Origin: an uncultured Actinomycetes bacterium | Lineage (GTDB): Bacteria; Actinomycetota; Thermoleophilia; Gaiellales; Gaiellaceae | Length of the DNA stretch: 40,000 bases | Reading direction: 5' to 3' | Assembly: GCA_963765455.1 (NCBI GenBank) | Contig: CAVXWH010000002.1 | Coordinates: forward strand, 430,893 to 470,892 | Shown: one piece after another, positions 1 through 40,000 of the stretch | Layout of the letters: every line of letters starts with the position of its first letter | How positions within the stretch are numbered: position 1 is the stretch's first letter | Notes under the pieces: model-generated | Databases searched by the model: none | What the model was told of the DNA's origin: nothing | Seen by the model: only the letters and a program-made list of their open reading frames with translations | Translations under genes and position numbers: made by a program

Positions 1-1414
<1,414 letters not shown>

Positions 1415-1418
<4 letters not shown>

Positions 1419-2188
1419 AACTTCCGCGCGACCCAGATCTCCTCGGCCGGCCATCTCTGAGCCCATTCGACGCTGACGAAATCCCAGAGGGGATTTTCGC
1501 TCGCTCCCTCGGGCGCATACAGCTCGACGAGACGCTCGAGCTCGAACCCGACCTCCCGAAGCAGATCGATCCAATCGCCGTGTGGAAGCTGAAACTCGCT
1601 GCCCTCGCCGTCGTCATCCACCCAGTCGATACGAAATAGACCGGGCTGCGGCCGTTCGAGCGTCTCCTGAACGCGCCCCTTCGCGTCGCTACAGAGCACG
1701 AGCAGGGTCGAGTTGCGCATGAATACCAGACGGCCTCCGGGACGCAGCAGCCGCTTCGCCTCGGGCACCCACTTGTAGGGATCGCACCAGACGCTGGCCC
1801 CGTACTCGGACAGTGCGAGGTCGAAGGAGCCGTCCGGAAGAGGAACCGCCTCGGCGTTCGCCTCGATGAGCGGAAACTCGAGCTCGAACTCGCGCTGAAA
1901 ACGACGCGCCCGCTCGAGCTGATCGGGGTTCAGGTCAACGCCGACTGCACGCGCGCCTCGCCTGGCCAGCCAGGCCGAGAAGTACGCCGTGCCGCAGCCG
2001 AGCTCGATCACATCGGTCTCGTAGAGCCCCGGCAGCACGTGAATGTCGTTCTCGGGAACGCGGAAGATGCCCCAGCAGATGTCTTCAATAGACCACTGAG
2101 CACGCCCCCACTCCTCCTGGTCGCGGCCGTAGATCGACCAGATCGCCCGGTTGTGCGCTGCGTAGTCGGGTAGCTCAGACGGTTTCAT
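1415..2188 (-). CDS. Class I SAM-dependent methyltransferase
   Basis: 257-aa ORF carrying SAM-binding motif I VIELGCGTAYFSAWLARRGARAVGVDLNPDQLERAR and a following acidic loop. The substrate is unknown. Confidence 0.8.
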
Positions 2189-2236
2189 CTTGGTGGGCTC
2201 GAGCCAAAACGGAGCACTCCGCCGCCTGGCAGGTCG

Positions 2237-2659
2237 TCATTCTGTCTCGAGATCCGAGAACCAGAGCGCCAACTCTCGCGCCGCCGATTCGAGCGAGTCC
2301 GAGCCGTGCACGAGGTTGTCGGGCATCGAAAGGCCGAGGTCGCCACGGATCGTCCCCGCTGCCGCTTTCGCCGGATCGGTCGCGCCCATGGTCGCGCGGA
2401 CGACGGCCACCGCCGATTCGCCCTCGACGACAAGCGCGAGCGTCGGGCCCGAGGTGATGAAGGCGACGAGCCCTGCGAAGAAGTCTTTGCCACGATGCTC
2501 GGCGTAGTGGGCGCTCGCCAGCTCTTCGTCTACCTGAACCAGCTTGGCGCCGCGCAGCAGCAAGCCCCTGCGCTCGAGACGCGCGATGATCTCACCGCTC
2601 AGGCCGCGCCCGACCGCGTCGGGCTTGACGAGCACCAGTGTGCGCTCAACAGCCATCAA
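2237..2659 (-). CDS. ndk: Nucleoside diphosphate kinase
   Basis: The 140-aa product reads [12 protein letters not shown]...[16 protein letters not shown]...NLVHGSDS, with the catalytic His in the NxxHGSD motif. Confidence 0.95.
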
Positions 2660-2772
2660 GCCGCGAGTCTAGCTCAGCGACCTGAAGAACAGGTCAGGTT
2701 TCGCTCGTTTCACTCGGCCGAGTGAGAGGCGCGGCGCCTCGGAGCAGCTCGACCGGGGGAGAGGGCCGGCAG

Positions 2773-3306
2773 CTAGCGGGATCTACGCAGGTGCGGCGGT
2801 CGCTCCCACGTTTCCTCGGTGGTCGTCTCCTGCGGCGCCACCGGAGCTTCGCAATAGGGGCAGATCTGCCACAGCGGCTCGAGCGGTGCCTTGCAGCGCG
2901 CGCAGGGTTGCTTGAGGCGGGTGGTGCAGACAGGACAGACGAGGTAGTTGGCGTCGATGTCGACCTGACACACCGGGCAGCGAGCCTCACGACGCCCCAG
3001 CCTGGCCTCCATTTCCTTGATCTCCAGCTCGCGCTCGTGCACTTCGTCCAGGTACTCGGGCGGCCGGAAGAGCATGTAGATGATCGCGCCGAAGAACGGG
3101 AAGAGAAGCGCCAGCGCGGTCGAGGTGCCGATCAGCCATGGATCCTCGATGCGCCGACGGGCGTCCTTGCTGACCCAGTAGGCGACCGCGAGCCAGAAGA
3201 CGGCGAGAAAGAAGAAGGACAGGTTCTTCACGACTCCCCAGAAGTTGGAGCTGAAGAAGCTGCTGAACGAAGCAACGGTGAACGGGGCGAGTAGGGAATT
3301 CGTCAT
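2773..3306 (-). CDS. Membrane protein with C-terminal double zinc-ribbon
   Basis: 177 aa. Two N-terminal hydrophobic helices are followed by CPVCQVDIDANYLVCPVCTTRLKQPCARCKAPLEPLWQICPYC, which gives four CxxC pairs. Confidence 0.7.
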   Translation of the reverse strand: MTNSLLAPFTVASFSSFFSSNFWGVVKNLSFFFLAVFWLAVAYWVSKDARRRIEDPWLIGTSTALALLFPFFGAIIYMLFRPPEYLDEVHERELEIKEMEARLGRREARCPVCQVDIDANYLVCPVCTTRLKQPCARCKAPLEPLWQICPYCEAPVAPQETTTEETWERPPHLRRSR

Positions 3307-3416
3307 ACGAGCAGTTTGCCTACGAAGTATCCAACTCCAAACGCGATTCCAAGAACAACTGCGACGACGACCAGCATTACGAGAAAAGCGGTTAAGCCAT
3401 GGCTTGCGTTCTTCAT
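3303..3416 (-). CDS. Small (37-aa) single-pass membrane peptide, translationally coupled to folC
   Basis: Only the last 37 codons of track ORF 3303..4025 look real: MKNASHGLTAFLVMLVVVAVVLGIAFGVGYFVGKLLV. Its ATG (3416-3414) overlaps the folC TGA (3418-3416) by 1 nt. The remainder of the 240-aa ORF is Arg/Gly-rich out-of-frame folC sequence. Confidence 0.55.
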   Translation of the reverse strand: MKNASHGLTAFLVMLVVVAVVLGIAFGVGYFVGKLLV

Positions 3417-4528
3417 CACCGCACAGCTTCCTCTAAAGATGCGAGATCGGCAAGAAGATAGAGCGAACCGGTAACGAGTAGGCACCCGTCGGGCGCGGCC
3501 AGATCGCGTCCCCGGGCGAGAGCTTGAGCCGGATCGGCGATCACCTCGACCAGCTCGAACAGGCCCTCGGCGCGCGCCGCCAGCTCGGCCGCGGGAAGCG
3601 CACGAGGGCTCGACGAGCTCGTCGCCACCAAGCTGCCGGCGAGCGGTGCGAGCGCCTCGAGCATCGAGCTCACGTCCTTGTCGGCGAGGATGGAGCAGAC
3701 GAGCGTCCAGCGAGCCTCGGGCAGGTGGCTGAGCAGCCACGCGACACCGCCCGGGTTGTGAGCGCCGTCCCAGAGCTCGCGCTCGCTGCGCCATTCGAGC
3801 CGGCCCGGGACCCTCGTCTCGATCGGGTCGGCCTCGACGGCTCGACCGAGCAGCAGCTCGACCGCCTTGCGCGGGATCTCCTCTTGAACGACCGTAGTGA
3901 CCGAGCCGGCGCCCGCCTCGCGCGCCGTCGACTCCCACTCCCCTTCGCCGAGCACGACCTTGGCGCCGGGGTTGACCACGGCCAGCTTCTCCCGCGCGAT
4001 CTGCTCGCGCGTCGAGCCGAGCCACTCGGTGTGCTCGAGCGCGACGTTCGTGAGCACGACCAGCTCGCTCGCGATCACATTGGTGGCGTCATAACGGCCG
4101 CCCAGACCCGCCTCGACCGCCGCTACTTCGACCCCTGCGGCGGCGAACTCCGCGAAGGCGGCCGCTGTGATCACCTCGAACTGGGTGGCCTGCAAGCTTT
4201 CCGCGGCCGGGCGCACTCGGGCCAGCGCGCGCTCGAGATCGGCCGTGATGCCGTTGACGCTGATCCGCTCGGCCCAGCCGCGCACGTGCGGCGAGATCGT
4301 GGCGCCGGCGCGCACGCCCTCGGCCGCGAGCAATGCCTCGATCCTCTTCGTCGCCGTCGTCTTGCCATTCGTGCCGACCACGTGAATCGAGCGAAAGGCG
4401 CGCTCCGGATGCTCGAGCAGGTCGAGCAGGGCCTGCATCCGCTCCAGGCCGAAACGCTCGGGCCAGGGGCTGATGGAGCTCAGCCAGGCCGTGCTCGAGC
4501 CCGAGGCCGGTTCAGTCGGAGAGGGCAT
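3416..4528 (-). CDS. folC: Folylpolyglutamate synthase / dihydrofolate synthase
   Basis: Contains the Mur-ligase-type P-loop HVVGTNGKTTATKRIEALL and matches FolC over its length. The start is uncertain. I chose ATG 4528, which overlaps the valS stop by 17 nt, because the track start at 4600 would overlap valS by 89 nt. Confidence 0.85.
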   Translation of the reverse strand: MPSPTEPASGSSTAWLSSISPWPERFGLERMQALLDLLEHPERAFRSIHVVGTNGKTTATKRIEALLAAEGVRAGATISPHVRGWAERISVNGITADLERALARVRPAAESLQATQFEVITAAAFAEFAAAGVEVAAVEAGLGGRYDATNVIASELVVLTNVALEHTEWLGSTREQIAREKLAVVNPGAKVVLGEGEWESTAREAGAGSVTTVVQEEIPRKAVELLLGRAVEADPIETRVPGRLEWRSERELWDGAHNPGGVAWLLSHLPEARWTLVCSILADKDVSSMLEALAPLAGSLVATSSSSPRALPAAELAARAEGLFELVEVIADPAQALARGRDLAAPDGCLLVTGSLYLLADLASLEEAVR

Positions 4529-6929
4529 CGAGCTCACGCCTGTAGCGGGCGAGCTTCTCACGCTCGGCCTCGACGACCTCGGCTCGCGCGCGCTCGACAA
4601 AGCTCGGATTGGAGAGCATCTTCTCGCAGCGGGCGATCTCCGAGCTCAGGCGTCCTGTCTCGGTCTCGATGCTGACCGCTTCGATCTTCATCCGCTCGGG
4701 CTTGACGACCGCCTGGAAGATGCGCTCCGCGTCGTCCGGGAGGCTCACGTGCAGGCCACTCCTGCGGAAGATTGCGGCGGCGTCCTGAACCCGCTCGAGC
4801 GCGTTCGCGTCGGCCGCGAAGCGAGTATCGGCCTCCGGCCAGGGCGAGACGATCAGGCGGGCCTTGCGCGTCGGCAGGTTCGACCAGATCTCCTCGGTCA
4901 CGTGCGGCATGACCGGGTGCAGCAGCGCGAGCAGCCGCTCGAGCGCAGCCAGCGCCGTCGAGCGGGCGTCCGCATCGCCGGCGTAGAGGCGCGGCTTGAT
5001 CGCCTCGGCATACCAGTCGCAGAACTCGTCGAAGGTCACGTGGTAGAGCCGGGTCACGACTCCGGCGTAGTCGAAGGCGGCGAAGCACTGCTCGATCTCG
5101 GCCCGCGCCGCTTCGAGCCGGGCCAGGATCCAGCGCTCGACGACCTCGCCGGGCCGCCCGTCGGGCTCCTCGTCGCCGACGTTGGCGAGAATCAGCCGGG
5201 AGACGTTCCAGAGCTTGTTGGCGAGCTTGCGCCCTTCTTCGACGGCACCGTAGGAGAAGCGCACGTCCTGGCTGGAGGACATCTTGAGCAGGCCGTAGCG
5301 AACCGCGTCGGCGCCGTGCTCGGCGATCACCTCGAGCGGGTCGATGCCGGTGCCGAGGCTCTTCGACATGCGCCGGCCGTCGGTGGCCAGCACGGTCGAG
5401 TGGATGACCACGTCGCGGAACGGCACCTCACCGAGCAACTCCAGCCCGGAGAAGATCATCCGGTTCTCCCAGAGGCGGATGATCTCACGCGCCGTCGTCT
5501 GCAGGTCGCCAGGGTAGAAGGCACGCAGATCGTCTGTCTCGTCGGGCCAGCCGAGCGTGGCGAACGGCCACAGCGCCGAGGAGAACCAGGTGTCGAGCAC
5601 GTCCTCGCTGCGGGTCAATACCGCCGAGCCGCACTCCGCGCAGTTGCCGGGCTCGCTCTCCTCGACCGTCAGGTGACCGTCGGAGCACTCCCAGATCGGA
5701 AGCTGGTGGCCCCACCAGAGCTGGCGTGAGATGCACCAGTCGGGCGCCTCCTCGAGCGACTCGATCGCGAAGCGGTGCTGGGACTCGGGATGAAAGCGAA
5801 CGCGCCCCTCGCGCAGCGCCTCGAGCGCCGGCTTCTTCAGCTCCTCCATCGAGCACCACCACTGCAGCGAGACACGAGGCTCGATGCGCGTCTCGCAGCG
5901 CTCGCAGAGGGCGACCGCATGACGGAAAGGCTCGCGGGAGACGAGCAGGTCGCGTTCCTGGCACCAGGCGAGAATGCATTCGGTCGCCTCGTCCTGGGTC
6001 AGCCCGGCGAGCTCCGGGATCTCGTCGTTCATCAGCCCGTCGGGGCCGATCACGCTCGGCTCACCCAGCCCGTGCGCGCGCCCGATCTCGAAGTCGACGG
6101 GATCGTGGGCGGGCGTGATCTTGAGCGCCCCGGTGCCGAACTCGGGATCGACGTGCTCGTCGGCGATCACCGGCACGCGCCGCTCGACGAGGGGCACGAT
6201 CACCTCCTGACCGACGAGATCGCTGTAGCGCTCGTCGTCCGGGTGCACCGCAAGCGCGACATCGGCCGGGATGGTGGCCGGGCGCACGGTGGCGATGGCG
6301 ACGTGGCCGGAGCCGTCGGCGAGCGGGTAGCGAATGGTGACGAGCTCGTCGTCCGCATCGATGTGCGCCAGCTCCAGGTCGGAGAGCGAGGTCTGATGGA
6401 AGGGGCACCAGTTGATGATGCGGTTGTCGCGATAGATCCAGCCCTTGCGGTAGAGATGGACGAAGAAGCGCAGCACCGCGCGGGTGTAGCCCTCGTCCAT
6501 GGTGAAGCGCTCGCGCCGGTAGTCGAGCGAGGCGCCGATGCGCCGGAACTGGGTCATGATCTTGCCGCCGTACTCGTGCAGCCACTCCCAGACACGCGCC
6601 TCGAAGGCTTCCCGCCCGAGCTCCTGGCGCGTCGTTCCCTCGGTCGCGAGGTACTTCTCGACCGCGTTCTGAGTCGAGATGCCGGCGTGGTCGTAGCCGG
6701 GCTGGAAGAGCACGTTGAAGCCCTGCATCCGCTTCATGCGCACGATCGAGTCGCCGAGTGCCAGCTGGAGCGCGTGGCCTATGTGCAGCTCACCGGTGAC
6801 GTTGGGCGGAGGATGGGCGTTGACGAAGCTCGGGCGCTTCGAATCGGGATCGGCGTTGTAGAGGCCCTCTTCTTCCCAGGCCTTCTGCCAGCGCTGCTCG
6901 ACGCCTGCGGGCTGGTAGAGCGGCTCCAT
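4512..6929 (-). CDS. valS: Valine--tRNA ligase
   Basis: 805 aa with the class I HIGH motif (PPPNVTGELHIGHA), the KMSKS motif (RRMSKSLG), an editing-domain region and a C-terminal coiled coil. Confidence 0.95.
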   Translation of the reverse strand: MEPLYQPAGVEQRWQKAWEEEGLYNADPDSKRPSFVNAHPPPNVTGELHIGHALQLALGDSIVRMKRMQGFNVLFQPGYDHAGISTQNAVEKYLATEGTTRQELGREAFEARVWEWLHEYGGKIMTQFRRIGASLDYRRERFTMDEGYTRAVLRFFVHLYRKGWIYRDNRIINWCPFHQTSLSDLELAHIDADDELVTIRYPLADGSGHVAIATVRPATIPADVALAVHPDDERYSDLVGQEVIVPLVERRVPVIADEHVDPEFGTGALKITPAHDPVDFEIGRAHGLGEPSVIGPDGLMNDEIPELAGLTQDEATECILAWCQERDLLVSREPFRHAVALCERCETRIEPRVSLQWWCSMEELKKPALEALREGRVRFHPESQHRFAIESLEEAPDWCISRQLWWGHQLPIWECSDGHLTVEESEPGNCAECGSAVLTRSEDVLDTWFSSALWPFATLGWPDETDDLRAFYPGDLQTTAREIIRLWENRMIFSGLELLGEVPFRDVVIHSTVLATDGRRMSKSLGTGIDPLEVIAEHGADAVRYGLLKMSSSQDVRFSYGAVEEGRKLANKLWNVSRLILANVGDEEPDGRPGEVVERWILARLEAARAEIEQCFAAFDYAGVVTRLYHVTFDEFCDWYAEAIKPRLYAGDADARSTALAALERLLALLHPVMPHVTEEIWSNLPTRKARLIVSPWPEADTRFAADANALERVQDAAAIFRRSGLHVSLPDDAERIFQAVVKPERMKIEAVSIETETGRLSSEIARCEKMLSNPSFVERARAEVVEAEREKLARYRRELDALSD

Positions 6930-7164
6930 GGAGCTGGATTCTACGGAGGGAACGAGCTAGCGCCGCCGGGTTGCCGCTCGGCGCCCGCTGATCGCGACTC
7001 GTCCGCACCGATTCTTGGTCTCACAGACCGGTAAATTCCCACTTTCGCCACACCATTTCCTTGACAGCGCCGCTTTCTTCCCAACGGTGTCTGACCATTG
7101 GCCGGAATGCGAGGTAAGCATTACGGACAGAAGCTGAGAGAATCTCCAATACCAGGCCGGACAG

Positions 7165-8415
7165 ATGCTCTATCTCCACCTCAGCCAGATCGTTCCCTGC
7201 GTCCTGCGCGATCATGGCGGCGAGCGGCTCGGACGGGTAGTCGATCTGATCGTGGCCCTGAATGGCGACGACTATCCGCCGCTCTCGGGAGCTCTCGCCG
7301 AGGTGGCCGGACGGCCGGTCTTCGTCCCCGCCGGTGAGATCGAATCGATCGGCGCGGACGGGGTCGGGTTGCGCTCGAGCCAGCTCGATCTCGACCACTT
7401 CCACCGCCGTGAGCAGGAGATTCTTCTCCGCCGAGACGTGCTCGACCGGCAGCTGATCAATGTCGACGGCGCCCGCCTGGTACGGGCAAACGAGATCGAG
7501 CTGGCCTTCGTCGACGGCTCCTATCGCCTCGCCGGGATCGACGTGAGCGCCCGCGCCTATCTTCGCCGACTGCTACCGAAGAGATTCGGGTGCCGTATCG
7601 AGAGCCGCGCCGTTCTCGATTGGCGTGATCTGGAGCCATTTACCGGCCACGTGCCCACGCTGCGCCTGCGCGTCCCGCATCCAAAGCTGGAGCGTCTCCA
7701 CCCCGCCCAGCTGGCCGACCTGGTCGAGGACGCCTCCGGCTCCGAGGCCGAGGAGATCATCGCCGCCGTCCGCAGCGACCGCGACCGCGAGGCGGATCTC
7801 TTCCAGCAGCTCGACACGCACCACCGGCGCCAGTTTGCCGAGACACGCTCCGACGAGGATCTCGGTCAGATCGTCGCTCGAATGGGCGCCGACAACGCCG
7901 CCGGTTTCATCCGCGAGCTGCCCGAGAAGCGACGCGCGGTGGTGCTCGCTTCGCTCCCGGATGCCGAGCGCGAGAGCGTCGAGGAGCTGCTCGGCTACGG
8001 CGCCGCGAGCGCCGGTGGGCTGATGCGGACCGACCTGGTAACCGTCGGCGAGGGCGCGCGCGTCGCCGACGCAATCGAGGCGGTTCGCTCCAGCGGCGCG
8101 CCGAGCGAGGTTGCGACCTGGGTTTACCTGCTCGACGGGGAAAAGCGCCTGGAGGCGGCAATCCCGCTCGCCGACCTGCTGCGCATGGCGCCCAAGCTGG
8201 CGCTCGTGCAGACGGTCAGCTTCACTCCGCCCGCCGCCCGTACCAACACCGGTATTGAGGAGCTGGCGCGGCTTATGACCGACTTCAACCTGACGCTGGT
8301 ACCCGTTCTCGACGAGCAGAAGCACCTGCTCGGCGCCGTCTCCGCCGACGATGTGCTGGAGTCTGTCCTGCCCCACAGCTGGCGGCGTCGCGTCCACGTC
8401 TTCACGCCCGACTGA
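7165..8415 (+). CDS. Soluble PRC-barrel / MgtE N-terminal / CBS-pair protein with no transmembrane domain
   Basis: 416 aa. The N-terminus looks like a PRC barrel (GERLGRVVDLIV...). The middle matches the MgtE_N helical domain (LADLVEDASGSEAEEIIAAV...GFIRELPEKRRAVVLASLPDAERESVEELLGY). The C-terminus is a CBS pair (GGLMRTDLVTVGEGARVADAIEAVR...LVPVLDEQKHLLGAVSADDVLE). Confidence 0.8.
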   Translation: MLYLHLSQIVPCVLRDHGGERLGRVVDLIVALNGDDYPPLSGALAEVAGRPVFVPAGEIESIGADGVGLRSSQLDLDHFHRREQEILLRRDVLDRQLINVDGARLVRANEIELAFVDGSYRLAGIDVSARAYLRRLLPKRFGCRIESRAVLDWRDLEPFTGHVPTLRLRVPHPKLERLHPAQLADLVEDASGSEAEEIIAAVRSDRDREADLFQQLDTHHRRQFAETRSDEDLGQIVARMGADNAAGFIRELPEKRRAVVLASLPDAERESVEELLGYGAASAGGLMRTDLVTVGEGARVADAIEAVRSSGAPSEVATWVYLLDGEKRLEAAIPLADLLRMAPKLALVQTVSFTPPAARTNTGIEELARLMTDFNLTLVPVLDEQKHLLGAVSADDVLESVLPHSWRRRVHVFTPD

Positions 8416-8432
8416 GCTGCCCGGACGCGGCC

Positions 8433-9734
8433 GTGAGCGAGGCGAAGAGAGCGAAAGAGACTGATGCCGGGGCCAGGCGCCGATTCGGCGGGCGCGCCTG
8501 GCTGGCCCCCGCAGCGGCCGCGTTCGCCTTCCTCGGCCCGGGCCTGATCTCGGCGAATGCCGGTAACGAGGCCGGCTCGATCGCCACCTACGCCTCGGTG
8601 GGCGCCCGCTACGGCTACGACCTGCTCTGGCTGATGGTGCTGATCACCATCAGCCTGATCATCGTCCAGGAGATGGCGGCGCGGGCCGGAGTGGTCAGCG
8701 GCAAGGGGCTGACCGAGCTCGTTCGCGAGCACTACGGCGTGCGCTGGTCGGCTCTGGCGATGGTCTCGATCCTGTTCGCCAACCTGGCGATCACGATCTC
8801 GGAGTTCCTCGGCATCGGCGTCGCCTGCGCCCTGCTCGGCATCCCGCGGGCGGTGGCGATCCCGCTCGCCGCTGTCGCGATCTGGCTGATTCTCGTTCGT
8901 GGCTCCTACCGCGTCGCCGAGCGGGTGTTCATCGCCTTCACGGTCGTCTTCTTCGCCTATCCCGTGGCAGCGATACTTGCTCATCCTCATTGGGGCTCTA
9001 TCGGTCACCACGTCCTACTGCCGCATTTCCACCCGACCTCTCAATACGTGCTGCTGGTCGGCGCCGTCGTCGGCGCAACCATCACTCCTTTCATGCAGCT
9101 CTACCTGCAGTCGGCCGTCTCGGAACGGGGCACACCGGTCGAAGAGCTGCGGCGCGAGCGCGTAGACGTGGCGACCGGTGCGATCTTCGCCAATCTCGTC
9201 GCCGCCTTCGTGATCATCGCCACCGCCGCCGCCCTGCACGAGCACGGCATCACCAAGGTCGGCTCGGCCGCCGACGCGGCGAAGGCGCTGCAACCGTTCG
9301 CCGGCCGATTCGCCAAGGAGCTCTTCGCACTCGGCCTGCTCGGCTCCAGCCTGCTCGCGGCGGCGATCTTGCCGGTTACCGTCGCCTACGTGCTGTCGGA
9401 GGCTTTCGGGATGGAGAAGGGGATCGGACGCAGCTATCGCCAGGCGCCGGTCTTCGTGGCCACGATCACGACCCTGATCGTGATCAGCGCCGCCGTCGCA
9501 CTCATCCCGCAGCTCCCGGTCATCTCCTTCCTGGTCGGCATCCAGGACCTGAACGGGGTGCTGCTTCCGATCACCCTCTTCTTCCTCTGGCGCCTGTCGA
9601 GCAACCGCGAGCTGATGGGGCGCTGGCGCAACGGGCGCATCTTCAACGCCGCCGCGGCGCTGACCGTCGTCGCGGTCTCGGCGCTATCGCTGTTGCTGAT
9701 CGTGGTCGCCGTGGCCCGTGTTCTCGGCGTCTGA
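8433..9734 (+). CDS. mntH: Nramp-family divalent metal cation transporter
   Basis: 433 aa and polytopic. It carries the Nramp signature region GPGLISANAGNEAGSIATYASVGARYGYDLLWLMV. Confidence 0.88.
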   Translation: MSEAKRAKETDAGARRRFGGRAWLAPAAAAFAFLGPGLISANAGNEAGSIATYASVGARYGYDLLWLMVLITISLIIVQEMAARAGVVSGKGLTELVREHYGVRWSALAMVSILFANLAITISEFLGIGVACALLGIPRAVAIPLAAVAIWLILVRGSYRVAERVFIAFTVVFFAYPVAAILAHPHWGSIGHHVLLPHFHPTSQYVLLVGAVVGATITPFMQLYLQSAVSERGTPVEELRRERVDVATGAIFANLVAAFVIIATAAALHEHGITKVGSAADAAKALQPFAGRFAKELFALGLLGSSLLAAAILPVTVAYVLSEAFGMEKGIGRSYRQAPVFVATITTLIVISAAVALIPQLPVISFLVGIQDLNGVLLPITLFFLWRLSSNRELMGRWRNGRIFNAAAALTVVAVSALSLLLIVVAVARVLGV

Positions 9735-9817
9735 GGCACTGAGACCTCCGGATCGAGAGGCTGGGGCACTTCTCTCTACGCCCGCCACCGATCCACCCGC
9801 CCGCGCGGTTATCCGAA

Positions 9818-9831
9818 GATACCGTCTGTTC
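9818..9831. repeat. Left copy of the putative target-site duplication (GATACCGTCTGTTC; unambiguous core ATACCGTCTGTT)
   Basis: An identical 14-mer recurs at 25799-25812. Each copy abuts the outer end of an inverted repeat. Confidence 0.75.
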
Positions 9832-9864
9832 GGGTTAAGAGACAGGCGCCTTCGAAACGCGCAC
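9831..9864 (+). repeat. Left terminal inverted repeat
   Basis: CGGGTTAAGAGACAGGC-GCCTT-CGAAACGCGCAC compares with the reverse complement of the right end, CGGGTTAAAAGACAGGC-CAGC-CGAAACGCGCAC. The outer 17 nt have 1 mismatch, a 4-5-nt variable spacer follows, and the inner 12 nt are identical. Confidence 0.8.
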
Positions 9865-10114
9865 GGGGGGTGGCTCCTCAGTCCTCCTCGGCTATCGCAA
9901 TCGCTACGAGCACACTCGATGTTGCATCGTGACGAAGTCCGGTCTAGAGCAGGGCTCTACACTCTGGATTGTGGACGCACAAGACGTCGGGCCAGAACAG
10001 AACCCGATTACCGGACGAGAAATAACGGCGCATGCCGATGCAGCGTCCAGCGGGTTCGTCCTCGCCGACCAGCCGCTCGAGCTTTACCGGGCACTGGCGG
10101 GGTAGGATTCGCGG

Positions 10115-10702
10115 GTGGCGGTCTGGTATCTCGGGGCTCGGATAACACTTGCTGACTCCCGAAATCCAGAGCGCATTCCGCAGGCCGCTCATAGCATCCG
10201 CGAACTAATGGACGAGCTGTATGTGATTCTCGACCTGCCTTCGGAGGCCAAAGACGGCGACAATTTGGGGAATCGGTTCGAAGTAATGACCACGCGGTGG
10301 GAAAAGGCGAAAAGATTGAGCAGCGCGTGCGTCGAGGGCACTTGGTCGGGAGAGATCGACGATCCGGCGCGATTGGGTTTCGATGCTATAGATGCGGCCA
10401 TCGAGTGGCGCAGGGTCAACCGCCCGAAACGAGAGGAGACCTCGCGCGCCACGATCAGAGCGCTGGATATATCGAAGCGTGCCCTTCCGACTTGGATCGA
10501 GGACACACACGTTAAGGCGTGGAACGACCTGCGAGACTACTTCGTAAGGGTGTGCCATCACGGGCGCGAGACCGACATCGCCGAGTTCGAGGCGGCCGTA
10601 TACGAATTCGAGCGATTTGTGCTCGATCGGATGAAGCCGCGCACCTATAGGGAGCACGTGAGTCTTGAGCAACTGATCGCGGAGGCTGAAAGTGGCGCTT
10701 GA
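10115..10702 (+). CDS. Hypothetical protein (195 aa), first gene of the cargo pair
   Basis: GTG start immediately after an in-frame TAG. Its end overlaps the next gene by 11 nt. It is AT-richer than the flanking chromosome. I recognise no family. Confidence 0.6.
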   Translation: MAVWYLGARITLADSRNPERIPQAAHSIRELMDELYVILDLPSEAKDGDNLGNRFEVMTTRWEKAKRLSSACVEGTWSGEIDDPARLGFDAIDAAIEWRRVNRPKREETSRATIRALDISKRALPTWIEDTHVKAWNDLRDYFVRVCHHGRETDIAEFEAAVYEFERFVLDRMKPRTYREHVSLEQLIAEAESGA

Positions 10703-13514
10703 CCCCAAGCTTGTCGATCGTGCACTTTCTGAGGCTACGAAGCGAGCCGAGAACCTCGATTTCTTCTTCGACAACTTAAAATCGTCGGATTGGATTGAGC
10801 CCCTTCGCGCGAAAGGCTTGTTTTCGGAACCTCCTCGGCAGTACGTCGATGATGAGAGGCTTGTCCGTGCTCCCTCTTGGTCGGCGTCTCGCTATCTCGC
10901 ACGAGTCTCAGCAGTTGCGCCTCAGCTTGTGCTTGAGGTCATCGAGTCGACCGAGACCAATAACGAGCGGGTTCTAGAGGACTTCATTGATGCTGCTGTC
11001 GTAATGCCCCCCGAAGAGGCGTCGCGCATTGCCGTACTCGTAGCGGCGTGGGTTAGCGAACGCGACAATGTCTATTACGGACTCCCGAGTAAGATTGTCG
11101 ATCTAGTCGTCAAGCTAGCCCGCGACGGCCAGCCTGAAGTGGGCATTCGCCTCATGCGTTCTCTCTTCGCGCCCCAGCCCGATGAGCGCGAGCAAGTTTT
11201 ACGCTCGAGCCCGCGGGCTCGTTTTTCGGGATGGGAATATGACACTCGTCTGCGCAAGATAGTGAGCGAGGCGCTTCCGATCGCGCCGAGCTTGTTTCTC
11301 GATGCACTTGCCGAGCTACTCGCAGATGCGCTCAAGTACCTGCGTGAAATCTCCGACCGCGATAACGATGATCTTTCGCGCGTCTGGCGCGTTCACATTA
11401 GAAACGATCGTGACAGGGGAACGGAAGTCGAGGAGGCGCTTACGTCAGCTGTCCGAGACGCGGCAACCGAGATTCGGACTCGGGAGCTTATGAACGACTT
11501 CGATTTGGTAGCGCTGTTGACCGCTCGACCGGAGGAGCTATTCCGACGTATTGCAATGTACGCACTGAGCCAAGAGCCAATGGCTGACCTCGACGTGGTG
11601 TTACCGTTCGTGGTGGACGTCTCCGAGCTTATTGAGGCAGAGCCGAGCCCGGAGTTCCGCGAACTACTCAGAGCGACAGCCGAGCGACTGGATTCCGACC
11701 ATATCGAGCACCTCGTTACGGCGATCTTCGCCGGACCCGATGTCGATCAGTACCGCGAACTTGCGAAGCACTTCGATGGGGTGTGGCCCACAGACGAACA
11801 GACGAGCGCACATGTCGCACGGTGGAGGATCGGACGTCTCGCATTGATCAAGGACGCGCTGCCAGCTGAAACGCGAAGCACGTACGACGCTCTTGTTGCG
11901 GAATATGGTGAAGCTGACATCCCGCTGAGCTGGGAGATTCGTACTTTCAGTGGTCCAAACAGCCCTATCTCTGCCGACGAGCTCAGCGCGATGTCGAACG
12001 ACGAACTGATCTGCTACCTGCGCGACTGGAAACAACCTGAGGGGTTTGGAGAACCATCTGTTGAAGGGCTCGCGCGAGCGATGTCAGTCGTTGCCGAGAG
12101 GGATCCGATGCGTATTAGCCGTCTGGCACCGAGGCTGCGCGACCTCCGGCCGGCATACGTCCAGTGGATTCTTAATGGCTTCGAAGGAGCGATCAGAGAA
12201 CAGCGCAGCTTTGACTGGCCGACGCTTCTCGACATCCTTACTTGGATTGCTGAGCAGCCGCGCGAGATTCCGGGCGGGCGCGGTGACGAATACAGCGATA
12301 TCGATCCCGGCTGGGTTTGGGCGAGGCGCGAAATCGCCGGCCTCCTCGAACGCGGACTCAGCGATCGAGGCGCGTGCGCCATTCCGTTTTCGGAGCGAGA
12401 GCGCGTATGGAATGTAATCACCGCGGTGAGCGAGGATCCCGATCCGACTCCAGAGCATGAGCAGCAGTACGGAGGCCAGAACATGGACCCCGCGACGCTC
12501 GCGCTCAACACTGCACGCCCTCGCGGTCTACGTGCGGCAGTTGCGTATTCGATCTGGGTTTATCACGCGTTGCTTGGAGAGGATGAGCGCTCGATCGGAG
12601 GTTTCTTCGCGGCTCATGCGCCCGAGGCTGCGGTTCTTCTCGAGGCGCATCTCGATCCCCAAGGTGACCCATCGACTTCAGTGCGTGCTGTCTATGGGCA
12701 GTTCTTTGCCAATCTCTTCGCCGTCGATCGGGCTTGGGCGAAAAAGGTTGCCGAAACCGTGTTCCCGGACGAAGACTCAGCGCTTCGTGAAGCAGCTTGG
12801 GGTGCATACGTGATCTACACACGGCCGTACGATGACTTACTGGCCCTGCTCTGTCCTGCGTACCTACGTGCAGCCCAACACGCTCGATCTGACGGTCATG
12901 GCTTCCGATGGATGAACGGCATCCCATCGGAGAAGCTGGGCGAGCACGTCGCAGCCTTTTTTTGGCGCGGTTTGCTCAATATCGACGACCCCCTGATAAG
13001 CGTCTACTGGAACAACGCGTCCGCCGACGCTCGCGGTCACATGATCGAGTTCTTCGGGCGTTCGCTACGCGAAGCGGAGCAGCTCGATCCTGAGATCGAG
13101 AAGAGGCTTCGGGAGTTCTGGGAATTCGCGAAGCGGAACGTACGAAAGGGCGATGTCCCTACTGAGCTCGGCAGCTTTTGTTGGTGGTTCGTTGGAGACA
13201 CGCTTCCACTCGACTGGCGATTCGAGCAGATGATCATAGTGCTGAGCGAGAAAGTTCAGCCACGCGCCGCTTTTCTCGTTGCCGAGAAGCTACCGTCAGT
13301 GGCTCAACAACACCCTCTGCTCGCTGTTCGAGTTCTTCGCCTTTTGCTTCAAGATGCGGAGGTATGGTCGGTAGACGCGTGGCGCAAGGAAATCGAGTCG
13401 GTGCTCCGCATCGCCTACTCCGCCAACGGGGAGGCGCGTGATCTTGCCGAGGAGACGCTGAACTGGCTACTTGCGCTGGGCCACCGGTCTTTCCGTAACG
13501 TGGTCGAGGCTTGA
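10692..13514 (+). CDS. Large (940 aa) predicted all-alpha repeat (HEAT/ARM-like) protein of unknown function
   Basis: Long uninterrupted ORF with Leu/Ala/Glu/Arg-rich helical character throughout. I see no P-loop, nuclease or other catalytic motif. It overlaps the 195-aa gene. Confidence 0.7.
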   Translation: MALDPKLVDRALSEATKRAENLDFFFDNLKSSDWIEPLRAKGLFSEPPRQYVDDERLVRAPSWSASRYLARVSAVAPQLVLEVIESTETNNERVLEDFIDAAVVMPPEEASRIAVLVAAWVSERDNVYYGLPSKIVDLVVKLARDGQPEVGIRLMRSLFAPQPDEREQVLRSSPRARFSGWEYDTRLRKIVSEALPIAPSLFLDALAELLADALKYLREISDRDNDDLSRVWRVHIRNDRDRGTEVEEALTSAVRDAATEIRTRELMNDFDLVALLTARPEELFRRIAMYALSQEPMADLDVVLPFVVDVSELIEAEPSPEFRELLRATAERLDSDHIEHLVTAIFAGPDVDQYRELAKHFDGVWPTDEQTSAHVARWRIGRLALIKDALPAETRSTYDALVAEYGEADIPLSWEIRTFSGPNSPISADELSAMSNDELICYLRDWKQPEGFGEPSVEGLARAMSVVAERDPMRISRLAPRLRDLRPAYVQWILNGFEGAIREQRSFDWPTLLDILTWIAEQPREIPGGRGDEYSDIDPGWVWARREIAGLLERGLSDRGACAIPFSERERVWNVITAVSEDPDPTPEHEQQYGGQNMDPATLALNTARPRGLRAAVAYSIWVYHALLGEDERSIGGFFAAHAPEAAVLLEAHLDPQGDPSTSVRAVYGQFFANLFAVDRAWAKKVAETVFPDEDSALREAAWGAYVIYTRPYDDLLALLCPAYLRAAQHARSDGHGFRWMNGIPSEKLGEHVAAFFWRGLLNIDDPLISVYWNNASADARGHMIEFFGRSLREAEQLDPEIEKRLREFWEFAKRNVRKGDVPTELGSFCWWFVGDTLPLDWRFEQMIIVLSEKVQPRAAFLVAEKLPSVAQQHPLLAVRVLRLLLQDAEVWSVDAWRKEIESVLRIAYSANGEARDLAEETLNWLLALGHRSFRNVVEA

Positions 13515-13528
13515 ACGTGAACAAATCG

Positions 13529-16500
13529 TCACTGGTCATGCTCCTCTAGCCGAGTCCACTTGTGCCTCGCAGCGAGCCTCGTAAGGCAGCCGCGGGCACG
13601 CGCGTGCGGCCTCGCCCCCGCGCGAATGCGTGTCAACGTGCTCGGACTAATCCCAGCCTCGGCCGCCGTCTCCCGAACGTTCATCTCGCGCAGCACCGGC
13701 AATATGAGCGTCTCCCACTCCTCGTCGAACACGTTCCGATATTCGACTAGCACATCTCCTTCGCCGGCAATCAAGCCCGCCGCGACCTCCTCGATCAGGT
13801 TCGCCTCCTTTCCGACGTGCGTGATCGAGAGCGCGCGAACCGGTCGACGCGAGAGCAGCCCTATCGTCCGACGCCCGCACCGCTGCCCGTCTAGGGCGAG
13901 GCTCTTCGCCTCCGGCCGCACGCGATAAGCATCGAGTACGTCTCGATATGTCTTCACGCCGACGACGTCGGGCGGAAGCGCGATCCCACCCGTCTCGATC
14001 GGCGAGCGGCCGAGCCGGTATGTAGGCCCCGATGGGTCGTAGACGTTCCGCCAGGGAAGATGCTGCCATCGGCGCGGATCGGGCTCATAGGGAGCAACTA
14101 ACGCGAACCTTTTCGGATCGGTGCCGATCGGATAACCGCCTGGAGCCACGTGGGCCACGAGCAGGAATCCGTGCGGCTTGATCTGCTCGGCGTACGTCTT
14201 GCTCTCGTTCAGTCCCTTGAAGGGTCGAAGCAGGCGCGGATGCGAGGCCGAAAACTGCGAGAGCGCCGGTCGATCCAGCCAGGGCGCATCTCTCGAAGGA
14301 AAACCGAAGACGTCCGTGCGCACGATTTCCTCCCACACATCCCGCGTCCAGTCGCGTTTTCCACGCCTCTGATCCTCTTTGTCGGGATCGAGCGGATTCA
14401 GGTAGAAGCCACCCAGCGCGTGCTCCGACCACTTGACGAGCTTCGGAGCGCAGGACGAATCGAGCGTGTAGAGGCAGTAGCGCTTGGCGCTAATCGCGAA
14501 GCAGACGAGCTCGCGCTGCTCGCCGGTCTCGGGATCGAAGTTCTCGGGCTCAGCTCTCAAGATCGAGCCGGGCACAAGTGAGCGGTCATAGGGATTGAGC
14601 GCCCCGAAACGCTCCGAGATTCGACCGACCTCTTCCCAGGGAAGCGCGCGAACACATTCCTGCCCCTGCCGATCGATCTCGGGTCCGCCTGCGCAGGGAA
14701 CGAGCCCACCCTCTTTCGTTGACACGATCGCCATCGAGTCGGTGTCGCAGAAGGCGTAAGTACCGCCCGCCTCAGTCACGGAGCATTCGAGCAGGGCCAG
14801 CATTAGCCGCGCAGCTCCGGTGACGAAAGCGGCAATGGGCGAGAAGAAAAACTCCCCGGAATCCTCTACCGCTGACACCTCCGCTTCGAACTGATCGAGC
14901 CCGAAGACAGTGACCGGTGATGGCTCAGCCCGCGATTCCTGGCGATTCAGTTCGGCGAAGATGCCGTAGGAGCCCGAGTTCGCGACCGTCTTGAGGCCAT
15001 TCGCGGATCTCTCGGACTCTGGGTCGCCGAGTTGCTCGAGCCGGCGGCGCTCCTCGACCATCGCCCGGAAGACATCCTCTGTCGTTGGATCGATCGCTCT
15101 CGAGCCGCGGACGGTGAAGGGACGGATACCTGCCGCGCGCCCAACCGGCGCCAGCCGAATGCAGCGGAGGATCTTGGGCGTTTTCCCTGTGACGACGCGT
15201 GAGGTAAGCACGTCTGCGAGCGTCAGCCAGACCGGCTTGCCCGAAAAGAACGGATTGACGCCGATCCCGTAGGAGCCGCCCTCTGAGTAGCGGGCGCGCA
15301 CCGGGAGGATGTCGCCGTTCGGCTGGACGAGAACGAGCGCCGTCAGCCTTGGCCAGAGTCGCTGATCGAAGCAACTACCCAGGCTCTGCCGGAAAAGCCA
15401 GCGCTCGATCGTTACCGGGTCTTCTTCGGCGACCTTGACCCGCGCGCAGATGAGAAAGCGAGAGAGCTTCATCAGTGCGCAGACGGTCGGGTACATGCTG
15501 CGGAAGTCGAGCAGCGTAATCGGAACCGGGGTCCTCCTGATTCGACACTCGGCGCGGCCACCGAAGTAGGCGACCATGCCGTACCCGAGCACCTCCCGAG
15601 AGAAGCTCGGTTGGCGTGCAAGAAGAGGTCGGATTCCGGTCTCTCGTAGAGTTGCCTTGACGAGACTTGCCGGCGAGTAGGTCCTGGTCGGGGCTAGCTG
15701 CAGGTGCCAGCGCTCGTACTCGGTCGCGAGCGCCTGGTAGAGAGAGGCCGTCGCCGCCACATCCTCGCAGCAGTAGTCGACCAGCTCGGTGCTGATTCGT
15801 CCCAGTTCGACCTCACGCTTGACGTAGTCGATACCGAAGGCTCCACAGGCCGATTCAAGCGTGTGCGCCTTGCCGCTCAGCGCATAGGAAAGCGTACGCA
15901 GATCGAGGAACGCTCCCCGACCGCGACGCTTGGCATCGGGATCCGAGCCCGGCCGAGCGCTTCCGAGCCCGATGCGAGCACGCTTGGAGTCGAGCGAGCG
16001 GATGAGCAGCCGCGGGTGAAAGCGGCTCTCGCGCTCGTCGCCATGCTCGTCTGTCCACATCACGCTCTTAAGTGAGAAGCCGCCCTCGAAGCCTCGCGCA
16101 CGCGTCTCTCCCCAGCCGGCGGCGAGCCGGGAAAGGTCGAAGGGCAGGTTGAAGCCAACGACCGTCGCCTTTGCGCTCAGAGCTGGGATCAGGACTTTCG
16201 AGACGAGGGCTGAGCGACTGCGAAGCGAGAAGGCACGACCGGAGTCACGCACGTTTCTGTCGATCGCTGACTCGTGCTCTTCGACGTAGCGCTCGAGCAG
16301 AGCGAGTCCGTTCGGGTCGAGCGTCGGGAGGTCGTCTCCGTAGACGAGGCCCTCATCGACGCAGACAAGCTCTGGCCCAACCTCGCTCCAGCGCAAGCGG
16401 ACGTAGCGGTAGCAGGCAACGAGGAGTCTCTGTGCCGGGTCTATCGTCGTCTCGCAGTCGAGCACGAGAATCGAGTGCGGCCGGCGGGCGGGATCCTCCC

Positions 16501-16621
16501 GGCGCCTTCGCTTCTGAGCCAGCTTGCCTTTGGCGGGCTTGCGCTGCGCTGGCTCCCCCTGAGCTTTGGGAACGGCGTAGGCACGTACGGCGATCGGGAG
16601 TGAATCGGGTTCTCGGGTCAT
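13529..16621 (-). CDS. polB: Family-B DNA polymerase (1030 aa) with 3'-5' exonuclease domain and C-terminal HTH
   Basis: Exonuclease motifs: ExoI ILVLDCETT, ExoII VVGFNLPFDLSRL and ExoIII YCCEDVAATASLY. Polymerase motifs: PolA LLDFRSMYPTV, PolB KTVANSGSYGIF, PolC YAFCDTDSMAIV and the KxY region ISAKRYCLY. The C-terminus carries an HTH-like segment, RETAAEAGISPSTLTRIRAG. Confidence 0.92.
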   Translation of the reverse strand: MTREPDSLPIAVRAYAVPKAQGEPAQRKPAKGKLAQKRRRREDPARRPHSILVLDCETTIDPAQRLLVACYRYVRLRWSEVGPELVCVDEGLVYGDDLPTLDPNGLALLERYVEEHESAIDRNVRDSGRAFSLRSRSALVSKVLIPALSAKATVVGFNLPFDLSRLAAGWGETRARGFEGGFSLKSVMWTDEHGDERESRFHPRLLIRSLDSKRARIGLGSARPGSDPDAKRRGRGAFLDLRTLSYALSGKAHTLESACGAFGIDYVKREVELGRISTELVDYCCEDVAATASLYQALATEYERWHLQLAPTRTYSPASLVKATLRETGIRPLLARQPSFSREVLGYGMVAYFGGRAECRIRRTPVPITLLDFRSMYPTVCALMKLSRFLICARVKVAEEDPVTIERWLFRQSLGSCFDQRLWPRLTALVLVQPNGDILPVRARYSEGGSYGIGVNPFFSGKPVWLTLADVLTSRVVTGKTPKILRCIRLAPVGRAAGIRPFTVRGSRAIDPTTEDVFRAMVEERRRLEQLGDPESERSANGLKTVANSGSYGIFAELNRQESRAEPSPVTVFGLDQFEAEVSAVEDSGEFFFSPIAAFVTGAARLMLALLECSVTEAGGTYAFCDTDSMAIVSTKEGGLVPCAGGPEIDRQGQECVRALPWEEVGRISERFGALNPYDRSLVPGSILRAEPENFDPETGEQRELVCFAISAKRYCLYTLDSSCAPKLVKWSEHALGGFYLNPLDPDKEDQRRGKRDWTRDVWEEIVRTDVFGFPSRDAPWLDRPALSQFSASHPRLLRPFKGLNESKTYAEQIKPHGFLLVAHVAPGGYPIGTDPKRFALVAPYEPDPRRWQHLPWRNVYDPSGPTYRLGRSPIETGGIALPPDVVGVKTYRDVLDAYRVRPEAKSLALDGQRCGRRTIGLLSRRPVRALSITHVGKEANLIEEVAAGLIAGEGDVLVEYRNVFDEEWETLILPVLREMNVRETAAEAGISPSTLTRIRAGARPHARARGCLTRLAARHKWTRLEEHDQ

Positions 16622-17085
16622 GGTTTTGCCTCCGGTAGGTCTCGCCAGCTTGGGTCCTTGTGGTCGAGCGCCTCTTCGAGCGCGATCCTTTGAACCGCTT
16701 CCCGTTCTTCCGCCTCAGCGAGATCGCGGAAGAGAGCCGCACGGCTTTGACGCGCTCCCGCCTGGCGCGTGAGGACGCTACGGTCACCAGTGTGAGAGAG
16801 ATCGACGCCCTCGTCGTGTTGGTGCGCGGTTCTGATCGCGTGGCAGTTCTTGCAGAGCGGCACGACCAAGTCCGGATCGTTCGCATCGCCCGAGACGTGA
16901 TCCCCATCGATGAAGCTCCGTAGAACTGGGATCAAGACTTCGGGCGCGGTGATCCCGCAGAGGATGCAGGCAGCGTCCGGAGGTAACTTGCTTCGCTTGC
17001 GTGCACGTCGCCGATCGTTCGCTATCGGATTCGGCCCTGCGCGGCGTGAGCCCGCGGCCCGCTTGTGCGCTTGCTGGCCGCTCAT
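16618..17085 (-). CDS. HNH endonuclease
   Basis: The motif CILCG...DGDHVSGDANDPDLVVPLCKNCHAIRTAHQH is a His-Asn-His fold with flanking Cys pairs. It has ATGA overlaps with both neighbouring genes. Confidence 0.85.
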   Translation of the reverse strand: MSGQQAHKRAAGSRRAGPNPIANDRRRARKRSKLPPDAACILCGITAPEVLIPVLRSFIDGDHVSGDANDPDLVVPLCKNCHAIRTAHQHDEGVDLSHTGDRSVLTRQAGARQSRAALFRDLAEAEEREAVQRIALEEALDHKDPSWRDLPEAKP

Positions 17086-17684
17086 CTCGTCAGCTCGTAG
17101 ATGTCTTCGATCTCGAGTTCGCCGCGGCGCTCCCAGAGATCGATCGAGGCAGGATCGGTTTCAAGCTCGATTCCGGCGACCCGCTTTCCGCGCAACTTGC
17201 GCAAGCGGGAATCGTCCCCGGTCTTGAGGTAGTGACCGATCGCCGACCAGTGCTCGCCGACCATCGACGCAGCTCTGGAGCCGCGAACGCTCACTTCGTG
17301 CTCGACCCCGTCTCCGCCGAGAACGGTCATGGGGCGGAAGAGACGATCGGAGGGTTTCGCTCGGTAGCGATTTCCTGCGAAATCGAGCGCCTGGCCGGCG
17401 TGTCGAACTACGGCGCCGGGAGTCGTACCGGCTCTTCGCGCAGCTTTCGAGAGCGAGAGCCCGTCTTCGCGCATGCGGTTGAGCGCGTCCAGAGCGGCAC
17501 GTCGTGTCTCTTTCTCGATTGGACTCAGCGCCGTGAGTTGGCGAATGCCTCTAACCGGCTTCGGTGCGCGTCGCCAAGCCGACCAGGAGGAGTAGCCCTT
17601 GCGCTGCGCTAGGGCGTTTCGGTACTGCCGCTCGCTGGAGAAGGTTTGTCCGGCGAAGATGCCTTTCTTCGGAGTGAAGGTCAT
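17082..17684 (-). CDS. Hypothetical protein with a central helix-turn-helix (200 aa)
   Basis: HTH-like segment LSLSKAARRAGTTPGAVVRH. It shares ATGA start/stop overlaps with the methyltransferase upstream and the HNH gene downstream. Confidence 0.6.
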   Translation of the reverse strand: MTFTPKKGIFAGQTFSSERQYRNALAQRKGYSSWSAWRRAPKPVRGIRQLTALSPIEKETRRAALDALNRMREDGLSLSKAARRAGTTPGAVVRHAGQALDFAGNRYRAKPSDRLFRPMTVLGGDGVEHEVSVRGSRAASMVGEHWSAIGHYLKTGDDSRLRKLRGKRVAGIELETDPASIDLWERRGELEIEDIYELTR

Positions 17685-19075
17685 CGCTCGGCCCTCCCGT
17701 CCGCGCCAATGAGTGCGGCGTAGCGAGCGCGAACGAGGTCGCAGTACTTGGGCTCTAGCTCGAGCGCGTAGCAGCGCCTACCCGTCAGTTCGCAGGCGAC
17801 GAGCGTCGATCCAGCTCCGGCGAAGGGATCGATGACGATGTCACCGGGATCCGTCAGAGCTTCGATGTAGGCCTTCGGAAGCTCAACCGGGAAAACGGCT
17901 GAGTGATCCCAACGACGAGTCTCTTTACGCTCTCCCGGCAGGGCCAGGACGGAGCCGATCGGCCTGCTCGGGAGTGTGATCAAGGGCGGGCTCGTTCGAA
18001 GAGTCCCGTCTGCCTGCCGGCGAGTTGTCGTGGTGAGCTTCCCGGCGCTAGCGTTCGGGACGGTGCGAAAGAGCCGCCTAGGCTCTCGACCGAAGACGAG
18101 AAGCCACTCGTGTTGCGGCGGGAAGAAATCGTCCCGCCCGCGCGGTTGAGCGCCGCTCGCCCCCTTGTCCCAGACATTCCAGGCAAGGAAAGAGAGCCCG
18201 GCTTGCTCTGCCGCCTCGATATAGCCGTCCCAATAGCGAACGACGGAGTGATCTCTTCTGACAAGGCCAAGGTTGACGACGATTAGCTCGGCGTGCTCGG
18301 CGAAGATTGGCAAGAACTTCGCCAGGTAGTCGACCGACAGATCCTGCCCCCCGCCGAACATGCGCACGTCGAGATAAGGCGGCGATGTGAAGAGAAGCGC
18401 CGCCTTCTCTCCATCCATCAGCCGCGATGCGTCTGTAGCGCTCGTCGCGTCGCCGCAGAGTAGGCGATGCGCTCCGAGCCGATAAAGCCCGCTCGCCTTC
18501 GACGGAGGCGAGATGATTGGAGCCGCCTCAGGGGCTTGAGGCTCGAAGGCGGTGATCGGCTCACGGCAGAAGGCCTCGCGCGCAAGCCGCTCAGATACTG
18601 CCTGCCGCACGATCTCGGCCGTGAGGCGGTCGCCGTGCTCGGCGCGAAGCTCACGGCAGGTCTCGATGAGGGCGGCTTCGTTTCCTAGAAGCGGCGTCAG
18701 CTCCCGAGCCTGGCCGACGTTACTTGGACCAATTGGTCCGACTATCTCGACCACTTCCGAGGCGGCGATCGTTCGGTTTGCATGGCGCGCCGACATGCCC
18801 CAGCGCTCGCGGCAGTAAGCCTCGAAGGTCGTGTGCGTTTCTCGATACAGACGGGAGTCACGGATCTCCAGGAGCGCCCGGCCGACAACGACAAACGCTT
18901 CGAACCCCTCTTCGACGATCTGCTCTAGCTCAGTAAGACGAGAGCGCTCATCAGGCGCCAGGGGTGACTCGACTGTGGAACGAACGAGCGGCTGGGCCGG
19001 CGGAAGATCTTGGCGCTCTTCTCCCCGCTCGCTCATGCGCTGTCGCTCTTCTCGTCCAGAAGCTGCTCGAGTCAT
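17681..19075 (-). CDS. Orphan beta-class N6A/N4C DNA methyltransferase with an N-terminal DNA-binding-like domain
   Basis: Motif IV FTSPPY precedes motif I VIDPFAGAGSTLVACELTGRRCYALELEPKY, which is the permuted beta-class order. The N-terminal ~130 aa is a helical domain (LYRETHTTFEAYCRERWGMSARHANRTIAASEVV) of a kind seen fused to phage and plasmid methylases. No cognate restriction enzyme gene is nearby. Confidence 0.85.
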   Translation of the reverse strand: MTRAASGREERQRMSERGEERQDLPPAQPLVRSTVESPLAPDERSRLTELEQIVEEGFEAFVVVGRALLEIRDSRLYRETHTTFEAYCRERWGMSARHANRTIAASEVVEIVGPIGPSNVGQARELTPLLGNEAALIETCRELRAEHGDRLTAEIVRQAVSERLAREAFCREPITAFEPQAPEAAPIISPPSKASGLYRLGAHRLLCGDATSATDASRLMDGEKAALLFTSPPYLDVRMFGGGQDLSVDYLAKFLPIFAEHAELIVVNLGLVRRDHSVVRYWDGYIEAAEQAGLSFLAWNVWDKGASGAQPRGRDDFFPPQHEWLLVFGREPRRLFRTVPNASAGKLTTTTRRQADGTLRTSPPLITLPSRPIGSVLALPGERKETRRWDHSAVFPVELPKAYIEALTDPGDIVIDPFAGAGSTLVACELTGRRCYALELEPKYCDLVRARYAALIGADGRAER

Positions 19076-19220
19076 CGGAGAGTCTCCGAAGGACAGAAAC
19101 AGGCTGGAAAGCCAGTGCGGTTTCTGAAGGGTTTCTGCATGTACCCTTCAGCGTGCCTGAGAGAGAGCTATCTGTCACTGGTAGCGGAATGCAAATACGG
19201 CACGACCGGCGGTGTTGCTG

Positions 19221-19226
19221 TATAAT
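19221..19226 (+). promoter_or_regulatory. Candidate -10 box (TATAAT) in the divergent intergenic region of the element
   Basis: A perfect TATAAT lies 37 nt upstream of the ATG at 19263, in the only clearly AT-richer gap between the divergent operons (19076-19262). I found no convincing -35 box. Confidence 0.3.
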
Positions 19227-19262
19227 CAGCGTGATGCGCCGGTTGATTGCAAAGTAAATGAG

Positions 19263-20360
19263 ATGACGAGCGAGCCCCTTGAGATCGATCGACGGCTAGC
19301 CGAGGCTGCATCGGAGCTTGGCGCCGCGGTCTCAGCGCGGCAGGTCAAACGCTGGCGAGAGGCCGGGCTACTACCTACGCGAAAAAAAGGGCTGGGACAA
19401 GGGCTTGGGTCGGCTCCGGCGGAGTTCTTGCCGGGCGCGGAGAAACACGCGGCCTGCCTCGCTCAAGCACTGAAAGACCGTCGCAAGCTGGATGAGGCCT
19501 GCCTCGTCTGCTTCTGGCGGGGCTTCTCTCCCAGAGAGCGCAGGCTCAAGCTTGCGTACGCCAAGCAGTTCAGGCTCCTCTCTGATTGGCTCGAGCACGT
19601 CAGTAGCGCCTCGAGTCCTCAGGCCAAGACCCAGAAGGCTGGCCGTATACTCTCGCGCCGCTCGGCCGGCCACCCAGCGGTGCAAGCGATGCGCGCGCGG
19701 CTAAAGTCAGAAGGCAAGGGGACTCCCTTCTCCAGAGTGCTCTCCAACGCTCTCGGCCCGTTGCTCGGAATCGCGAGCCCACTCCGGCGCGAGACGCTCC
19801 TGGCTTTGGGTGCCGAGGGTCTTCTCACCCCGATCGAGGACGAAGGACCGCTCGCCGAGCCGGACGATCTCCGCCTCGATTGGCTAAAGCTGTCCCGCCT
19901 CGCCGAGGCCGTCGAGAACTCCGTGTTGACCGAGCTGGAGCAGGCGCGGGACGCCTTCCGCTTTCTCTTCTCGTTCACGATCGACTTCGCGTCTCTCGCC
20001 GCGCGAGGCTACGGCCTCAAGGTCGGTCGCCTCAGAGAGTTTCTTCCCAACGAGCTGACCTGCGCGCTCTTAGGTATCCCGACGATGCTCATCTTCCGAG
20101 CGCTCTGGGGCAAGGAGCATCTCGACAGTCGCATCGAGGAGCTTCGCCGCCTGTATCCGCAAGTTCAGGCTCAAAACCGTTTTCTCGACGCGCTTCCGAG
20201 TAAGTGGCATCCGTTCGCCGCCCCGAACGGCTCCATCCGGCTTGCCGCCGCACCCGACGACGAGCGCCAAGCGCTCGTCGAGTTCGTTCAGGAGTGGGCG
20301 GCCGAGCATCCCGAAGACGTAGCCCTAATCACTGAAACGCAAGAGGTGAACGAGACCTAG
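19263..20360 (+). CDS. Hypothetical protein with an N-terminal MerR/excisionase-like HTH
   Basis: I prefer ATG 19263 (MTSEPLEIDRR...) over the track start at 19212. The N-terminal segment VSARQVKRWREAGLLP resembles MerR/Xis-type HTHs. The rest has no recognisable motif. Confidence 0.6.
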   Translation: MTSEPLEIDRRLAEAASELGAAVSARQVKRWREAGLLPTRKKGLGQGLGSAPAEFLPGAEKHAACLAQALKDRRKLDEACLVCFWRGFSPRERRLKLAYAKQFRLLSDWLEHVSSASSPQAKTQKAGRILSRRSAGHPAVQAMRARLKSEGKGTPFSRVLSNALGPLLGIASPLRRETLLALGAEGLLTPIEDEGPLAEPDDLRLDWLKLSRLAEAVENSVLTELEQARDAFRFLFSFTIDFASLAARGYGLKVGRLREFLPNELTCALLGIPTMLIFRALWGKEHLDSRIEELRRLYPQVQAQNRFLDALPSKWHPFAAPNGSIRLAAAPDDERQALVEFVQEWAAEHPEDVALITETQEVNET

Positions 20361-20430
20361 ATAGGAACAAGAAGCCCCCGCGACTGCTCTAACAGCCCGG
20401 GGGCGTGGCACACGGAAAGGATGTTTCCGC

Positions 20431-20799
20431 ATGCAACTCAAAGGTAACGAAGTCCAGGTCGCCTGGCGCGTTCTTCGCTTCATCCTCATCTGCGTCGTGT
20501 CGGCGCTCGTTCTCGGGACAGCGCTCGTCTTCTCGCTCTTTTCCGCCCTGACATCGGGATCTCGCGGTAGGAGGAGCCACCCTGAACTGATCGTGGCCGC
20601 AGCGCTTGCCATCGTGTATGCGCTCTGGCGGAGACGAGACGCTGGCTGGCATGCCTGCGGCCAGTGCGGCGTCCCGATCGAGCCACCCTCAAGAGTGGAG
20701 TACTGCTCGCCGAGCTGTCGCCGCTACGCCCGGCTCCAGCGGGAAGCGTTCGATCGTCGGGCTGAGACTCTCGCCTCCTATGGGGAGGTGCCGTTCTGA
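20431..20799 (+). CDS. Small two-pass membrane protein with a C-terminal FCS-like zinc ribbon
   Basis: Two hydrophobic helices are followed by CGQCGVPIEPPSRVEYCSPSCRRY. Its TGA overlaps the Cas1 ATG by 1 nt (TGATG). Confidence 0.6.
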   Translation: MQLKGNEVQVAWRVLRFILICVVSALVLGTALVFSLFSALTSGSRGRRSHPELIVAAALAIVYALWRRRDAGWHACGQCGVPIEPPSRVEYCSPSCRRYARLQREAFDRRAETLASYGEVPF

Positions 20800-22178
20800 T
20801 GGCGACTTCGATAGATCGCGCCAGGGAAGCCGAGCGCGACCACAGCTCCGTTCCTGCGCAGCTCCGTAGACGCGGGAGCGCCACCGTTGTCGATGGCTTC
20901 GGAGCAGTGCTTCAGGTCGAGCGCGGACGACTCGTCGTCTTGGACGGCGCAGGTAGAGAGAGAAGGGAACGAAACTTCGGCCGGGTCGGAGACTCGATCG
21001 CTCGGGTGGTCGTGCTCGGCGGGACGGGCTCGATCTCGCTCGCAGCGCTTCGCTGGCTTGCCGACCAGGGGATCCCCCTGCTTGCGCTCGATCGCGAGAG
21101 CCGCCTGCTCTGCGTCTCCGTCCCTCCAGCGACGAGCGATGCGCGGTTGCGAAGGGCGCAAGCGCTTGCAGCAACGAATGAGGCGGGGCTCGAGATTGCG
21201 CGTTATCTACTGTGCGAGAAGCTCCGCGGTCAGCGCGAAGTGCTGCTCACGCTCAACCCAGACGAGAGATTAGTCAGCGCCTTCAACCGGGCTTTCCGTT
21301 GGCTGGAAGCGACCACCGACACGAACGAGCTGATGATGGCCGAGCGGGACGCCGCGCTCGCCTACTGGACAGGGTGGAGAGATGTCGAGATCAGTTTCCG
21401 TAAATCGGATGCCGGCCTCGTGCCGCTGTATTGGCGCAGTTTCGGAAAGCGCATTTCACCGCTTACTACGGGACCTCGGCTCGCCGCGAACCCGATCAAC
21501 GCGATCCTGAACTACCTCTACGCAATTCTCGAAGCCGAGACTCGCATCGCTCTTCTCACCGTCGGGCTCGATCCCGTGCTCGGGATCGTCCATGCCGACT
21601 ACAGAGGCAGAGACTCATTCGCGCTCGACGTGATGGAGGCCGCACGGCCGAAGGTCGACGCCTTCGTCCTTCAGCTACTCAGACGCAGGACTTTCAGAGC
21701 CGGCGACTTCTTTGAGACGAGAAAGGGCGCTTGTCGCCTACTTCGCCCATTCACCCATGAGCTGGTGCGAACAGCGCCCGTGTGGGCCGAGCTGGTCGCG
21801 CCGGTTTGCGAGCAGGTAGCGAAGACGCTCGCCGAGGTGCCGGGCTCACGGGTCAAGCGAGTCCTGACTCCGCTGACTCGGTCGAACCACGTCGAGGCCA
21901 GAGAAGCGATACGAAGGCGACCTCGGTCGCAGCTCCGCCTGCCGCTCCCGGAGAAGGTCTGCAAGAACTGTGGCGGGGAGCTTCCGAGACGCGAGCGCGT
22001 CTACTGCGATGCTTGCTACTCGCAGCTCGACTTCCACACGAAGAAGCGTTGTAAGCGCTGCGGCGGAAGGGTTCCGAACCGGAAGCGGGTGTACTGCGAT
22101 TCGTGTCTCGCCGATCACCCGCGCAAGCGGCGTATTCAAGCGGGGGATTGTCAGTGCAGTAGAAAGCCCCGGCTATGA
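20799..22178 (+). CDS. cas1: Cas1-family integrase (putative casposase) with two C-terminal zinc ribbons
   Basis: The N-terminal beta-domain pattern is VVLGGTGSISLAALRWLADQGIPLLALD. The catalytic core is MAERDAALAYW...ANPINAILNYLYAILEAETRIALLTVGLDPVLGIVHADYRGRDSFALDVMEAARPKVD, giving the Cas1 Glu/His/Asp-Glu pattern. The C-terminus carries CKNCGGELPRRERVYCDACY and CKRCGGRVPNRKRVYCDSC. Confidence 0.9.
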   Translation: MATSIDRAREAERDHSSVPAQLRRRGSATVVDGFGAVLQVERGRLVVLDGAGRERRERNFGRVGDSIARVVVLGGTGSISLAALRWLADQGIPLLALDRESRLLCVSVPPATSDARLRRAQALAATNEAGLEIARYLLCEKLRGQREVLLTLNPDERLVSAFNRAFRWLEATTDTNELMMAERDAALAYWTGWRDVEISFRKSDAGLVPLYWRSFGKRISPLTTGPRLAANPINAILNYLYAILEAETRIALLTVGLDPVLGIVHADYRGRDSFALDVMEAARPKVDAFVLQLLRRRTFRAGDFFETRKGACRLLRPFTHELVRTAPVWAELVAPVCEQVAKTLAEVPGSRVKRVLTPLTRSNHVEAREAIRRRPRSQLRLPLPEKVCKNCGGELPRRERVYCDACYSQLDFHTKKRCKRCGGRVPNRKRVYCDSCLADHPRKRRIQAGDCQCSRKPRL

Positions 22179-23159
22179 GCCGAAGGAATCGAAGCTGTCT
22201 CCAGAGTCGATAGCCGTTGCTCCCTTACCTTTGTCGTGCGGAACGCCGACTGTGACTGTTTTCTCGCACGTGCCACCGCGACCGTCGTCAGCCGTGACGT
22301 GGAGGCGGTAGACGCGACCGTCACCTGAGCCGTCTCTTTCGGCTCGGAGCTGGACGGTGTCGCTCGTCACTCCCTTGACGGCGTCCGGAGAAATGTCGCC
22401 ATCGCCAGTCCCGTTCACCGGCTCGTCTTGGGTCACGGAGTCGATCGTCAGCGTGACACTGTCTCCGTCGGGGTCAGTCGCGCCCGAGACCTGGACCATT
22501 ACCAGCTTGTGGTTAGCGGGCCAGAGAGTCGAAGGCGAGGCGGACACGCCACTACAGTCAGGCGGTTGGTCGAGGGCGACCTCGCTGGTAGAGAGCGAAT
22601 AGGTTCCGATCTCCCCCGATTCGCTCTTCCAGAAGACAAGGTCTCCCTTGAAGCCGGTGATTGTTATCTCGCCCGTGCCAGGGACATCTGCCGTTGAGCT
22701 CGACGTACTCTCGTTCGAGAAATTCGTGTCCTGCCGGATGAAACGGCCAGTATCCAGATCTTCATCGTCCGCACCTGCAGTTACGTCGGTTTCGACTTCT
22801 CCGTCCGCCTGCTGATAGGCGCTTGTTGCTTCGATGTTGTCGTAGGACGATCTGTAATCGGAGTCGAGGCCTAATGTCACTACGCGAGGAGCGAAACTCG
22901 GCCACGTTTCTGCCGGCGCCGGGTACTCGACGGTGCTGGTGTCAGTGCCAGAAGGGAACGCATCTTCCAGAGCTTGCTGGAAGCTCAAAGGAACCGTCTC
23001 ACCGAGAATCGTGTCGTAGACGGGAGTATTGGGATCATTCGTGTCCGCTAGCGTCAGGCCAGCGCCGACCCCGGCGATCACTAAAAACGCGGCCACGGCG
23101 ATTCCCGCGCTAGAGCGAGTGCGTTTCAGCATCTTGATTAACGTTCTCATAGCTACCAC
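22173..23159 (-). CDS. Secreted or anchored protein with a C-terminal LWPxNHK-type beta-sandwich domain
   Basis: N-terminal signal/anchor AGIAVAAFLVIAGVGAG. The C-terminus reads PSTLWPANHKLVMVQVSGATDPDGDSVTLTIDSVTQDEP...LRAERDGSGDGRVYRLHVTADDGRGG. Its 3' end overlaps the Cas1 3' end by 6 nt in convergent orientation. Confidence 0.65.
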   Translation of the reverse strand: MVAMRTLIKMLKRTRSSAGIAVAAFLVIAGVGAGLTLADTNDPNTPVYDTILGETVPLSFQQALEDAFPSGTDTSTVEYPAPAETWPSFAPRVVTLGLDSDYRSSYDNIEATSAYQQADGEVETDVTAGADDEDLDTGRFIRQDTNFSNESTSSSTADVPGTGEITITGFKGDLVFWKSESGEIGTYSLSTSEVALDQPPDCSGVSASPSTLWPANHKLVMVQVSGATDPDGDSVTLTIDSVTQDEPVNGTGDGDISPDAVKGVTSDTVQLRAERDGSGDGRVYRLHVTADDGRGGTCEKTVTVGVPHDKGKGATAIDSGDSFDSFGS

Positions 23160-25519
23160 TCCCCTGCAGCCGGCGGTGAGGGGAAATCCTGCTCGCTCTT
23201 CGTATGTGTCACGGTCTTCGCTTGAAAATAAGATGGTATCTTACTCAATCCCATATCTTTCCACCAGGTTTCCCACGAAGTATAAGGGGTCATGGCTGTT
23301 CCATCCGAATTGAACAGGCAGGCGACGAAGATTCGAGATCCGTTGTTATAAAGCGCTCCGGAGTAATTTGGGTTCGTTAACTTCTCTAGAGCCACCCAGT
23401 TAGAGATTTGCGTGCTCGTATAGGCCTGTGGGCAGATGAAAGAAACGTTAGGCGGACGGGAAAGATTAACTACATTTCTTCCTGTCCAATCTTGGGTGTC
23501 AACCGTCCTTGTGTCAGTCGGCCCCGAACATTCCGTGTCCGTTGCGCAACTCGGAGAGATTATCAGGGACCCGTAGTTAATACTTGGAGACAAATATGGC
23601 CAGTCAAAGAGAGTGTTGAAAACATTAAATCCATCCACAACCGCCTTCGTAACAGCGTACGAGCTATACCCTTCTAAATCGAAACGCCATTTACAATTGC
23701 GAAGTGTGGTATTCGTACAATTACGCACTTTGTTTACTTCCTCGATATCAAAGCCTGCAGCTAATCTCACGTTATCGGCAAACGGTTGGGTAGTGAGCCA
23801 TGAGTTAAGCTCCGCGATCTTCAACGCGAACATCATACCGGCGTAAGATGCGAGGCTCGGGTTTTGATTCCAAGCCGAAGGAAAAGCGTTATTGATCCCC
23901 CAAGTGATGAGAACAGATCCCTTGCCAGCCGCTTTATGTCCGTTGTGGTAACCCTTTATGTACTGCTGAAAATCGTTGATGATCGTCGAATAGGGAGTCG
24001 TCCCCTGCGATAAATCGATTATTTTACTACCGTCGGCGTTCGGAGTGCCAGTAGAAAGAACAACGACAGCGTTTTTTATCCCGCGTGCGCCTAACTGCTT
24101 CCCCTGCCGGAAGAAAAGGCCCGAGTTACCCAAGTATTTCTCGTAATAACTCGTCGTGATCTGTGGCATCGGCGGAACCTTGACGGTCACTGAGGCCGCA
24201 TTGGATTGAAGCGGCCCGAGAGTTGCCGTAATGGTGTCGGTTCCCTCAGCGCTAGCGTAGTACGAGAATGTCGCGGTTCCATCGGACCCGAGCAGGACGT
24301 CTTGCTGAAGATCGTCAGCGCCCTGGACGGTGACTGTGGCAGGTTGTCCATTTGCGAGCGAGGGGTCGCTCAACGTGAGATTGGCCGTGACCGTATCCGC
24401 GACCGAAACCTCGTCCGAGTCGGTCGCCACTGTGAGAGTCGCCGGAGGCGCCGTACAGTCGGTGGCCGTCGGTCCCTGGGTGAGCTCGCAGTTGACCCAG
24501 CCCGTCGTCTCTAGATCGGAGCCGATGGCAGTGCGGGCGGCGTCCAGATCCCAGTTGAGCGCAGTGACCTGCGTGGCGCTGTAGTCGGGGTTGTCGAGCT
24601 CGGCGTATGGTCGCGCGGAGGACACCGCGACGGGGTCGTTCGGGATCGCCGAGCCGTCCATCCAGCGCGCGTACCAGGTGGGCGGCGGAGGCAAGGTTCC
24701 GCTCCACCCGCCGGGATCGCACGCGAACTGACCTCCTGAACTAACAGAGGGATACGGCCCGAACCACACATACGTGTTGGGGGTGTCGCACCAGTAGTTG
24801 GAGGGCCAGGAGGAGACCATTCCCCTATCCATAGCCTGGAGCCTCTCGGAAATGGTGTCCCAGGTCGCTTGACTTATTCCATAATCGCCGAGGCCACCGA
24901 ACAGCAGGCTGGCAGTGAAACCGTCGTACCAGGACGAGTCGTCGGTACCCCGGAAGGTGAGCGCCCAGATCGGGTTGCCGCCGTTCACGGTCGCGGTGAA
25001 GTTAGCGCCCGACCATTGAAAGGAGGGTGGTGTCCCGGTGTAGAGACCTAGGTGACCGTTTGGGTCGTACTGCCAGTACGCAGAGCCCGACAGGTCGTGG
25101 CCGGTAGTGAAGGGCGCGACCGTGCCGAGACCTGTGCCCATGGTGATCGCATAGACCGGATAGTCGCTTTGGCTTGCGTCTGCGACGGCCCAGCTCCAGC
25201 TGTCCTCCGTATCCGTCTTGACGGTGAGTTGCCCACCGTTGATGGTTTTCGGGTCGGGCAGGCCGGCTTTGAGCGCCGCCAGCCTGGCGTCACCAAGCAC
25301 GTTTTGGATGCCCTGGGGCGCGCCATTTTCCGCATCCTGCCAGACCGCCTGGTCCTGCACGACCTGGAGCAGCTTGCTTGCGTAGGAGGGATCTAGGTAG
25401 GGAGCAGTCGCGCCGCTCGAGTCGGCCGAGGCGCTCGAAAGCAGACACGCAAAGACGATCAAGCCGACAGCGATCGCAAGCGGCAGGCGGAGGCGGGGGA
25501 CGGCGCGCATCGCAGGCAC
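23153..25519 (-). CDS. Large secreted protein (788 aa) of unknown function with an Ig-like segment
   Basis: Signal peptide LRLPLAIAVGLIVFACLLSSASA. An Ig-like stretch reads TVTANLTLSDPSLANGQPATVTVQGA...DTITATLGPLQSNAASVTV. AGGAG lies 7-8 nt before the ATG. The 3' half is markedly AT-rich. Confidence 0.7.
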   Translation of the reverse strand: MPAMRAVPRLRLPLAIAVGLIVFACLLSSASADSSGATAPYLDPSYASKLLQVVQDQAVWQDAENGAPQGIQNVLGDARLAALKAGLPDPKTINGGQLTVKTDTEDSWSWAVADASQSDYPVYAITMGTGLGTVAPFTTGHDLSGSAYWQYDPNGHLGLYTGTPPSFQWSGANFTATVNGGNPIWALTFRGTDDSSWYDGFTASLLFGGLGDYGISQATWDTISERLQAMDRGMVSSWPSNYWCDTPNTYVWFGPYPSVSSGGQFACDPGGWSGTLPPPPTWYARWMDGSAIPNDPVAVSSARPYAELDNPDYSATQVTALNWDLDAARTAIGSDLETTGWVNCELTQGPTATDCTAPPATLTVATDSDEVSVADTVTANLTLSDPSLANGQPATVTVQGADDLQQDVLLGSDGTATFSYYASAEGTDTITATLGPLQSNAASVTVKVPPMPQITTSYYEKYLGNSGLFFRQGKQLGARGIKNAVVVLSTGTPNADGSKIIDLSQGTTPYSTIINDFQQYIKGYHNGHKAAGKGSVLITWGINNAFPSAWNQNPSLASYAGMMFALKIAELNSWLTTQPFADNVRLAAGFDIEEVNKVRNCTNTTLRNCKWRFDLEGYSSYAVTKAVVDGFNVFNTLFDWPYLSPSINYGSLIISPSCATDTECSGPTDTRTVDTQDWTGRNVVNLSRPPNVSFICPQAYTSTQISNWVALEKLTNPNYSGALYNNGSRIFVACLFNSDGTAMTPYTSWETWWKDMGLSKIPSYFQAKTVTHTKSEQDFPSPPAAGEW

Positions 25520-25766
25520 TCCTAATTAGGTTGGGGGAAACCAGGTGTCCAAAGGCAAACTCGTAGACCGAAACTAGGGATCCGTCTATACGAAGTCAAG
25601 CTTCGAGCGCTAAAACCCCTCGTGACGGGCGCTGATATCCCTCACCAGGGGGATAAACGCAAGCCTACTTCCAGAACTAAGGCTGACTTTGCGCTGAGAT
25701 AGCCGACCATCTGTCACCCATGCGGCTCGTTTCGATCGACGGTTTTTCTTTTCGGGCGGGCAACTT

Positions 25767-25799
25767 GTGCGCGTTTCGGCTGGCCTGTCTTTTAACCCG
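25767..25799 (-). repeat. Right terminal inverted repeat
   Basis: GTGCGCGTTTCGGCTGGCCTGTCTTTTAACCCG is the inverted partner of 9831-9864. Confidence 0.8.
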
Positions 25800-25812
25800 A
25801 TACCGTCTGTTC
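25799..25812. repeat. Right copy of the putative target-site duplication (GATACCGTCTGTTC)
   Basis: Identical to 9818-9831 and immediately outside the right TIR. Confidence 0.75.
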
Positions 25813-25864
25813 AGGCTACGAAACGCACGCAGGCGTGCCGACTCTGCACCGAGTCAGAGCGACC

Positions 25865-26749
25865 TCACTCGCGCGTGTATACGCGGACGTAGTCGACGAG
25901 AAGCTTTGCCGGGAATCGGGTAGTGGCGTCGGGAGATCCGGGCCAGTCGCCGCCGATGGCCAGGTTGAGGGTGATGTAGAAGGGGTGGTCGAACGCCCAC
26001 TTAGCGCCGGCGGGAAGATCCTTGCGCGTTCTCGTCTCATAGCGAACACCGTCGACATACCAGGAGATCTTGCTCGCCGACCATTCGACGGCGTAGACGT
26101 GATAGGCGTCGGCTAGCGTGCCCTTCGGCAGCGTGTAGGAAGAGCCGATCAGCGAGCCCGTGTAGCCGAGGCCGTGCATCGAGCCGTACACCGTCTGTGG
26201 CTGACTGCCGATCTCCTCCATCACGTCTATCTCGCCGCAATCGGGCCAACCGACCGTGTCGAAGTTGCTACCCAGCATCCAGAAAGCGGGCCACGTCCCT
26301 TGCCCTCGCGGAATCTTAATTCGGGCCTCGAAGCGCCCGTATTCGTGCGCGAACAAGCCCTCGGTCAGGATGCGCGCCGAGGTGTAGTCATGCCCGTTGT
26401 AGGACTCCTTCCGGGCAACGATCGCCAGCTGACCTCGCCCGTCCATGCTGACATTCTGCTTGCGCTTGGTGTAGCACTCGAGCTCGTTGTTTCCCCAGCC
26501 CGAGCAACCGATGTCGTAGGTCCACTTCTTCTTGTTCGGCAGCGAGCCGGCGCTGCCGTTGAACTCGTCGTGCCAGACGAGCTTCCAGCCGCTGGGCGCC
26601 TTGTCAGTCGAGGATGCCCCGGCAAAGACGGCGCCGAGGGCGGCAGCGCCTATAAGCGCCGCTATTACCGCCGCTATCAACCACTGCCGAGCCGAGAGTA
26701 GCGCGAGGAATGCACTGAAGCCTTTGCGGTGACTCGTAGGCGTCTTCAT
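25865..26749 (-). CDS. Glycoside hydrolase family 16 (beta-glucanase/laminarinase-like), secreted or anchored
   Basis: Catalytic motif EIDVMEEIG (ExDxxE), plus GWGNNELECYT and an N-terminal hydrophobic anchor. Confidence 0.88.
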   Translation of the reverse strand: MKTPTSHRKGFSAFLALLSARQWLIAAVIAALIGAAALGAVFAGASSTDKAPSGWKLVWHDEFNGSAGSLPNKKKWTYDIGCSGWGNNELECYTKRKQNVSMDGRGQLAIVARKESYNGHDYTSARILTEGLFAHEYGRFEARIKIPRGQGTWPAFWMLGSNFDTVGWPDCGEIDVMEEIGSQPQTVYGSMHGLGYTGSLIGSSYTLPKGTLADAYHVYAVEWSASKISWYVDGVRYETRTRKDLPAGAKWAFDHPFYITLNLAIGGDWPGSPDATTRFPAKLLVDYVRVYTRE

Positions 26750-26856
26750 CTGGTAGCGGTCTCTCTCGCCGCGGGGTTGCGCGCAAGGATAACCCGATCG
26801 CCTCGGCGCGTCCCGCGGATCCGTCGCTCAACCGGTGCGCGAAAGCCGCGTGCCGG

Positions 26857-28143
<1,287 letters not shown>

Positions 28144-28219
28144 CTCTACTCCTTGTAACTCGAAAACGTCGTTTCGGCTAGACCCGGCCGTCGGCGAGCG
28201 CTGATATCTGTGGCAACTC

Positions 28220-28834
28220 TCACTGGCTCTCGCTCTTCTCCGGCGCCTTGGTGCGATGCGCCAGCACACGGTCGATCAACCCGTAGTCGAGCGCCTCCTG
28301 GGAGGCCATGAAGTAGTCGCGCTCCATGTCCTTGGCGACCTTCTCCATCGACTGCCCGGAGTGCTCGGCGAGGATCTCCTCGAGCCGGCGCTTGATGTTG
28401 ATCACTTCGCGCGCCTGGATCTCGATATCGGAGGCCTGGCCCTGGAAGCCGCTCGAGACCTGATGAATGAGAATCTTCGAGTTGGGCAGCGCCGCGCGCT
28501 TGCCCTTCGTCCCGCCGGCCAGAAGCACCGCGCCCATCGACATTGCGATTCCGACACAGGTCGTCTGCACGTCGGGCTTGATGAACTGCATCGTGTCGTA
28601 AATGGCGAGTCCGGCGTACACGGAGCCCCCGGGCGAGTTGATGTAGATGGAGATGTCCTTGTCCGGGTCTTCGGACTCGAGGTGGATCAATTGAGCGATC
28701 ACCAAGTTGGCGATCTGATCATCGATCGGTGTGCCCAGAAAGATGATTCGCTCGTTCAGAAGCCGGGAGTAGATATCGAACGAGCGCTCGCCGCGCGACG
28801 TCTGCTCGATGACCATCGGGATCAAAGGACTCAT
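28220..28834 (-). CDS. clpP: ATP-dependent Clp protease proteolytic subunit ClpP
   Basis: [34 protein letters not shown]...[14 protein letters not shown]...ILIHQ gives the Ser/His/Asp triad context. ATG 28834 is preceded by GAGGAG and overlaps the tig stop (ATGA). The 550-aa track ORF is an artefactual upstream extension. Confidence 0.95.
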
Positions 28835-30195
28835 GGCGTCTCCTCGCTTCCTGGGGTCCACAGTTTCGTAGCGGATGCCGGCTTTTCCTTCCCGGGCGTC
28901 CAAATCTGCTCGCGCGCCTCGGCCTGGGCGAGCGGGATCGGCTTGACTTCTTCGCAGATGCGATCGAGGGCGGCGCTCATGCGCATGTCCTCGCGCAACT
29001 CCTCGTGGCGGCCCTGGCGCCAGATCTCCGCCACCAGCTCGTCGGCGTCCTCCCCGCTCGAGCCGGCCTGCTCGCGGACGAGCTCCTCGATCTCGTTGTC
29101 GGAGATCTCGATTTTCAGCTTGTCGGCGCCGGCTTCGAGCACGAGCTCGCGCGCGAGTGAGCGGCGGGCTTCGCTGCGCACGCTCTCGACGAGCTGAGCC
29201 GTCTCCTGCCCGGTCAGCTGGAGGTAGAGATCGAGATTGATGCCTCGCCGCTCGAGCGAGCGAACCAGGTTGGCCAGCAAGATGCGCGCCCGCTCCTCGA
29301 CGAGCACGGGGTGCACCTCGACCCCCGATGCTTCGACAAGTGCGTCGACCGCCGCCTCGCGGAAGGCGACCTCGCACTCGGCTTCGGCCTGCGCGCGCAG
29401 TCTTCCCTCGATCTCCGAGCGCAGCTCGTCCAGGGTGTCGAACTCGCTGGCGGCTCGCGCCAGCTCGTCGTCGAGCGGAGGCAGCTCCTTCTCCATGATC
29501 TCCTTCACGGTCACCTTCACGGCGGCCGAGCTGCCGTCCGTGAGGGAGAAGGGAATCTCGCGGCTCTCGCCGGCCTTCGCTCCGATCAACCCTTGCTCGA
29601 GCTCCGGGGCCAGCTTGCCCGCACCGAGCTCTATGACCTGATCGCGACTCTCCTCGTTCTGATCGCCGGCGAAGTCGACCACGAGCGTGTCTCCCTCGTG
29701 AACGGGCCGTCCTTCGACCGGCACCAGTTGGGCGACGCTGGAGCGCAAGACATCGAGCTCGTGCTCGAGTAATCCCTCCGGAACCTCCGCGTCTGCCTTG
29801 CCCACCTCGAGCTTTCGCCAGTCGGCCGGCTTGGGCAGGGTTTGCAGATCGAACTCGGCACTGAAGCTCCAACCGGAGTCAGTCGAGGAGGGCAGCTCGT
29901 ATTCGAATTGCGGCTCCGAGACCGGACGCAGGCGCTTGCCTGCGGTGGCGCCCCTGAGCCAGCCCCCGATATGCGTCTCGACCGCCTCGCTGTAGATGCG
30001 TTCCTTGCCGATTCGACGCACCAGCACCGGCAGCGGCACTTTGCCCGCGCGGAAGCCGGGCACCTTCGTGCGCTCGGCCAGATCGGCGCTGGCGTGCTCG
30101 ACTGCGTGCTTTATGTCTGCGCTCGGCACTTCGACCGTGAGCCGCACACGGTTTTCAGCGAGCTCGACGACGTTCGCCTCCACGCCGCCATTCAA
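28831..30195 (-). CDS. tig: Trigger factor (ribosome-associated chaperone / PPIase)
   Basis: The N-terminal ribosome-binding motif PGFRAGKVP is present, the full length is trigger-factor-like, and the gene sits in the tig-clpP-clpX synteny. Confidence 0.93.
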
Positions 30196-30245
30196 GCAGA
30201 GGACGACTGACTGCCGTCGGATCTGCCCGGTCTTCCGGCCGACTC

Positions 30246-32984
30246 TCAGGCGAGCAGCTCGAGGCGTTCGCCGCCCGACAGCTCCAGCTGGCCGTCGGCG
30301 TCGACCTCGTGTGTCAGAACCCGTTCGGCGCAGCGCGCGCAGCGCGGGCAGAACTGCTTGCCGGCGCCGGAGCCGAGTTGCTCGAGCGCTTCCTCGACCG
30401 GGCGCTGGGCCTGGTAGATGCGCGTCGTGAGCATCGAGTCGAGCGCGTCGGCGACATGGATGATGCGAGCGCCCAGCGGAATATCCTCGCCGGCGAGACC
30501 GTCCGGGTAGCCGCTGCCGTCCCAGCGCTCGTGGTGGTGGCGGATCGCCGGCACGGCGTCGGCAAGAAAGCCCAGCCGCTCGATGATGCGGGCGCCCTCG
30601 TCGGCGTGCTTACGCATCACTCCCCACTCCTCGAGGCTCAGGCGGGCGGGCTTGAGCAGAATCGCGTCCGGGACGGCCAGCTTGCCGATGTCGTGGAAGA
30701 GGGCCGCATGCCCGAGCAGGTCGAGCTCGGGCTCCGAAAGCTTGAGCTCGCGACCGATCGCAAGTGCCAGCTTCTGAACGCGGCGCGAATGCCCGGCGGT
30801 GTAGGAGTCGCGGGCATCGACCGTGGCCGACAGGCTCTCCATCGCCGCCGTCGAGCGGTCGCGCAGGAGCTTGTTGGCCTCGGCCAGAGAAACGTTCTGC
30901 TCCTTGATCGTCTCGGCGGCCTTGCGTAGCTTGCGTGCGCTGCCCTGCGTGTGGTCGAGGTAGGCCTCCTGAGTGCGCCGGATGAGCACCAGCGGAAGCG
31001 CGAAGACAAGCAGTGCGTAGGCGTGAATCGAGTCGTAGCCGATGACCATTGCCGCCGCCACCGCGCCGTAGACGAGGTAGTGGCCGGTCATCCAGGAGAA
31101 GCGATCACGCCAGAGCGCCCACCACTTCTGCTCTGACTCGAGCGCCAGCGCCAGCGCGAGCAGGCCGGTGTTGAGAATGAAGTAGGCACCGGCAGCTGCG
31201 AGCGCCGCGGGAATCACCTCGATCTCGTGCGAGCCCAGCGGCAGCAATACGACGAGCCTGAAAGCGCCGACCGCCCCGAGCGTCGAGAGAGTGAGAGCGC
31301 CGACATTGAAGAGCGGCTGGTGCAGGGGCGAGCGGCGAGCGCCCCAGTCGACGAGCGCCGCCACTAACGCCGCCGCAAACGCGATACGGACGCCGAAGAG
31401 AGAGGCTCCGGCGATCGCACCCACAGCTGTGACAGAGATCGATGAATCTTCGGTCTCGATCGCCATCACCTGCCCGATCGCAATCAGGGCAACGAGAGCG
31501 CACATACCGAGGAAGTCATGGTTCGAGCCCAAGACAGTGCCGGCGACGCCGGCGCCGACGCCGGCCAGCGTGAGCGCGGCGACCAGCCACATCAGCCGGC
31601 GCGGAATCTCCAAGATACTCAGCCACTCGCGTGCCTGCATACGCCGGCGCTCCTTGCGAGGTCTGATCTCCGCCACAGCAGGCAGCGGCGTCATGTGCTC
31701 ACCGTCCTCCGGGATCACGAGTGCGGCGGCGTTCGCCGGCTCCAACAGCAGGCCGAGCTCGGCCGAGGCGGCGACGATGCGATTCCGGCCCTGGAGCTTG
31801 GCGCGATATACGGCGAGGTCGGCATGGTGGATGAGATCGGTCTCGGTCATTCCGTCGGCAGGGAAGGAAGCCACTCCGATCGACACTGTCGCCCTTATCG
31901 GTTGGGGCACCGTCTCGACGTGGAAAAGGCGAGCCGCCACCTCGCGCCGGATTCGCTCGGCGACCTCGAGTGCCTCGTCGAGCGGCGTGTCCGGTAGGAG
32001 CACGCTGTACTCCTCTCCTCCGAAACGGGCCGGCACGTCGTCGACACGGAGGTGGGCCCGGAAGACCTCGGCCACGCCCCTGATCACTCCGTCTCCGGCC
32101 AGGTGACCGTAGGTGTTGTTGACCTCGCGCAGTAGATCGAGGTCGACCATCATCAAAGCCAAGGGTCGGTGCCGGCGACGTGCTCGTTCCAGCACCTCGG
32201 CGAAGACAGCCCCGAAATAGCGGGCGTTGTACAGGCCGGTCTTAGGATCGACTCTCACCTCGGCCTCCAGCGCAGGCACTGCCAGCGAGCGCTGGATCAA
32301 CGTCAGCGGCACCAGCGCGAAGGGAACAAGCACGGGGTTGTAGTGCCAGAAGGCAGCGACGGCGATCCCGACCGAGACCAGGACGAGGTCGGGCGCGTAG
32401 TTGATCGGAGAGAAGACGCCGAGCTCACGGAAGGAGTGGCCTCGAGCCAGATGCACGATCTCGTCCAACAGCAGGTGATTGACGATGACAAAGATCACGC
32501 TCGCAGCGACGGCTGCGAGCGCGTCGTGCGCGCGGCCCGAGAGAAGTCCCGTCTCGGGCAGATAGCGGTAGACGGCGCTCGCCGCGAGTATCGCGAGCAT
32601 CGAGTCGCAGGTGTTGAAGATCTGGATGTACCAGGGCCGGCGCTCCTTGAGCCAATCGGGGATGAACTGCGCAACGGCGACCAGGACGGCCAGCTGGGGA
32701 GGCAGAAGGAGCACCGCGGCGACAACGAAGACGATGTCGATCGCGTAGCCCTCGTTCTTGGGCGTAACGACCACGAGCAGGTGCGCTACGCCGGCACAAA
32801 CCGCAAGCACGGCGAAGGTCGCCCAGGGCTCGTGGCGGCTCGAGCCGAGGCGGGTCAGAAGTGGCGCCAGGGCGACCACGGTACCGCTCAGAACGAGAAA
32901 GAAAAAGACAGCAGCGCGTGGTGGTAACCACGCGCGCTGCGCCTGCCCATCTGCCGCGGAGCTGCGGCCGTTCATACGATTCAT
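30246..32984 (-). CDS. Polytopic membrane protein with GGDEF (diguanylate cyclase) and HD-GYP (c-di-GMP phosphodiesterase) domains
   Basis: The GGDEF domain carries an RxxD I-site and a GGEEY active-site variant (LRVDDVPARFGGEEYSVLL). A second block of TM helices follows. The HD-GYP domain reads HSRRV...LFHDIGK...HHERWDGSGYP. Confidence 0.88.
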   Translation of the reverse strand: MNRMNGRSSAADGQAQRAWLPPRAAVFFFLVLSGTVVALAPLLTRLGSSRHEPWATFAVLAVCAGVAHLLVVVTPKNEGYAIDIVFVVAAVLLLPPQLAVLVAVAQFIPDWLKERRPWYIQIFNTCDSMLAILAASAVYRYLPETGLLSGRAHDALAAVAASVIFVIVNHLLLDEIVHLARGHSFRELGVFSPINYAPDLVLVSVGIAVAAFWHYNPVLVPFALVPLTLIQRSLAVPALEAEVRVDPKTGLYNARYFGAVFAEVLERARRRHRPLALMMVDLDLLREVNNTYGHLAGDGVIRGVAEVFRAHLRVDDVPARFGGEEYSVLLPDTPLDEALEVAERIRREVAARLFHVETVPQPIRATVSIGVASFPADGMTETDLIHHADLAVYRAKLQGRNRIVAASAELGLLLEPANAAALVIPEDGEHMTPLPAVAEIRPRKERRRMQAREWLSILEIPRRLMWLVAALTLAGVGAGVAGTVLGSNHDFLGMCALVALIAIGQVMAIETEDSSISVTAVGAIAGASLFGVRIAFAAALVAALVDWGARRSPLHQPLFNVGALTLSTLGAVGAFRLVVLLPLGSHEIEVIPAALAAAGAYFILNTGLLALALALESEQKWWALWRDRFSWMTGHYLVYGAVAAAMVIGYDSIHAYALLVFALPLVLIRRTQEAYLDHTQGSARKLRKAAETIKEQNVSLAEANKLLRDRSTAAMESLSATVDARDSYTAGHSRRVQKLALAIGRELKLSEPELDLLGHAALFHDIGKLAVPDAILLKPARLSLEEWGVMRKHADEGARIIERLGFLADAVPAIRHHHERWDGSGYPDGLAGEDIPLGARIIHVADALDSMLTTRIYQAQRPVEEALEQLGSGAGKQFCPRCARCAERVLTHEVDADGQLELSGGERLELLA

Positions 32985-33024
32985 CGTCGTCGGCTAGTAG
33001 CTAATCCTTTAGGACTGCTTCTGA

Positions 33025-34836
33025 CTACGGCGCCGGGGCGAGATACGGATCGAGCAGCAGGGCTGCGTAATCGGATTTCGTAAGCAGGTACCCGGGCAAG
33101 CTCGCCGTGTCTCCCTCCGCCGCCGTCTCGTTTTGAAGATCAGTCTGGGCTTGTGCGACCCAGGCGGCATCGGTGGTCGAGGCCGAAGTCCACCACTTCA
33201 CCTCCCCGGCTACAGATGTCCACCACTTCGTCTCCTGCGAGACCGATGTCCACCACTTCGTCTCCCAGGCCACGGATGTCCACCACTTCGTCTCCTGCGA
33301 GGCCGACGTCCACCACTTCGTCTCCCAGCTCGACGCATCCCAGTTCGGATTGCTCGCGATCGCGCTCTCCCACGAGGCAGCGTCGAAGTCGGGGATGGTG
33401 CTGACGTTCCAGTTGTAGACGAGGTAGTTCTCGAGCGCCGCGTTCGGGTTGGGCAGGGTGCCACCCAGCAGGCTCGCCGACCGTCCGGTGTTGAGCTCGC
33501 CCACGCCGAGCGAGCCCGGCGTCGCGGCGGGTGTCTGCTCCGCGCCCAGCATGAGCGCTCCCTTGACCTGATCGGGCGTCAACTCGGGATGAAGCGCCAA
33601 TAGTTGGGCGGCCGCCCCGGCTACCACGGGCGCCGCGAACGATGTGCCGGAGAGCTCCAGATATCCAGGGCTGAAGACGTTGTTCGGGAACTCGCCGAGC
33701 AGCGTCGAGCCGCTCGGCACGGCGCCGATCATGTAGCGGCCGGAGGCGCCGATATCGGGCTTGGCGAAACCGTCGAGCGTGTAGCCCCAGGTCGACCAAG
33801 GGGCGGCGATGTCGTCGGAGCGATTGAGCGTGCCCTTGTTGTCGAGCGCGCCGACCGTGATCACGAACGGGTCGTTACCGGGCGCGTAGCGCACCGAGGT
33901 CGGCTGGCCGTCGACACCGTAGTTGCCGGCCGCGGTCACGACGACTACGCCCGAGAGCCAGAGCTTCTCGACCGCCTTGTCGAGCGGATCGTTGACGAAG
34001 TGGCTCGGCGTCGTCGATTGCAGAGAGAAGTTGGCGACCTTGATGTTGTACTGCCAGTGGTGATCGACGATCCACTGGGCGGCGGCGATCACATCACTCG
34101 TCGTCGCCATGCCCTGGTCGTTGATCACGTCCAGCGAGATCAGCTTGCCGTTCGGCGCGGCACCGACGTGGCTGCTCCCGACGCCGGCGAGAATCGAGCT
34201 CACGAAGGTTCCGTGGCCGTCTCCGTCGCCCGGCGAATTGGGCGCCAGGGTGCACAGGTTCACCTGCGGGATGAGCAGACGGTTCGCCAGATCCGGAACG
34301 CTCGTATTGACGCCCGAGTCGACCACGGCGATGGTCGGCGTGGGCGGAGCCGGGTTCCACTGGTAAGTCCAGAGATGCGCGATCCCGCTCAGGTAAGGCC
34401 AGAGTTGGACGTTGGAGTAGTTGTCGAAGGCGGTCTGCTGGAGCGTGGAGTCGGGGCTCACGGTGAGTCCGGGCGTATTCGCCAGCGTCGACATTCGCGC
34501 CGCCGGCAGGGTCGCAGCGATCCCGCCGACGAGCGGAAGTTGTGTGCGCAGGGTGCCGGCCCCATAGCCGTCCTTGACGGCGCTCGCCTTGTTGAAGGCT
34601 GCGGTGGCGTCGGAGACGCCCTTGCTGCTCAGGATGATGATCTGTTCGCTCTGCGCGGGATTCGACTGCGCGGCGGCGAGCAGGGTCGGGTCGATGACGC
34701 TGTTCGCTGCGCCCGCACTACCTATCCAGACAAGTGCGGCGAGACAGACGGCGAGCAGGCTTGCCGTCTTCCGGAGGTACTTACACAGAAGCGGCACGAA
34801 AAAAGGTGTGCGTCCTTTATCGCCGTAGGTCGACAC
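33025..34836 (-). CDS. Secreted subtilisin-like (S8) serine peptidase with a C-terminal Trp-rich tandem repeat
   Basis: Catalytic Asp (IAVVDSGV), His (GHGTFVSS) and Ser (SGTSFAAPVVAGAAA). Signal peptide LLAVCLAALVWIGSAGA. The start is placed at GTG 34836, 7 nt after GAGGAG; the track start at 35001 is less likely. Confidence 0.88.
   Translation of the reverse strand: MSTYGDKGRTPFFVPLLCKYLRKTASLLAVCLAALVWIGSAGAANSVIDPTLLAAAQSNPAQSEQIIILSSKGVSDATAAFNKASAVKDGYGAGTLRTQLPLVGGIAATLPAARMSTLANTPGLTVSPDSTLQQTAFDNYSNVQLWPYLSGIAHLWTYQWNPAPPTPTIAVVDSGVNTSVPDLANRLLIPQVNLCTLAPNSPGDGDGHGTFVSSILAGVGSSHVGAAPNGKLISLDVINDQGMATTSDVIAAAQWIVDHHWQYNIKVANFSLQSTTPSHFVNDPLDKAVEKLWLSGVVVVTAAGNYGVDGQPTSVRYAPGNDPFVITVGALDNKGTLNRSDDIAAPWSTWGYTLDGFAKPDIGASGRYMIGAVPSGSTLLGEFPNNVFSPGYLELSGTSFAAPVVAGAAAQLLALHPELTPDQVKGALMLGAEQTPAATPGSLGVGELNTGRSASLLGGTLPNPNAALENYLVYNWNVSTIPDFDAASWESAIASNPNWDASSWETKWWTSASQETKWWTSVAWETKWWTSVSQETKWWTSVAGEVKWWTSASTTDAAWVAQAQTDLQNETAAEGDTASLPGYLLTKSDYAALLLDPYLAPAP
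33181..33330. repeat. Five in-frame 30-nt tandem repeats inside the S8 peptidase gene (encoding xxETKWWTSx)
   Basis: GTCCACCACTTC recurs at 33188, 33218, 33248, 33278 and 33308, exactly 30 nt apart. Two sub-types alternate, giving a 60-nt super-period. Confidence 0.9.
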
Positions 34837-35132
34837 GGTTGTGCTCCTCTCAATAACTCGATCGCAGCGAGGGCGGAGTCTGGGGGACTTCCACTCGCTA
34901 CGACTTCTGCCTCGAAGGTACACCCGTGAAAACGCTTCCATGCTCACCCAGTAGAGGGAGAGTCGCGCCCCGCGGGGGGAAATCGGAGCCCTATTGCTCA
35001 AATCGGGGGATTTAGGTGGCAGCTATCCGCGGTAGGAGATCATGTGACTGAGGCGTCAACCGGGGATACAGTGGCCGCAGACCTGCGCAGGCGCACTCGG
35101 CCAGTCGCTCGTAGAGCGAGTTCTGCGGTCGC

Positions 35133-35188
35133 GATCGGCCGCACGCGAGAGATTCGGCGGCAGCGAAGGTCGAGGAGCGGCAGTGAGC
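35133..35188 (+). repeat. Copy 1 of a 56-nt near-identical direct repeat
   Basis: GATCGGCCGCACGCGAGAGATTCGGCGGCAGCGAAGGTCGAGGAGCGGCAGTGAGC recurs at 35334-35389 with 2 differences, at a spacing of 201 nt. Confidence 0.85.
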
Positions 35189-35333
35189 CTGCCGGGCATA
35201 GGCCCCTCGGGCCTCGGAGCCAGGCATCCGCGACGCAGTTCAATCCGTGTGCGACCTGAACCGCGACGGCTCGACGGCGCTACCTCCCAGCGCGCTCGGC
35301 CCGTTCCTCCATAAGGGTAGAGCGTCCAATCTC

Positions 35334-35389
35334 GATCGGCCGCGCGCGAGAGATTCGGCGGCAGCGAAGGTCGAGGAGCGGCAGTAAGC
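35334..35389 (+). repeat. Copy 2 of the 56-nt direct repeat, just upstream of the tRNA-Arg(TCG)-like gene
   Basis: 54/56 identical to 35133-35188. Confidence 0.85.
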
Positions 35390-35415
35390 GCTCGCTCGGG
35401 CATACTCCCCCTCGG

Positions 35416-35488
35416 CGCCCCGTAGCTCAGTGCGATAGAGCGACGGACTTCGAATCCGTGTGCGGAGGTTCAATTCCTCCGGGGCCGT
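35416..35488 (+). tRNA. tRNA-Arg(TCG)-like gene; possibly a pseudogene
   Basis: Clean D arm (TA GCTC AGTGCGATA GAGC), anticodon arm (ACGGA CTTCGAA TCCGT, anticodon TCG) and T arm (GGAGG TTCAATT CCTCC). As I fold it, the acceptor stem (CGCCCCG / GGGGCCG) has two mismatches. No CCA is encoded. Confidence 0.6.
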
Positions 35489-35593
35489 GCGGCATTGTGG
35501 GGCTCGCCGGTGGTCGAATGTTCGGTTCCCCGTACTTACGAGGTGTCTCTCGCCGGCCATAATCGAGCCGACCATTCGGAAAAAGGAGAAAGC

Positions 35594-36250
35594 ATGGAAG
35601 CGTCAGCTCGCCCCGCGTACCCCGCTCGCCTGGAGGGTGAGCTTTCGCCCGAGCTCAGCCGCTGGTTGTGGCTCGTCAAATGGCTGCTCCTGATCCCGCA
35701 CTTCGTCGTGCTCCTGTTTCTCTGGATCGCCTTCGTCGTGCTGAGCGCCGTCGCCTTCTTCGCGATCCTCTTCACGGGGCGCTATCCGCGCGGGATCTTC
35801 GACTTCAACGTCGGCGTCCTGCGCTGGACCTGGCGAGTCGGCTTCTACGGCTATTCCGCTCTCGGAACCGATCGCTACCCGCCCTTCACGCTCAAGCCCG
35901 TCCCCGACTACCCGGCAACGCTCGAGATCGACTATCCGGAGCGCCTCTCGCGTGGGCTGGTGCTGGTCAAGTGGTGGCTGCTGGCCATTCCCCAGTACCT
36001 GATCATCGCCTTCTTCCAAGGCGGCGCCGGAATGCGCTTCTGCGGCGGTCTGATCGGCTTGCTCGTCTTGATCTCGGCCGTCGTCCTGCTCTTCCGTAAC
36101 CGCTATCCGCGCGAGATCTTCGACTTCGTGATGGGCATGAACCGCTGGGTCGTTCGCGTCGCCGCCTACGCCTCGCTGATGCGTGACGAGTATCCGCCCT
36201 TCCGCCTCGACAACGGCCCGAAAGAGCCCGCCAGTCCTGCAACTGCCTGA
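35594..36250 (+). CDS. DUF4389-like integral membrane protein
   Basis: Repeated pattern [18 protein letters not shown]...[20 protein letters not shown] and again [12 protein letters not shown]...[20 protein letters not shown]. The start is set at ATG 35594 behind AAGGAG, because the track start at 35495 would abut the tRNA. Confidence 0.75.
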
Positions 36251-36551
36251 TCGAGCCGGCCGCCGCGCCCGACATCGCGGGCGCGGCACACCAAACGCCG
36301 TCCCAACTCAACACGGACTCTGCTCACACCCGCGGTTAGTCCGCAACGCTTCTCGGAGCAGGCGAGTCAAAGCGCCGCAGGAGCAGCGACTCGCACGAGG
36401 GTCCGCCGACGAAAGCCTTCGCCCGCTCCGCGGGCGGACTTTCGTCTGGAGTTGCACCTAACCGGACAGCTTTACAACCTCCCGAAGCCGATCAGGAGAT
36501 TGCTCTACTCAGCCTGGCAGCCTGCATGTACGCGAGCGCCGGCGACAGTCA

Positions 36552-36573
36552 TGTAGTGGAGCCAGGCGGGTTC
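36552..36573 (-). pseudogene. Isolated 3'-terminal fragment of a tRNA-Ala/tmRNA-type gene (T-loop to discriminator only)
   Basis: The minus strand reads GTTCGAACCCGCCTGGCTCCA, which is T-loop, T-stem 3' strand, acceptor 3' strand TGGCTCC and discriminator A. The nucleotides 5' of it (TATTA) cannot form the T-stem, and no matching 5' half (GGAGCCA or GGGGCCA) is nearby. Confidence 0.55.
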
Positions 36574-36589
36574 GAACTAATACGCCTGC

Positions 36590-36740
36590 TCGCTTCCTCG
36601 GGGCGCCGCTGAGCGTGCTTCGCCGAAGGGGATAGTGTCGACTCACACAGACCCGTAGAGCGAAGTGCGCTCAGCGGCGTCAGGCGGATCCGGGAGGCCA
36701 GTCGCGCCTGGCCGTACGGATCCGCCGGCCGAGGAAGCGA
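36590..36740 (-). repeat. tRNA-trailing structured element, copy A (151 nt), immediately 3' of tRNA-Leu
   Basis: Closing helix TCGCTTCCTCGG/CCGAGGAAGCGA. Nested hairpin GGCGGATCCG..GGCCAG-GCGCGA-CTGGCC..CGGATCCGCC. Long hairpin CGCCGCTGAGCGCACTTCG...CGAAGCACGCTCAGCGGCG. Homologous to 38614-38763. Confidence 0.7.
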
Positions 36741-36743
36741 GAA

Positions 36744-36828
36744 TGCGGGCGAGAGGACTCGAACCTCCACAGGCACTTGGCCCAACGGGACCTAAACCCG
36801 TCGCGTCTACCAGTTCCGCCACGCCCGC
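36744..36828 (-). tRNA. tRNA-Leu (anticodon TAG)
   Basis: The reverse complement folds as GCGGGCG TG GCG GAACTGGTAGA CGC G ACGGG TTTAGGT CCCGT [16-nt variable arm] GGAGG TTCGAGT CCTCT CGCCCGC A. It is 85 nt, class II, with no encoded CCA. Confidence 0.92.
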
Positions 36829-37253
36829 TGGCTCTCGAAGGATAGACCGAGGCACTCGAGAGCGAGTGTCTGGCCTGTTCATTGCCTCTTGCCGAGCGAC
36901 TACGAGCGTGCTGCGACCGGCCCACCGTCACCTCTGGCTGCGGCGGAAGGGGGAGCAACCGCCGCAGCCAGAACGAGAAGGCACCGAACGCTAGTCCGCT
37001 CTCGGGACCGTGCAATCGCACTGGTCGAGATGCCGTCGCCCGGCGTAGAAGCCGCCGGGGAGCCGCCCGGATAGGCCGAGACGAGCTCGAGGGGAGTTGG
37101 CGGAACGACGGGATGGCGACGGCATTTCTACTTGGAGTAGAGCGATTAGGCCGGTGCATCTCAGACCATGCCCGATTATTGTCAAAACGCAATCACCCGC
37201 GCGAGTATTTCGCGCCGGGGACGGCTTCGGTTCGTCATTCCGAAGCGAGCTCG

Positions 37254-37290
37254 AGCCGCGGGTCGGGGGTTCGAATCCCTCCAGGCGCGC
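37254..37290 (+). pseudogene. Exact 37-nt duplicate of the 3' half of tRNA-Arg(TCT)
   Basis: AGCCGCGGGTCGGGGGTTCGAATCCCTCCAGGCGCGC is identical to 37407-37443. The sequence upstream of it lacks a D arm. Confidence 0.85.
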
Positions 37291-37370
37291 GGCTCAGGTA
37301 TTCAACTCTGTAGCTCACGCACGAACGCCGGCGAGGTGCCCGGGCAATAGACGCGTTACGCTTGAGGCAC

Positions 37371-37442
37371 GCGCCTGTAGCTCAGCGGAAGAGCGGCGGC
37401 CTTCTAAGCCGCGGGTCGGGGGTTCGAATCCCTCCAGGCGCG
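37371..37442 (+). tRNA. tRNA-Arg (anticodon TCT)
   Basis: Folds as GCGCCTG TA GCTC AGCGGAA GAGC G GCGGC CTTCTAA GCCGC GGGTC GGGGG TTCGAAT CCCTC CAGGCGC G. It is 72 nt with no encoded CCA. Confidence 0.92.
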
Positions 37443-37511
37443 CTTCTCACTTGCTCGGAGCGCTGCTGAGTGTGCTTCGCCGGAAGGGACGCTGCTTTAG
37501 CAGACGAGAGG

Positions 37512-37585
37512 GGTGACCGGTGGGATTCGAACCCACGACCACCGGGACCACAACCCGGGGCTCTACCAACTGAGCTACGGCCACC
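37512..37585 (-). tRNA. tRNA-His (anticodon GTG) with encoded G-1
   Basis: The reverse complement folds as G GTGGCCG TA GCTC AGTTGGTA GAGC C CCGGG TTGTGGT CCCGG TGGTC GTGGG TTCGAAT CCCAC CGGTCAC C. G-1 sits opposite C73, which is the tRNA-His hallmark. Confidence 0.92.
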
Positions 37586-37746
37586 GCGCGCAAAACAGTG
37601 TAGTACGCAACGCTCCACGGGCCGCCGATCGAGTCGAGCGGCGTACTATTCGAGGACGAGTTCGCCGTTCAGCGCGCGGCTCGAGCTCGATCCACAGGCC
37701 GACTCCTGGCGCAGAGGCCGGATTATCGGCGCCAATCCGACCGGTG

Positions 37747-38292
37747 CTAGCGGCGGACGCCGAAGTCGGCCGTCAAGATCGTCGCGGCCTGATCCTCGTA
37801 GGAGCCAGGCGCATCCGATGAGTAAACGGCAGAAAGGCCGATCTCGCGCCATTGCGAGTTGAGGAGGTTGGCGCGATGAGGCGGACTGTTCATCCACATC
37901 TTCACGGCTCTTTGAGCGGTCAGATTGGGTGACGCCCAGACGAGATTCTCCCCGACTGCCCAGTAGCGATGCCCACTGGACGAGTAGTAGAGCTTGATCC
38001 GCTGCCAGAACGCAGCTCCGTTGGCCGATTCGTGGGCGAAGTATCCATCCGTCGCCATCGAGAGCGAATGATTCGTCGCCGCCCTGGTGAGCGCGGAAGA
38101 CAGCGCGAGCGGCCTCAAGCCATGTTGCGCTCGAACACGATTCACTTCGCGCAAGACCTGTGAGCTCAAGGCCGAAACGGTGGCCACTCGGGCGCGAGAC
38201 GAAGCGGAGTTGGCTACCGGTACGGCGAGCAGGCAGAGGAGAACCGCGCCCAGGGCGCAGGCAGCTACTCGTCCCTTTCTCCGGACCACCAT
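37747..38292 (-). CDS. Secreted CAP/SCP/PR-1-like domain protein
   Basis: Signal peptide AACALGAVLLCLLAVPVANSA. CAP-domain pattern VNRVRAQHGLRPL...HSLSMATDGYFAHES...GENLVWA...AVKMWMNSPPHRANLLN..WREIG. Confidence 0.85.
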   Translation of the reverse strand: MVVRRKGRVAACALGAVLLCLLAVPVANSASSRARVATVSALSSQVLREVNRVRAQHGLRPLALSSALTRAATNHSLSMATDGYFAHESANGAAFWQRIKLYYSSSGHRYWAVGENLVWASPNLTAQRAVKMWMNSPPHRANLLNSQWREIGLSAVYSSDAPGSYEDQAATILTADFGVRR

Positions 38293-38541
38293 GAGGGCCA
38301 GATCGGCCCGGCCGCTGTTCTTTCTTATCCTCCAAAGGGAGGAATAGACAGCACAAAAAGGGTATTCCTACGGGGTCGGATCAGCCGCAGATCCACCATC
38401 CGACCCGGGAGTAGGAATGGGAATCGTGATTTCTGCCGGCAGCGTTTGGGCAGCATCGTGGCCGAGCCGGACGAAGCAACAAGCAGAGGCGGCGCCGAGC
38501 AACGGTCACGTTACGCGACGGGCGCTAGGCTACGCGTGCCC

Positions 38542-38612
38542 GCGGGTGTAGCTCAACGGTAGAGCTCCAGCCTTCCAAGCTGGCTATACGGGTTCGATTC
38601 CCGTCACCCGCT
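38542..38612 (+). tRNA. tRNA-Gly (anticodon TCC)
   Basis: Folds as GCGGGTG TA GCTC AACGGTA GAGC T CCAGC CTTCCAA GCTGG CTAT ACGGG TTCGATT CCCGT CACCCGC T. It is 71 nt with no encoded CCA. Confidence 0.92.
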
Positions 38613-38613
38613 T

Positions 38614-38763
38614 CTCGCGCTCTCGGCCGGCGGCCCCTCTGGCCGGGCGCGACCGGCCGCCGGGGCCGCCTGACGCCGCTGAGCGCACGATCCTCTACGA
38701 GGCCGTGGGGTGAACACTGTCCTCTCCGGGCTCGCACGCTCAGCGGTGCCCCGAGAGCGCGAG
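38614..38763 (+). repeat. tRNA-trailing structured element, copy B (150 nt), immediately 3' of tRNA-Gly
   Basis: Closing helix CTCGCGCTCTCGG/CCGAGAGCGCGAG. Nested hairpin GGCGGCCCC..GGCCGG-GCGCGA-CCGGCC..GGGGCCGCC. Long hairpin CGCCGCTGAGCGCAC...GCACGCTCAGCGGTG. The architecture matches copy A, with paired substitutions in the helices. Confidence 0.7.
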
Positions 38764-38887
38764 AGGCTATTCGGTGTAGTGCGAACTTCTTCGGCCTGCG
38801 GATCCGTGCGGCCGGCGCGACCGGCCTCCCGGACAGCTAACCGTGAGAGTGAGAGGCGATTCGGCGTTCTGCGGCCGTCGAGAACTG

Positions 38888-39478
38888 TCAGCCGAAGATC
38901 CGGAAAGGACTGACGACGCCGGCATCGCCCGCTTCTTCCCAGGCAACTTCGCCGCCCGGCTCGACCTCTCCGTGTAGTCGGCTCGCGAGCTTCTCGGCAT
39001 CTTCGTGGCTATCGGTGCCGACGATGAGGTAGCGCCAGCGTCGTACAGGCCGGTAGCCCTCGCCCTCGAGGCGCTCAGCCAGCTCTATCGCCTCGCGATG
39101 GGAGTTGCAGCCGACGCGGACTTCCCACGGCGCCCTGCCGTGCTCGACCTCCTCCTCCTCCCAGGTCTCGTCCTTCGGCTCGTCGTCCCAGCGCTCTTCT
39201 TTCTCGAGCCAGTGCTCGACGGGACTGATCTTGGCCTCGAGAGAGCGATGACGAAGCTCGGCTTCGATCACGGCGTGCGCGTGCTCGGCCTGGATCTTCG
39301 TCGAGGCGTAGACGAAGAGCTCGTTCCCGTCGCGCGAAACGGCCAGGCTGTTTCCGGCGAGCGCCTTCGCCAGCTCTTGCGCTTCGTCGCTCAGGCCGCC
39401 TCGAAGGCGCTCGAGGAAGTCGCCCTGGTCGCCCTCGCGCTGCAGCTCGATGTGAATTCGCCAGTCGTCGCTCGGCAT
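38888..39478 (-). CDS. Hypothetical acidic cytoplasmic protein
   Basis: 196 aa counted from MPSDDWRIHIELQREGD. The track start at 39523 adds a hydrophobic leader and is also possible. Codon usage matches the chromosome. No recognisable motif. Confidence 0.55.
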   Translation of the reverse strand: MPSDDWRIHIELQREGDQGDFLERLRGGLSDEAQELAKALAGNSLAVSRDGNELFVYASTKIQAEHAHAVIEAELRHRSLEAKISPVEHWLEKEERWDDEPKDETWEEEEVEHGRAPWEVRVGCNSHREAIELAERLEGEGYRPVRRWRYLIVGTDSHEDAEKLASRLHGEVEPGGEVAWEEAGDAGVVSPFRIFG

Positions 39479-39744
39479 AGACGGCAGGATAGCCAGAACC
39501 AGTAAACGAGACAGCGTCCCCAACGGGAAGAGACCGCGGCTGAGCGCCGCTCGCGAGGACGTCGAGAGAAGAAGCGACGTCTCTGGAGTCGCGCTCCAGC
39601 GCCGAGACGCCCTCAGGAGATAGGCGACCGAAAGGCTTGAGCGCGACCCCCGCCGTTAATGGGATCGCGTCTGCCCACTTCGAACCTGAGCAGGCCGCCG
39701 GCCGCTTTAGCAGGTCTTTAGGTCATCGTGCTCTGATCCCCGGC

Positions 39745-40000
39745 ATGAGGAGACAGCCTCAGACAAACTGTCTCCGGCGGCTCCGCCAGCTACCTTTGCT
39801 CGCCGGCGTTGTCTTCATCTCGGCGTGTGGCGGCGGCTTGGGCCCTTCGTCCAACGCGACCTCGAGCACCGCCGTCTCCATCAGCGCCGGCGATACGCAC
39901 ACGTGCGTCGCGCTCTCCGGTGGCACGGTCAAGTGCTGGGGCTGGAACGGCGGCGGTGAGCTCGGTGACGGTACGAGAACCAGTAGCTCTATCCCCGTCT
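39745..40000 (+). CDS. RCC1-repeat lipoprotein; N-terminal part only, running off the right edge of the window
   Basis: [31 protein letters not shown] is a lipobox-like signal. [32 protein letters not shown] follows and is a typical RCC1/beta-propeller blade. Confidence 0.75.

What the first reader, a model, noticed from the sequence alone, without database searches (positions are those of the whole stretch)
9818..25812. Casposon-like element: stand-alone Cas1 plus family-B polymerase in a ~16-kb insertion with TIRs and a target-site duplication
**What the sequence shows**
- A Cas1 homologue (20799-22178) with the conserved Glu/His/Asp core sits in a window that has no Cas2, no Cas4 and no CRISPR array.
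- About 4 kb away lies a 1030-aa PolB carrying every Exo I-III and Pol A/B/C motif. It is in an operon with an HNH nuclease, an HTH protein and an orphan methyltransferase.
- The block is bounded by ~34-bp inverted repeats, and these are flanked by an identical 14-mer.
- It interrupts the spacer between two convergent chromosomal genes (Nramp and GH16).
- It contains no tyrosine or serine recombinase and no virion genes.

**Comparison with published work**
- Cas1 plus PolB plus TIR plus TSD is the defining architecture of casposons.
- From memory, published casposase integration gives 14-15-bp duplications. The 12-14 bp seen here is close to that.
- From memory, most characterised casposons are archaeal and bacterial ones are few and poorly studied.

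**Inference**
- The Zn-ribbon casposase, the gene order and the cargo all look unusual for a casposon.
Basis: partly seen in the sequence, partly recalled or inferred. Interest (0 to 1): 0.92.

Follow-up and report, generated by a model that had tools for sequence, protein, structure and literature searches.

The report
Recently mobile bacterial casposon in Gaiellaceae
This is a 16-kb self-replicating DNA transposon (a casposon) that uses a relative of the CRISPR enzyme Cas1 to insert itself. It sits in a soil actinobacterium, and a near-identical genome from another sample has the exact empty site, so it is a well-documented new member of a known but little-studied class.

Summary
Window 9832-25798 (15,967 bp) is a discrete insertion. 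It has imperfect terminal inverted repeats of 33/32 nt (27 matches) and a perfect 14-bp target-site duplication, GATACCGTCTGTTC.

- **Empty site:** Nramp and GH16 are adjacent there.
- **Core genes:** a Cas1-family casposase with an intact catalytic set; its best structural match is the M. mazei casposase, 6OPM. A PolB has all six motifs and a C-terminal HTH, followed by an HNH nuclease, a probable HTH protein and an N6/N4 methyltransferase.
- **Absent:** CRISPR array, cas2, cas4 and any other integrase.
- **Host:** Gaiellaceae.
- **Classification:** core gene order, Zn-finger casposase, 14-bp duplication and GGG termini match published bacterial "family 3" casposons (AceAut-C1, NitAL212-C1). 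The cargo includes a Dsr1-like defence gene.
- **Verdict:** new member of a known kind.

Beyond the brief:
- The family is large, with 921 clusters at E<=1e-30.
- In complete relatives the duplication is uniformly 14 bp.
- Most relatives insert exactly at the -35 box of sigma-70-type promoters.
- The window's clade uses a different motif, CCACCCGCC...RTAYCG.
- One relative (L031) carries a type I-C CRISPR interference module plus an array.

The parts
9793..9801 (+). CCACCCGCC box in the host flank, 16 nt before the TSD. Candidate leader-like target determinant; not part of the element.
   Evidence: The composite CCACCCGCC-N(8-30)-RTAYCG occurs in the loci then held (about 2 Mb) only at the three independent target sites of this clade: the window's empty site, L096-98 and L115. 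Its function is inferred.
9818..9831 (.). Left copy of the 14-bp target-site duplication, GATACCGTCTGTTC
   Evidence: A single copy is present in the empty site, L009 10938-10951.
9832..9864 (+). Left terminal inverted repeat, GGGTTAAGAGACAGGCGCCTTCGAAACGCGCAC
   Evidence: The GGG terminus and the internal CGAAAC box are shared with relatives.
10115..10702 (+). Cargo ORF, 195 aa, function unknown. Overlaps the next gene by 11 nt.
   Evidence: Called as a gene in two assemblies. Only a sub-threshold pP_pnuc_1 hit, E 0.015.
10692..13514 (+). Cargo gene, 940 aa, similar to the C-terminal two-thirds of the anti-phage protein Dsr1. No SIR2 domain detected.
   Evidence: PADLOC Dsr1 E 3.8e-31, residues 211-811 against profile positions 530-1094 of 1227. 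NCBIfam Dsr1 E 2e-17, far below its cut-off.
13529..16621 (-). Family B DNA polymerase, 1030 aa, with a C-terminal HTH
   Evidence: All Exo I-III and Pol A/B/C motifs read directly. PF03175 E 2e-6 and HTH_28 at 973-1000, E 0.007. The C-terminal HTH resembles the casposase C-terminal HTH of a relative (BLASTP E 0.002). Orthologues lie next to Cas1 in 53 of 80 genome loci.
16618..17085 (-). HNH endonuclease, 155 aa
   Evidence: PHROG HNH families at E 2e-5 to 1e-3. Motif C40xxC43...D62H63...N69...C78xxC81H82 read. No Pfam match.
17082..17684 (-). Conserved 200-aa core protein, probable HTH DNA-binding protein
   Evidence: Homologues sit at the same position in about 40 related loci. HTH_20 is only E 0.14. 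The AF2 model has pLDDT 70 and gives no significant fold match. A published casposon has an 'HTH protein' in this slot.
17681..19036 (-). N6/N4 DNA methyltransferase, 451 aa as called (the ORF runs to 19075). No partner nuclease was found.
   Evidence: PF01555 E 2.5e-22, phrog_498 E 7e-41, PADLOC MTase_II.
19428..20360 (+). 310-aa protein of unknown function, upstream of the casposase operon (the ORF may start at 19212)
   Evidence: Gene call. No family match.
20431..20799 (+). 122-aa predicted membrane protein with a C-terminal CxxC...CxxxC zinc-ribbon-like motif. Its stop overlaps the casposase start.
   Evidence: Sequence. It is 94% identical in the second casposon of the same genome, although the two Cas1 proteins are only 72% identical. 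Similarity to the casposase Zn ribbon is not significant.
20799..22178 (+). Casposase: Cas1 domain (about residues 26-360) plus two C-terminal zinc ribbons, no HTH
   Evidence: PF01867 E 1.7e-45 and PF18912. Catalytic E247/H265/D277/E280. AF2 model pLDDT 79.6, best PDB match 6OPM casposase at E 3.4e-19.
22173..23150 (-). Cargo gene, 325 aa, hydrophobic signal- or anchor-like N-terminus, function unknown
   Evidence: Gene call. Only sub-threshold Ig-like hints.
23153..25510 (-). Cargo gene, 785 aa, signal-like N-terminus, contains the low-G+C stretch, function unknown
   Evidence: Gene call. G+C is 49.5% at 23-24 kb. No family match.
25767..25798 (-). Right terminal inverted repeat. Its reverse complement reads GGGTTAAAAGACAGGCCAGCCGAAACGCGCAC.
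25799..25812 (.). Right copy of the 14-bp target-site duplication
   Evidence: An independent short-read contig (L002) spans this junction at 100% identity.

Best explanation
Window 9832-25798 is an intact casposon of the bacterial 'family 3' type, integrated in the chromosome of an uncultured Gaiellaceae bacterium.

**Shown**
- It is a discrete 15,967-bp insertion with TIRs and a 14-bp TSD.
- It is present in two assemblies of this population and absent from a third.
- It encodes the full casposon core.

**Inferred from solved and assayed archaeal casposases**
- The Cas1-type casposase binds the two GGG-ended TIRs.
- It joins their 3'-OH ends to the two target strands at positions staggered by 14 bp.
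- Gap repair then produces the duplication.
- PolB, with the HNH nuclease and the HTH protein, copies or processes the element; this is why such elements are called 'self-synthesizing'.

**Inferred from comparison of relatives**
- Target choice is sequence-directed.
- This clade of casposases has zinc ribbons only. It uses sites with RTAYCG at one edge of the duplicated 14-mer and, in the three Zn-only members, a CCACCCGCC box 15-28 nt outside it.

The two arms of the element carry exchangeable cargo: a Dsr1-like defence gene, an orphan methyltransferase and two probably secreted proteins.
For: **Boundaries and empty site**
- Alignment of the empty allele to the window breaks exactly at 9831 and 25799, with a 14-nt overlap. 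The sequence was read directly.
- The predicted 27-mer is present in L006, L009 and L122.
- Both junctions are present in a second assembly.

**Core proteins**
- The casposase model is closest to 6OPM, 'Casposase bound to integration product' (E 3.4e-19, TM 0.77), ahead of CRISPR Cas1 4N06.

**No rival machinery**
- No CRISPR array, cas2, cas4 or other recombinase was found.

**Family context**
- 137 relatives were found in species-representative genomes. PolB is adjacent in 53 of the 80 loci fetched.
- 26 complete elements were first mapped, all with a 14-bp TSD and mostly GGG termini; L096 and L115 were added later.

**Match to published family 3**
- NitAL212-C1 has a 14-bp TSD and a TIR starting GGGGTATG.
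- AceAut-C1 has PolB-HTH, HNH, an HTH protein and Cas1-Zf.
- All known bacterial casposons are intergenic.

**Target motif and specificity**
- The composite target motif occurs only at the sites used.
- Target class follows the Cas1 tree.

**Host**
- The trigger factor is 84% identical to Gaiellaceae MAG proteins.
Against: - No biochemical or read-level evidence of transposition is available. The empty allele could simply be ancestral.
- The TIRs are imperfect (27 of 33 columns), whereas many relatives have perfect ones.
- Placement in the family 3 clade could not be tested with clean reference sequences. Only machine-read N-terminal fragments of AceAut-C1 and StrAlb-C1 were available (41% and 31.5% identity).
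- A database search with those fragments found nothing.
- PolB matches only PF03175 weakly and has no sequence match in the PDB. Its primer type is therefore unknown.
- The HNH and HTH assignments fall below Pfam thresholds.
- The proposed target motif rests on three (bipartite) to five (RTAYCG) sites.
Confidence: 0.9

Rival explanations
1. It is a casposon by descent but is now immobile. On this view it is a fixed island kept for its cargo, and the empty allele is merely the ancestral state in a sister lineage.
For: - The TIRs are imperfect.
- The copy in a second assembly (L003) has broken PolB and methyltransferase reading frames.
- Only three genomes of this population were sampled.
- No excised or circular form was seen.
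Against: - All core reading frames and catalytic motifs are intact in the window.
- Outside two recombined patches, the element is identical between the two occupied genomes over about 12 kb. The flanks of occupied and empty genomes are 99.2-100% identical, so the insertion is young.
- The frame breaks in L003 coincide with gaps of the kind long-read assemblies produce.
- Two further related casposons are present in the same samples.
Confidence: 0.2
2. The element moves by some other means, such as host recombination or an unrecognised transposase among the unannotated ORFs. Cas1 would then be a passenger with another role, for example defence or regulation.
For: Five ORFs have no assignable function: 195, 310, 122, 325 and 785 aa. 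No assay was possible.
Against: - A 14-bp staggered duplication with TIRs is the signature of casposase chemistry. In vitro, the A. boonei enzyme gives 14-15 bp.
- Across dozens of relatives with entirely different cargo, Cas1 recurs with PolB and the p200-like protein, while the unannotated ORFs do not.
- Target class tracks the Cas1 phylogeny.
- No recombinase or transposase profile matched.
Confidence: 0.04
3. It is the remnant of a CRISPR-Cas locus, or an assembly chimera, rather than a mobile element.
For: Cas1 matches generic CRISPR Cas1 models, and public sources label its relatives 'CRISPR-associated endonuclease Cas1'.
Against: - There is no array, cas2 or cas4.
- The same junctions occur in independent assemblies, and one junction occurs in a short-read contig.
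- The empty site is precise.
- CRISPR Cas1 proteins on plasmids are at most 33% identical with E about 1e-13, whereas PolB-linked relatives score above 400 bits.
Confidence: 0.01

Closest known systems
[quoted passage not shown] 2014, PMC4046053)
   Same: - It has the same core block: PolB with a C-terminal HTH, HNH, an HTH protein, and a Cas1 with a C-terminal zinc finger.
- It is intergenic, with a 15-bp TSD against 14 bp here.
- The machine-read N-terminal 99 residues of its Cas1 are 41% identical to the window's protein, E 7e-11.
- Its cargo includes a pfam14338 (Mrr_N) protein and a Cdc6-like ATPase. Relatives L096 and L115 carry similar genes.
   Different: - AceAut-C1 Cas1 is described as having a zinc-binding domain plus an HTH. 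The window's casposase has two zinc ribbons and no HTH.
- Its TIRs are 602 bp, against about 33 bp here.
- The window adds a methyltransferase, a 310-aa protein and a 122-aa membrane zinc-ribbon protein between the two core blocks.
NitAL212-C1, family 3 casposon of Nitrosomonas sp. AL212
   Same: It has a 14-bp TSD, a 36-bp TIR starting GGGGTATG, a size of 14.4 kb, an intergenic position and a PolB-HTH. The GGG(G)TA terminus is shared by most of the relatives mapped here.
   Different: - Its Cas1 has an N-terminal zinc-binding domain and a C-terminal HTH.
- Its host is a betaproteobacterium.
Family 2 archaeal casposons: AciBoo-C1 (A. boonei) and MetMaz-C1 (M. mazei; casposase structure 6OPM)
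   Same: - The Cas1 fold matches; 6OPM is the best structural match.
- The duplication is 14-15 bp.
- The core genes are PolB-HTH, HNH and HTH.
- The target has two parts: the duplicated segment plus an adjacent 'leader-like' segment of about 18 bp in A. boonei. The CCACCCGCC box plus RTAYCG found here is comparable.
- Mobility was inferred from presence or absence among strains and then shown in vivo.
   Different: - The hosts are archaea.
- Their targets are often the 3' ends of tRNA genes.
- The casposase carries a C-terminal HTH.
- Sequence identity to 6OPM is only 22-23%.
CRISPR adaptation module (Cas1-Cas2 integrase)
   Same: It has the same catalytic domain and the same residues. The chemistry is the same: staggered integration that duplicates a fixed-length segment next to a recognition sequence.
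   Different: - There is no Cas2, no array and no effector genes in the window.
- What gets inserted is the 16-kb element itself, not a spacer.

Membership tests
Casposon superfamily | Cas1-family integrase with the catalytic residues intact | tested here: met
   PF01867 E 1.7e-45. E247, H265, D277 and E280 align with 4N06 and are invariant in 16 relatives. Best fold match is the casposase 6OPM.
Casposon superfamily | Family B DNA polymerase encoded in the same element | tested here: met
   1030-aa ORF with all six Exo and Pol motifs. PF03175 at 27.3 bits, cut-off 25.8.
Casposon superfamily | Terminal inverted repeats at both ends | tested here: met
   33/32-nt TIRs with 27 matches. The terminal 16-mer is found only at the two ends, against 0.01 expected.
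Casposon superfamily | Target-site duplication flanking the TIRs, verified against an unoccupied site | tested here: met
   Perfect 14-bp TSD. A single copy is present in the empty allele of a genome 99-100% identical in the flanks.
Casposon superfamily | No tyrosine or serine recombinase and no conventional transposase | tested here: met
   No such match in Pfam, NCBIfam, PHROGs or PADLOC for any element ORF. Five ORFs remain unannotated.
Casposon superfamily | Cas1 not associated with a CRISPR array or other cas genes | tested here: met
   No array in the window. Neighbouring genes are housekeeping genes.
Casposon superfamily | The casposase integrates TIR-ended DNA | not testable with these tools
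   Requires purified protein or an in vivo mini-element assay.
Family 3 (bacterial) casposons | Bacterial host and intergenic insertion | tested here: met
   Host is Gaiellaceae by trigger factor. The insertion lies between convergent Nramp and GH16. Published rule.
Family 3 (bacterial) casposons | [quoted passage not shown] | tested here: met
   The order and overlapping stop/start codons match AceAut-C1 Table S2. The PolB C-terminal HTH is weak. HNH is supported by PHROG plus the motif. The HTH of the 200-aa protein is only sub-threshold.
Family 3 (bacterial) casposons | Cas1 falls in the family 3 clade of the casposase tree | tested here: inconclusive
   No clean reference sequences could be obtained. 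Machine-read N-terminal fragments of AceAut-C1 and StrAlb-C1 match the window (E 7e-11 and 5e-6), while the A. boonei fragment matches only two other loci weakly (E about 2e-4) and not the window. Relatives occur in Streptomyces, the genus of StrAlb-C1. A search with the fragments returned nothing.
Family 3 (bacterial) casposons | PolB of the type related to RNA-primed archaeal PolB rather than the protein-primed type | tested here: inconclusive
   The only profile match is PF03175, the 'organellar and viral' family, at 27 bits. There is no PDB sequence match. The PolB is orthologous at 25-56% identity to the PolBs beside Cas1 in related loci, including Streptomyces.
CRISPR-Cas adaptation module | cas1 adjacent to cas2 and a CRISPR array | tested here: not met
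Pipolins and other PolB-encoding integrative elements | Tyrosine recombinase and long direct repeats (att sites), often at a tRNA gene | tested here: not met
   No recombinase was found. The ends are inverted repeats with a 14-bp duplication. There is no tRNA gene at the site.

The most novel reading that the evidence does not exclude
The window's element may be a living representative of a large, currently active family of bacterial casposons.

- **Size and range:** roughly 900 clusters at 50% identity, spread across Actinomycetota, Acidobacteriota, Chloroflexota, Gemmatimonadota and Eremiobacterota.
- **How targets are chosen:** the casposases appear to read a short motif at one edge of a fixed 14-bp duplicated segment, plus the adjoining flank.
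- **Main clades:** that target is a sigma-70-type promoter, cut right after the -35 TTGAC so that the duplication rebuilds the promoter.
- **The window's clade:** the casposase has lost its HTH and multiplied its zinc ribbon, and the target has switched to CCACCCGCC...RTAYCG.
- **Cargo:** the family shuttles defence genes, in one case (L031) a whole type I-C interference module with a CRISPR array, where the casposase is the only Cas1.

If this is real and unpublished, it gives natural bacterial examples of leader-proximal, promoter-linked Cas1 integration. It also gives an example of a Cas1 transposon physically joined to a CRISPR effector module. These are the two steps postulated for the origin of CRISPR-Cas.
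Probability: 0.35. Interest if true: 0.85.

Novelty: new member of a known kind. Interest (0 to 1): 0.6.

Why it matters
**Why this element is useful**
- In the papers read, the 2014 and 2016 censuses list about eight bacterial casposons, and a 2023 review adds none.
- I found no biochemical study of a bacterial casposase. Published work says little is known outside family 2 (abstract of PMC8464041).
- In those papers, evidence that casposons move came only from Methanosarcina.
- This element supplies a complete, intact bacterial casposon with both alleles, a defined 14-bp duplication and a candidate two-part target motif. That is a ready design for the first in vitro test of a bacterial casposase.

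**What the comparison adds at family level**
- Bacterial casposons are common in soil bacteria.
- They carry anti-phage genes as cargo.
- They choose targets in a way that follows the casposase phylogeny.

Tried and rejected
- **Reference-based phylogeny.** The only family 3 Cas1 sequences available were machine-read figure text with obvious row errors. A database search with the AceAut and StrAlb fragments found nothing. I therefore used fragment-to-locus tblastn only and built a neighbour-joining tree of the new elements without outgroups.
- **Plasmids and viral contigs as vehicles.** No casposase-like Cas1 and no PolB relative was found on 72,556 plasmids or in IMG/VR.
- **JGI metagenome scan.** It gave only 14 loci, one of them close.
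- **The 200-aa protein.** The single-sequence AF2 model (pLDDT 70) gave no significant fold match.
- **Ends of the second and third casposons (L013, L094).** They were not found within +/-10 kb.
- **Promoter at the window's own target.** The scan found none, and Rfam found no RNA there. The duplicated 14-mer ends in TATC followed by TT, which is a TAnnnT-like hexamer, and three of the four other class B sites do likewise. I do not treat this as established.
- **Donor of the two divergent patches.** No donor was identified among the fetched paralogues; the best identity was 85-91%.
- **Spacers of the L031 array.** They match none of the fetched loci.
- **Rejected idea: the HTH alone determines the TTGAC target.** L015 and L017 keep the HTH but use the RTAYCG class of target.

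Full report
**Observation**

The window holds a 14-bp direct repeat, GATACCGTCTGTTC, at 9818-9831 and 25799-25812. These are its only two copies; 0.01 are expected by chance.

Immediately inside the repeats lie inverted repeats. The left one is GGGTTAAGAGACAGGCGCCTTCGAAACGCGCAC (9832-9864). The right one is the reverse complement of 25767-25798. They share 27 matching positions in 33 columns, with one indel. The terminal 16-mer occurs nowhere else in the window.

G+C falls from 66-69% in the flanks to 58-64% inside, with a 49.5% trough at 23-24 kb.

**Empty site and source**

The window matches ENA assembly ERZ25039480 contig_59841, 1.65 Mb. Exact-protein look-ups of the flanking ClpP, GH16 and Nramp genes found two other large contigs from related samples.

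- **ERZ25039512 contig_35970** carries the same element at the same site, with both junctions present.
- **ERZ25039473 contig_11863** has GH16 directly next to Nramp.

BLASTN of this contig against the window is 99.93-100% identical on the left and 99.2% on the right. The alignment breaks exactly at 9831 and 25799, with a 14-nt overlap. A short-read contig from another run spans the right junction at 100% identity.

The element is therefore 9832-25798 (15,967 bp). It is a true insertion polymorphism among near-identical genomes. It is neither a dispersed repeat nor an assembly artefact.

**Genes**

| Coordinates | Product | Main evidence |
|---|---|---|
| 20799-22178 (+) | Cas1-family casposase with C-terminal double zinc ribbon | PF01867 E 1.7e-45; PF18912 |
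| 13529-16621 (-) | PolB, 1030 aa, weak C-terminal HTH | six motifs; PF03175 27 bits |
| 16618-17085 (-) | HNH nuclease, 155 aa | PHROG E 2e-5; motif |
| 17082-17684 (-) | 200-aa protein, probable HTH | HTH_20 E 0.14 |
| 17681-19036 (-) | N6/N4 methyltransferase | PF01555 E 2.5e-22 |
| 19428-20360 (+) | 310-aa protein, unknown | no match |
| 20431-20799 (+) | 122-aa membrane protein with zinc-ribbon-like C-terminus | sequence |
| 10115-10702 (+) | cargo, 195 aa, unknown | gene call |
| 10692-13514 (+) | cargo, 940 aa, Dsr1-like | PADLOC E 3.8e-31 |
| 22173-23150 (-) | cargo, 325 aa, signal-like N-terminus | no match |
| 23153-25510 (-) | cargo, 785 aa, signal-like N-terminus | no match |

- **Casposase.** E247, H265, D277 and E280 align with the catalytic residues of A. 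fulgidus Cas1 and are invariant in relatives. An AlphaFold model built on 16 sequences has pLDDT 79.6. It is closest to 6OPM, the M. mazei casposase bound to its integration product (E 3.4e-19, TM 0.77), just ahead of CRISPR Cas1 structures.
- **PolB.** It has ExoI DCE, ExoII NLPFD, ExoIII YCCED, PolA DFRSMYPT, PolB KTVANSGSYG and PolC CDTDS. It matches only PF03175 among Pfam families and nothing in the PDB by sequence.
- **Operon.** PolB is followed, with 4-nt overlaps, by the HNH nuclease, the 200-aa protein and the methyltransferase.
- **HNH.** It shows a visible CxxC...DH...N...CxxCH motif but no Pfam match.
- **200-aa protein.** Its model gave no significant fold match.
- **Upstream of the casposase.** The stop codon of the 122-aa gene overlaps the casposase start.
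- **Cargo.** The Dsr1-like protein matches the C-terminal two-thirds of Dsr1 and has no SIR2 domain. The two large proteins with signal-like N-termini match no family.
- **Not found.** No CRISPR array was detected. No cas2, cas4, recombinase or virion-type match was found in the element or in the Pfam lists of the called flanking genes.

**Host**

The neighbouring trigger factor is 84% identical to proteins labelled 'MAG: trigger factor [Gaiellaceae bacterium]'. The host is an uncultured member of the Gaiellaceae (Actinomycetota).

**Comparison with known casposons**

Krupovic et al. 2014 and 2016 define casposons by Cas1 plus PolB, TIRs, a TSD and the absence of another integrase. In those papers:
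- Bacterial elements form family 3, and about eight are listed.
- All of them are intergenic.
- AceAut-C1 encodes PolB-HTH, HNH, an HTH protein and 'Cas1-Zf'.
- NitAL212-C1 has a 14-bp TSD and a TIR starting GGGGTATG.
- Methyltransferases, Sir2-like proteins and abortive-infection genes are listed as cargo.

The window's element matches this description point by point. Its gene order, zinc-finger casposase and cargo are therefore typical, not unusual.

What differs is modest. The casposase of this subclade has two or three zinc ribbons and no C-terminal HTH. Most relatives have one ribbon plus an HTH. PolB keeps an HTH that resembles the casposase HTH of those relatives.

A clean phylogeny against reference casposases could not be made, because only machine-read fragments were available. 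Fragments of AceAut-C1 and StrAlb-C1 match the window (41% identity at E 7e-11; 31.5% at E 5e-6). The A. boonei fragment gives only two weak matches to other loci and none to the window.

**Family context**

- The protein has more than 2,400 homologues in the word-indexed search; the best 120 score at least 405 bits.
- It matches 921 clusters at E<=1e-30 among 1.84 billion representatives.
- A scan of species-representative genomes confirmed 137 relatives. They come from Gaiellaceae, other Actinomycetota (including Streptomyces and Saccharopolyspora), Acidobacteriota, Chloroflexota, Gemmatimonadota and Eremiobacterota.
- In 53 of the 80 loci fetched, a PolB orthologue lies divergently upstream of Cas1. 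It is usually accompanied by homologues of the 200-aa protein and often of the HNH protein.
- An unbiased search for identical k-mers flanking inverted repeats found 26 complete elements, the window included. Two more, L096 and L115, were added later. All have a 14-bp duplication in the chosen register, and their termini mostly start with GGG.
- The same samples hold two further related casposons with the same core and different cargo: L013 (Cas1 74% identical) and L094.
- Cargo in relatives is mostly defence-like. It includes ApeA/HEPN, Mrr_N, Abi_C, a Type ISP restriction enzyme, HxsD plus radical-SAM genes, and NERD.

**Target choice**

In 17 of the first 26 elements the duplicated 14-mer ends in TTGAC.
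- In 12 of these 17, a TAnnnT hexamer follows at a spacing of 16-18 nt; the other five show near matches.
- Shuffled flanks give a mean of 0.35 and a maximum of 3. The opposite flank gives 1.
- Among all TTGAC sites in the loci, only 1.4-2.6% have such a hexamer.
- The independent promoter scan calls a sigma-70-type promoter exactly at the junction in the three loci tested.

These casposons therefore insert right after the -35 box, and the duplication leaves an intact promoter beside the element. The genes downstream differ between loci:
- lexA, with an SOS box;
- a radical-SAM gene behind a GAAC-N7-GAAC box, in three genomes;
- a tRNA-Leu gene, kinases and transporters.

The window belongs to a monophyletic clade with a different target. 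Its five sites read GATACCG, GATACCG, AGTACCG, AGTACCG and CATATCG at one edge of the duplication. The three members with zinc ribbons only also have CCACCCGCC 15-28 nt outside that edge. This composite motif occurs in about 2 Mb of fetched loci only at those target sites. The layout resembles the 'duplicated segment plus adjacent 18-bp leader-like segment' that the A. boonei casposase requires. No canonical promoter or known RNA lies at the window's own site.

**Mechanism**

*Shown:* a precise 14-bp staggered insertion of a TIR-ended element that encodes an intact Cas1-type enzyme. Cas1, PolB and the p200-like protein recur across relatives, and target class follows the Cas1 tree.

*Inferred from the solved casposase-DNA complex and in vitro and in vivo work on archaeal casposons:*
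- The casposase binds both TIRs.
- It attacks the two target strands 14 bp apart.
- Repair fills the gaps.
- PolB, HNH and the HTH protein serve replication or end processing.

It remains open whether the element is copied or cut out, what primes PolB, and what the 310-aa and 122-aa proteins do.

**Verdict**

The claim of unusual architecture is not.

The element is a new, intact and recently mobile member of the bacterial (family 3-type) casposons. Its practical value is that it offers both alleles and a candidate target motif for the first biochemical test of a bacterial casposase.

The family-level patterns go beyond the element itself. They are the uniform 14-bp duplication, insertion at the -35 box, a target class that follows the Cas1 tree (with a zinc-ribbon-only subclade inside the RTAYCG class), defence cargo, and one member with a CRISPR interference module. 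They deserve a systematic census.

Noticed in passing
L031 369-13784 (MAG Terriglobia bacterium SRVP_12, JAIQEY010000065.1): This related 13.4-kb casposon has perfect TIRs and the 14-bp TSD AAATCCCATTTGAC. Right after its casposase it carries Cas5 (7578-8186), Cas8c-like (8176-9885), Cas7 (9800-10726) and Cas3 (10710-12917). A CRISPR array follows at 13106-13468: six copies of GTCGCGCCCTACGCGGGCGCGTGAATTGAAAC with 33-36-nt spacers. The element has no cas2, no cas4 and no second cas1. It is thus a Cas1 transposon joined to a type I-C interference module, and I found no report of this in the papers searched. The spacers match none of the fetched loci.
   Followed up: partly
L018, L021, L024, L031, L033, L036, L042, L045, L048, L049, L060, L061, L062, L066, L071, L082, L092 (junction coordinates): In 17 of the first 26 complete relatives the 14-bp duplication ends in TTGAC. 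A TAnnnT-like hexamer follows 16-18 nt later. Insertion is therefore exactly at the -35 box of a sigma-70-type promoter, and it occurs in either orientation.
   Followed up: yes
L082 (lexA), L031/L036/L049 (radical-SAM SplB-like gene), L096 (uvrA): Several target promoters belong to DNA-damage genes. The lexA promoter has a CGAACACATGTTCG box, and three Acidobacteriota sites have GAAC-N7-GAA(C/A/T) just after the -10 hexamer. The L096 element sits 31 nt upstream of the uvrA start codon. This may be chance or a real preference.
   Followed up: no
L013 (ERZ25039480 contig_45598) and L012; L094 (ERZ25039512 contig_42420): The same samples hold two further related casposons (Cas1 74% identical). 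They share the core order but carry different cargo: an MTase-Mrr fusion and a second HNH in one, and HxsD plus two radical-SAM genes, NERD and RNase_T in the other. Their ends were not found within the 10-kb flanks.
   Followed up: partly
window 14000-15500 and 20000-22000 compared with L003: The two occupied genomes differ in the element almost only in two patches: 86 mismatches in PolB and about 60 in the region from the 310-aa gene's 3' end to Cas1. Most of the rest, including the cargo, shows almost no mismatches. This points to recombination with another casposon. The donor is not among the fetched paralogues.
   Followed up: partly
window 20431-20799 compared with L012/L013 9549-9917: The 122-aa membrane zinc-ribbon protein is 94% identical between the two co-resident casposons, although their Cas1 proteins are only 72-74% identical.
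   Followed up: no
L066 (10.7 kb), L076 (6.1 kb), L090 (6.8 kb), L092 (5.3 kb): These short elements have the family's TIRs and 14-bp duplication but a truncated Cas1 and no PolB. They are probably non-autonomous deletion derivatives.
   Followed up: no
right flanks of L024, L036, L045, L048, L082: Directly beyond the duplication lies another TIR-like sequence starting GGG(G)(A/T)A. This suggests tandem or adjacent casposons, or solo TIRs, at the same target, as described for Methanosarcina.
   Followed up: no
window 25813-25830, also present in the empty allele (L009): The host sequence just after the duplication, AGGCTACGAAACGCACGC, resembles the element's own TIR (GGGTTA...CGAAACGCGCAC) with the middle 15 nt missing. 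L096 has CGAAAACGCGCC at a similar place. This could be a relic of an older insertion, part of target recognition, or chance.
   Followed up: no
L013 2922-3032 and 13143-13253: An inverted repeat of 111 nt at 86% identity. One arm lies inside the 3' end of the PolB gene and the other lies downstream of a cargo HNH gene. It is unexplained.
   Followed up: partly
window 33178-33328: A tandem repeat with a 60-nt period (30-nt sub-period), 2.5 copies, 90% matches. It is head-to-tail without spacers, so it is not a CRISPR array.
   Followed up: no
window 35250-37400: Alignment to the empty-site genome breaks up and drops to 90-98% identity around tRNA-Arg (35415-35490) and tRNA-Leu (36744-36828). 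This is a second variable spot between these genomes.
   Followed up: no

Follow-up and report, generated by a model that had tools for sequence, protein, structure and literature searches.

The sequence at 9818-9864 of the window (the whole stretch of DNA analysed here, 40,000 nucleotides) is very probably the left junction of a 15,967-bp casposon (9832-25798), an element carrying a Cas1-family integrase instead of a conventional transposase. The original prediction had described precise termini of a Cas1-encoding element, in which inverted repeats abut a target-site duplication, and this is borne out by an empty site in a near-identical genome, by the same GGG end in relatives and by the rarity of the terminal pattern. 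Both junction sequences proved exact on re-reading. The repeats that define the two ends are as follows:

9818-9831, + strand: left copy of the direct repeat GATACCGTCTGTTC, an exact match to 25799-25812 and found once in the empty site of contig L017

9832-9864, + strand: left terminal inverted repeat, 33 nt, made up of GGGTTAAGAGACAG (9832-9845), GCGCCTT (9846-9852) and CGAAACGCGCAC (9853-9864)

25767-25798, - strand: right terminal inverted repeat, 32 nt, reading on the - strand GGGTTAAAAGACAG, the spacer GCCAGC and CGAAACGCGCAC

25799-25812, + strand: right copy of the direct repeat GATACCGTCTGTTC, at the outer edge of which contigs L018 and L019 stop

The two exact copies of the direct repeat, both on the + strand, bracket 9832-25798 (15,967 bp), and no further copy was found in the 40-kb window at up to two mismatches (mean of 0.24 matches in shuffled sequence). 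The outer block of the terminal repeat is likewise restricted to 9831-9847 (+) and 25783-25799 (-) of the window, even at up to three mismatches (shuffle mean 0.16), and the exact inner 12-mer CGAAACGCGCAC, which had been described as perfect at both ends and is so, occurs in the window only at 9853-9864 (+) and 25767-25778 (-). When up to two mismatches are allowed the inner 12-mer has nine matches in the window against 10.3 expected and is thus no rarer than chance, so it carries weight because of where it lies and because relatives conserve it. The inverted repeats are imperfect, with 25 of the 26 block positions identical, and measure 33 nt on the left and 32 nt on the right where 34 bp had been given. 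The right terminal-repeat junction is the same in contigs L001, L015 and L016. Both the direct and the inverted repeats are real and not due to chance.

A precise empty site, which is decisive for the exact boundaries, is present in L017 (ENA ERZ25039473, contig_11863, 840 kb), which comes from another assembly of a near-identical genome. BLAST of this contig against the window gave matches to 32749-25799 at 99.96% identity and to 9831-3884 at 100% identity, the two overlapping by exactly the 14-mer, and its intergenic sequence (…cgcgcggttatccgaaGATACCGTCTGTTCaggctacgaaacgcacgc…) holds one copy of the 14-mer only. The GH16 protein encoded to the right of the element has an identical sequence on several contigs; in L017 its gene is followed directly by the Nramp gene that in the window adjoins the element on the left, and L015 and L016 have the element next to it (the occupied allele). 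What the empty allele lacks is exactly 9832-25798 (15,967 bp) and a second copy of the 14-mer. L018 and L019, two short-read contigs with the same GH16 gene, stop precisely where the 14-mer has its outer edge, as is expected at a polymorphic junction. The element is polymorphic between near-identical genomes and has therefore probably been mobile recently, and the empty allele could reflect precise excision instead of a site that never received the insertion.

The empty site alone fits a duplication of 12, 13 or 14 bp, the left flank ending in G and the right flank starting with C, and the length was settled by comparison with relatives, beginning with those whose Cas1 is 74-96% identical to that of the window element. 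The two-block terminus stands where similarity to the element stops at L001/L015/L016 (the same site), L004/L006, L005, L009, which is the same as L011 (both ends), and L012, and the same terminus is found at L020, L021/L023 and L022, loci that came from a pattern scan. The GGG terminus thus appears in at least eight distinct flanking contexts, with the flanks diverging exactly there; the conserved sequence begins at GGG in every locus, and no homologue was seen to end elsewhere. Nor are the blocks scattered over many unrelated loci: a scan of the whole JGI metagenome collection for GGGTTRARAGACAG-N7-8-AAACGCGC returned five loci only, in all of which the pattern lies at a divergence of flanks or at a contig end and in none of which it resembles a dispersed repeat, so the terminal blocks are not a common dispersed repeat. 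The complete element L011 (ends at 2121 and 17798) has GGG termini and a 14-bp duplication, GGTATCGAGAAAAG. Scanning GTDB genomes for PolB with a 23-sequence alignment yielded at least 365 relatives, in metagenome-assembled genomes of Actinomycetota, Acidobacteriota, Chloroflexota and Gemmatimonadota and in isolates of Streptomyces (L046), Tsukamurella and Tunturiibacter; with the window PolB alone the scan of these genomes found no relative, and tblastn of the same protein against a plasmid collection gave no match. An exact 14-bp duplication flanks 19 of the 21 GTDB elements that have both ends on one contig, and the remaining two have repeats of 16-17 nt in which runs of G or C at the junction make the count ambiguous. 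The 14-bp duplication is constant across a bacterial family spanning several phyla.

These relatives bear directly on the proposal that the duplication is 12 bp (ATACCGTCTGTT) and that the element ends in CGGG…CCCG, one base longer on each side. Such a reading is compatible with the empty site and would gain one more inverted-repeat pair, the boundary C and G being complementary, but the base before GGG is not conserved in relatives (C, T, T, G, C, C), and in L011 it is G in one arm and C in the other, so the bases outside GGG there are not inverted-repeat sequence. With GGG taken as the terminus, the duplication comes to exactly 14 bp in L011 and in 19 of the 21 other elements, and casposases assayed in vitro produce duplications of 14-15 bp (PMC6977970). 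We therefore regard 12 bp as very improbable. The comparison with relatives indicates that the duplication is 14 bp and that the terminal repeat begins at GGG; the earlier estimate of 12 nt, reaching 14 nt at most, holds at its upper value and not at its lower one, and the boundary C and G, earlier placed in the terminal repeats, are part of the duplication. Three relatives gave a less complete picture. The termini of L002/L003, a second casposon of the same genome (Cas1 74% identical), were not found, its sole long inverted repeat being internal (122 nt, 84% identity, L003 2911-3032 versus 13143-13264); both ends of L014 (PolB 55% identical) start with GGGATAA and no clean duplication was found there; and in L004 no match was found between the left end and the duplication at the right end.

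The bipartite organisation of the terminal repeat, originally given as 17 + 4-5 + 12 nt, is upheld across 21 elements as a two-block pattern of conservation, but its lengths are better described as 14 + 6-8 + 10-12 nt. Over 126 positions, the GGGTTAAGAGACAG block (14 nt) of nine distinct termini of the subfamily shows two single substitutions; [C/G]AAACGCGCAC, the inner block, also varies little within the subfamily, and the intervening 6-8 nt seem free of constraint. The two arms agree in 18-21 of the 21 elements at positions 1-16, in only 11-14 at positions 17-23 and again in 17-20 at positions 24-32, with agreement falling away beyond position 32. The outer block is kept across phyla (GGGTTAAGAGACAG in the window, GGGATAGGAGAYAG in most relatives), the inner block (10-12 nt) is subfamily-specific (AAACGCGCAC, AAAACTGC and AAAGTTGC, among others) and the spacer varies freely, even between the two arms of one element. 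This two-block pattern is found in soil Actinomycetota, Acidobacteriota, Chloroflexota and Gemmatimonadota. The conserved part of the supposed 17-nt outer block is 14 nt in relatives, and once its non-conserved GC is counted as spacer, the window element has a spacer of 7 nt in its left arm and of 6 nt in its right arm.

Between its ends the element encodes the following:

10692-13514, + strand: cargo gene for a 940-aa protein that partly matches the defence protein Dsr1 outside its sirtuin region

13529-16621, - strand: predicted family B DNA polymerase (PolB), 1030 aa (Pfam DNA_pol_B_2, 27.3 bits against a cut-off of 25.8)

17681-19075, - strand: N6/N4 DNA methyltransferase, part of the core module and kept in relatives (Pfam N6_N4_Mtase, E = 2.5e-22)

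20431-20799, + strand: conserved 122-aa protein, the stop codon of which overlaps the cas1 start

20799-22178, + strand: Cas1 (putative casposase), 459 aa, ending in a double zinc ribbon (Pfam Cas_Cas1, E = 1.7e-45; DZR_2, E = 1.3e-6)

22173-25519, - strand: two cargo ORFs of 328 aa and 788 aa, with no match in Pfam, PADLOC or NCBIfam

Cas1, PolB, terminal inverted repeats and a target duplication are the defining features of casposons (PMC4046053), and the element combines an array-free Cas1 and a PolB with inverted repeats at both ends and a flanking 14-bp duplication. We classify it as a casposon because it encodes Cas1, PolB and a methylase and no other recombinase was detected. In searches of the PDB, Cas1 matched 4n06 (Cas1; 5e-23) and 6opm (deposited as CRISPR-associated endonuclease Cas1; 3e-20). 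There is no CRISPR array in the 40-kb window, nor a Cas2 or a leader, and no other cas domain was found among the element ORFs (Pfam, NCBIfam). In every close relative the gene for the 122-aa protein immediately precedes cas1; Cas2 was considered for this protein and rejected, since it has a pair of hydrophobic segments and, after them, a CxxC...CxxxC zinc ribbon. The 1030-aa protein is assigned to the family B polymerases on the strength of a Pfam score just over the cut-off together with motifs read by eye, PDB searches having returned no sequence match for either the single sequence or the profile. Among 23 homologues the invariant or near-invariant residues are D55/E57 (DxE), Y283/D287 (YxxxD), D372 (DxxSMYP), K544...Y552-G553, D626-T627-D628 and K713-R714-Y715, which we assigned by eye to the family B exonuclease and polymerase motifs, and the C-terminus has a weak helix-turn-helix match (Pfam).

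Cas1 and PolB form a conserved core in all relatives and the flanking cargo varies, with different cargo at the position of the 940-aa gene. The product of that gene matches the Dsr1 profile of PADLOC at E = 3.8e-31 over residues 211-811 and that of NCBIfam at E = 2.1e-17, the latter far under the curated cut-off. Five core or cargo ORFs have no recognisable function. The G+C content is 0.58-0.64 inside the element versus 0.65-0.69 outside, with a low-GC stretch (0.495) at 23-24 kb within the cargo region 22173-25519. The host is bacterial: among the genes beside the element are those for ClpX, ClpP, trigger factor and bacterial-type tRNAs.

Because several ORFs of the element lack a recognisable function, an unrecognised recombinase could be among them, and the whole might then be a genomic island moved by a tyrosine or serine recombinase or by a DDE transposase, with the 14-mer as an attachment-site core or footprint and Cas1 as a passenger. 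We consider this extremely improbable. No tyrosine, serine or DDE recombinase, that is, no integrase or transposase domain, was detected in the element with Pfam, PADLOC or NCBIfam; the direct repeat abuts inverted repeats, as in cut-and-paste transposons and casposons and unlike attL/attR; Cas1 and PolB are the constant core of the relatives, set against variable flanking cargo; and the duplication, constant at 14 bp over several phyla, has the published casposase length. Homology, the lack of any other recognisable recombinase and the casposase-typical 14-bp duplication together point to Cas1 as the likely integrase.

As a casposon, the element would be a self-synthesizing transposon moved by its Cas1-family casposase. 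By analogy with casposases studied in vitro, the two 3'-OH ends of the element (…AACCC-3' on each strand) would attack the target strands 14 bp apart, and gap filling would then leave GATACCGTCTGTTC duplicated. It is plausible, from the pattern of conservation, that the two blocks of the terminal repeat are two protein contact sites. The outer block would be the substrate of the Cas1 catalytic core, and the inner block, about two helical turns further inward, would be a second contact, made by the zinc-ribbon tail of the casposase or by another DNA-binding protein of the element. In the A. boonei casposase only the five terminal 3' residues are reportedly critical for strand transfer, and conservation further inward therefore needs another explanation. 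Candidates for the inner block are the zinc-ribbon tail of Cas1, the C-terminal helix-turn-helix of PolB and the 122-aa zinc-ribbon protein as binders, or a role in replication. That it serves something other than Cas1, be it replication (a PolB origin or priming site), another element protein (the PolB helix-turn-helix or the 122-aa protein) or regulation, is a serious alternative to which we give a little less than an even chance. The inner block differs between subfamilies and the outer block is kept across phyla, which is consistent with such separate roles, as is the weak helix-turn-helix match at the PolB C-terminus; no observation speaks directly against this alternative, though the window Cas1 has a candidate extra DNA-binding part of its own, the double zinc ribbon.

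Among published elements the casposon of the window appears to resemble most closely those of bacterial family 3, and especially NitAL212-C1 of Nitrosomonas sp. AL212, an indirect link made through the terminal repeat and the duplication, and through the presence of a PolB relative in a Streptomyces genome (L046). NitAL212-C1 has a 14-nt direct repeat, AGCCGGTACTGCCC, and the terminus GGGGTATGTTAACTTCTCCCAAACGCCG… (PMC4046053 supplement). The two share a bacterial host, a core of solo Cas1, PolB and methylase, a length of 14-16 kb, an intergenic target and a 14-nt duplication (that of NitAL212-C1 contains GGTAC), and their terminal repeats are alike, that of NitAL212-C1 being about 35 nt long, starting with GGGG and having CAAACGC about 20 nt in. 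Some members of family 3 have zinc-binding domains fused to Cas1 (PMC4046053). The Cas1 of NitAL212-C1 has an N-terminal zinc-binding domain and a C-terminal helix-turn-helix, and in AceAut-C1 both are C-terminal (PMC4046053), whereas the window Cas1 ends in a double zinc ribbon and lacks a recognisable helix-turn-helix, a layout that is a variation on the reported fusions. An HNH endonuclease is stated for casposons of families 2 and 3 (PMC4046053); no HNH domain was detected in any ORF of the window element, whereas the relatives L002/L003 and L009/L011 have one, and the HNH gene is variable accessory content, not a strict criterion for membership.

Family 2 (M. mazei and A. boonei; PMC6977970, PMC5137440), the casposases of which have been studied by biochemical and structural means, is similar in several ways: the duplication measures 14-15 bp, a terminal 3' C supplies the nucleophile, the duplicated segment has a short motif at one of its ends, sites are used again so that tandem arrays arise, and there is presence/absence polymorphism between strains. 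The M. mazei casposase makes 14-bp duplications through the 3'-OH of a terminal C and needs both a motif in the duplicated segment and the sequence upstream of it (PMC6977970). Family 2 differs in being archaeal and inserting at the 3' ends of tRNA genes, whereas the window element is bacterial and occupies a non-tRNA intergenic site; its casposases have an essential C-terminal helix-turn-helix where the window Cas1 has zinc ribbons, and its terminal-repeat sequences are unrelated to those found here. With CRISPR Cas1-Cas2 the element shares a homologous integrase, a staggered attack on the two strands of a defined site, duplication of the segment between the attacks (the CRISPR repeat there, the target-site duplication here) and repeated use of the site to give an array. 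The differences are the lack of Cas2, array and leader in the window, 14 bp versus 25-50 bp, and a 16-kb element versus a spacer.

To our knowledge no bacterial (family 3-like) casposase has been characterised so far, those that have been being archaeal. The locus supplies a set of parts for reconstitution, namely the exact 33-bp ends, the exact 14-bp target and its flanks as they stand in a natural empty site, an intact Cas1 of 459 aa that ends in an unusual zinc-ribbon tail, and near-identical genomes with and without the element. The window element leaves the casposon concept itself unchanged, and the occurrence of a 14-bp duplication and a two-block terminus in at least four soil phyla, together with tandem arrays that share one duplication, may extend the picture of bacterial casposons.

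The insertion lies between the convergent genes for Nramp (8433-9734) and GH16 (25865-26749). ARAGORN found no tRNA gene at the target, and a tRNA gene adjoins only one of the 23 relatives examined. A structured RNA or tRNA gene was considered as the target and rejected, since Rfam gave noise only (E > 2) and the folding z-score was about -0.2 against shuffles. With flanks oriented alike, the duplicated segment of the subfamily starts with RNTAYC in seven sites (GATACC, the one found here, ACTACC, ATTACC, GGTACC, GGTATC, AGTACC and GCTACC), which is suggestive of a target motif, although some of the seven may be orthologous. The elements are inserted either way round with respect to this motif, and many acidobacterial relatives have GTCAA at one end of the duplication instead.

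Directly beyond the right copy of the duplication, the host sequence itself resembles a terminal repeat:

25813-25840, + strand: host flank like a terminal repeat, consisting of AGGCTA, CGAAACGCACGC and then a hairpin, GCACGC-AG-GCGTGC

Here CGAAACGCACGC shares 10 of its 12 positions with the inner block and AGGCTA resembles GGGTTA…, a modest likeness overall (score 20, p about 0.03 against random windows). The empty site has the same flank sequence, which is therefore older than the insertion. Of the 42 flanks of complete relatives, nine resemble the terminal repeat at p < 0.05. Most simply, the flank is the decayed relic of an earlier neighbour at a site that was re-used, given that tandem arrays exist among relatives (L078, L095 and L045), two neighbouring elements having one 14-bp duplication in common, as at the L078 array junction, …TATCCC|GTCAACTCAGCCAT|GGGATA….

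A different reading, which we hold to be possible but unlikely, takes 25813-25840 not as a relic but as a functional pseudo-end recognised by the casposase or as the terminator hairpin of the GH16 gene. A similar module, A·GG··A·GAA·GCACG-N4-CGTGCCGA with GCACG 13 nt past the duplication, follows the duplication at L004, L005 and L012, the flanks of which are otherwise unrelated; the casposases of M. mazei and A. boonei require 15-30 bp beside the duplicated segment (PMC6977970); and about 25 nt separate the hairpin from the GH16 stop codon upstream of it. Such a sequence is absent from 33 of the 42 flanks of complete relatives and so is not needed in general, the hairpin was not called in a simple terminator scan, and the flank has no Rfam match and no predicted folding above background. 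A bolder proposal, and quite an unlikely one in our estimation, is that in this bacterial family the casposase, by means of the zinc-ribbon tail or of a partner protein, would read one and the same inner-block-like motif in the donor ends and in the target flank and so place new copies beside existing ends or pseudo-ends. If true, ordered arrays of elements with identical 14-bp repeats between them would be a living intermediate from a transposon to a leader-directed CRISPR array. Consistent with the relic reading, the family includes true tandem arrays and also degenerate neighbours in various states of decay, as at L027 and L089.

A scan of species-representative genomes gave at least 365 stretches with PolB relatives of the casposon in the window (loci L025-L103 among them), mainly in soil MAGs of the Acidobacteriota, Actinomycetota, Chloroflexota, Gemmatimonadota and Eremiobacterota, and the isolates carrying them include Tunturiibacter lichenicola, Streptomyces luteireticuli and Tsukamurella soli. 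Full-text searches of the literature covered by the analysis turned up no account of such breadth for these relatives. At five of these loci, exactly one 14-bp duplication stands between tandem casposons, or between a casposon and its decayed neighbour, an architecture that is similar to repeat-spacer units. The casposon junctions lie at:

L078, 5535-5576
L095, 16818-16859
L045, 125-166
L027, 16944-16985
L089, about 20255-20300

A copy of the window casposon also occupies the same site in a different assembly (L001), with 99.1% identity overall. The differences are almost confined to two patches (window 14000-16000 and 20000-22000), one inside PolB (94 differences) and the other inside the gene for the 122-aa protein and cas1 (61 differences), while the cargo and flanks are near-identical; in L001, PolB and the methylase are broken into fragments. 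From the alignment of the two copies, this two-patch pattern suggests either gene conversion with another casposon of the same genome or a localised assembly error. Further casposons were located in ENA assemblies (loci L002/L003 and L011; ERZ25039512 contig_35970 and contig_42420; ERZ25039480). Contig_35970 of ERZ25039512 carries two casposons, the window casposon (as L001) and a second one (L002); contig_42420, a separate contig from that metagenome assembly, holds a third (L011), which may or may not come from the same genome. The Cas1 proteins of both L002 and L011 share 74% identity with the window Cas1. L003, a further locus of the second casposon, contains an internal inverted repeat of 122 nt (2911-3032 against 13143-13264, 84% identity), one arm of which lies within the 3' end of PolB; a search of L003 for the true termini of the casposon did not find them.

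Within the window casposon, four features bear on its gene content:

10692-13514, left-arm cargo, a 940-aa protein with a partial match to Dsr1
20431-20799, + strand, a conserved 122-aa ORF that overlaps the cas1 start codon
21949-22105, an internal tandem duplication of 90 nt in the Cas1 C-terminus, copies 70% identical
22173-25519, right-arm cargo, two ORFs (328 and 788 aa)

The 122-aa ORF is kept in all close relatives, and alignment of its products revealed an invariant motif, CGQCGVPIEPPSR·EYCSP·CRRYARL, together with two hydrophobic segments that are probably membrane segments. Cas2 was considered as an identity for this protein and rejected, as it is not Cas2-like. The 90-nt duplication encodes two CxxC…CxxC zinc ribbons at the C-terminus of Cas1; no helix-turn-helix was detected in this protein, whereas in the casposase of M. 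mazei the helix-turn-helix is essential. The match between the 940-aa cargo protein and the anti-phage protein Dsr1 covers the middle and C-terminal part of Dsr1 and leaves its sirtuin domain unmatched. The left-arm position holds different cargo in relatives, for example HxsD and two radical-SAM genes in L007, L009 and L012. Family searches with the two right-arm ORFs detected no family, and the marked G+C dip in this region (0.495 at 23-24 kb) suggests that it was recently acquired from elsewhere.

The ends of two relatives deserve separate mention. In L004, a close relative whose Cas1 is 89% identical to that of the window, the presumed left end (786-835) reads …CCCTTAACCCGGTAGCCTGAAAAGACACCCCGAAACGCGCAG…; within it lies, in reverse-complement form, a 15-mer (GTCTKTTCAGGCTAC) common to it and to the window target and flank; this end has neither a clean outer block, the outermost conserved part of the bipartite terminal inverted repeat, nor a copy of the right-hand duplication. 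In L067 (16677-16777), from a Gaiellaceae MAG, the right-hand duplication AGACCCGCGGTACT stops 11 nt 5' of a tRNA-Glu gene, the only casposon abutting a tRNA gene among the 23 relatives examined. Outside the window casposon lies one further repeat:

33178-33328, tandem repeat with a 30/60-nt period, 2.5-4.7 copies, 79-90% identity

A CRISPR-like nature was rejected for this repeat because it has no spacers, and it is probably a coding repeat.

Follow-up and report, generated by a model that had tools for sequence, protein, structure and literature searches.

A split gene pair with a Dsr1-type sensor, carried by a casposon of an uncultured Gaiellaceae bacterium, is likely an anti-phage module with an interrupted partner gene

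Two overlapping genes next to the left end of a casposon in an uncultured Gaiellaceae bacterium are likely to form a split two-gene anti-phage module of the Dsr1/Avs7-sensor class, which the element carries as variable cargo. The window, which is the whole stretch of DNA analyzed here, comprises 40,000 nt of contig CAVXWH010000002.1. Homology of the large protein to a defense sensor, pairing or fusion of the two domains, replacement of the small protein by SIR2 in some loci, and an accessory, mobile distribution were established in this work. The small gene of the window is interrupted by a premature stop codon. The relevant features have the following positions in the window:

9818-9831, no strand: left 14-bp target-site duplication of the casposon, GATACCGTCTGTTC, found again at 25799-25812 (repeat family D17)
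9832-9864, no strand: left terminal inverted repeat (TIR) of the casposon, GGGTTAAGAGACAGGCGCCTTCGAAACGCGCAC, matching the reverse complement of 25767-25798
9971-10702, plus strand: full ancestral frame of the small partner gene, about 243 codons from the GTG at 9971, interrupted at codon 45; the read-through translation can be aligned from end to end with homologues of 246 aa
10103-10105, plus strand: premature in-frame TAG in the small gene, read from the sequence and present as the same TAG in Logan contig L095
10115-10702, plus strand: 195-aa ORF, the post-stop part of the small gene, with a GTG start and AGGA 7 nt upstream
10681-10685, plus strand: GGAGG ribosome-binding site, read from the sequence, within the last part of the small gene and 6 nt upstream of the GTG that starts the large gene
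10692-13514, plus strand: intact large gene encoding a sensor of the Dsr1/Avs7 type, an alpha-solenoid of 940 aa (PADLOC, NCBIfam, AF2)
25767-25798, no strand: right TIR of the casposon, pairing with 9832-9864
25799-25812, no strand: right 14-bp target-site duplication of the casposon, the second copy of GATACCGTCTGTTC

Judged by its sequence, the 940-aa protein (P0002) is a homologue of the anti-phage protein Dsr1 in the sensor part that follows the SIR2 domain. It matched the PADLOC Dsr1 profile PDLC04166 with an E-value of 3.8e-31, residues 211-811 aligning with profile positions 530-1094 of 1227, and a second PADLOC Dsr1 model with an E-value of 3.8e-10. The NCBIfam Dsr1 model (NF041818) was matched with an E-value of 2e-17 and 62.2 bits, which does not reach the equivalog cut-off of 1400 bits, and this alignment began at profile position 584. 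A Pfam scan of the 940-aa protein gave no match, and scanning both proteins of the pair directly against Pfam and NCBIfam returned weak Dsr1 and pP_pnuc_1 signals only. The AF2 model was an all-alpha solenoid of about 50 helices with a mean pLDDT of 89.5, in agreement with the initial annotation, which had described the protein as all-alpha and repeat-like. A pTM of 0.57 at this pLDDT is compatible with two mobile lobes and does not demonstrate them. The initial annotation had also proposed sensitive profile and structure searches. For the large protein these yielded the Dsr1 sensor match and, by Foldseek, generic alpha-solenoids only, with TM scores of 0.2-0.3 (karyopherins, CAND1, the Avs4 sensor). 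Full-length homologues of the 940-aa protein numbered 44 at E≤1e-3.

Dsr1 (defense-associated sirtuin 1) was reportedly the subject of Gao et al. 2020 and Garb et al. 2022. The helical sensor of the pair is homologous to that of Dsr1 over about 600 residues, the combined length of the pair (about 1,180 aa) is close to the 1,227-1,275 positions of the Dsr1 profiles, and in both the output module lies N-terminal or upstream and the sensor C-terminal or downstream. The pair differs from Dsr1 in consisting of two overlapping genes and in having an unrelated all-alpha domain instead of SIR2; Pfam, NCBIfam and PADLOC detected no SIR2 domain in P0001/P0081 or in P0002. Depletion of NAD+ by the pair is therefore not expected. 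Its sensor also scored 62 bits against the 1400-bit NCBIfam cut-off, and a long branch in the sensor tree separated its family from a genuine split Dsr1. DSR2 is made up of SIR2, MID and a CTD, an alpha-solenoid to which the phage tail tube protein binds (PMC11850899). It follows the same logic, with an N-terminal effector under the control of an alpha-solenoid sensor, but the effector is a different one, and the PDB searches gave no sequence or fold match to DSR2, which was absent among the 50 best Foldseek matches listed for the large model. The sensor family, too, appears to differ from that of DSR2.

The small domain was located directly upstream of the sensor, or was fused to it in frame, in 68 of the 77 genome loci for which upstream sequence was available. 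The fused proteins have about 1,100-1,230 aa, and metagenome contigs harbored homologous genes for 246 aa and 941 aa with the same 11-nt overlap as in the window (10115-10702 and 10692-13514, plus strand), where this overlap of the two ORFs had been noted correctly. L007 has an intact orthologous pair, with lengths of 246 and 951 aa. Co-occurrence across genomes, put forward in the initial annotation as a check, was thus borne out. In five loci (L009, L011, L047, L058, and L063) a stand-alone SIR2_2 gene took the place directly upstream of the sensor, and three loci showed fusion of a thioredoxin-like domain. The SIR2-partnered genes fell into at least two separate supported clades of the sensor tree, among the small-domain-partnered ones. 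Cassettes of SIR2 and a Dsr1-type sensor, which besides these five loci include the split Dsr1 in genome G139, share gene order, tight coupling and the sensor family with the pair of the window. In L009 and L011 their sensors are 31-33% identical to P0002 across the full length; in L058, L047, and L063 the identity is 24-31%. The difference is the upstream gene, which encodes SIR2_2 and not the small all-alpha protein.

Homologues of the pair were scattered over many bacterial phyla and also occurred in archaea (Methanosarcinales/Methanothrix). A search of 60 related genomes, 12 of them from the genus of the window, did not find the pair. The neighbors of homologues were often defense or mobile-element genes, and many were housekeeping genes; these are raw occurrences. 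Among the examples were SIR2_2 and nSTAND at L096, MmeI/Eco57I together with a SNF2/PLD helicase and Abi_C at L098, and a DpdE/DrmD-like helicase with a DrmMI-like methylase at L045. Matches to pAgo, MkoB, MADS, and AriA were present among 136 neighbors, and integrases and transposases were also found near homologues. Such a distribution makes it unlikely in the extreme that the pair is an ordinary housekeeping scaffold with a small partner. Alpha-solenoids do serve as generic scaffolds, and some homologues have housekeeping genes as neighbors, but the pair is patchy across phyla, was not seen in the 60 relatives and lies inside a mobile element, the likeness of its sensor HMM to a defense sensor is specific, and its partner is exchanged with SIR2. 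Ordinary conserved chromosomal genes, which the initial annotation had named as the finding that would speak against its guess, were accordingly not what we saw, as the pair was not found in any of the 60 relatives. That guess, a defense or conflict system carried as mobile-element cargo, was strengthened by the homology to the Dsr1 sensor, the pairing in 68 of 77 loci, the exchange with SIR2 in five loci, the frequent defense neighbors and the negative search of the relatives.

The sensor class itself has been described, so that the system can no longer be called wholly uncharacterized, as it was in the initial annotation. One study identified the trigger of this class: the Dsr1 of E. coli and the Avs7 of Salmonella recognize the major capsid protein of phages (PMC13581612, Nature 2026). 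The same study describes the Avs7/Dsr1 sensor as bilobed and sharply bent, enveloping the major capsid protein, and as common to STAND and non-STAND defense proteins with many N-terminal domains (PMC13581612). These domains include a 'HEPN-like RNase' in a Streptomyces protein and several labeled 'unknown', and split genes are considered (PMC13581612). The pair fits this pattern of varied N-terminal domains, the connection to Avs7 being made through the published statement that the sensor is shared, and it differs from Avs7-type proteins in having no STAND NTPase.

For the pair in the window we infer the trigger, the effector chemistry and the defense phenotype. By analogy, the 940-aa alpha-solenoid would act as the sensor and most likely binds a phage protein, because it is homologous to the sensor of Dsr1. 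The small all-alpha protein, encoded just upstream and presumably coupled to the sensor by translation, fills the slot that SIR2 occupies in Dsr1, and it is probably the output module that becomes active once the sensor has bound its target. A further-reaching claim, that with the small domain immune effectors or transducers gain a new class, triggered by a capsid-type sensor without STAND NTPase or SIR2, and that casposons repeatedly capture the module, is a tentative one, and we would not expect it to hold in full. The candidate effector is widespread (3,540 clusters), can be swapped with SIR2 and can carry nuclease-type, Schlafen-type, and DUF4062 domains. Establishing its chemistry would extend a well-defined system of bacterial pattern recognition by a new output module.

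The initial annotation had recognized no family for the small protein; it is a member of a family that counts 3,540 representative clusters at E≤1e-3. The AF2 model was all helical with a pLDDT of 83. Foldseek found no match to it at E≤0.001 in the PDB (best E-value 0.14) or in BFVD (best E-value 1.0), and PDB-sequence profile searches with A1, A2, and A3 produced chance matches to designed helical proteins only. In 56 diverse members of the small-domain family R77 was invariant, and H74, E78, H196, D233, W184, and Y53 were conserved in at least 90%. The only Pfam family matched repeatedly was PF18165 (pP_pnuc_1, predicted pPIWI-associating nuclease), by 29 of the 56 members with a best E-value of 4.1e-5, all of them sub-threshold; the small protein of the window scored 15.6 bits and did not reach the gathering threshold of 26.3. 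Alignment by hhalign of the small family (A3) with seven bona fide pP_pnuc_1 proteins (A4) gave a probability of 93% and an E-value of 3.4e-7 over 57 columns, which span only the N-terminal two helices. Both families share in these two helices the motif W/Y-x-G-A ... N-P ... H/S-x-x-R-E-L and have a later conserved His. They differ in that the small-protein family has inserted helices and some 100 additional residues, that all its members are below the gathering threshold, and that the window has no pAgo. We conclude that at the profile level the small all-alpha domain is remotely related to pP_pnuc_1. Our best guess for the small protein, because of the conserved Arg/His/Glu/His/Asp set and this remote relation, is a nuclease, although the nuclease activity of pP_pnuc_1 is itself a prediction. 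Burroughs et al. 2013 do not describe a pP_pnuc_1 domain (PMC3702460), and a literature text search for pP_pnuc_1 or PF18165 retrieved no paper.

Two other assignments were rejected. The window protein has R68-x5-H74, which would suggest a HEPN nuclease, but R68 is not conserved and the family motif is H74-x-x-R77-E78. No HEPN-named Pfam family was present among the matches of the 56 members at E≤0.1, and no HEPN structure among the Foldseek matches of the small model. An HD domain was dismissed since there was neither an HD motif nor a Pfam match.

Some relatives of the small domain have an N-terminal DUF4062, DUF4365, Schlafen/AlbA_2 or Mrr-like domain. Since these extra domains are of the effector type, a role as adaptor fits them as well as the effector role does. 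Within the same system the small domain would then serve for transduction or oligomerization between the sensor and a variable effector, like the NTPase in its position in Avs, and in the minimal pair the output would come from sequestration of the target or recruitment of a host factor. In keeping with this, P0125 (locus L116), a small protein with an extra domain, is followed by a full-length sensor homologue with an 8-nt overlap, and two nuclease-fused forms have F or Y in place of H74 while R77, E78, and H196 are kept. A metagenome scan with P0162 gave no match, and a second metagenome scan found the P0125 locus only. We nevertheless consider a mere adaptor unlikely: about 90% of the 150 top-ranking family representatives lack an extra domain, so that most systems would be left without an effector, SIR2, itself a bona fide effector, stands in for the small protein as a whole instead of joining it, and the conserved set of Arg, His, Glu, His, and Asp looks catalytic.

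The element that harbors the pair is 15,967 bp long and has TIRs and a 14-bp duplication at both ends. The pair is cargo of this casposon, as it lies between the TIRs and the target-site duplications together with PolB (13529-16621), Cas1 (20799-22178), and a methylase. The nearest known parallel is the cargo of bacterial family-3-like casposons (reportedly described by Krupovic et al.). The claim that the pair occupies 3.4 kb, one fifth of the element, agreed with our measurement (3,400 nt, about 21%). So did its higher AT content in comparison to the chromosome and the remaining element: GC was 0.588 in the pair, 0.619 elsewhere in the element and 0.660 in the flanks, and GC3 was 0.63-0.69 for the pair, 0.73-0.76 for Cas1/PolB and 0.88 for clpX. 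Scanning the surroundings of the pair for promoters and terminators gave nothing informative. A limited literature search found no description of a Dsr1-type sensor as casposon cargo.

The pair adjoins the left TIR, and a homologous pair is present in a distantly related casposon of Acidobacteriota (L036; Cas1 41% and PolB 31.5% identical). These two observations would also suit a pair that serves the casposon itself, by addiction, maintenance or as an accessory of transposition, and not the defense of the host against phages. We regard such a service as very improbable. Apart from the window, Cas1 or PolB lay within 10 kb in only 1 of 80 homologous genome loci, and the genome of the window has two further Cas1 copies that lack the pair. 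In a sample of 400 genomes from the phylum, the four that had a casposon-type Cas1 were not the genomes that carried the sensor. That the pair lies in the window casposon, and a homologous pair in a casposon from a different phylum, suggests that casposons spread defense genes like other mobile elements. If they capture the module repeatedly, these self-synthesizing transposons would carry anti-phage immunity.

The small gene had been annotated with 195 aa, which proved too short. The 195-aa ORF begins four codons past the in-frame TAG at 10103-10105, the frame upstream of the TAG is open, with the family's conserved first helix encoded there (...LADQPLELYRALAG, the stop, DSRVAVWYLGARITL), and the homologues, which have about 220-250 aa, carry Gln at the stop site (Lys, Arg, or Trp in a few). 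The real gene therefore has about 243 aa (9971-10702) with a stop at codon 45. A genome search with the small protein likewise reported "1 TAG" inside the match. This stop codon is known from assembled contigs, and the independent Logan contig L095 has TAG, whereas the near-identical (99.8%) ENA contig L094 has CAG. Two apparent shorter products were set aside: P0080 (196 aa), which resembled a natural short form, is a gene-call artefact since its frame runs on upstream and encodes the first helix, and P0053, a frameshifted 134-aa product, came from a noisy contig with seven indels.

Because of the premature stop the module may be inactive in the genome of the window, and its present-day function is not guaranteed. 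Slightly better than even, in our estimate, are the chances that it is a dead relic, a pair left functionless when the nonsense mutation killed the small gene. The occurrence of the TAG in both the window genome and an independent contig, the loss of the first helix (residues 31-45), a feature of every homologue examined, and the dismissal of P0080 point in this direction. On the other side, the stop is the only lesion in the pair, the large gene is intact, and in the family alignment there are 21 columns at which the window copy of the small gene matches all 31 homologues. Re-initiation is possible at the GTG at 10115 with AGGA 7 nt upstream, which follows the stop, and an intact allele may exist in the population, as L094 reads CAG. 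The module in the window genome is thus probably inactive or weakened, unless the re-initiated 195-aa product works or the population holds an intact allele. A single nonsense mutation would make the window copy an early step of decay or a case of detoxification.

The two cargo genes are located directly inside the left end of an element of 15,967 bp. Since the element encodes a family-B polymerase, a DNA methylase and a Cas1 with zinc ribbons, it is a casposon. Its borders and the features of the pair are:

9818-9831 and 25799-25812: 14-bp direct repeat GATACCGTCTGTTC, element borders
9832-9864 and 25767-25798: imperfect TIRs
10115-10702, + strand: small ORF, 195 aa, GTG start
10692-13514, + strand: large ORF (P0002), 940 aa, GTG start
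6 nt 5' of the start of the large gene: GGAGG

The two ORFs overlap by 11 nt, as the initial annotation had stated, and the same overlap is present between genes for 246 aa and 941-948 aa in metagenome contigs. The pair is also, as described initially, AT-richer than the chromosome and the rest of the element: GC was 0.588 for the pair, 0.619 for the remaining element and 0.660 for the flanks, and GC3 was 0.63-0.69 compared to 0.73-0.76 for Cas1/PolB and 0.88 for clpX.

A Pfam scan of the large protein gave no family. Residues 211-811 matched positions 530-1094 of the 1,227 profile positions of the PADLOC model PDLC04166 for Dsr1, the defence-associated sirtuin 1 (E 3.8e-31). A second PADLOC Dsr1 model matched with E 3.8e-10 and the NCBIfam Dsr1 model with E 2e-17, which is far under its equivalog cut-off. 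In Dsr1, the match lies in the part that follows the SIR2 domain, i.e., in the sensor. The AlphaFold2 model of the large protein, calculated from a 34-sequence alignment, had a mean pLDDT of 89.5 and about 50 helices, and with this model Foldseek retrieved only long alpha-solenoids (karyopherins, CAND1, the Avs4 sensor; TM 0.2-0.3), in agreement with the all-alpha, repeat-like protein proposed initially. The Dsr1 sensor is homologous to the sensor of the STAND protein Avs7, a bilobed TPR-like solenoid enveloping the capsid protein; the phage major capsid protein triggers both Dsr1 and Avs7, and this sensor is shared by non-STAND proteins, some of them encoded by split genes, whose N-terminal domains differ (PMC13581612, 2026).

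The pair is predicted to belong, in split form, to the Dsr1/Avs7-sensor class of anti-phage systems, and an uncharacterised all-alpha output domain stands where Dsr1 has SIR2. The sensor half most likely works like the Dsr1 sensor. The pair is not Dsr1 itself, because it lacks the SIR2 domain, scores under the family cut-off and is split into two genes. Mobile cargo of the defence type had been suspected from the start; the sensor homology to anti-phage Dsr1 and the location in a casposon agree with this, but the small gene is interrupted here. The casposon location and this nonsense mutation are the features of the module that are specific to the window.

When one genome per species was scanned, homologues of the large protein, full or partial, were encoded at 80 loci, in Actinomycetota, Cyanobacteria, Acidobacteriota, Chloroflexota, Planctomycetota, Proteobacteria, Methanothrix, Methanosarcinales and others. 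The pairing recurs in other genomes: with a profile of 56 diverse small-domain sequences, the small domain was found directly upstream on the same strand or fused in 68 of the 77 loci having upstream sequence, a count that is partly circular because the profile contains many of the counted sequences. About 47 of these are upstream genes and about 21 are in-frame fusions (proteins of 1,100-1,230 aa). A narrower profile, built on close homologues alone, had found about 43 loci. The fusion and fission of the two parts provide strong evidence that they act as one unit. In a fused protein of Nostoc sp. (L018:7958-12805; 1,615 aa), the small domain is preceded by about 430 additional residues.

Five loci that lack the small domain have a stand-alone SIR2_2 gene directly upstream of the sensor (E 2e-9 to 2e-15). 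Three sensors have, instead of the small domain, a fused thioredoxin-like region of 688 aa, which is a candidate output module of an unusual kind. These fusions (P0043; PF03190 DUF255 and Thioredoxin_7) are from Actinomycetota MAGs (L042, L064, L080). We calculated a FastTree phylogeny of 64 sensors, omitting six sequences with internal stops and using the genuine split Dsr1 of genome G139 as root. The SIR2-partnered sensors appeared at two separate places, inside or beside clades partnered with the small domain (local supports 0.97-1.0), and the thioredoxin group had a single origin. The replacement by SIR2 and the tree placement indicate that the small domain sits in the slot of the Dsr1 effector, and that this slot has been refilled more than once. 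In G139 (G139:C22, L102/L112), Dsr1 is encoded by two genes, one for SIR2 (336 aa) and one for the sensor (1,047 aa), and a Dsr1 copy with many stop codons is present in G424:C46 (L103/L113).

For the small protein, for which no family had been recognised initially, we found a large family with 3,540 representative clusters at E<=1e-3 (734 at E<=1e-30). Its AlphaFold2 model (pLDDT 83) has nine to ten helices and 30 disordered residues at the start, and gave no match to solved and viral predicted structures. Among the 56 sequences, R77 is invariant, and H74, E78, H196, D233, W184, Y53 and L42 are conserved in at least 90%. The sole repeated Pfam match was PF18165 pP_pnuc_1, seen in 29 of 56 members at E<=0.1 (best E 4.1e-5), always under the gathering threshold. 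Seven bona fide pP_pnuc_1 proteins, taken from genomes of Actinomycetota, were aligned, and hhalign of this alignment with the small domain gave a probability of 93% (E 3.4e-7) over 57 columns, comprising helices 1 and 2 and the H/S-x-x-R-E-L motif. The relation is real but local. Pfam describes pP_pnuc_1 as a "predicted pPIWI-associating nuclease", a label that is itself only a prediction; our literature search found no paper on this family. A reading of the small domain as HEPN is not supported, as the Rx4-6H motif is not conserved in the 56 sequences. A "HEPN-like RNase" domain mentioned for a Streptomyces protein (PMC13581612) could be the small domain.

About a tenth of the best 150 small-domain representatives are longer than the others and carry extra N-terminal domains, among them DUF4062 (E 5e-20), DUF4365 (E 8e-15), Schlafen/AlbA_2 (E 8e-6) and a weak Mrr_cat match. 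Downstream of the gene for one of these proteins, P0125 (L116), and overlapping it by 8 nt, is a gene for a 953-aa sensor with 32% identity to P0002 over the full length. Two nuclease-fused forms have F or Y in place of H74 and keep R77, E78 and H196. Such effector-type additions leave room for the small domain being a transducer or adaptor rather than the effector itself. We consider this less likely, because another candidate effector is missing from most systems and because the small protein is replaced by SIR2, not supplemented with it.

The 195-aa ORF exists as initially annotated, but the true gene is longer and is interrupted by an in-frame TAG at 10103-10105, four codons ahead of the start of this ORF. 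The frame upstream of the TAG is open ("...GFVLADQPLELYRALAG*DSRVAVWYLGARITL"; homologues read "...GQQLGFYRALAEQDGRVAGWYLGARITL"), and a start at GTG 9971 gives 243 aa, with homologues mostly of 220-250 aa. Residues 1-48 are lost through the TAG; among them is the first conserved helix (residues 31-45), a helix that every homologue examined has. The 196-aa P0080 is no natural short form but a gene-call artefact, since its upstream frame continues and encodes the first helix. The TAG aside, the small protein of the window shares its residue with all 31 homologues at 21 positions of the family alignment, and the large gene is undamaged. Hence, the lesion is either recent or tolerated. After the TAG a GTG is preceded 7 nt upstream by AGGA, so that a truncated product is conceivable. 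A search of the own genome found one copy of the small gene, with "1 TAG" inside the match. A Logan contig, L095, which is independent and 99.96% identical without indels, has the same TAG; an ENA contig (L094; 16,017 bp, 99.78% identical) has CAG, not TAG, at this site and is noisy because of its seven indels. These fall within 10.9 kb of L094 (contig_72687), compared with window 9832-20700. L094 has an end that coincides with the left terminus of the casposon and is similar to the element in length. The contig may represent either an assembly product limited to the element or an excised casposon copy.

Homologous loci are flanked by SIR2_2 and nSTAND (L096), by an MmeI/Eco57I-type enzyme, a SNF2/PLD helicase and an Abi_C protein (L098), by a DpdE/DrmD-like helicase and a DrmMI-like methylase directly upstream (L045), and elsewhere by a TIR-domain protein, a resolvase, integrases and transposases. 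PADLOC, applied to 136 genes flanking 23 loci, housekeeping genes included, identified pAgo, MkoB, MADS, AriA, SoFic and two candidate systems, a picture that is qualitative only. In two unrelated loci (L045:2046-12847, Bryobacter MAG; L098:1755-12865) the pair adjoins a SNF2-type helicase and a large DrmMI/MmeI-type methyltransferase, which suggests a recurrent association with a restriction or DISARM-like module.

Searches of 60 related genomes (completeness 58-100%), of which 12 belong to the same genus, did not reveal the pair. The own genome has one pair copy only and, outside the window, two further Cas1 copies related to the Cas1 of the casposon, suggesting older or decayed casposon copies without the pair:

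G000:C2:97368-98720: Cas1, 72% identical, internal TGA
G000:C2:998815-999459: partial Cas1, 71% identical

Cas1 and PolB were near the sensor in only 1 of the 80 genome loci, and among 400 sampled genomes of the phylum the carriers of casposon-type Cas1 and of the sensor were different genomes. The pair therefore belongs to the variable cargo rather than to the core functions of casposons. At this one locus (L036; Acidobacteriota MAG, CAWFDP010000001.1), a second, complete casposon spans about 15.8 kb (6470-22343); its TIRs have 36 nt (6491-6526 and 22294-22329), and it is flanked by a perfect direct repeat of 21 nt. Its Cas1 and PolB are 41% and 31.5% identical to those of the window casposon, its pair is intact (263 + 948 aa, 9208-12838), and the two sensors fall in different tree clades. 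The pair was acquired by casposons at least twice, or retained in two lineages.

Follow-up and report, generated by a model that had tools for sequence, protein, structure and literature searches.

What does a Cas1 protein ending in two zinc modules do in an actinobacterial chromosome, and what is the small membrane protein with a zinc ribbon of its own that is encoded directly before it? Both genes lie in a 40-kb stretch of DNA (the whole stretch analysed, hereafter the window), for which a preliminary description was available.

The casposon and its genes

The two genes belong to a 16-kb element in the chromosome of a Gaiellaceae-like soil actinobacterium. The element is a self-replicating transposon, a casposon (Table 1). 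It contains a Cas1-family integrase with catalytic residues intact, a family-B DNA polymerase (PolB), terminal inverted repeats (TIRs) and a target-site duplication (TSD), and no CRISPR locus. TIRs are 33 nt (left, at 9832) and 32 nt (right, at 25798) in length; the target duplication is perfect over 14 bp. The G + C content is 50–65%, against 66–70% in the flanks. The TIR sequence can be abbreviated as GGGTTAAGAGACAGG…CGAAACGCGCAC, and the empty site is reconstructed as …CCACCCGCCCGCGCGG-N9-GATACCGTCTGTTC-AGGCTACGAAACGC….

Flanking host genes encode Nramp and GH16, ClpX and ClpP. ClpX is 96% identical to a protein of a Gaiellaceae MAG, giving a bacterial host, as is required of family 3, and related loci are located in Actinomycetota MAGs. 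Independent insertions in relatives carry 14-bp TSDs of their own. One of them (L048) has 51-nt TIRs, recovered by inverted-repeat search and unlike those of the window. The TIR core of the window was sought in L044, L045 and L048, with no match at ≤3 mismatches. Rfam search of the window for an RNA gene at the insertion site yielded only five tRNAs, all distant from the site, in agreement with ARAGORN.

A GC-rich, leader-like motif lies outside the left TSD. The form CCACCC(A/G)CCC(A/G)C..GG is also found at the L048 and L046 insertions, 8 nt from their TSDs. As a repeated genomic element the motif is not distinguished: it has two matches in the window, a number equalled in 28 of 100 shuffles. 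Alignment of the right-hand flanks is weak, with two short shared words only.

Table 1. Features of the casposon and its immediate flanks; positions are nucleotides of the window.
Feature	Position	Strand	Characteristics
Leader-like motif	9793..9808	+	CCACCCGCCCGCGCGG; GC-rich; 9 nt outside left TSD
Left TSD	9818..9831		GATACCGTCTGTTC; identical 14-mer at 25799-25812
Whole casposon	9832..25798		15,967 bp; bounded by TIR and TSD; G+C below that of flanks
Left TIR	9832..9864	+	GGGTTAAGAGACAGGCGCCTTCGAAACGCGCAC; pairs with reverse complement of 25767-25798; same terminus in L046 and L004
Cargo, 195-aa ORF	10115-10702		Precedes the Dsr1-like 940-aa gene
Cargo, 940-aa protein	10692..13514	+	Resembles C-terminal part of Dsr1 (PADLOC Dsr1, 3.8e-31)
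Family-B DNA polymerase, 1030 aa	13529..16621	-	C-terminal HTH; Pfam DNA_pol_B_2, 2.2e-6; PHROG DNA polymerase, 3.9e-9
HNH endonuclease, 155 aa	16618..17085	-	PHROG HNH families, best 2.2e-5
Conserved 200-aa protein, function unassigned	17082..17684	-	Counterpart of 196-200 aa at the syntenic position in L046 and L048; no family match
N6/N4 DNA methyltransferase, 464 aa	17681..19075	-	Pfam N6_N4_Mtase, 2.5e-22
Conserved protein, 382 aa (~300-380 aa in the family)	19212..20360	+	First of three-gene casposase operon; syntenic homologues 5' of small ORF in L001, L045, L048, L004, L052
Small protein, 122 aa	20431..20799	+	Second gene of three-gene operon, directly 5' of Cas1
Hydrophobic anchor, residues ~14-40	20470-20550		Kyte-Doolittle 19-residue mean up to 2.59
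Cys4 ribbon, C76, C79, C92, C96	20656-20718		Residues 76-96, CGQCGVPIEPPSRVEYCSPSC
TGATG stop/start overlap	20797..20801	+	TGA 20797-20799, ATG 20799-20801; one base shared; reads TTC TGA TGG
Casposase, Cas1 family, 459 aa	20799..22178	+	Pfam and NCBIfam Cas1; core residues ~26-345
Zinc module 1, residues 388-407	21960..22019	+	CKNCGGELPRRERVYCDACY; found clade-wide
Zinc module 2, residues 418-437	~22050..22106	+	CKRCGGRVPNRKRVYCDSCL; tandem duplicate where most relatives have HTH
Cargo, two predicted secreted proteins (328 aa, weak Big_9; 788 aa)	22173..25519	-	Includes a 49.5% G+C stretch
Right TIR	25767..25798	-	Reverse complement, GGGTTAAAAGACAGGCCAGCCGAAACGCGCAC
Right TSD	25799..25812		GATACCGTCTGTTC

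PolB has one Pfam match, DNA_pol_B_2, which is weak (27.3 bits, cut-off 25.8). Motifs ExoI (LDCET), PolA (DFRSMYPT), PolC (CDTDS) and KxY (KRY) are present; PDB sequence search gave no match. PolB ends in a helix-turn-helix (HTH) with homology to the HTH that relatives carry on Cas1 (37% over 41 aa, E 7e-5). Among relatives PolB ends either in an HTH or in a CxxCG…FCSxxCR ribbon. The 382-aa protein carries an N-terminal, HTH-like motif (RWREAGLL) and has no family match. Of the genes that family 3 has in common with family 2, the HNH endonuclease is present, and the 382-aa protein is a candidate for the conserved HTH protein. Scanning of positions 19000–22400 for promoters and terminators found nothing beyond shuffled sequences.

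The casposase and its zinc tail

The casposase consists of the N-terminal beta domain of Cas1, a helical catalytic domain and a basic tail of 90 residues. Pfam Cas_Cas1 covers residues 30–315 (1.7e-45). Residues E245/E247, H265 and D277/E280 are invariant among aligned relatives. The AF2 model has a pLDDT of 81.5, and the best fold match of its core is the casposase 6OPM (E 5e-19, TM 0.77 on target). Judged by its residues, the protein is a catalytically intact casposase.

Core identity to the five family-3 references is 46% (AceAut-C1), 40% (S. spinosa), 36% (StrAlb-C1) and 33% (HenMar-C1 and NitAL212-C1). It is 26–30% to family 2, 18–26% to CRISPR Cas1 and 21–22% to family 1. In a neighbour-joining tree on 286 columns (not maximum likelihood), bootstrap values are 59% with AceAut-C1, 80% with AceAut, SacSpi and StrAlb, and 47% with all five family-3 references, a moderate support for family 3. 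At this support the core is placed with family-3 casposases, AceAut-C1 being nearest. Homologues number 2,419 at E ≤ 1e-10. Against a plasmid collection, tblastn with Cas1 returned CRISPR Cas1 at ~30% identity only and no casposon relatives.

Homologues are publicly annotated as 'CRISPR-associated endonuclease Cas1', and the top PDB match by sequence is a CRISPR Cas1 (4N06), slightly above 6OPM. Both would suit a gene of CRISPR adaptation, orphaned or degenerate, whose zinc modules are a quirk of the lineage. This reading is hardly credible against the grouping with family-3 casposases, the relatives' insertions with their own 14-bp TSDs, and the presence of TIR, TSD, PolB and HNH. No CRISPR-like array was found in the whole 40-kb window. 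No cas2 lies at the one position checked, the gene adjoining cas1 downstream, which is a convergent 328-aa ORF. The structure of the element (TIR, TSD, PolB, array absent) rules out a CRISPR adaptation gene and, with the family-3 grouping, bears out the casposase kind of Cas1 first proposed.

The preliminary description noted that Cas1 ends in two near-duplicate Cys modules, and 13 of their 20 residues are indeed identical. At the DNA level they form a direct repeat of 67 nt (21949–22015 and 22039–22105; 70% identical, period 90 nt). By this comparison module 2 arose through a tandem duplication of 30 codons. Module 1 is ancestral to the whole clade. C388, C391, C403 and C406 of module 1 are invariant in all 30 aligned relatives; loss of the Cys pairs in homologues had been named as the result that would speak against the zinc tail. 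The tail is strongly basic, with 26 K/R and 8 D/E over 90 residues (net charge about +18). The ribbons are modelled by AF2 at pLDDT 76–87. Each module is modelled with a beta knuckle leading into a short helix, a form read as treble-clef-like.

The label 'FCS-like' given earlier to these ribbons does not hold. Double zinc ribbon profiles match (DZR_2 and DZR), and DZR_2 spans residues 381–437, across both modules, with 28.6 bits for the full protein and 31.4 bits for residues 370–459 (gathering cut-off 27). No zf-FCS match is listed at E ≤ 10 for the Cas1 tail, the single modules or the small-protein ribbon, although HMMER filters can drop weak matches. The second knuckle of the Cas1 module is YCDxC, with CxxC spacing. 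As a generic structural family, DZR_2 has been assigned no role in transposition, and the match says nothing on function here.

Among 121 relatives the commonest tail is one ribbon followed by a C-terminal HTH (81 proteins); 11 have two ribbons and 16 have three. Two to three tandem ribbons with the HTH absent occur in 27 of the 121, the Cas1 of the window included, and by a looser count one protein (L025) has four. The multi-ribbon forms are scattered across a UPGMA clustering of 118 cores, a crude method.

A zinc module on a Cas1, paired with a membrane protein bearing the same module, had been put forward as undescribed. Zinc-binding domains (ZBDs) were reported for family 3 in NitAL212-C1 (N-terminal ZBD, C-terminal HTH) and AceAut-C1 (C-terminal ZBD and HTH) (Krupovic et al. 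2014, PMC4046053); the same description is repeated in a review. A zinc domain fused to a casposase is therefore not new, and one ribbon with HTH is the form of the 81 relatives. In the tail, only the tandem-ribbon form without HTH departs from that architecture, as a variant of it. AceAut-C1 and the other family-3 casposons share with the window a bacterial host, Cas1, PolB, HNH and methylase/HTH genes, TIRs and a TSD of ~14–15 bp (PMC4046053), the HTH gene of the window being putative. The AceAut-C1 Cas1 has the commonest architecture of the clade of the window's Cas1. In contrast to AceAut-C1, the Cas1 of the window has no HTH, its zinc module is in tandem (triplicate in some relatives), and an additional membrane-anchored zinc protein is encoded 5' of it.

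Recognition of DNA by the integrase probably falls to the tail, which would replace the essential C-terminal HTH of the Methanosarcina casposase, placing the enzyme at casposon ends, at target-adjacent sequence, or at both. In the M. mazei enzyme (family 2, 6OPM), deletion of the HTH abolishes integration, and the HTH is proposed to read sequence beside the target (Hickman et al. 2020, PMC6977970). That enzyme, the best structural match, carries an essential C-terminal DNA-binding appendage. It differs in having 24% identity, an HTH as the appendage and an archaeal host, and no upstream membrane protein is reported there. Family-1 casposases are reported to be functional with no added domain (PMC8464041); not every casposase therefore requires a DNA-binding module at its C-terminus.

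The modules might instead mediate protein contacts or oligomerisation, for example as a docking site for PolB, the small protein or a host factor, or by making a casposase tetramer more stable, and DNA specificity would then come from the core, the PolB HTH or the 382-aa HTH-like protein. Contacts between proteins are a frequent role of zinc ribbons and treble clefs. The number of ribbons varies freely from 1 to 3 (4 by the looser count), and an HTH homologous to that of the relatives' Cas1 persists in the element on PolB, beside the separate HTH-like protein. The extreme basicity of the tail tells against such a role. So does the position of the extra ribbons, which replace an HTH, the DNA-binding domain that the M. 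mazei enzyme cannot do without; moreover, module 1 is invariant with or without the small protein. Contact modules that do not read DNA are considered unlikely, and recognition of DNA by the tail is the preferred reading.

The small membrane protein

The 122-aa ORF was described at the outset as overlapping the Cas1 ATG by 1 nt. Its coordinates are exact, and the TGATG junction is kept in 10 loci; the relatives are L001, L044, L046, L048, L050, L004, L052 and L056 and, by coordinates, the contig of P0157. A Shine-Dalgarno sequence, GGGGAGG, is situated 10 nt 5' of the Cas1 ATG. The dN/dS ratio of the small ORF against its orthologues is 0.07–0.25, and its GC3 (0.73) equals that of Cas1. It is accordingly coding in related elements, where a non-coding ORF would have spoken against the preliminary description. 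By these comparisons the ORF is a real, conserved accessory gene, co-translated with the casposase via TGATG. Fusion of the small protein with Cas1 by programmed frameshifting was set aside: the conserved Shine-Dalgarno sequence and ATG and the conserved N-terminus of Cas1 fit ordinary coupling.

Cas1 lies directly 3' of the small gene in 13 of 14 contexts, and it may be of either tail type, being a one-ribbon + HTH Cas1 in L004, L052 and the P0157 contig. A distant family member, P0184 (L053/L054), does not adjoin a Cas1. The small gene is found in 1 of 42 genome loci of relatives, and a metagenome scan with the small-protein alignment gave three loci only. Absent from most relatives, it is not essential to the chemistry of the clade. 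The proposed pairing of the two proteins is not specific to tandem-ribbon Cas1; in the survey of homologous Cas1 genes that had been suggested, the upstream ORF is kept in some loci and missing from most.

Exhaustive HMM search of 1.84 billion proteins gave 46 clusters at 50% identity. Nearly all are 75–160 aa in length, with a hydrophobic N-terminus and a ribbon, and 31 of 45 end in P(F/Y). The family signature is a CxxCG…YCSxxC ribbon and a (D/E)(V/I)P(F/Y) C-terminus; ribbon and tail are invariant in 12 close homologues. In the protein of the window the ribbon is followed by a basic helix and the C-terminal GEVPF (nt 20782–20796). No significant Pfam match was obtained; sub-threshold matches are zf-MYND (0.013) and DUF2116 (0.08), despite YCSPSC. 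A PHROG HNH-family match (E 0.0072), confined to the ribbon, was dismissed as a zinc-knuckle match. No description of the protein was found in the searchable casposon literature.

Whether both proteins carry the same type of ribbon, as first suggested, is weakly supported by hhalign (71% probability over 18 columns); the second knuckles differ, CxxxC in the small protein and CxxC in the Cas1 module. Two transmembrane helices had also been read. The first stands (Table 1), while the second, at residues ~51–66 behind an Arg-rich loop, is short, with a peak of 1.16. Because it is too short to call, the topology is uncertain. The N-terminus would be outside and a single firm helix would cross the membrane, so that the Arg-rich loop, the ribbon, the basic helix and the flexible tail would lie in the cytoplasm. 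In the AF2 model a long helix at the N-terminus is followed by a hairpin, a further helix and a free tail.

The C-terminus resembles a known protein-docking motif, the SSB-Ct hexapeptide DDDIPF (PMC5872125). As in SSB-Ct (an acidic run, then (I/L/P)-P-F), acidic, aliphatic, proline and aromatic residues end an apparently flexible tail. The protein of the window differs in that GEVPF has one acidic residue only and an OB fold is absent, and the likeness comprises 4–5 residues, part of which overlaps the Cas1 Shine-Dalgarno sequence. Since the codons for G-E-V (GGG GAG GTG) double as that sequence, conservation of the tail may be partly at the nucleotide level. Synonymous changes at the codons for V and P, which leave both residues intact, and the ends DDDVPF and DDEIPF of distant members, point to selection at the protein level too.

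In NitAL212-C1 a zinc module lies immediately N-terminal to the Cas1 core (core from residue 112), the same order as small ORF then Cas1, and no membrane anchor is reported for it. By analogy, a single arrangement could exist in two versions, a fused one in NitAL212-C1 and a split one, small protein and Cas1, in the window.

The regulation or membrane tethering of integration first suggested is reasonable as a conjecture. The most likely mechanism for the small protein, put forward tentatively, is that of a membrane-anchored adaptor. Its ribbon and helix would bind nucleic acid. The partner docking on its (D/E)(V/I)P(F/Y) tail would be the casposase, PolB or some host reader of the SSB tail. 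The element would thereby integrate or replicate at the membrane, where p16.7 places the PolB replisome of phi29. p16.7 is a membrane protein organising phi29 replication (PMC4974454). By analogy, both proteins are small, with an N-terminal anchor and a C-terminal part binding nucleic acid or protein, in a PolB-carrying mobile element. No sequence relation is expected, p16.7 has no zinc ribbon, and phi29 is protein-primed.

Strict translational coupling, the membrane anchor and the dispensability of the gene in many related elements would also fit a closely related alternative, a brake, holding newly made casposase at the membrane in 1:1 ratio and keeping transposition rare or coupled to a signal, without itself acting in integration or replication. 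For mere inhibition, a conserved ribbon of nucleic-acid type, a basic helix and a docking-type tail would be superfluous, and a brake is considered rather unlikely. Very improbable is an unrelated cargo gene (an exclusion, toxin or holin-like peptide) riding on the Cas1 transcript. The protein is small, hydrophobic and without family annotation, and one relative is located away from Cas1; yet the gene is 5' of Cas1 in 13 of 14 contexts and keeps the same position and TGATG where Cas1 is only ~50% identical and the cargo wholly different.

Meaning for casposon biology

The best explanation overall, and a probable one, is an integrase operon of a family-3-type casposon, with a zinc tail that probably reads DNA and, tentatively, a membrane adaptor. 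A more far-reaching version, distinctly unlikely as a whole, would make the small protein a novel kind of accessory factor for transposons: its tail would mimic that of SSB, recruiting SSB-partner replication and repair enzymes or PolB beside the casposase and coupling integration and gap repair or replication to membrane and replisome. The interchangeable HTH and ribbon tails of Cas1, PolB and the small protein would then all read one motif common to the casposon ends and the leader-like target flank.

The adaptation machinery of CRISPR is proposed to descend from casposons. Biochemistry so far covers archaeal family-1 and family-2 casposases only, and what the essential C-terminal DNA-binding domain does, and how the enzyme reads the target 'leader', are open questions (PMC6977970). 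The window and its relatives represent a large, unstudied actinobacterial branch of family 3. Its natural module swaps (HTH; one, two or three zinc modules) form a domain-swap series for testing recognition by the tail, and its independent insertions with a common flanking motif offer a further way into the leader question. The accessory protein is a candidate link between Cas1 integration and the replication or membrane of the host. If tails and small protein do read one common motif, this would be a bacterial parallel of leader recognition in CRISPR adaptation.

Casposon identity, cargo and insertion site

The element is a casposon, bounded by a target-site duplication (TSD) and inverted repeats. 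G+C content falls from 66–70% to 50–65% between about 10 and 29 kb of the window. Core genes encode a 1030-aa family-B polymerase (PolB; Pfam and PHROG matches; motifs LDCET, DFRSMYPT, CDTDS and KRY), an HNH endonuclease, a conserved 200-aa protein and an N6/N4 methylase; the core gene order ends with a conserved 382-aa protein, the small ORF and Cas1. A CRISPR context of Cas1 is rejected: the window contains no CRISPR array, the gene after cas1 is convergent, and the TSD, inverted repeats and PolB are present. Flanking genes are of the host (Nramp; GH16, ClpX, ClpP), ClpX being 96% identical to a Gaiellaceae MAG protein.

Coordinates of the casposon, its genes and its surroundings (window positions unless otherwise indicated)
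Feature	Position	Strand	Length or sequence	Basis
Casposon	9832–25798		15,967 bp	TIR and TSD boundaries
Target-site duplication	9818–9831 and 25799–25812		GATACCGTCTGTTC	identical 14-mer
Inverted repeats just inside TSDs			GGGTTAAGAGACAGGCGCCTTCGAAACGCGCAC left; reverse complement GGGTTAAAAGACAGGCCAGCCGAAACGCGCAC right	
Dsr1-like cargo with preceding 195-aa ORF	10115–13514		940 aa (Dsr1-like protein)	PADLOC
PolB C-terminus (HTH)	within 13529–13800		ILPVLREMNVRETAAEAGISPSTLTRIRAGARPHAR	
Spacer 5' of small ORF	20361–20430		70 nt	
Small ORF	20431–20799	+	122 aa	ORF call
Cas1 ORF	20799–22178	+	459 aa	ORF call
Cas1 module 1	residues 388–407		CKNCGGELPRRERVYCDACY	
Cas1 module 2	residues 418–437		CKRCGGRVPNRKRVYCDSCL	
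Tandem genes for predicted secreted proteins	22173–25519	minus	328 aa and 788 aa	
Host subtilase-family gene	33025–35001	minus		
Tandem repeat inside subtilase-family gene	33178–33328		30/60 nt	
Five tRNA genes	35415–38612			
Flank comparison, window	9793–9831, 25799–25860			
Flank comparison, L048	1150–1190, 18380–18420			
Flank comparison, L046	14198–14260			

Cargo includes a protein similar to Dsr1, a defence protein (3.8e-31), the match covering the C-terminal two-thirds of Dsr1; the 195-aa ORF overlapping and preceding its gene has no match. Two tandem genes encode predicted secreted proteins, the shorter with a weak Big_9 match and the longer with none. They lie within the casposon, contain the lowest-G+C kilobase of the window (49.5%, 23–24 kb) and are conserved in L001, a related MAG locus (ERZ25039512 contig_35970, 1.12 Mb) with an orthologous insertion, the same flanks and a Cas1 96% identical. 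PolB and methylase of L001 are fragmented, because of decay or of errors in assembly. On the same contig, L044 (0.78 Mb) is a second casposon of this lineage, with a Cas1 74% identical and its own small ORF. Defence-type cargo occurs in the related loci L048 (ApeA/HEPN and Mrr_N) and L045 (methylase with Mrr_cat/NA-iREase1). The tandem repeat in the host subtilase-family gene has 4.7 and 2.5 copies. The tRNA genes (Arg-TCG, Leu-TAG, Arg-TCT, His-GTG, Gly-TCC) lie about 10 kb from the casposon, and a tRNA gene is not used as its target.

L048 is a complete related casposon with 51-nt TIRs and a 14-bp TSD, CATATCGAGAAAAG; GGTATCGAGAAAAG adjoins the preserved end of a third casposon, L046. The three insertions lie in unrelated neighbourhoods. 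Their TSDs resemble one another (xATAyCG…), two having TATCGAGAAAAG, and CCACCC(A/G)CCC(A/G)C..GG is common to all, ending 8–9 nt outside the 14-bp TSD. On the far flank, CGAAA(A)CGC and CGTGCCGA are common to the window and L048; CGAAACGCGCAC, of the CGAAA(A)CGC type, is also present about 21 nt inside each TIR. In this sample of three sites, the features together suggest site-specific integration guided by a leader-like motif resembling the casposon ends, of the kind described for A. boonei (PMC6614799); by itself, the GC-rich flank motif does not stand out statistically in the window.

Cas1 core and zinc tail

The casposase is intact. It matches Cas_Cas1 (1.7e-45, residues 30–315) and TIGR00287 cas1 (3.1e-33); the best fold match of its AlphaFold model (pLDDT 81.5) is 6OPM, the M. 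mazei casposase (E 5e-19). Reference cores published by Krupovic et al. 2014 (Additional file 2) were realigned with the window Cas1 and eight relatives. All five family-3 references gave the highest identities (AceAut-C1 46%, S. spinosa 40%, StrAlb-C1 36%, HenMar-C1 and NitAL212-C1 33%); values were lower for family 2 (26–30%), CRISPR Cas1 (18–26%) and family 1 (21–22%). By neighbour-joining, the window clade joins AceAut-C1 at 59% bootstrap; the enclosing groups are AceAut+SacSpi+StrAlb (80%) and family 3 (47%). The element is assigned to family 3 with moderate phylogenetic support.

The Cas1 tail scores above the curated cut-off for DZR_2 (double zinc ribbon). Its two modules, preliminarily described as near-duplicates, are identical at 13 of 20 positions; in the DNA they appear as a 30-codon tandem duplication, a direct repeat of 67 nt recurring every 90 nt. 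In the AlphaFold model each ribbon forms a knuckle and then a short helix (pLDDT 76–87). Homologues of Cas1 numbered 2,419 at E<=1e-10, the best 120 of these being 46–96% identical. Loci with relatives belong to Gaiellaceae, Solirubrobacteraceae, Thermoleophilia and Acidimicrobiales MAGs, with single Thermomicrobiales, Vicinamibacterales and Bacteroidota-type records. Tails were scored in 121 proteins including the window Cas1. One ribbon (CxxCGGxxPxxxRxYCDxCLP), then about 110 residues ending in a helix-turn-helix (HTH; …ATGLSLRYCSQIRRGEKxPHPRHW), is present in 81; two ribbons and no HTH in 11, the window Cas1 among them; three ribbons and no HTH in 16. The C-terminal Cys are conserved in ribbon 1: all four are invariant, as are the catalytic residues, in a 30-sequence alignment covering all tail types. 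In a crude UPGMA, multi-ribbon forms are spread over five or more clusters interspersed with HTH forms, which suggests that ribbons were gained and lost repeatedly as repeat units recombined unequally; the end of window module 1, for instance, resembles the end of module 2 in the three-ribbon protein P0006.

A zinc module on Cas1 had been taken as undescribed, and it is not new, because Krupovic et al. 2014 (PMC4046053) reported an N-terminal zinc-binding domain with a C-terminal HTH in NitAL212-C1 and both domains C-terminally in AceAut-C1; a 2023 review restates these architectures. No description of an HTH-less tandem-ribbon tail was found in the casposon literature searched. HTH-deleted M. 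mazei casposase is inactive (PMC6977970), the HTH being essential in this family-2 enzyme, and its authors propose that it reads sequence beside the target.

The window PolB ends in an HTH that shares homology with the one on relatives' Cas1 (37% over 41 aa, E 7e-5); the HTH that Cas1 has lost is therefore still provided by this element, on PolB. This tail recurs on PolB of L046; in L048 a CxxCG…FCSxxCR zinc ribbon (CEWCGEVMSSARRPDARFCSGRCRSLAAR) takes the place of the HTH, and PolB of the loci L005 and L006 carries other HTHs. PolB tails are interchangeable, and module swapping extends to PolB. C-terminal HTHs on casposon PolBs were noted earlier (PMC4046053).

The basic Cas1 tail (26 K/R vs 8 D/E) would be a DNA-recognition appendage replacing the HTH, with TIR and leader-like motifs as likely ligands. 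A main rival reading makes the ribbons protein-protein modules.

Small membrane protein coupled to Cas1

The small ORF is a genuine gene, conserved as a partner of Cas1. Its 1-nt overlap with the Cas1 ATG stands as preliminarily described. It is coding and conserved: dN/dS is 0.07–0.25, GC3 is 0.73, equal to Cas1, and 12 close homologues are full-length (62–100% identity). At the junction, TTC-TGA-TGG, one base belongs to both stop and start. The Cas1 Shine-Dalgarno sequence, GGGGAGG, lies 10 nt upstream of ATG; G-E-V codons of the small-protein tail double as it, and despite this overlap the V and P codons vary synonymously with residues kept. The 12 homologues share invariant WHACGQCGVPIEPPSRxEYCSPxCRRYARLxRE…S(Y/F)GEVPF and vary conservatively in the hydrophobic N-terminal part.

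Of two proposed transmembrane helices, the first is retained (residues 14–40, strongly hydrophobic, peak 2.59); the second (51–66, peak 1.16) is too short for a transmembrane call. A conserved Arg-rich loop follows the first (RGRR; RDKRSRS, SRRRRAR in relatives). By the positive-inside rule, the simplest topology would be N-terminus out, one span and the remainder cytoplasmic. The AF2 model (pLDDT 71) has two helices, the first of them long, then a hairpin (74–82), a helix (94–116) and a free tail. The small-protein ribbon has no significant Pfam match. Its proposed identity in type with the Cas1 ribbons holds in part: a profile of 184 Cas1 ribbons aligns with it over 18 columns (CxxCG..P...R.YC; 71% probability, P 3.8e-5), but the second knuckle is CxxxC vs CxxC. 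The label FCS-like is likewise upheld in part at most: no zf-FCS match was listed for either protein. CxxCG…(F/Y/W)CSxxCR ribbons recur in related casposons, at the L048 PolB C-terminus and in small ORFs of L044, L017 and L020.

Only 46 clusters came out of an exhaustive profile search covering 1.84 billion representative proteins; nearly all are 75–160 aa long, hydrophobic at the N-terminus and marked by Cx(Q/E)CGxPIxxPSRAxYCSxxC, and 31 of 45 examined end in P(F/Y), including VVDDDVPF and IPDDEIPF. The TGATG joint occurs in the window, L001, L044/45, L046, L048/49, L050, L004, L052 and L056, and is inferred by coordinates on the P0157 contig, whose 544-aa Cas1 has a length typical of the one-ribbon+HTH type; in L051, L055 and L057 Cas1 is likewise directly downstream. 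The partner is a two-ribbon Cas1 in the window, L001, L044/45, L046 and L048/49, and a one-ribbon+HTH Cas1 in L004 and L052. A 300–380-aa conserved protein with an N-terminal RWREAGLL motif precedes the small ORF, giving a three-gene operon. Within the spacer, GCCCCCG and CGGGGGC form an inverted repeat 17 nt apart; it has no T-run, was not called in the terminator scan and could be a regulatory hairpin or protein-binding site.

Across the wider clade, 41 of 42 genome loci lack the small gene; among contexts examined, the distant member P0184 (L053/L054) is the sole exception to Cas1 following directly. P0184 ends in VVDDDVPF, and the gene after it encodes an HTH protein on the opposite strand, so the family may occur in other mobile elements too. 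Three Acidimicrobiales MAG loci with more distant casposons (L022, L031, L032) have no membrane protein upstream of Cas1; there the place immediately before Cas1 is taken by another zinc-ribbon ORF, a soluble one (…ITCKRCGLSFETEATTNTRCRRCRAVVRVP…). Small ZBD, HTH and RHH proteins are encoded by casposons (PMC4046053).

Proposed role and novelty

The small protein would act as an adaptor, anchored in the membrane, facing the cytoplasm and produced together with the casposase. Its C-terminal tail resembles the SSB-Ct docking peptide DDDIPF (PMC5872125), and in layout the protein is reminiscent of phi29 p16.7, by which a PolB replisome is tethered to the membrane (PMC4974454). Main rivals to the adaptor reading are a brake sequestering the casposase and unrelated cargo. 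Cas1 with tandem ribbons and a coupled small ORF is a genuine, correctly described feature, and its host element is of a known kind, a family-3 casposon. Two features are new variants: the tandem-ribbon, HTH-less Cas1 tail, and the membrane zinc protein, conserved and co-translated, whose end resembles the SSB tail.

Follow-up and report, generated by a model that had tools for sequence, protein, structure and literature searches.

The REP, BIME and REPIN elements of proteobacteria are extragenic GC-rich palindromes that stabilise upstream transcripts or terminate transcription. The Correia/NEMIS elements of Neisseria are MITEs with functional RNA signals; co-transcribed with their neighbours, they influence termination or processing. 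Folded single-stranded DNA is recognised in REP/RAYT systems, at the ends of IS200/IS605 and IS91, at integron attC and at the attP of CTX phage. Integrative elements that target tRNA genes, and CIMEs, which are such elements in decayed form, accrete in tandem at tRNA 3' ends (PMC5704250). The ends of IS91-family elements have subterminal palindromes, no target-site duplication and a GTTC site, and a functional mini-IS has been made up of 89 + 82 bp; the family has single-stranded DNA intermediates and co-mobilises adjacent DNA (PMC13181058). In the archaeon Methanopyrus kandleri, a palindrome about 10 bp downstream of roughly half of the tRNA genes has been proposed as a 3'-end maturation signal (PMC5217627).

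We analysed a window of 40,000 nucleotides from an uncultured Gaiellaceae bacterium, in which an initial annotation had pointed out a structured element behind two different tRNA genes. The element belongs to a family of interspersed elements in Gaiellales/Thermoleophilia (Actinomycetota) that had not been described before; its members are ~150 nt long, non-coding and non-autonomous, and they occupy the first nucleotides behind gene ends, those of tRNA genes above all. Like REP/BIME/REPIN, these are non-coding GC-rich palindromic repeats at gene ends, often clustered, with compensatory stems and modular mosaics. They differ in that each unit is predicted to form a ~150-nt three-way junction with two different hairpins inside a closing helix (two unrelated hairpins per unit rather than the inverted doublet of one REP), in the locking of register (0-2 nt) and orientation to tRNA 3' ends, and in having an actinobacterial class as host. 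Neither a RAYT gene nor a GTAG-type head was seen near the copies in the short sequence pieces searched. With Correia/NEMIS the elements share a length of about 100-160 nt, the lack of autonomy and inverted repeats at the edges that would pair in the transcript. However, they are without a target-site duplication, their arms vary and covary where Correia/NEMIS have conserved transposase sites, they strictly prefer tRNA ends, and no parent IS is known for them. The M. kandleri motif (PMC5217627) is likewise a lineage-specific palindrome at a fixed distance behind many different tRNA genes, but it is archaeal and simple (~20 nt), whereas the present element has 150 nt and several hairpins, forms arrays and is polymorphic for presence or absence.

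Two copies of the element behind tRNA genes

At gathering thresholds, the only Rfam matches in the window are five tRNAs. Two of them head the copies described here, namely tRNA-Leu(tag) at 36744..36828 on the minus strand (ARAGORN; Rfam 54.4 bits) and tRNA-Gly(tcc) at 38542..38612 on the plus strand (ARAGORN and Rfam), both without an encoded CCA. Copy A, of the subfamily that we call type 1, occupies 36590..36743 on the minus strand (fold z = -10; covariance model 171.9 bits), and the discriminator A of tRNA-Leu(tag) leads directly into its TTCTCGC. It is composed of TTC and the 5' closing arm (36729-36740), hairpin 1 (36683-36726, loop GCGCGA), the junction UGA, hairpin 2 (36604-36679, with a CA/CA internal loop) and the 3' closing arm (36590-36601). 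Copy B, of subfamily type 2, lies directly after tRNA-Gly(tcc) at 38613..38765 on the plus strand (fold z = -6.4; covariance model 146.6 bits), with its 5' arm at 38614-38626, hairpin 1 at 38629-38670, hairpin 2 at 38674-38748 and 3' arm at 38751-38763. The initial annotation had placed copy A on the minus strand from 36740, 3 nt (TTC) after tRNA-Leu, and copy B 1-2 nt after tRNA-Gly, each oriented like its own tRNA, and our coordinates agree on all of these points. Since the TTC/TC is part of a conserved 5' end, (T)TCTCGC, the closing helix effectively begins 0-2 nt past the discriminator base.

Copies A and B are ~80% identical across an alignment of ~155 nt and are predicted to share one fold, the three-way junction. 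Folding of both reproduced the architecture that had been drawn from the letters, with a closing helix of 12-13 bp, the GCGCGA loop on hairpin 1 and the long hairpin 2 with CA/CA. The minimum free energies were -103.6 kcal/mol for A and -104.7 kcal/mol for B (z = -10.0 and -6.4), and 0/200 shuffled controls were as stable. The complementary strands are more stable, at -114 (A) and -109.7 (B) kcal/mol, because CA/CA becomes tandem G-U there. A co-fold of tRNA-Gly(tcc) with copy B gave a predicted cloverleaf beside the three-way junction, with no linker between them.

The covariance model recovered the two copies with E about 1e-33 (A) and 1e-28 (B) and found no comparable match in the remaining ~35 kb of the window. 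Copy A is 95% identical to copies trailing tRNA-Ala(ggc) in loci L054 and L122; copy B is 92-93% identical to copies at the orthologous tRNA-Gly(tcc) in L112, L117 and L096.

A family tied to tRNA 3' ends

A covariance-model search of Gaiellaceae/Thermoleophilia MAGs and soil metagenomes gave 74 copies in 61 arrays, ascertained via the exact hairpin 2 core on sequence pieces that were mostly <=8 kb and at most about 13 kb long. Of the 55 arrays that could be assessed, 38 begin at the 3' end of a tRNA on the same strand, with 13 isoacceptors represented, and no tRNA-headed array among the 61 is oriented opposite to its tRNA. The element stands 0-2 nt past the discriminator base of CCA-less tRNA genes. 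The association with tRNA 3' ends, first noticed on two copies, is thus a specific property of the family. Copies away from tRNAs are located on the stop codons of protein genes.

The element had not been recognised as a member of a known family, and the wider searches agree. Rfam 15 covariance models run at E <= 10 over 36300-39000 produced only sub-threshold miRNA-type noise on the element, and no Rfam family matched, the tRNA-like elements and the ribozymes that self-cleave at their own 5' end included. The literature searched holds no account of the family. No match was obtained by blastn against plasmid and phage collections, and three pattern scans of viral contigs returned two chance matches only, both in a coiled-coil coding region; a viral, plasmid or phage origin was therefore rejected.

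Covariation and the question of the strand

Across 58 copies (55 distinct sequences), 94.0% of the pair positions are paired, and 37 of the 53 pairs have double substitutions, a level reached by 0/500 shuffles; slid controls were ~40% paired. These values argue for selection on the pairing, as had been proposed from copies A and B. Covariation, whose absence would have spoken against that proposal, is present in the family alignment. The closing helix measures 12-15 bp in nearly all tRNA-adjacent copies and varies in sequence by paired changes (9/12 pairs double-changed), and the inner copies of arrays are without most of the 5' arm. Unrelated hairpins take the place of hairpin 1 in L090, L093, L101, L105, L107, L115, L116 and the copy L052:3324-3474, and hairpin 1 is absent in L015. 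Conservation of >=85% is also seen at unpaired residues of the hairpin 1 loop (GCGCG), the junctions and the internal loops of hairpin 2 (CA/CA).

Covariation by itself does not show that RNA is the selected molecule. We counted 98 G-U wobbles in the helices, 46 of which come from one conserved pair, against 78 A-C (55 distinct sequences, 58 copies), and 34 G-U against 32 A-C in a smaller set of 23 copies; neither set of counts favours the tRNA-sense strand. The conserved pair is a U-G that exists on the sense strand only (46/55 copies), whereas pairing within the conserved CA/CA loop would be confined to the antisense strand. Because the former favours sense and the latter antisense, wobble pairs were discarded as a guide to the strand of action.

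A possible role at the 3' ends of tRNA transcripts

The reading that we favour, and hold with about as much confidence as doubt, is that the element is a mobile, structure-constrained tRNA-trailer or terminator-like module that spreads between tRNA genes. Among the candidates of the initial annotation were a trailer or terminator RNA as well as a structured MITE/REP-like element targeting tRNA 3' ends, and the favoured reading combines the trailer or terminator role with mobility. The element would be co-transcribed as the 3' trailer of the tRNA, and endonucleolytic cleavage behind the discriminator, for which RNase Z is presumably the enzyme, would free the mature tRNA end. The closing helix and the U-rich tract that follows may act as a terminator-like, exonuclease-resistant 3'-end structure, and this function at the 3' end would hold copies in place over long periods.

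Position and orientation would suit an intrinsic (Rho-independent) terminator at the end of a transcription unit. The T fraction reaches 0.32-0.56 at about +4 to +15 past the closing helix, compared with a background of 0.164. The T-rich tract is imperfect, with its onset ~4 nt past the helix. Type-2 copies have a conserved, relatively T-rich tail with the consensus GAG(G)CGATTCTCTTTG, which in copy B lies at 38766..38790 on the plus strand and reads GGCTATTCGGTGTAG; the tail of copy A is not notably T-rich, and a simple scan for consensus terminators did not flag the elements. Element-free tRNAs carry another GC-rich hairpin at the same place: in L065 both Leu(tag) and Arg(tcg) have one, and in L052 Leu(tag) does. 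The stop-codon position of copies off tRNAs and the persistence of orthologous copies also speak for a role at the 3' end. The better fold of the complementary strand and wobble counts without an RNA-strand signature count against a trailer or terminator. Furthermore, the conserved unpaired bases (GCGCG loop, CA/CA loop and junction residues) and the tandem arrays are not needed by a plain terminator.

As for mobility in the favoured reading, new copies would reach other tRNA genes by recombination with an exact junction between (T)TCTCGC and a tRNA 3' end. The joining could proceed by site-specific recombination with a tRNA-end-like half site or by conversion between trailers, and the responsible enzyme would be encoded elsewhere. 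This mechanism we infer only, since the searches revealed neither a target-site duplication nor an autonomous copy nor a recombinase.

Signs of dispersal in the window and in related loci

Orthologous sites are found both filled and empty. Behind Leu(tag) the element is present in the window and absent in L052 and L065; behind Arg(tcg), L052 has three copies, and L065 and the window have none. A block of ~295 nt (36445-36743) separates tRNA-Leu from its ancestral trailer hairpin, which in L052 and L065 stands directly behind tRNA-Leu. Past copy A this block holds, on the minus strand at 36557..36589, an 11-nt spacer and then a 22-nt tRNA 3'-end fragment (36557-36578, AGTTCGAACCCGCCTGGCTCCA); its remainder, 36445..36556 on the minus strand, was examined by synteny BLAST, alignment and comparison of downstream sequences. 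The fragment spans tRNA-Ala(ggc) from T-loop to discriminator, even though it lies downstream of a tRNA-Leu gene. It matches the 3' end of tRNA-Ala(ggc) best (shuffles as good in 0/200), and it has 1 mismatch to the pattern, with 0 such occurrences expected by chance. A putative decayed tRNA-Leu fragment at 36445-36485 was not significant in a shuffle test (p about 0.7).

Two reduced copies were also found in the window. The first, at 37444..37509 on the minus strand, is internally deleted, so that the beginning of its 5' arm is followed by the 3' half of hairpin 2 and then by the 3' arm (83% identity to 36586-36632; repeat family D10). It exactly fills the 66-nt gap between the convergent tRNA-His (37510-37584, minus strand) and tRNA-Arg(tct) (37371-37443, plus strand), a spacer that holds full copies in L052, L065, L102, L110 and L117. 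The second, at 38780..38870 on the plus strand, is a partial copy in tandem with copy B, made up of an arm remnant, hairpin 1, another arm remnant and the tail, without hairpin 2 (covariance model 25.7 bits, E = 0.001, at 38780-38855; repeat D16, inverted repeat I13). The initial annotation had missed both of these copies as well as the tRNA-Ala(ggc) fragment.

Copies behind different tRNAs can be 92-95% identical, for example copy A (Leu) and the Ala(ggc) copies (0.95) or His and Asp copies (0.94). One subfamily travels as a block of element, spacer and tRNA-Ala 3'-end fragment. The type-1 copies of L054, L122, L127, L099, L124 and L018 are followed by a module of the same spacer and tRNA-Ala fragment type as that in the window, the fragment starting with GGTTCGA. 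Nine tandem arrays were found; in those of L099 and L124, each further copy follows a tRNA 3' fragment as the first follows the tRNA. Orthologous copies cluster by tRNA (identity 0.93-0.97 for Tyr and 0.92-0.93 for Gly(tcc)) and diverge about as much as neighbouring genes do, with the pairing kept in place. The filled and empty orthologous sites, the tandem arrays, the deleted copies and the copies off tRNAs together indicate that the family behaves as dispersed, probably mobile DNA.

No short direct repeat that could be a target-site duplication was present in the inspected flanks of the 74 copies, and the terminal repeats are not invariant. A plain MITE with target-site duplications and identical terminal repeats, which the initial annotation had named as the contrary case, does not fit these data. 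The ORFs tested near copies in the window, L018 and L104 included no recombinase, transposase or integrase; they encode DUF4389, CAP, subtilase, RCC1-repeat, GH16, amidase and PEPCK proteins, the others having no Pfam match, and an autonomous partner beside the copies was rejected for these three regions. Plasmid, phage and viral collections contained no autonomous relative with the same ends.

Selfish or structure-guided mobile DNA as alternatives

The signs of dispersal would also be expected of purely selfish DNA, a MITE/REP-like or miniature integrative element for which the tRNA end is an insertion target and effects on the transcript are incidental. We regard this as possible, though on balance improbable. 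What would maintain the hairpins is recognition of folded single-stranded DNA by a recombinase or an enzyme of the HUH type. The CA/CA loop and the unpaired bases, both conserved, could mark the strand or serve in recognition, and the wobble counts, free of strand bias, also favour this reading. Tandem arrays, internally deleted copies, copies missing one hairpin, filled and empty orthologous sites and near-identity across different tRNAs all suit this reading, as do the type-1 spacer with its tRNA 3' fragment and the further copies that follow such fragments. However, the copies examined have no recombinase or transposase nearby, no autonomous relative was found in the phage, plasmid and viral collections, and persistence of orthologous copies at roughly neighbour-gene divergence, with pairing kept, is not expected of an immobile selfish relic.

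Among integrative elements there is a parallel with accretion and CIMEs (PMC5704250), in which insertion at a tRNA 3' end also leaves the gene intact, accretion is in tandem with a tRNA-end repeat ahead of each unit, and the unit contains no integrase. A far-side direct repeat of the tRNA 3' end is shared by the Ala subfamily only. Direct repeats of the tRNA 3' part occur on both sides at the Ala(ggc/cgc) loci L054, L122, L099, L124 and L127 and at L090 (Met), with fragments that proved significant, whereas att-like repeats are absent at other tRNAs; such self direct repeats at the Ala loci favour selfish DNA, and their confinement to that subfamily weighs against it. The type-2 tail (GAGCGATTCTCTTTG...) looks by eye like a plausible decayed tRNA fragment, but this was rejected as not significant (p 0.1-0.56). 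The element measures 0.17 kb against the kilobases of CIMEs (PMC5704250), most of its copies lack a tRNA-end repeat, and one family sits behind at least 13 different tRNAs, in contrast to the one-tRNA specificity that attP gives integrase-type elements. The non-cognate arrangement in the window, with tRNA-Leu upstream and a tRNA-Ala fragment downstream, is not predicted by a crossover inside the tRNA.

The second parallel is with the IS91 mini-IS (PMC13181058), which likewise has two different subterminal palindromes, no target-site duplication, GTTC at an end and ~170 bp. A mini-IS of this kind is expected to have the target tetranucleotide GTTC/CTTG beside one end and a GTTC-type cleavage site at the other. 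Type-1 copies with an intact tail have G/GTTC after the spacer, as part of the tRNA T-loop fragment. The element differs from the mini-IS in this origin of its GTTC and in the pairing between its two ends, and no HUH transposase was found among the ORFs tested. Insertion at the GTTC of a T-loop, whether by integrase crossover or IS91-like, predicts chimeric tRNAs, which were not seen. It was rejected for copy A, where tRNA-Leu is undamaged and has the same sequence as the empty orthologues, where the downstream fragment is tRNA-Ala, and where no tRNA-Ala 5' part exists anywhere in the window.

A new structure-guided mobile element is an unlikely explanation in our estimate. It would recognise any tRNA gene end by T-arm/acceptor geometry together with sequence, join exactly behind the discriminator, carry a tRNA-3'-end mimic on its far side as half of its own recombination site and use the three-way junction as its folded single-stranded substrate; in a bolder variant, the unit would be copied from trailer RNA released by RNase Z. 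Each inserted copy would create the next target, which would explain the arrays.

Independent RNA products as alternatives

Stable RNAs linked to tRNAs have an analogue in tRNA-linked spacer-derived sRNAs. By this analogy, the element could be a stable non-coding RNA with its own function, cut from the pre-tRNA behind the discriminator, its paired ends giving protection and its loops binding protein or RNA. The start exactly at the tRNA processing site, the paired ends, the conserved unpaired residues of the hairpin 1 loop, junctions and hairpin 2 internal loops, the strong covariation and the long-term retention at orthologous tRNAs are consistent with such an RNA. We nevertheless consider it quite unlikely, as many copies can do without hairpin 1 and its conserved loop or have something else in its place, the many diverged copies per locus, tandem arrays and truncations are unlike a single-function RNA gene, and the sense strand has no G-U excess.

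Selection on an antisense RNA, read in the direction opposite to the tRNA, seems very improbable: the complementary strand is 5-10 kcal/mol more stable, with CA/CA turned into tandem G-U, but no promoter-like site was found in the region, the transcript would run into the tRNA gene, the conserved U-G pair (46/55 copies) is available on the sense strand only, and co-transcription explains the orientation lock to the upstream gene more simply.

Implications

Element copies can pass for novel RNA genes. They are also probable assembly break points and likely substrates for the local rearrangements seen in the tRNA cluster of the window. If the structure-guided reading were true in either variant, it would represent a new targeting logic for bacterial mobile DNA. 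The family adds a well-defined, covariation-supported structured repeat from Gaiellales/Thermoleophilia, a poorly studied and abundant soil lineage. Its lock in register and orientation to at least 13 CCA-less tRNA 3' ends gives access to the question of how high-GC actinobacteria without canonical terminators end and trim their tRNA transcripts. Should the element prove actively mobile, it would reveal how a non-autonomous element of 150 nt finds the ends of tRNA genes.

Results

Five tRNA genes were called in the window by ARAGORN and Rfam: tRNA-Arg(tcg) (35415-35490, +), tRNA-Leu(tag) (36744-36828, -), tRNA-Arg(tct) (37371-37443, +), tRNA-His (37510-37584, -) and tRNA-Gly(tcc) (38542-38612, +). 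The sequence encodes CCA at none of the five. The initial annotation placed copy A of the ~150-nt element behind tRNA-Leu and copy B behind tRNA-Gly, and both positions hold: copy A (type 1, 36590-36743) runs from 36740 on the minus strand with TTC between it and the tRNA, and copy B (type 2, 38613-38765, +) lies 1-2 nt 3' of its tRNA. The two are ~80% identical across ~155 nt. When the window was scanned, filters off, with R1, a covariance model made from 14 copies, these two full copies scored 171.9 and 146.6 bits, a partial copy was also detected at 38780-38855, and the remaining ~35 kb gave no credible match. The partial copy, 3' of copy B, retains arm remnants, hairpin 1 and the tail, without hairpin 2. 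Convergent tRNA-His and tRNA-Arg(tct) are separated by 66 nt (37444-37509) that make up an internally deleted copy, both ends of which abut tRNA ends (His on one side, Arg(tct) on the other). Because this copy fills the gap, beside copies A and B, an element copy touches four of the five tRNAs.

Pattern scans of species-representative genomes and metagenome contigs gave 125 loci; genome-scan matches were mostly chance, and true members were told apart by blastn and R1. In these scans, members were found only in MAGs labelled Gaiellaceae, Thermoleophilia, Solirubrobacterales-like "Actinomycetes" or Actinomycetota, and in metagenome contigs of soil, peat and permafrost type. The catalogue holds 61 arrays (runs of one or more copies at one site) and 74 sense-strand copies, which were ascertained via the exact hairpin 2 core on pieces of at most ~13 kb (mostly ≤8 kb) and are not per-genome counts. 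Synteny with the tRNA cluster of the window, at ~80% nucleotide identity in the genes, was found at two loci, L052 (Gaiellaceae) and L065 (Thermoleophilia), and places the window in the same clade. No description of the family was found in Rfam or the literature searched; the initial annotation did not recognise a known family either.

Copies A and B fold into the same three-way junction, in line with the earlier description: a 12-13 bp closing helix encloses hairpin 1 (loop GCGCGA) and hairpin 2, which is long and interrupted by a CA/CA internal loop. Folding energies were -103.6 kcal/mol for copy A and -104.7 kcal/mol for copy B (z = -10.0 and -6.4), and the complementary strands were more stable (-114 and -109.7 kcal/mol, respectively). 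When tRNA and element are co-folded, the cloverleaf is predicted to stand beside the three-way junction with zero linker.

The paired changes first claimed from copies A and B were borne out in the family. Alignment A3 (23 copies) was 94.8% paired, with changes on both sides at 33 of 53 pairs, and alignment A6 (58 copies) was 94.0% paired, with 37 of 53; 0/500 shuffles reached either result, and both alignments were fitted to the covariance model, which biases them toward structure. Sliding the partners by 1-3 columns lowered pairing to ~40%, with both-side changes at 8-16 pairs. From an independent MAFFT alignment of 14 sequences, RNAalifold recovered the same fold with 22 covarying pairs. 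Among the unpaired bases, those conserved at ≥85% include GCGCG of the hairpin 1 loop, TG of the junction between the two hairpins, the CA/CA loop (50/55), residues in the internal loops of hairpin 2, and CC just before the 3' arm. Unrelated hairpins stand in for hairpin 1 in several copies, locus L015 is without it, and hairpin 2 is absent from the fourth copy of the window.

The association with tRNA 3' ends likewise extends beyond the window: a same-strand tRNA directly precedes 38 of the 55 arrays with a readable upstream side, and none of these tRNA-headed arrays has the opposite orientation. In 37 of the 38 the offset in model coordinates lies between -3 and +3 (0-2 nt past the discriminator base); the exception, L090 (+34), has a duplicated tRNA 3' end and a stretch of N in between. 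At L090 (3788-3900), tRNA-Met is followed by 16 nt including NN, then by its last ~20 nt once more, and only after that by the element; the orthologous L116 has the element directly behind the tRNA. The duplication is either real or an assembly artefact. The trailed tRNAs (38/79 in the catalogued loci) are Ile(gat), Met(cat), Gly(tcc), Gly(ccc), His, Arg(tcg), Ala(ggc), Ala(cgc), Tyr, Ser(cga), Ser(gct), Asp and Leu(tag).

Most of the 17 arrays lacking a tRNA belong to a more divergent, higher-GC lineage. On one side or both, their closing arm, (C)CTGACGCC, overlaps a long ORF at its stop codon. The plus-strand copy of L104 (2060-2214) lies between convergent amidase and PEPCK genes. At L123 (10664-11062), a full element is joined without a gap to the 5' half of a tRNA-Glu(ctc) that breaks off in the anticodon loop (…CCCTCTCA); behind the element come a duplicated stretch of the upstream region and the intact tRNA-Glu. 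Recombination at CTCTC/TTCTC microhomology may account for this arrangement.

Directly behind tRNA-Leu(tag), the window carries the element and L052 and L065 carry another hairpin. The window orthologue of that hairpin lies at 36396-36450, which indicates that a ~295-nt block (36445-36743) was added exactly behind the discriminator base. At tRNA-Arg(tcg), L052 has three tandem copies, L065 and the window zero; arrays of 2-3 copies number nine. Copies at orthologous tRNAs cluster (identity 0.93-0.97 for Tyr and 0.92-0.93 for Gly(tcc)), and mean identity is 0.836 for the same tRNA vs. 0.769 for unrelated pairs, which shows long residence. Copies at different tRNAs reach 92-95% identity (copy A at Leu vs. 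Ala(ggc), 0.95; His vs. Asp, 0.94). By its behaviour the family is dispersed and probably mobile DNA; around the copies examined, neither a recombinase nor a transposase gene was seen.

Target-site duplications, which together with identical TIRs would, according to the initial annotation, indicate a plain MITE, were not seen in the inspected flanks. Behind type-1 copies (copy A and relatives) come a spacer of 4-12 nt and a ~22-nt tRNA 3' fragment spanning GGTTCGA to the discriminator base; the fragment matches are significant, with 0-1 of 200 shuffles scoring equally high. The fragment at Ala loci duplicates the end of the gene itself, att-site-like, and in the L099 and L124 arrays each further copy is placed behind the fragment exactly as the first is behind the tRNA. 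Window positions 36557-36578 are an exact tRNA-Ala(ggc) end although the upstream gene is tRNA-Leu, and in L018 the same spacer and fragment follow copies without an upstream tRNA; the fragment therefore travels with the element. Either a crossover inside the T-loop or an IS91-like insertion at the T-loop GTTC should leave a chimeric tRNA or the 5' part of a tRNA-Ala; neither trace was found, and the travelling fragment argues against both routes. The flanks are consistent with joining right at the tRNA terminus. Type-2 copies (copy B and relatives) share the tail GAG(G)CGATTCTCTTTG, without significant tRNA likeness.

Other repeats and rearrangements were noted in and around the tRNA cluster. 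A second trailer family, a long hairpin of the TCCGCGAgAAGTCCGCCGGC...GCCGGCGAAGACTTcTCGCGG type plus ~190 nt of conserved sequence, occurs in the window (36259-36450), L065 (5578-5775 and 6848-7041, inverted duplicates behind tRNA-Leu(tag) and tRNA-Arg(tcg)) and L052 (~6349-6556); L077 has a related hairpin (CGACGAAAGTCCGCC...). The copy A-containing block pushes the window member ~295 nt off tRNA-Leu. L052 and L065 are collinear with the window except within 35393-36850, where the tRNA-Leu-plus-trailer segment and the tRNA-Arg(tcg) gene each have the reverse orientation; the break points lie at repeat-bearing tRNA flanks. Just upstream of tRNA-Arg(tcg) is a 60-nt direct repeat (35129-35188/35330-35389; 95% identical, 201 nt apart). 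Positions 37254-37296, 80 nt upstream of the intact tRNA-Arg(tct), copy its 3' part (anticodon-stem side through discriminator base; first 37 nt 100% identical), with weak tmRNA and mascRNA-like Rfam matches; an earlier integration or duplication probably left this copy behind. A non-annotated block at 36936-37214, lying between tRNA-Leu and tRNA-Arg(tct) and conserved at ~75% identity in L052, L065, L112 and L117, includes a strong hairpin (36932-36973) and may represent a small gene or a further RNA element. A tandem repeat at 33178-33327 (30-nt period, at least five successive units, consensus about GATGTCCACCACTTCGTCTCC) lies within a minus-strand subtilase (Peptidase_S8) ORF, 33025-35001.

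Discussion

Covariation leaves RNA and folded DNA undistinguished as the selected molecule. The helices hold 98 G-U on the tRNA-sense strand (46 from one conserved U-G) vs. 78 A-C, which are G-U on the other strand, and the conserved CA/CA loop pairs on the antisense strand only; the sense-strand signature usual for structured RNAs is thus absent. The main rival reading is that the element is purely selfish DNA, with the folded single strand as the form that would be recognised; we consider this possible if rather doubtful. A T-rich tract at ~+4 to +15 past the closing helix (T fraction 0.32-0.56 vs. a background of 0.164), the different long GC-rich hairpin found in the same place at element-less tRNAs, and an orientation at tRNAs that always follows transcription agree with a role at the RNA 3' end; the elements are not called by a simple terminator scan. 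A stable RNA derived from the tRNA trailer we judge improbable, and an antisense RNA very improbable.

The family works like extragenic palindromic repeats or like MITEs that have an RNA-level side effect. It has several formal traits in common with IS91-type mini-elements (PMC13181058), and its Ala subfamily resembles a miniature integrative unit that lacks an integrase and accretes in tandem (PMC5704250). A fixed palindrome stands behind many tRNA genes of Methanopyrus kandleri (PMC5217627). For every known family compared, at least one defining feature is failed or left open by the element.

The observation made in the initial annotation is confirmed and its interpretation supported. We give an even chance to the element being a non-autonomous, structure-constrained module that would act as the trailing 3' end of the tRNA, or in a terminator-like manner, and of which new copies would pass between tRNA ends through a putative recombination step.
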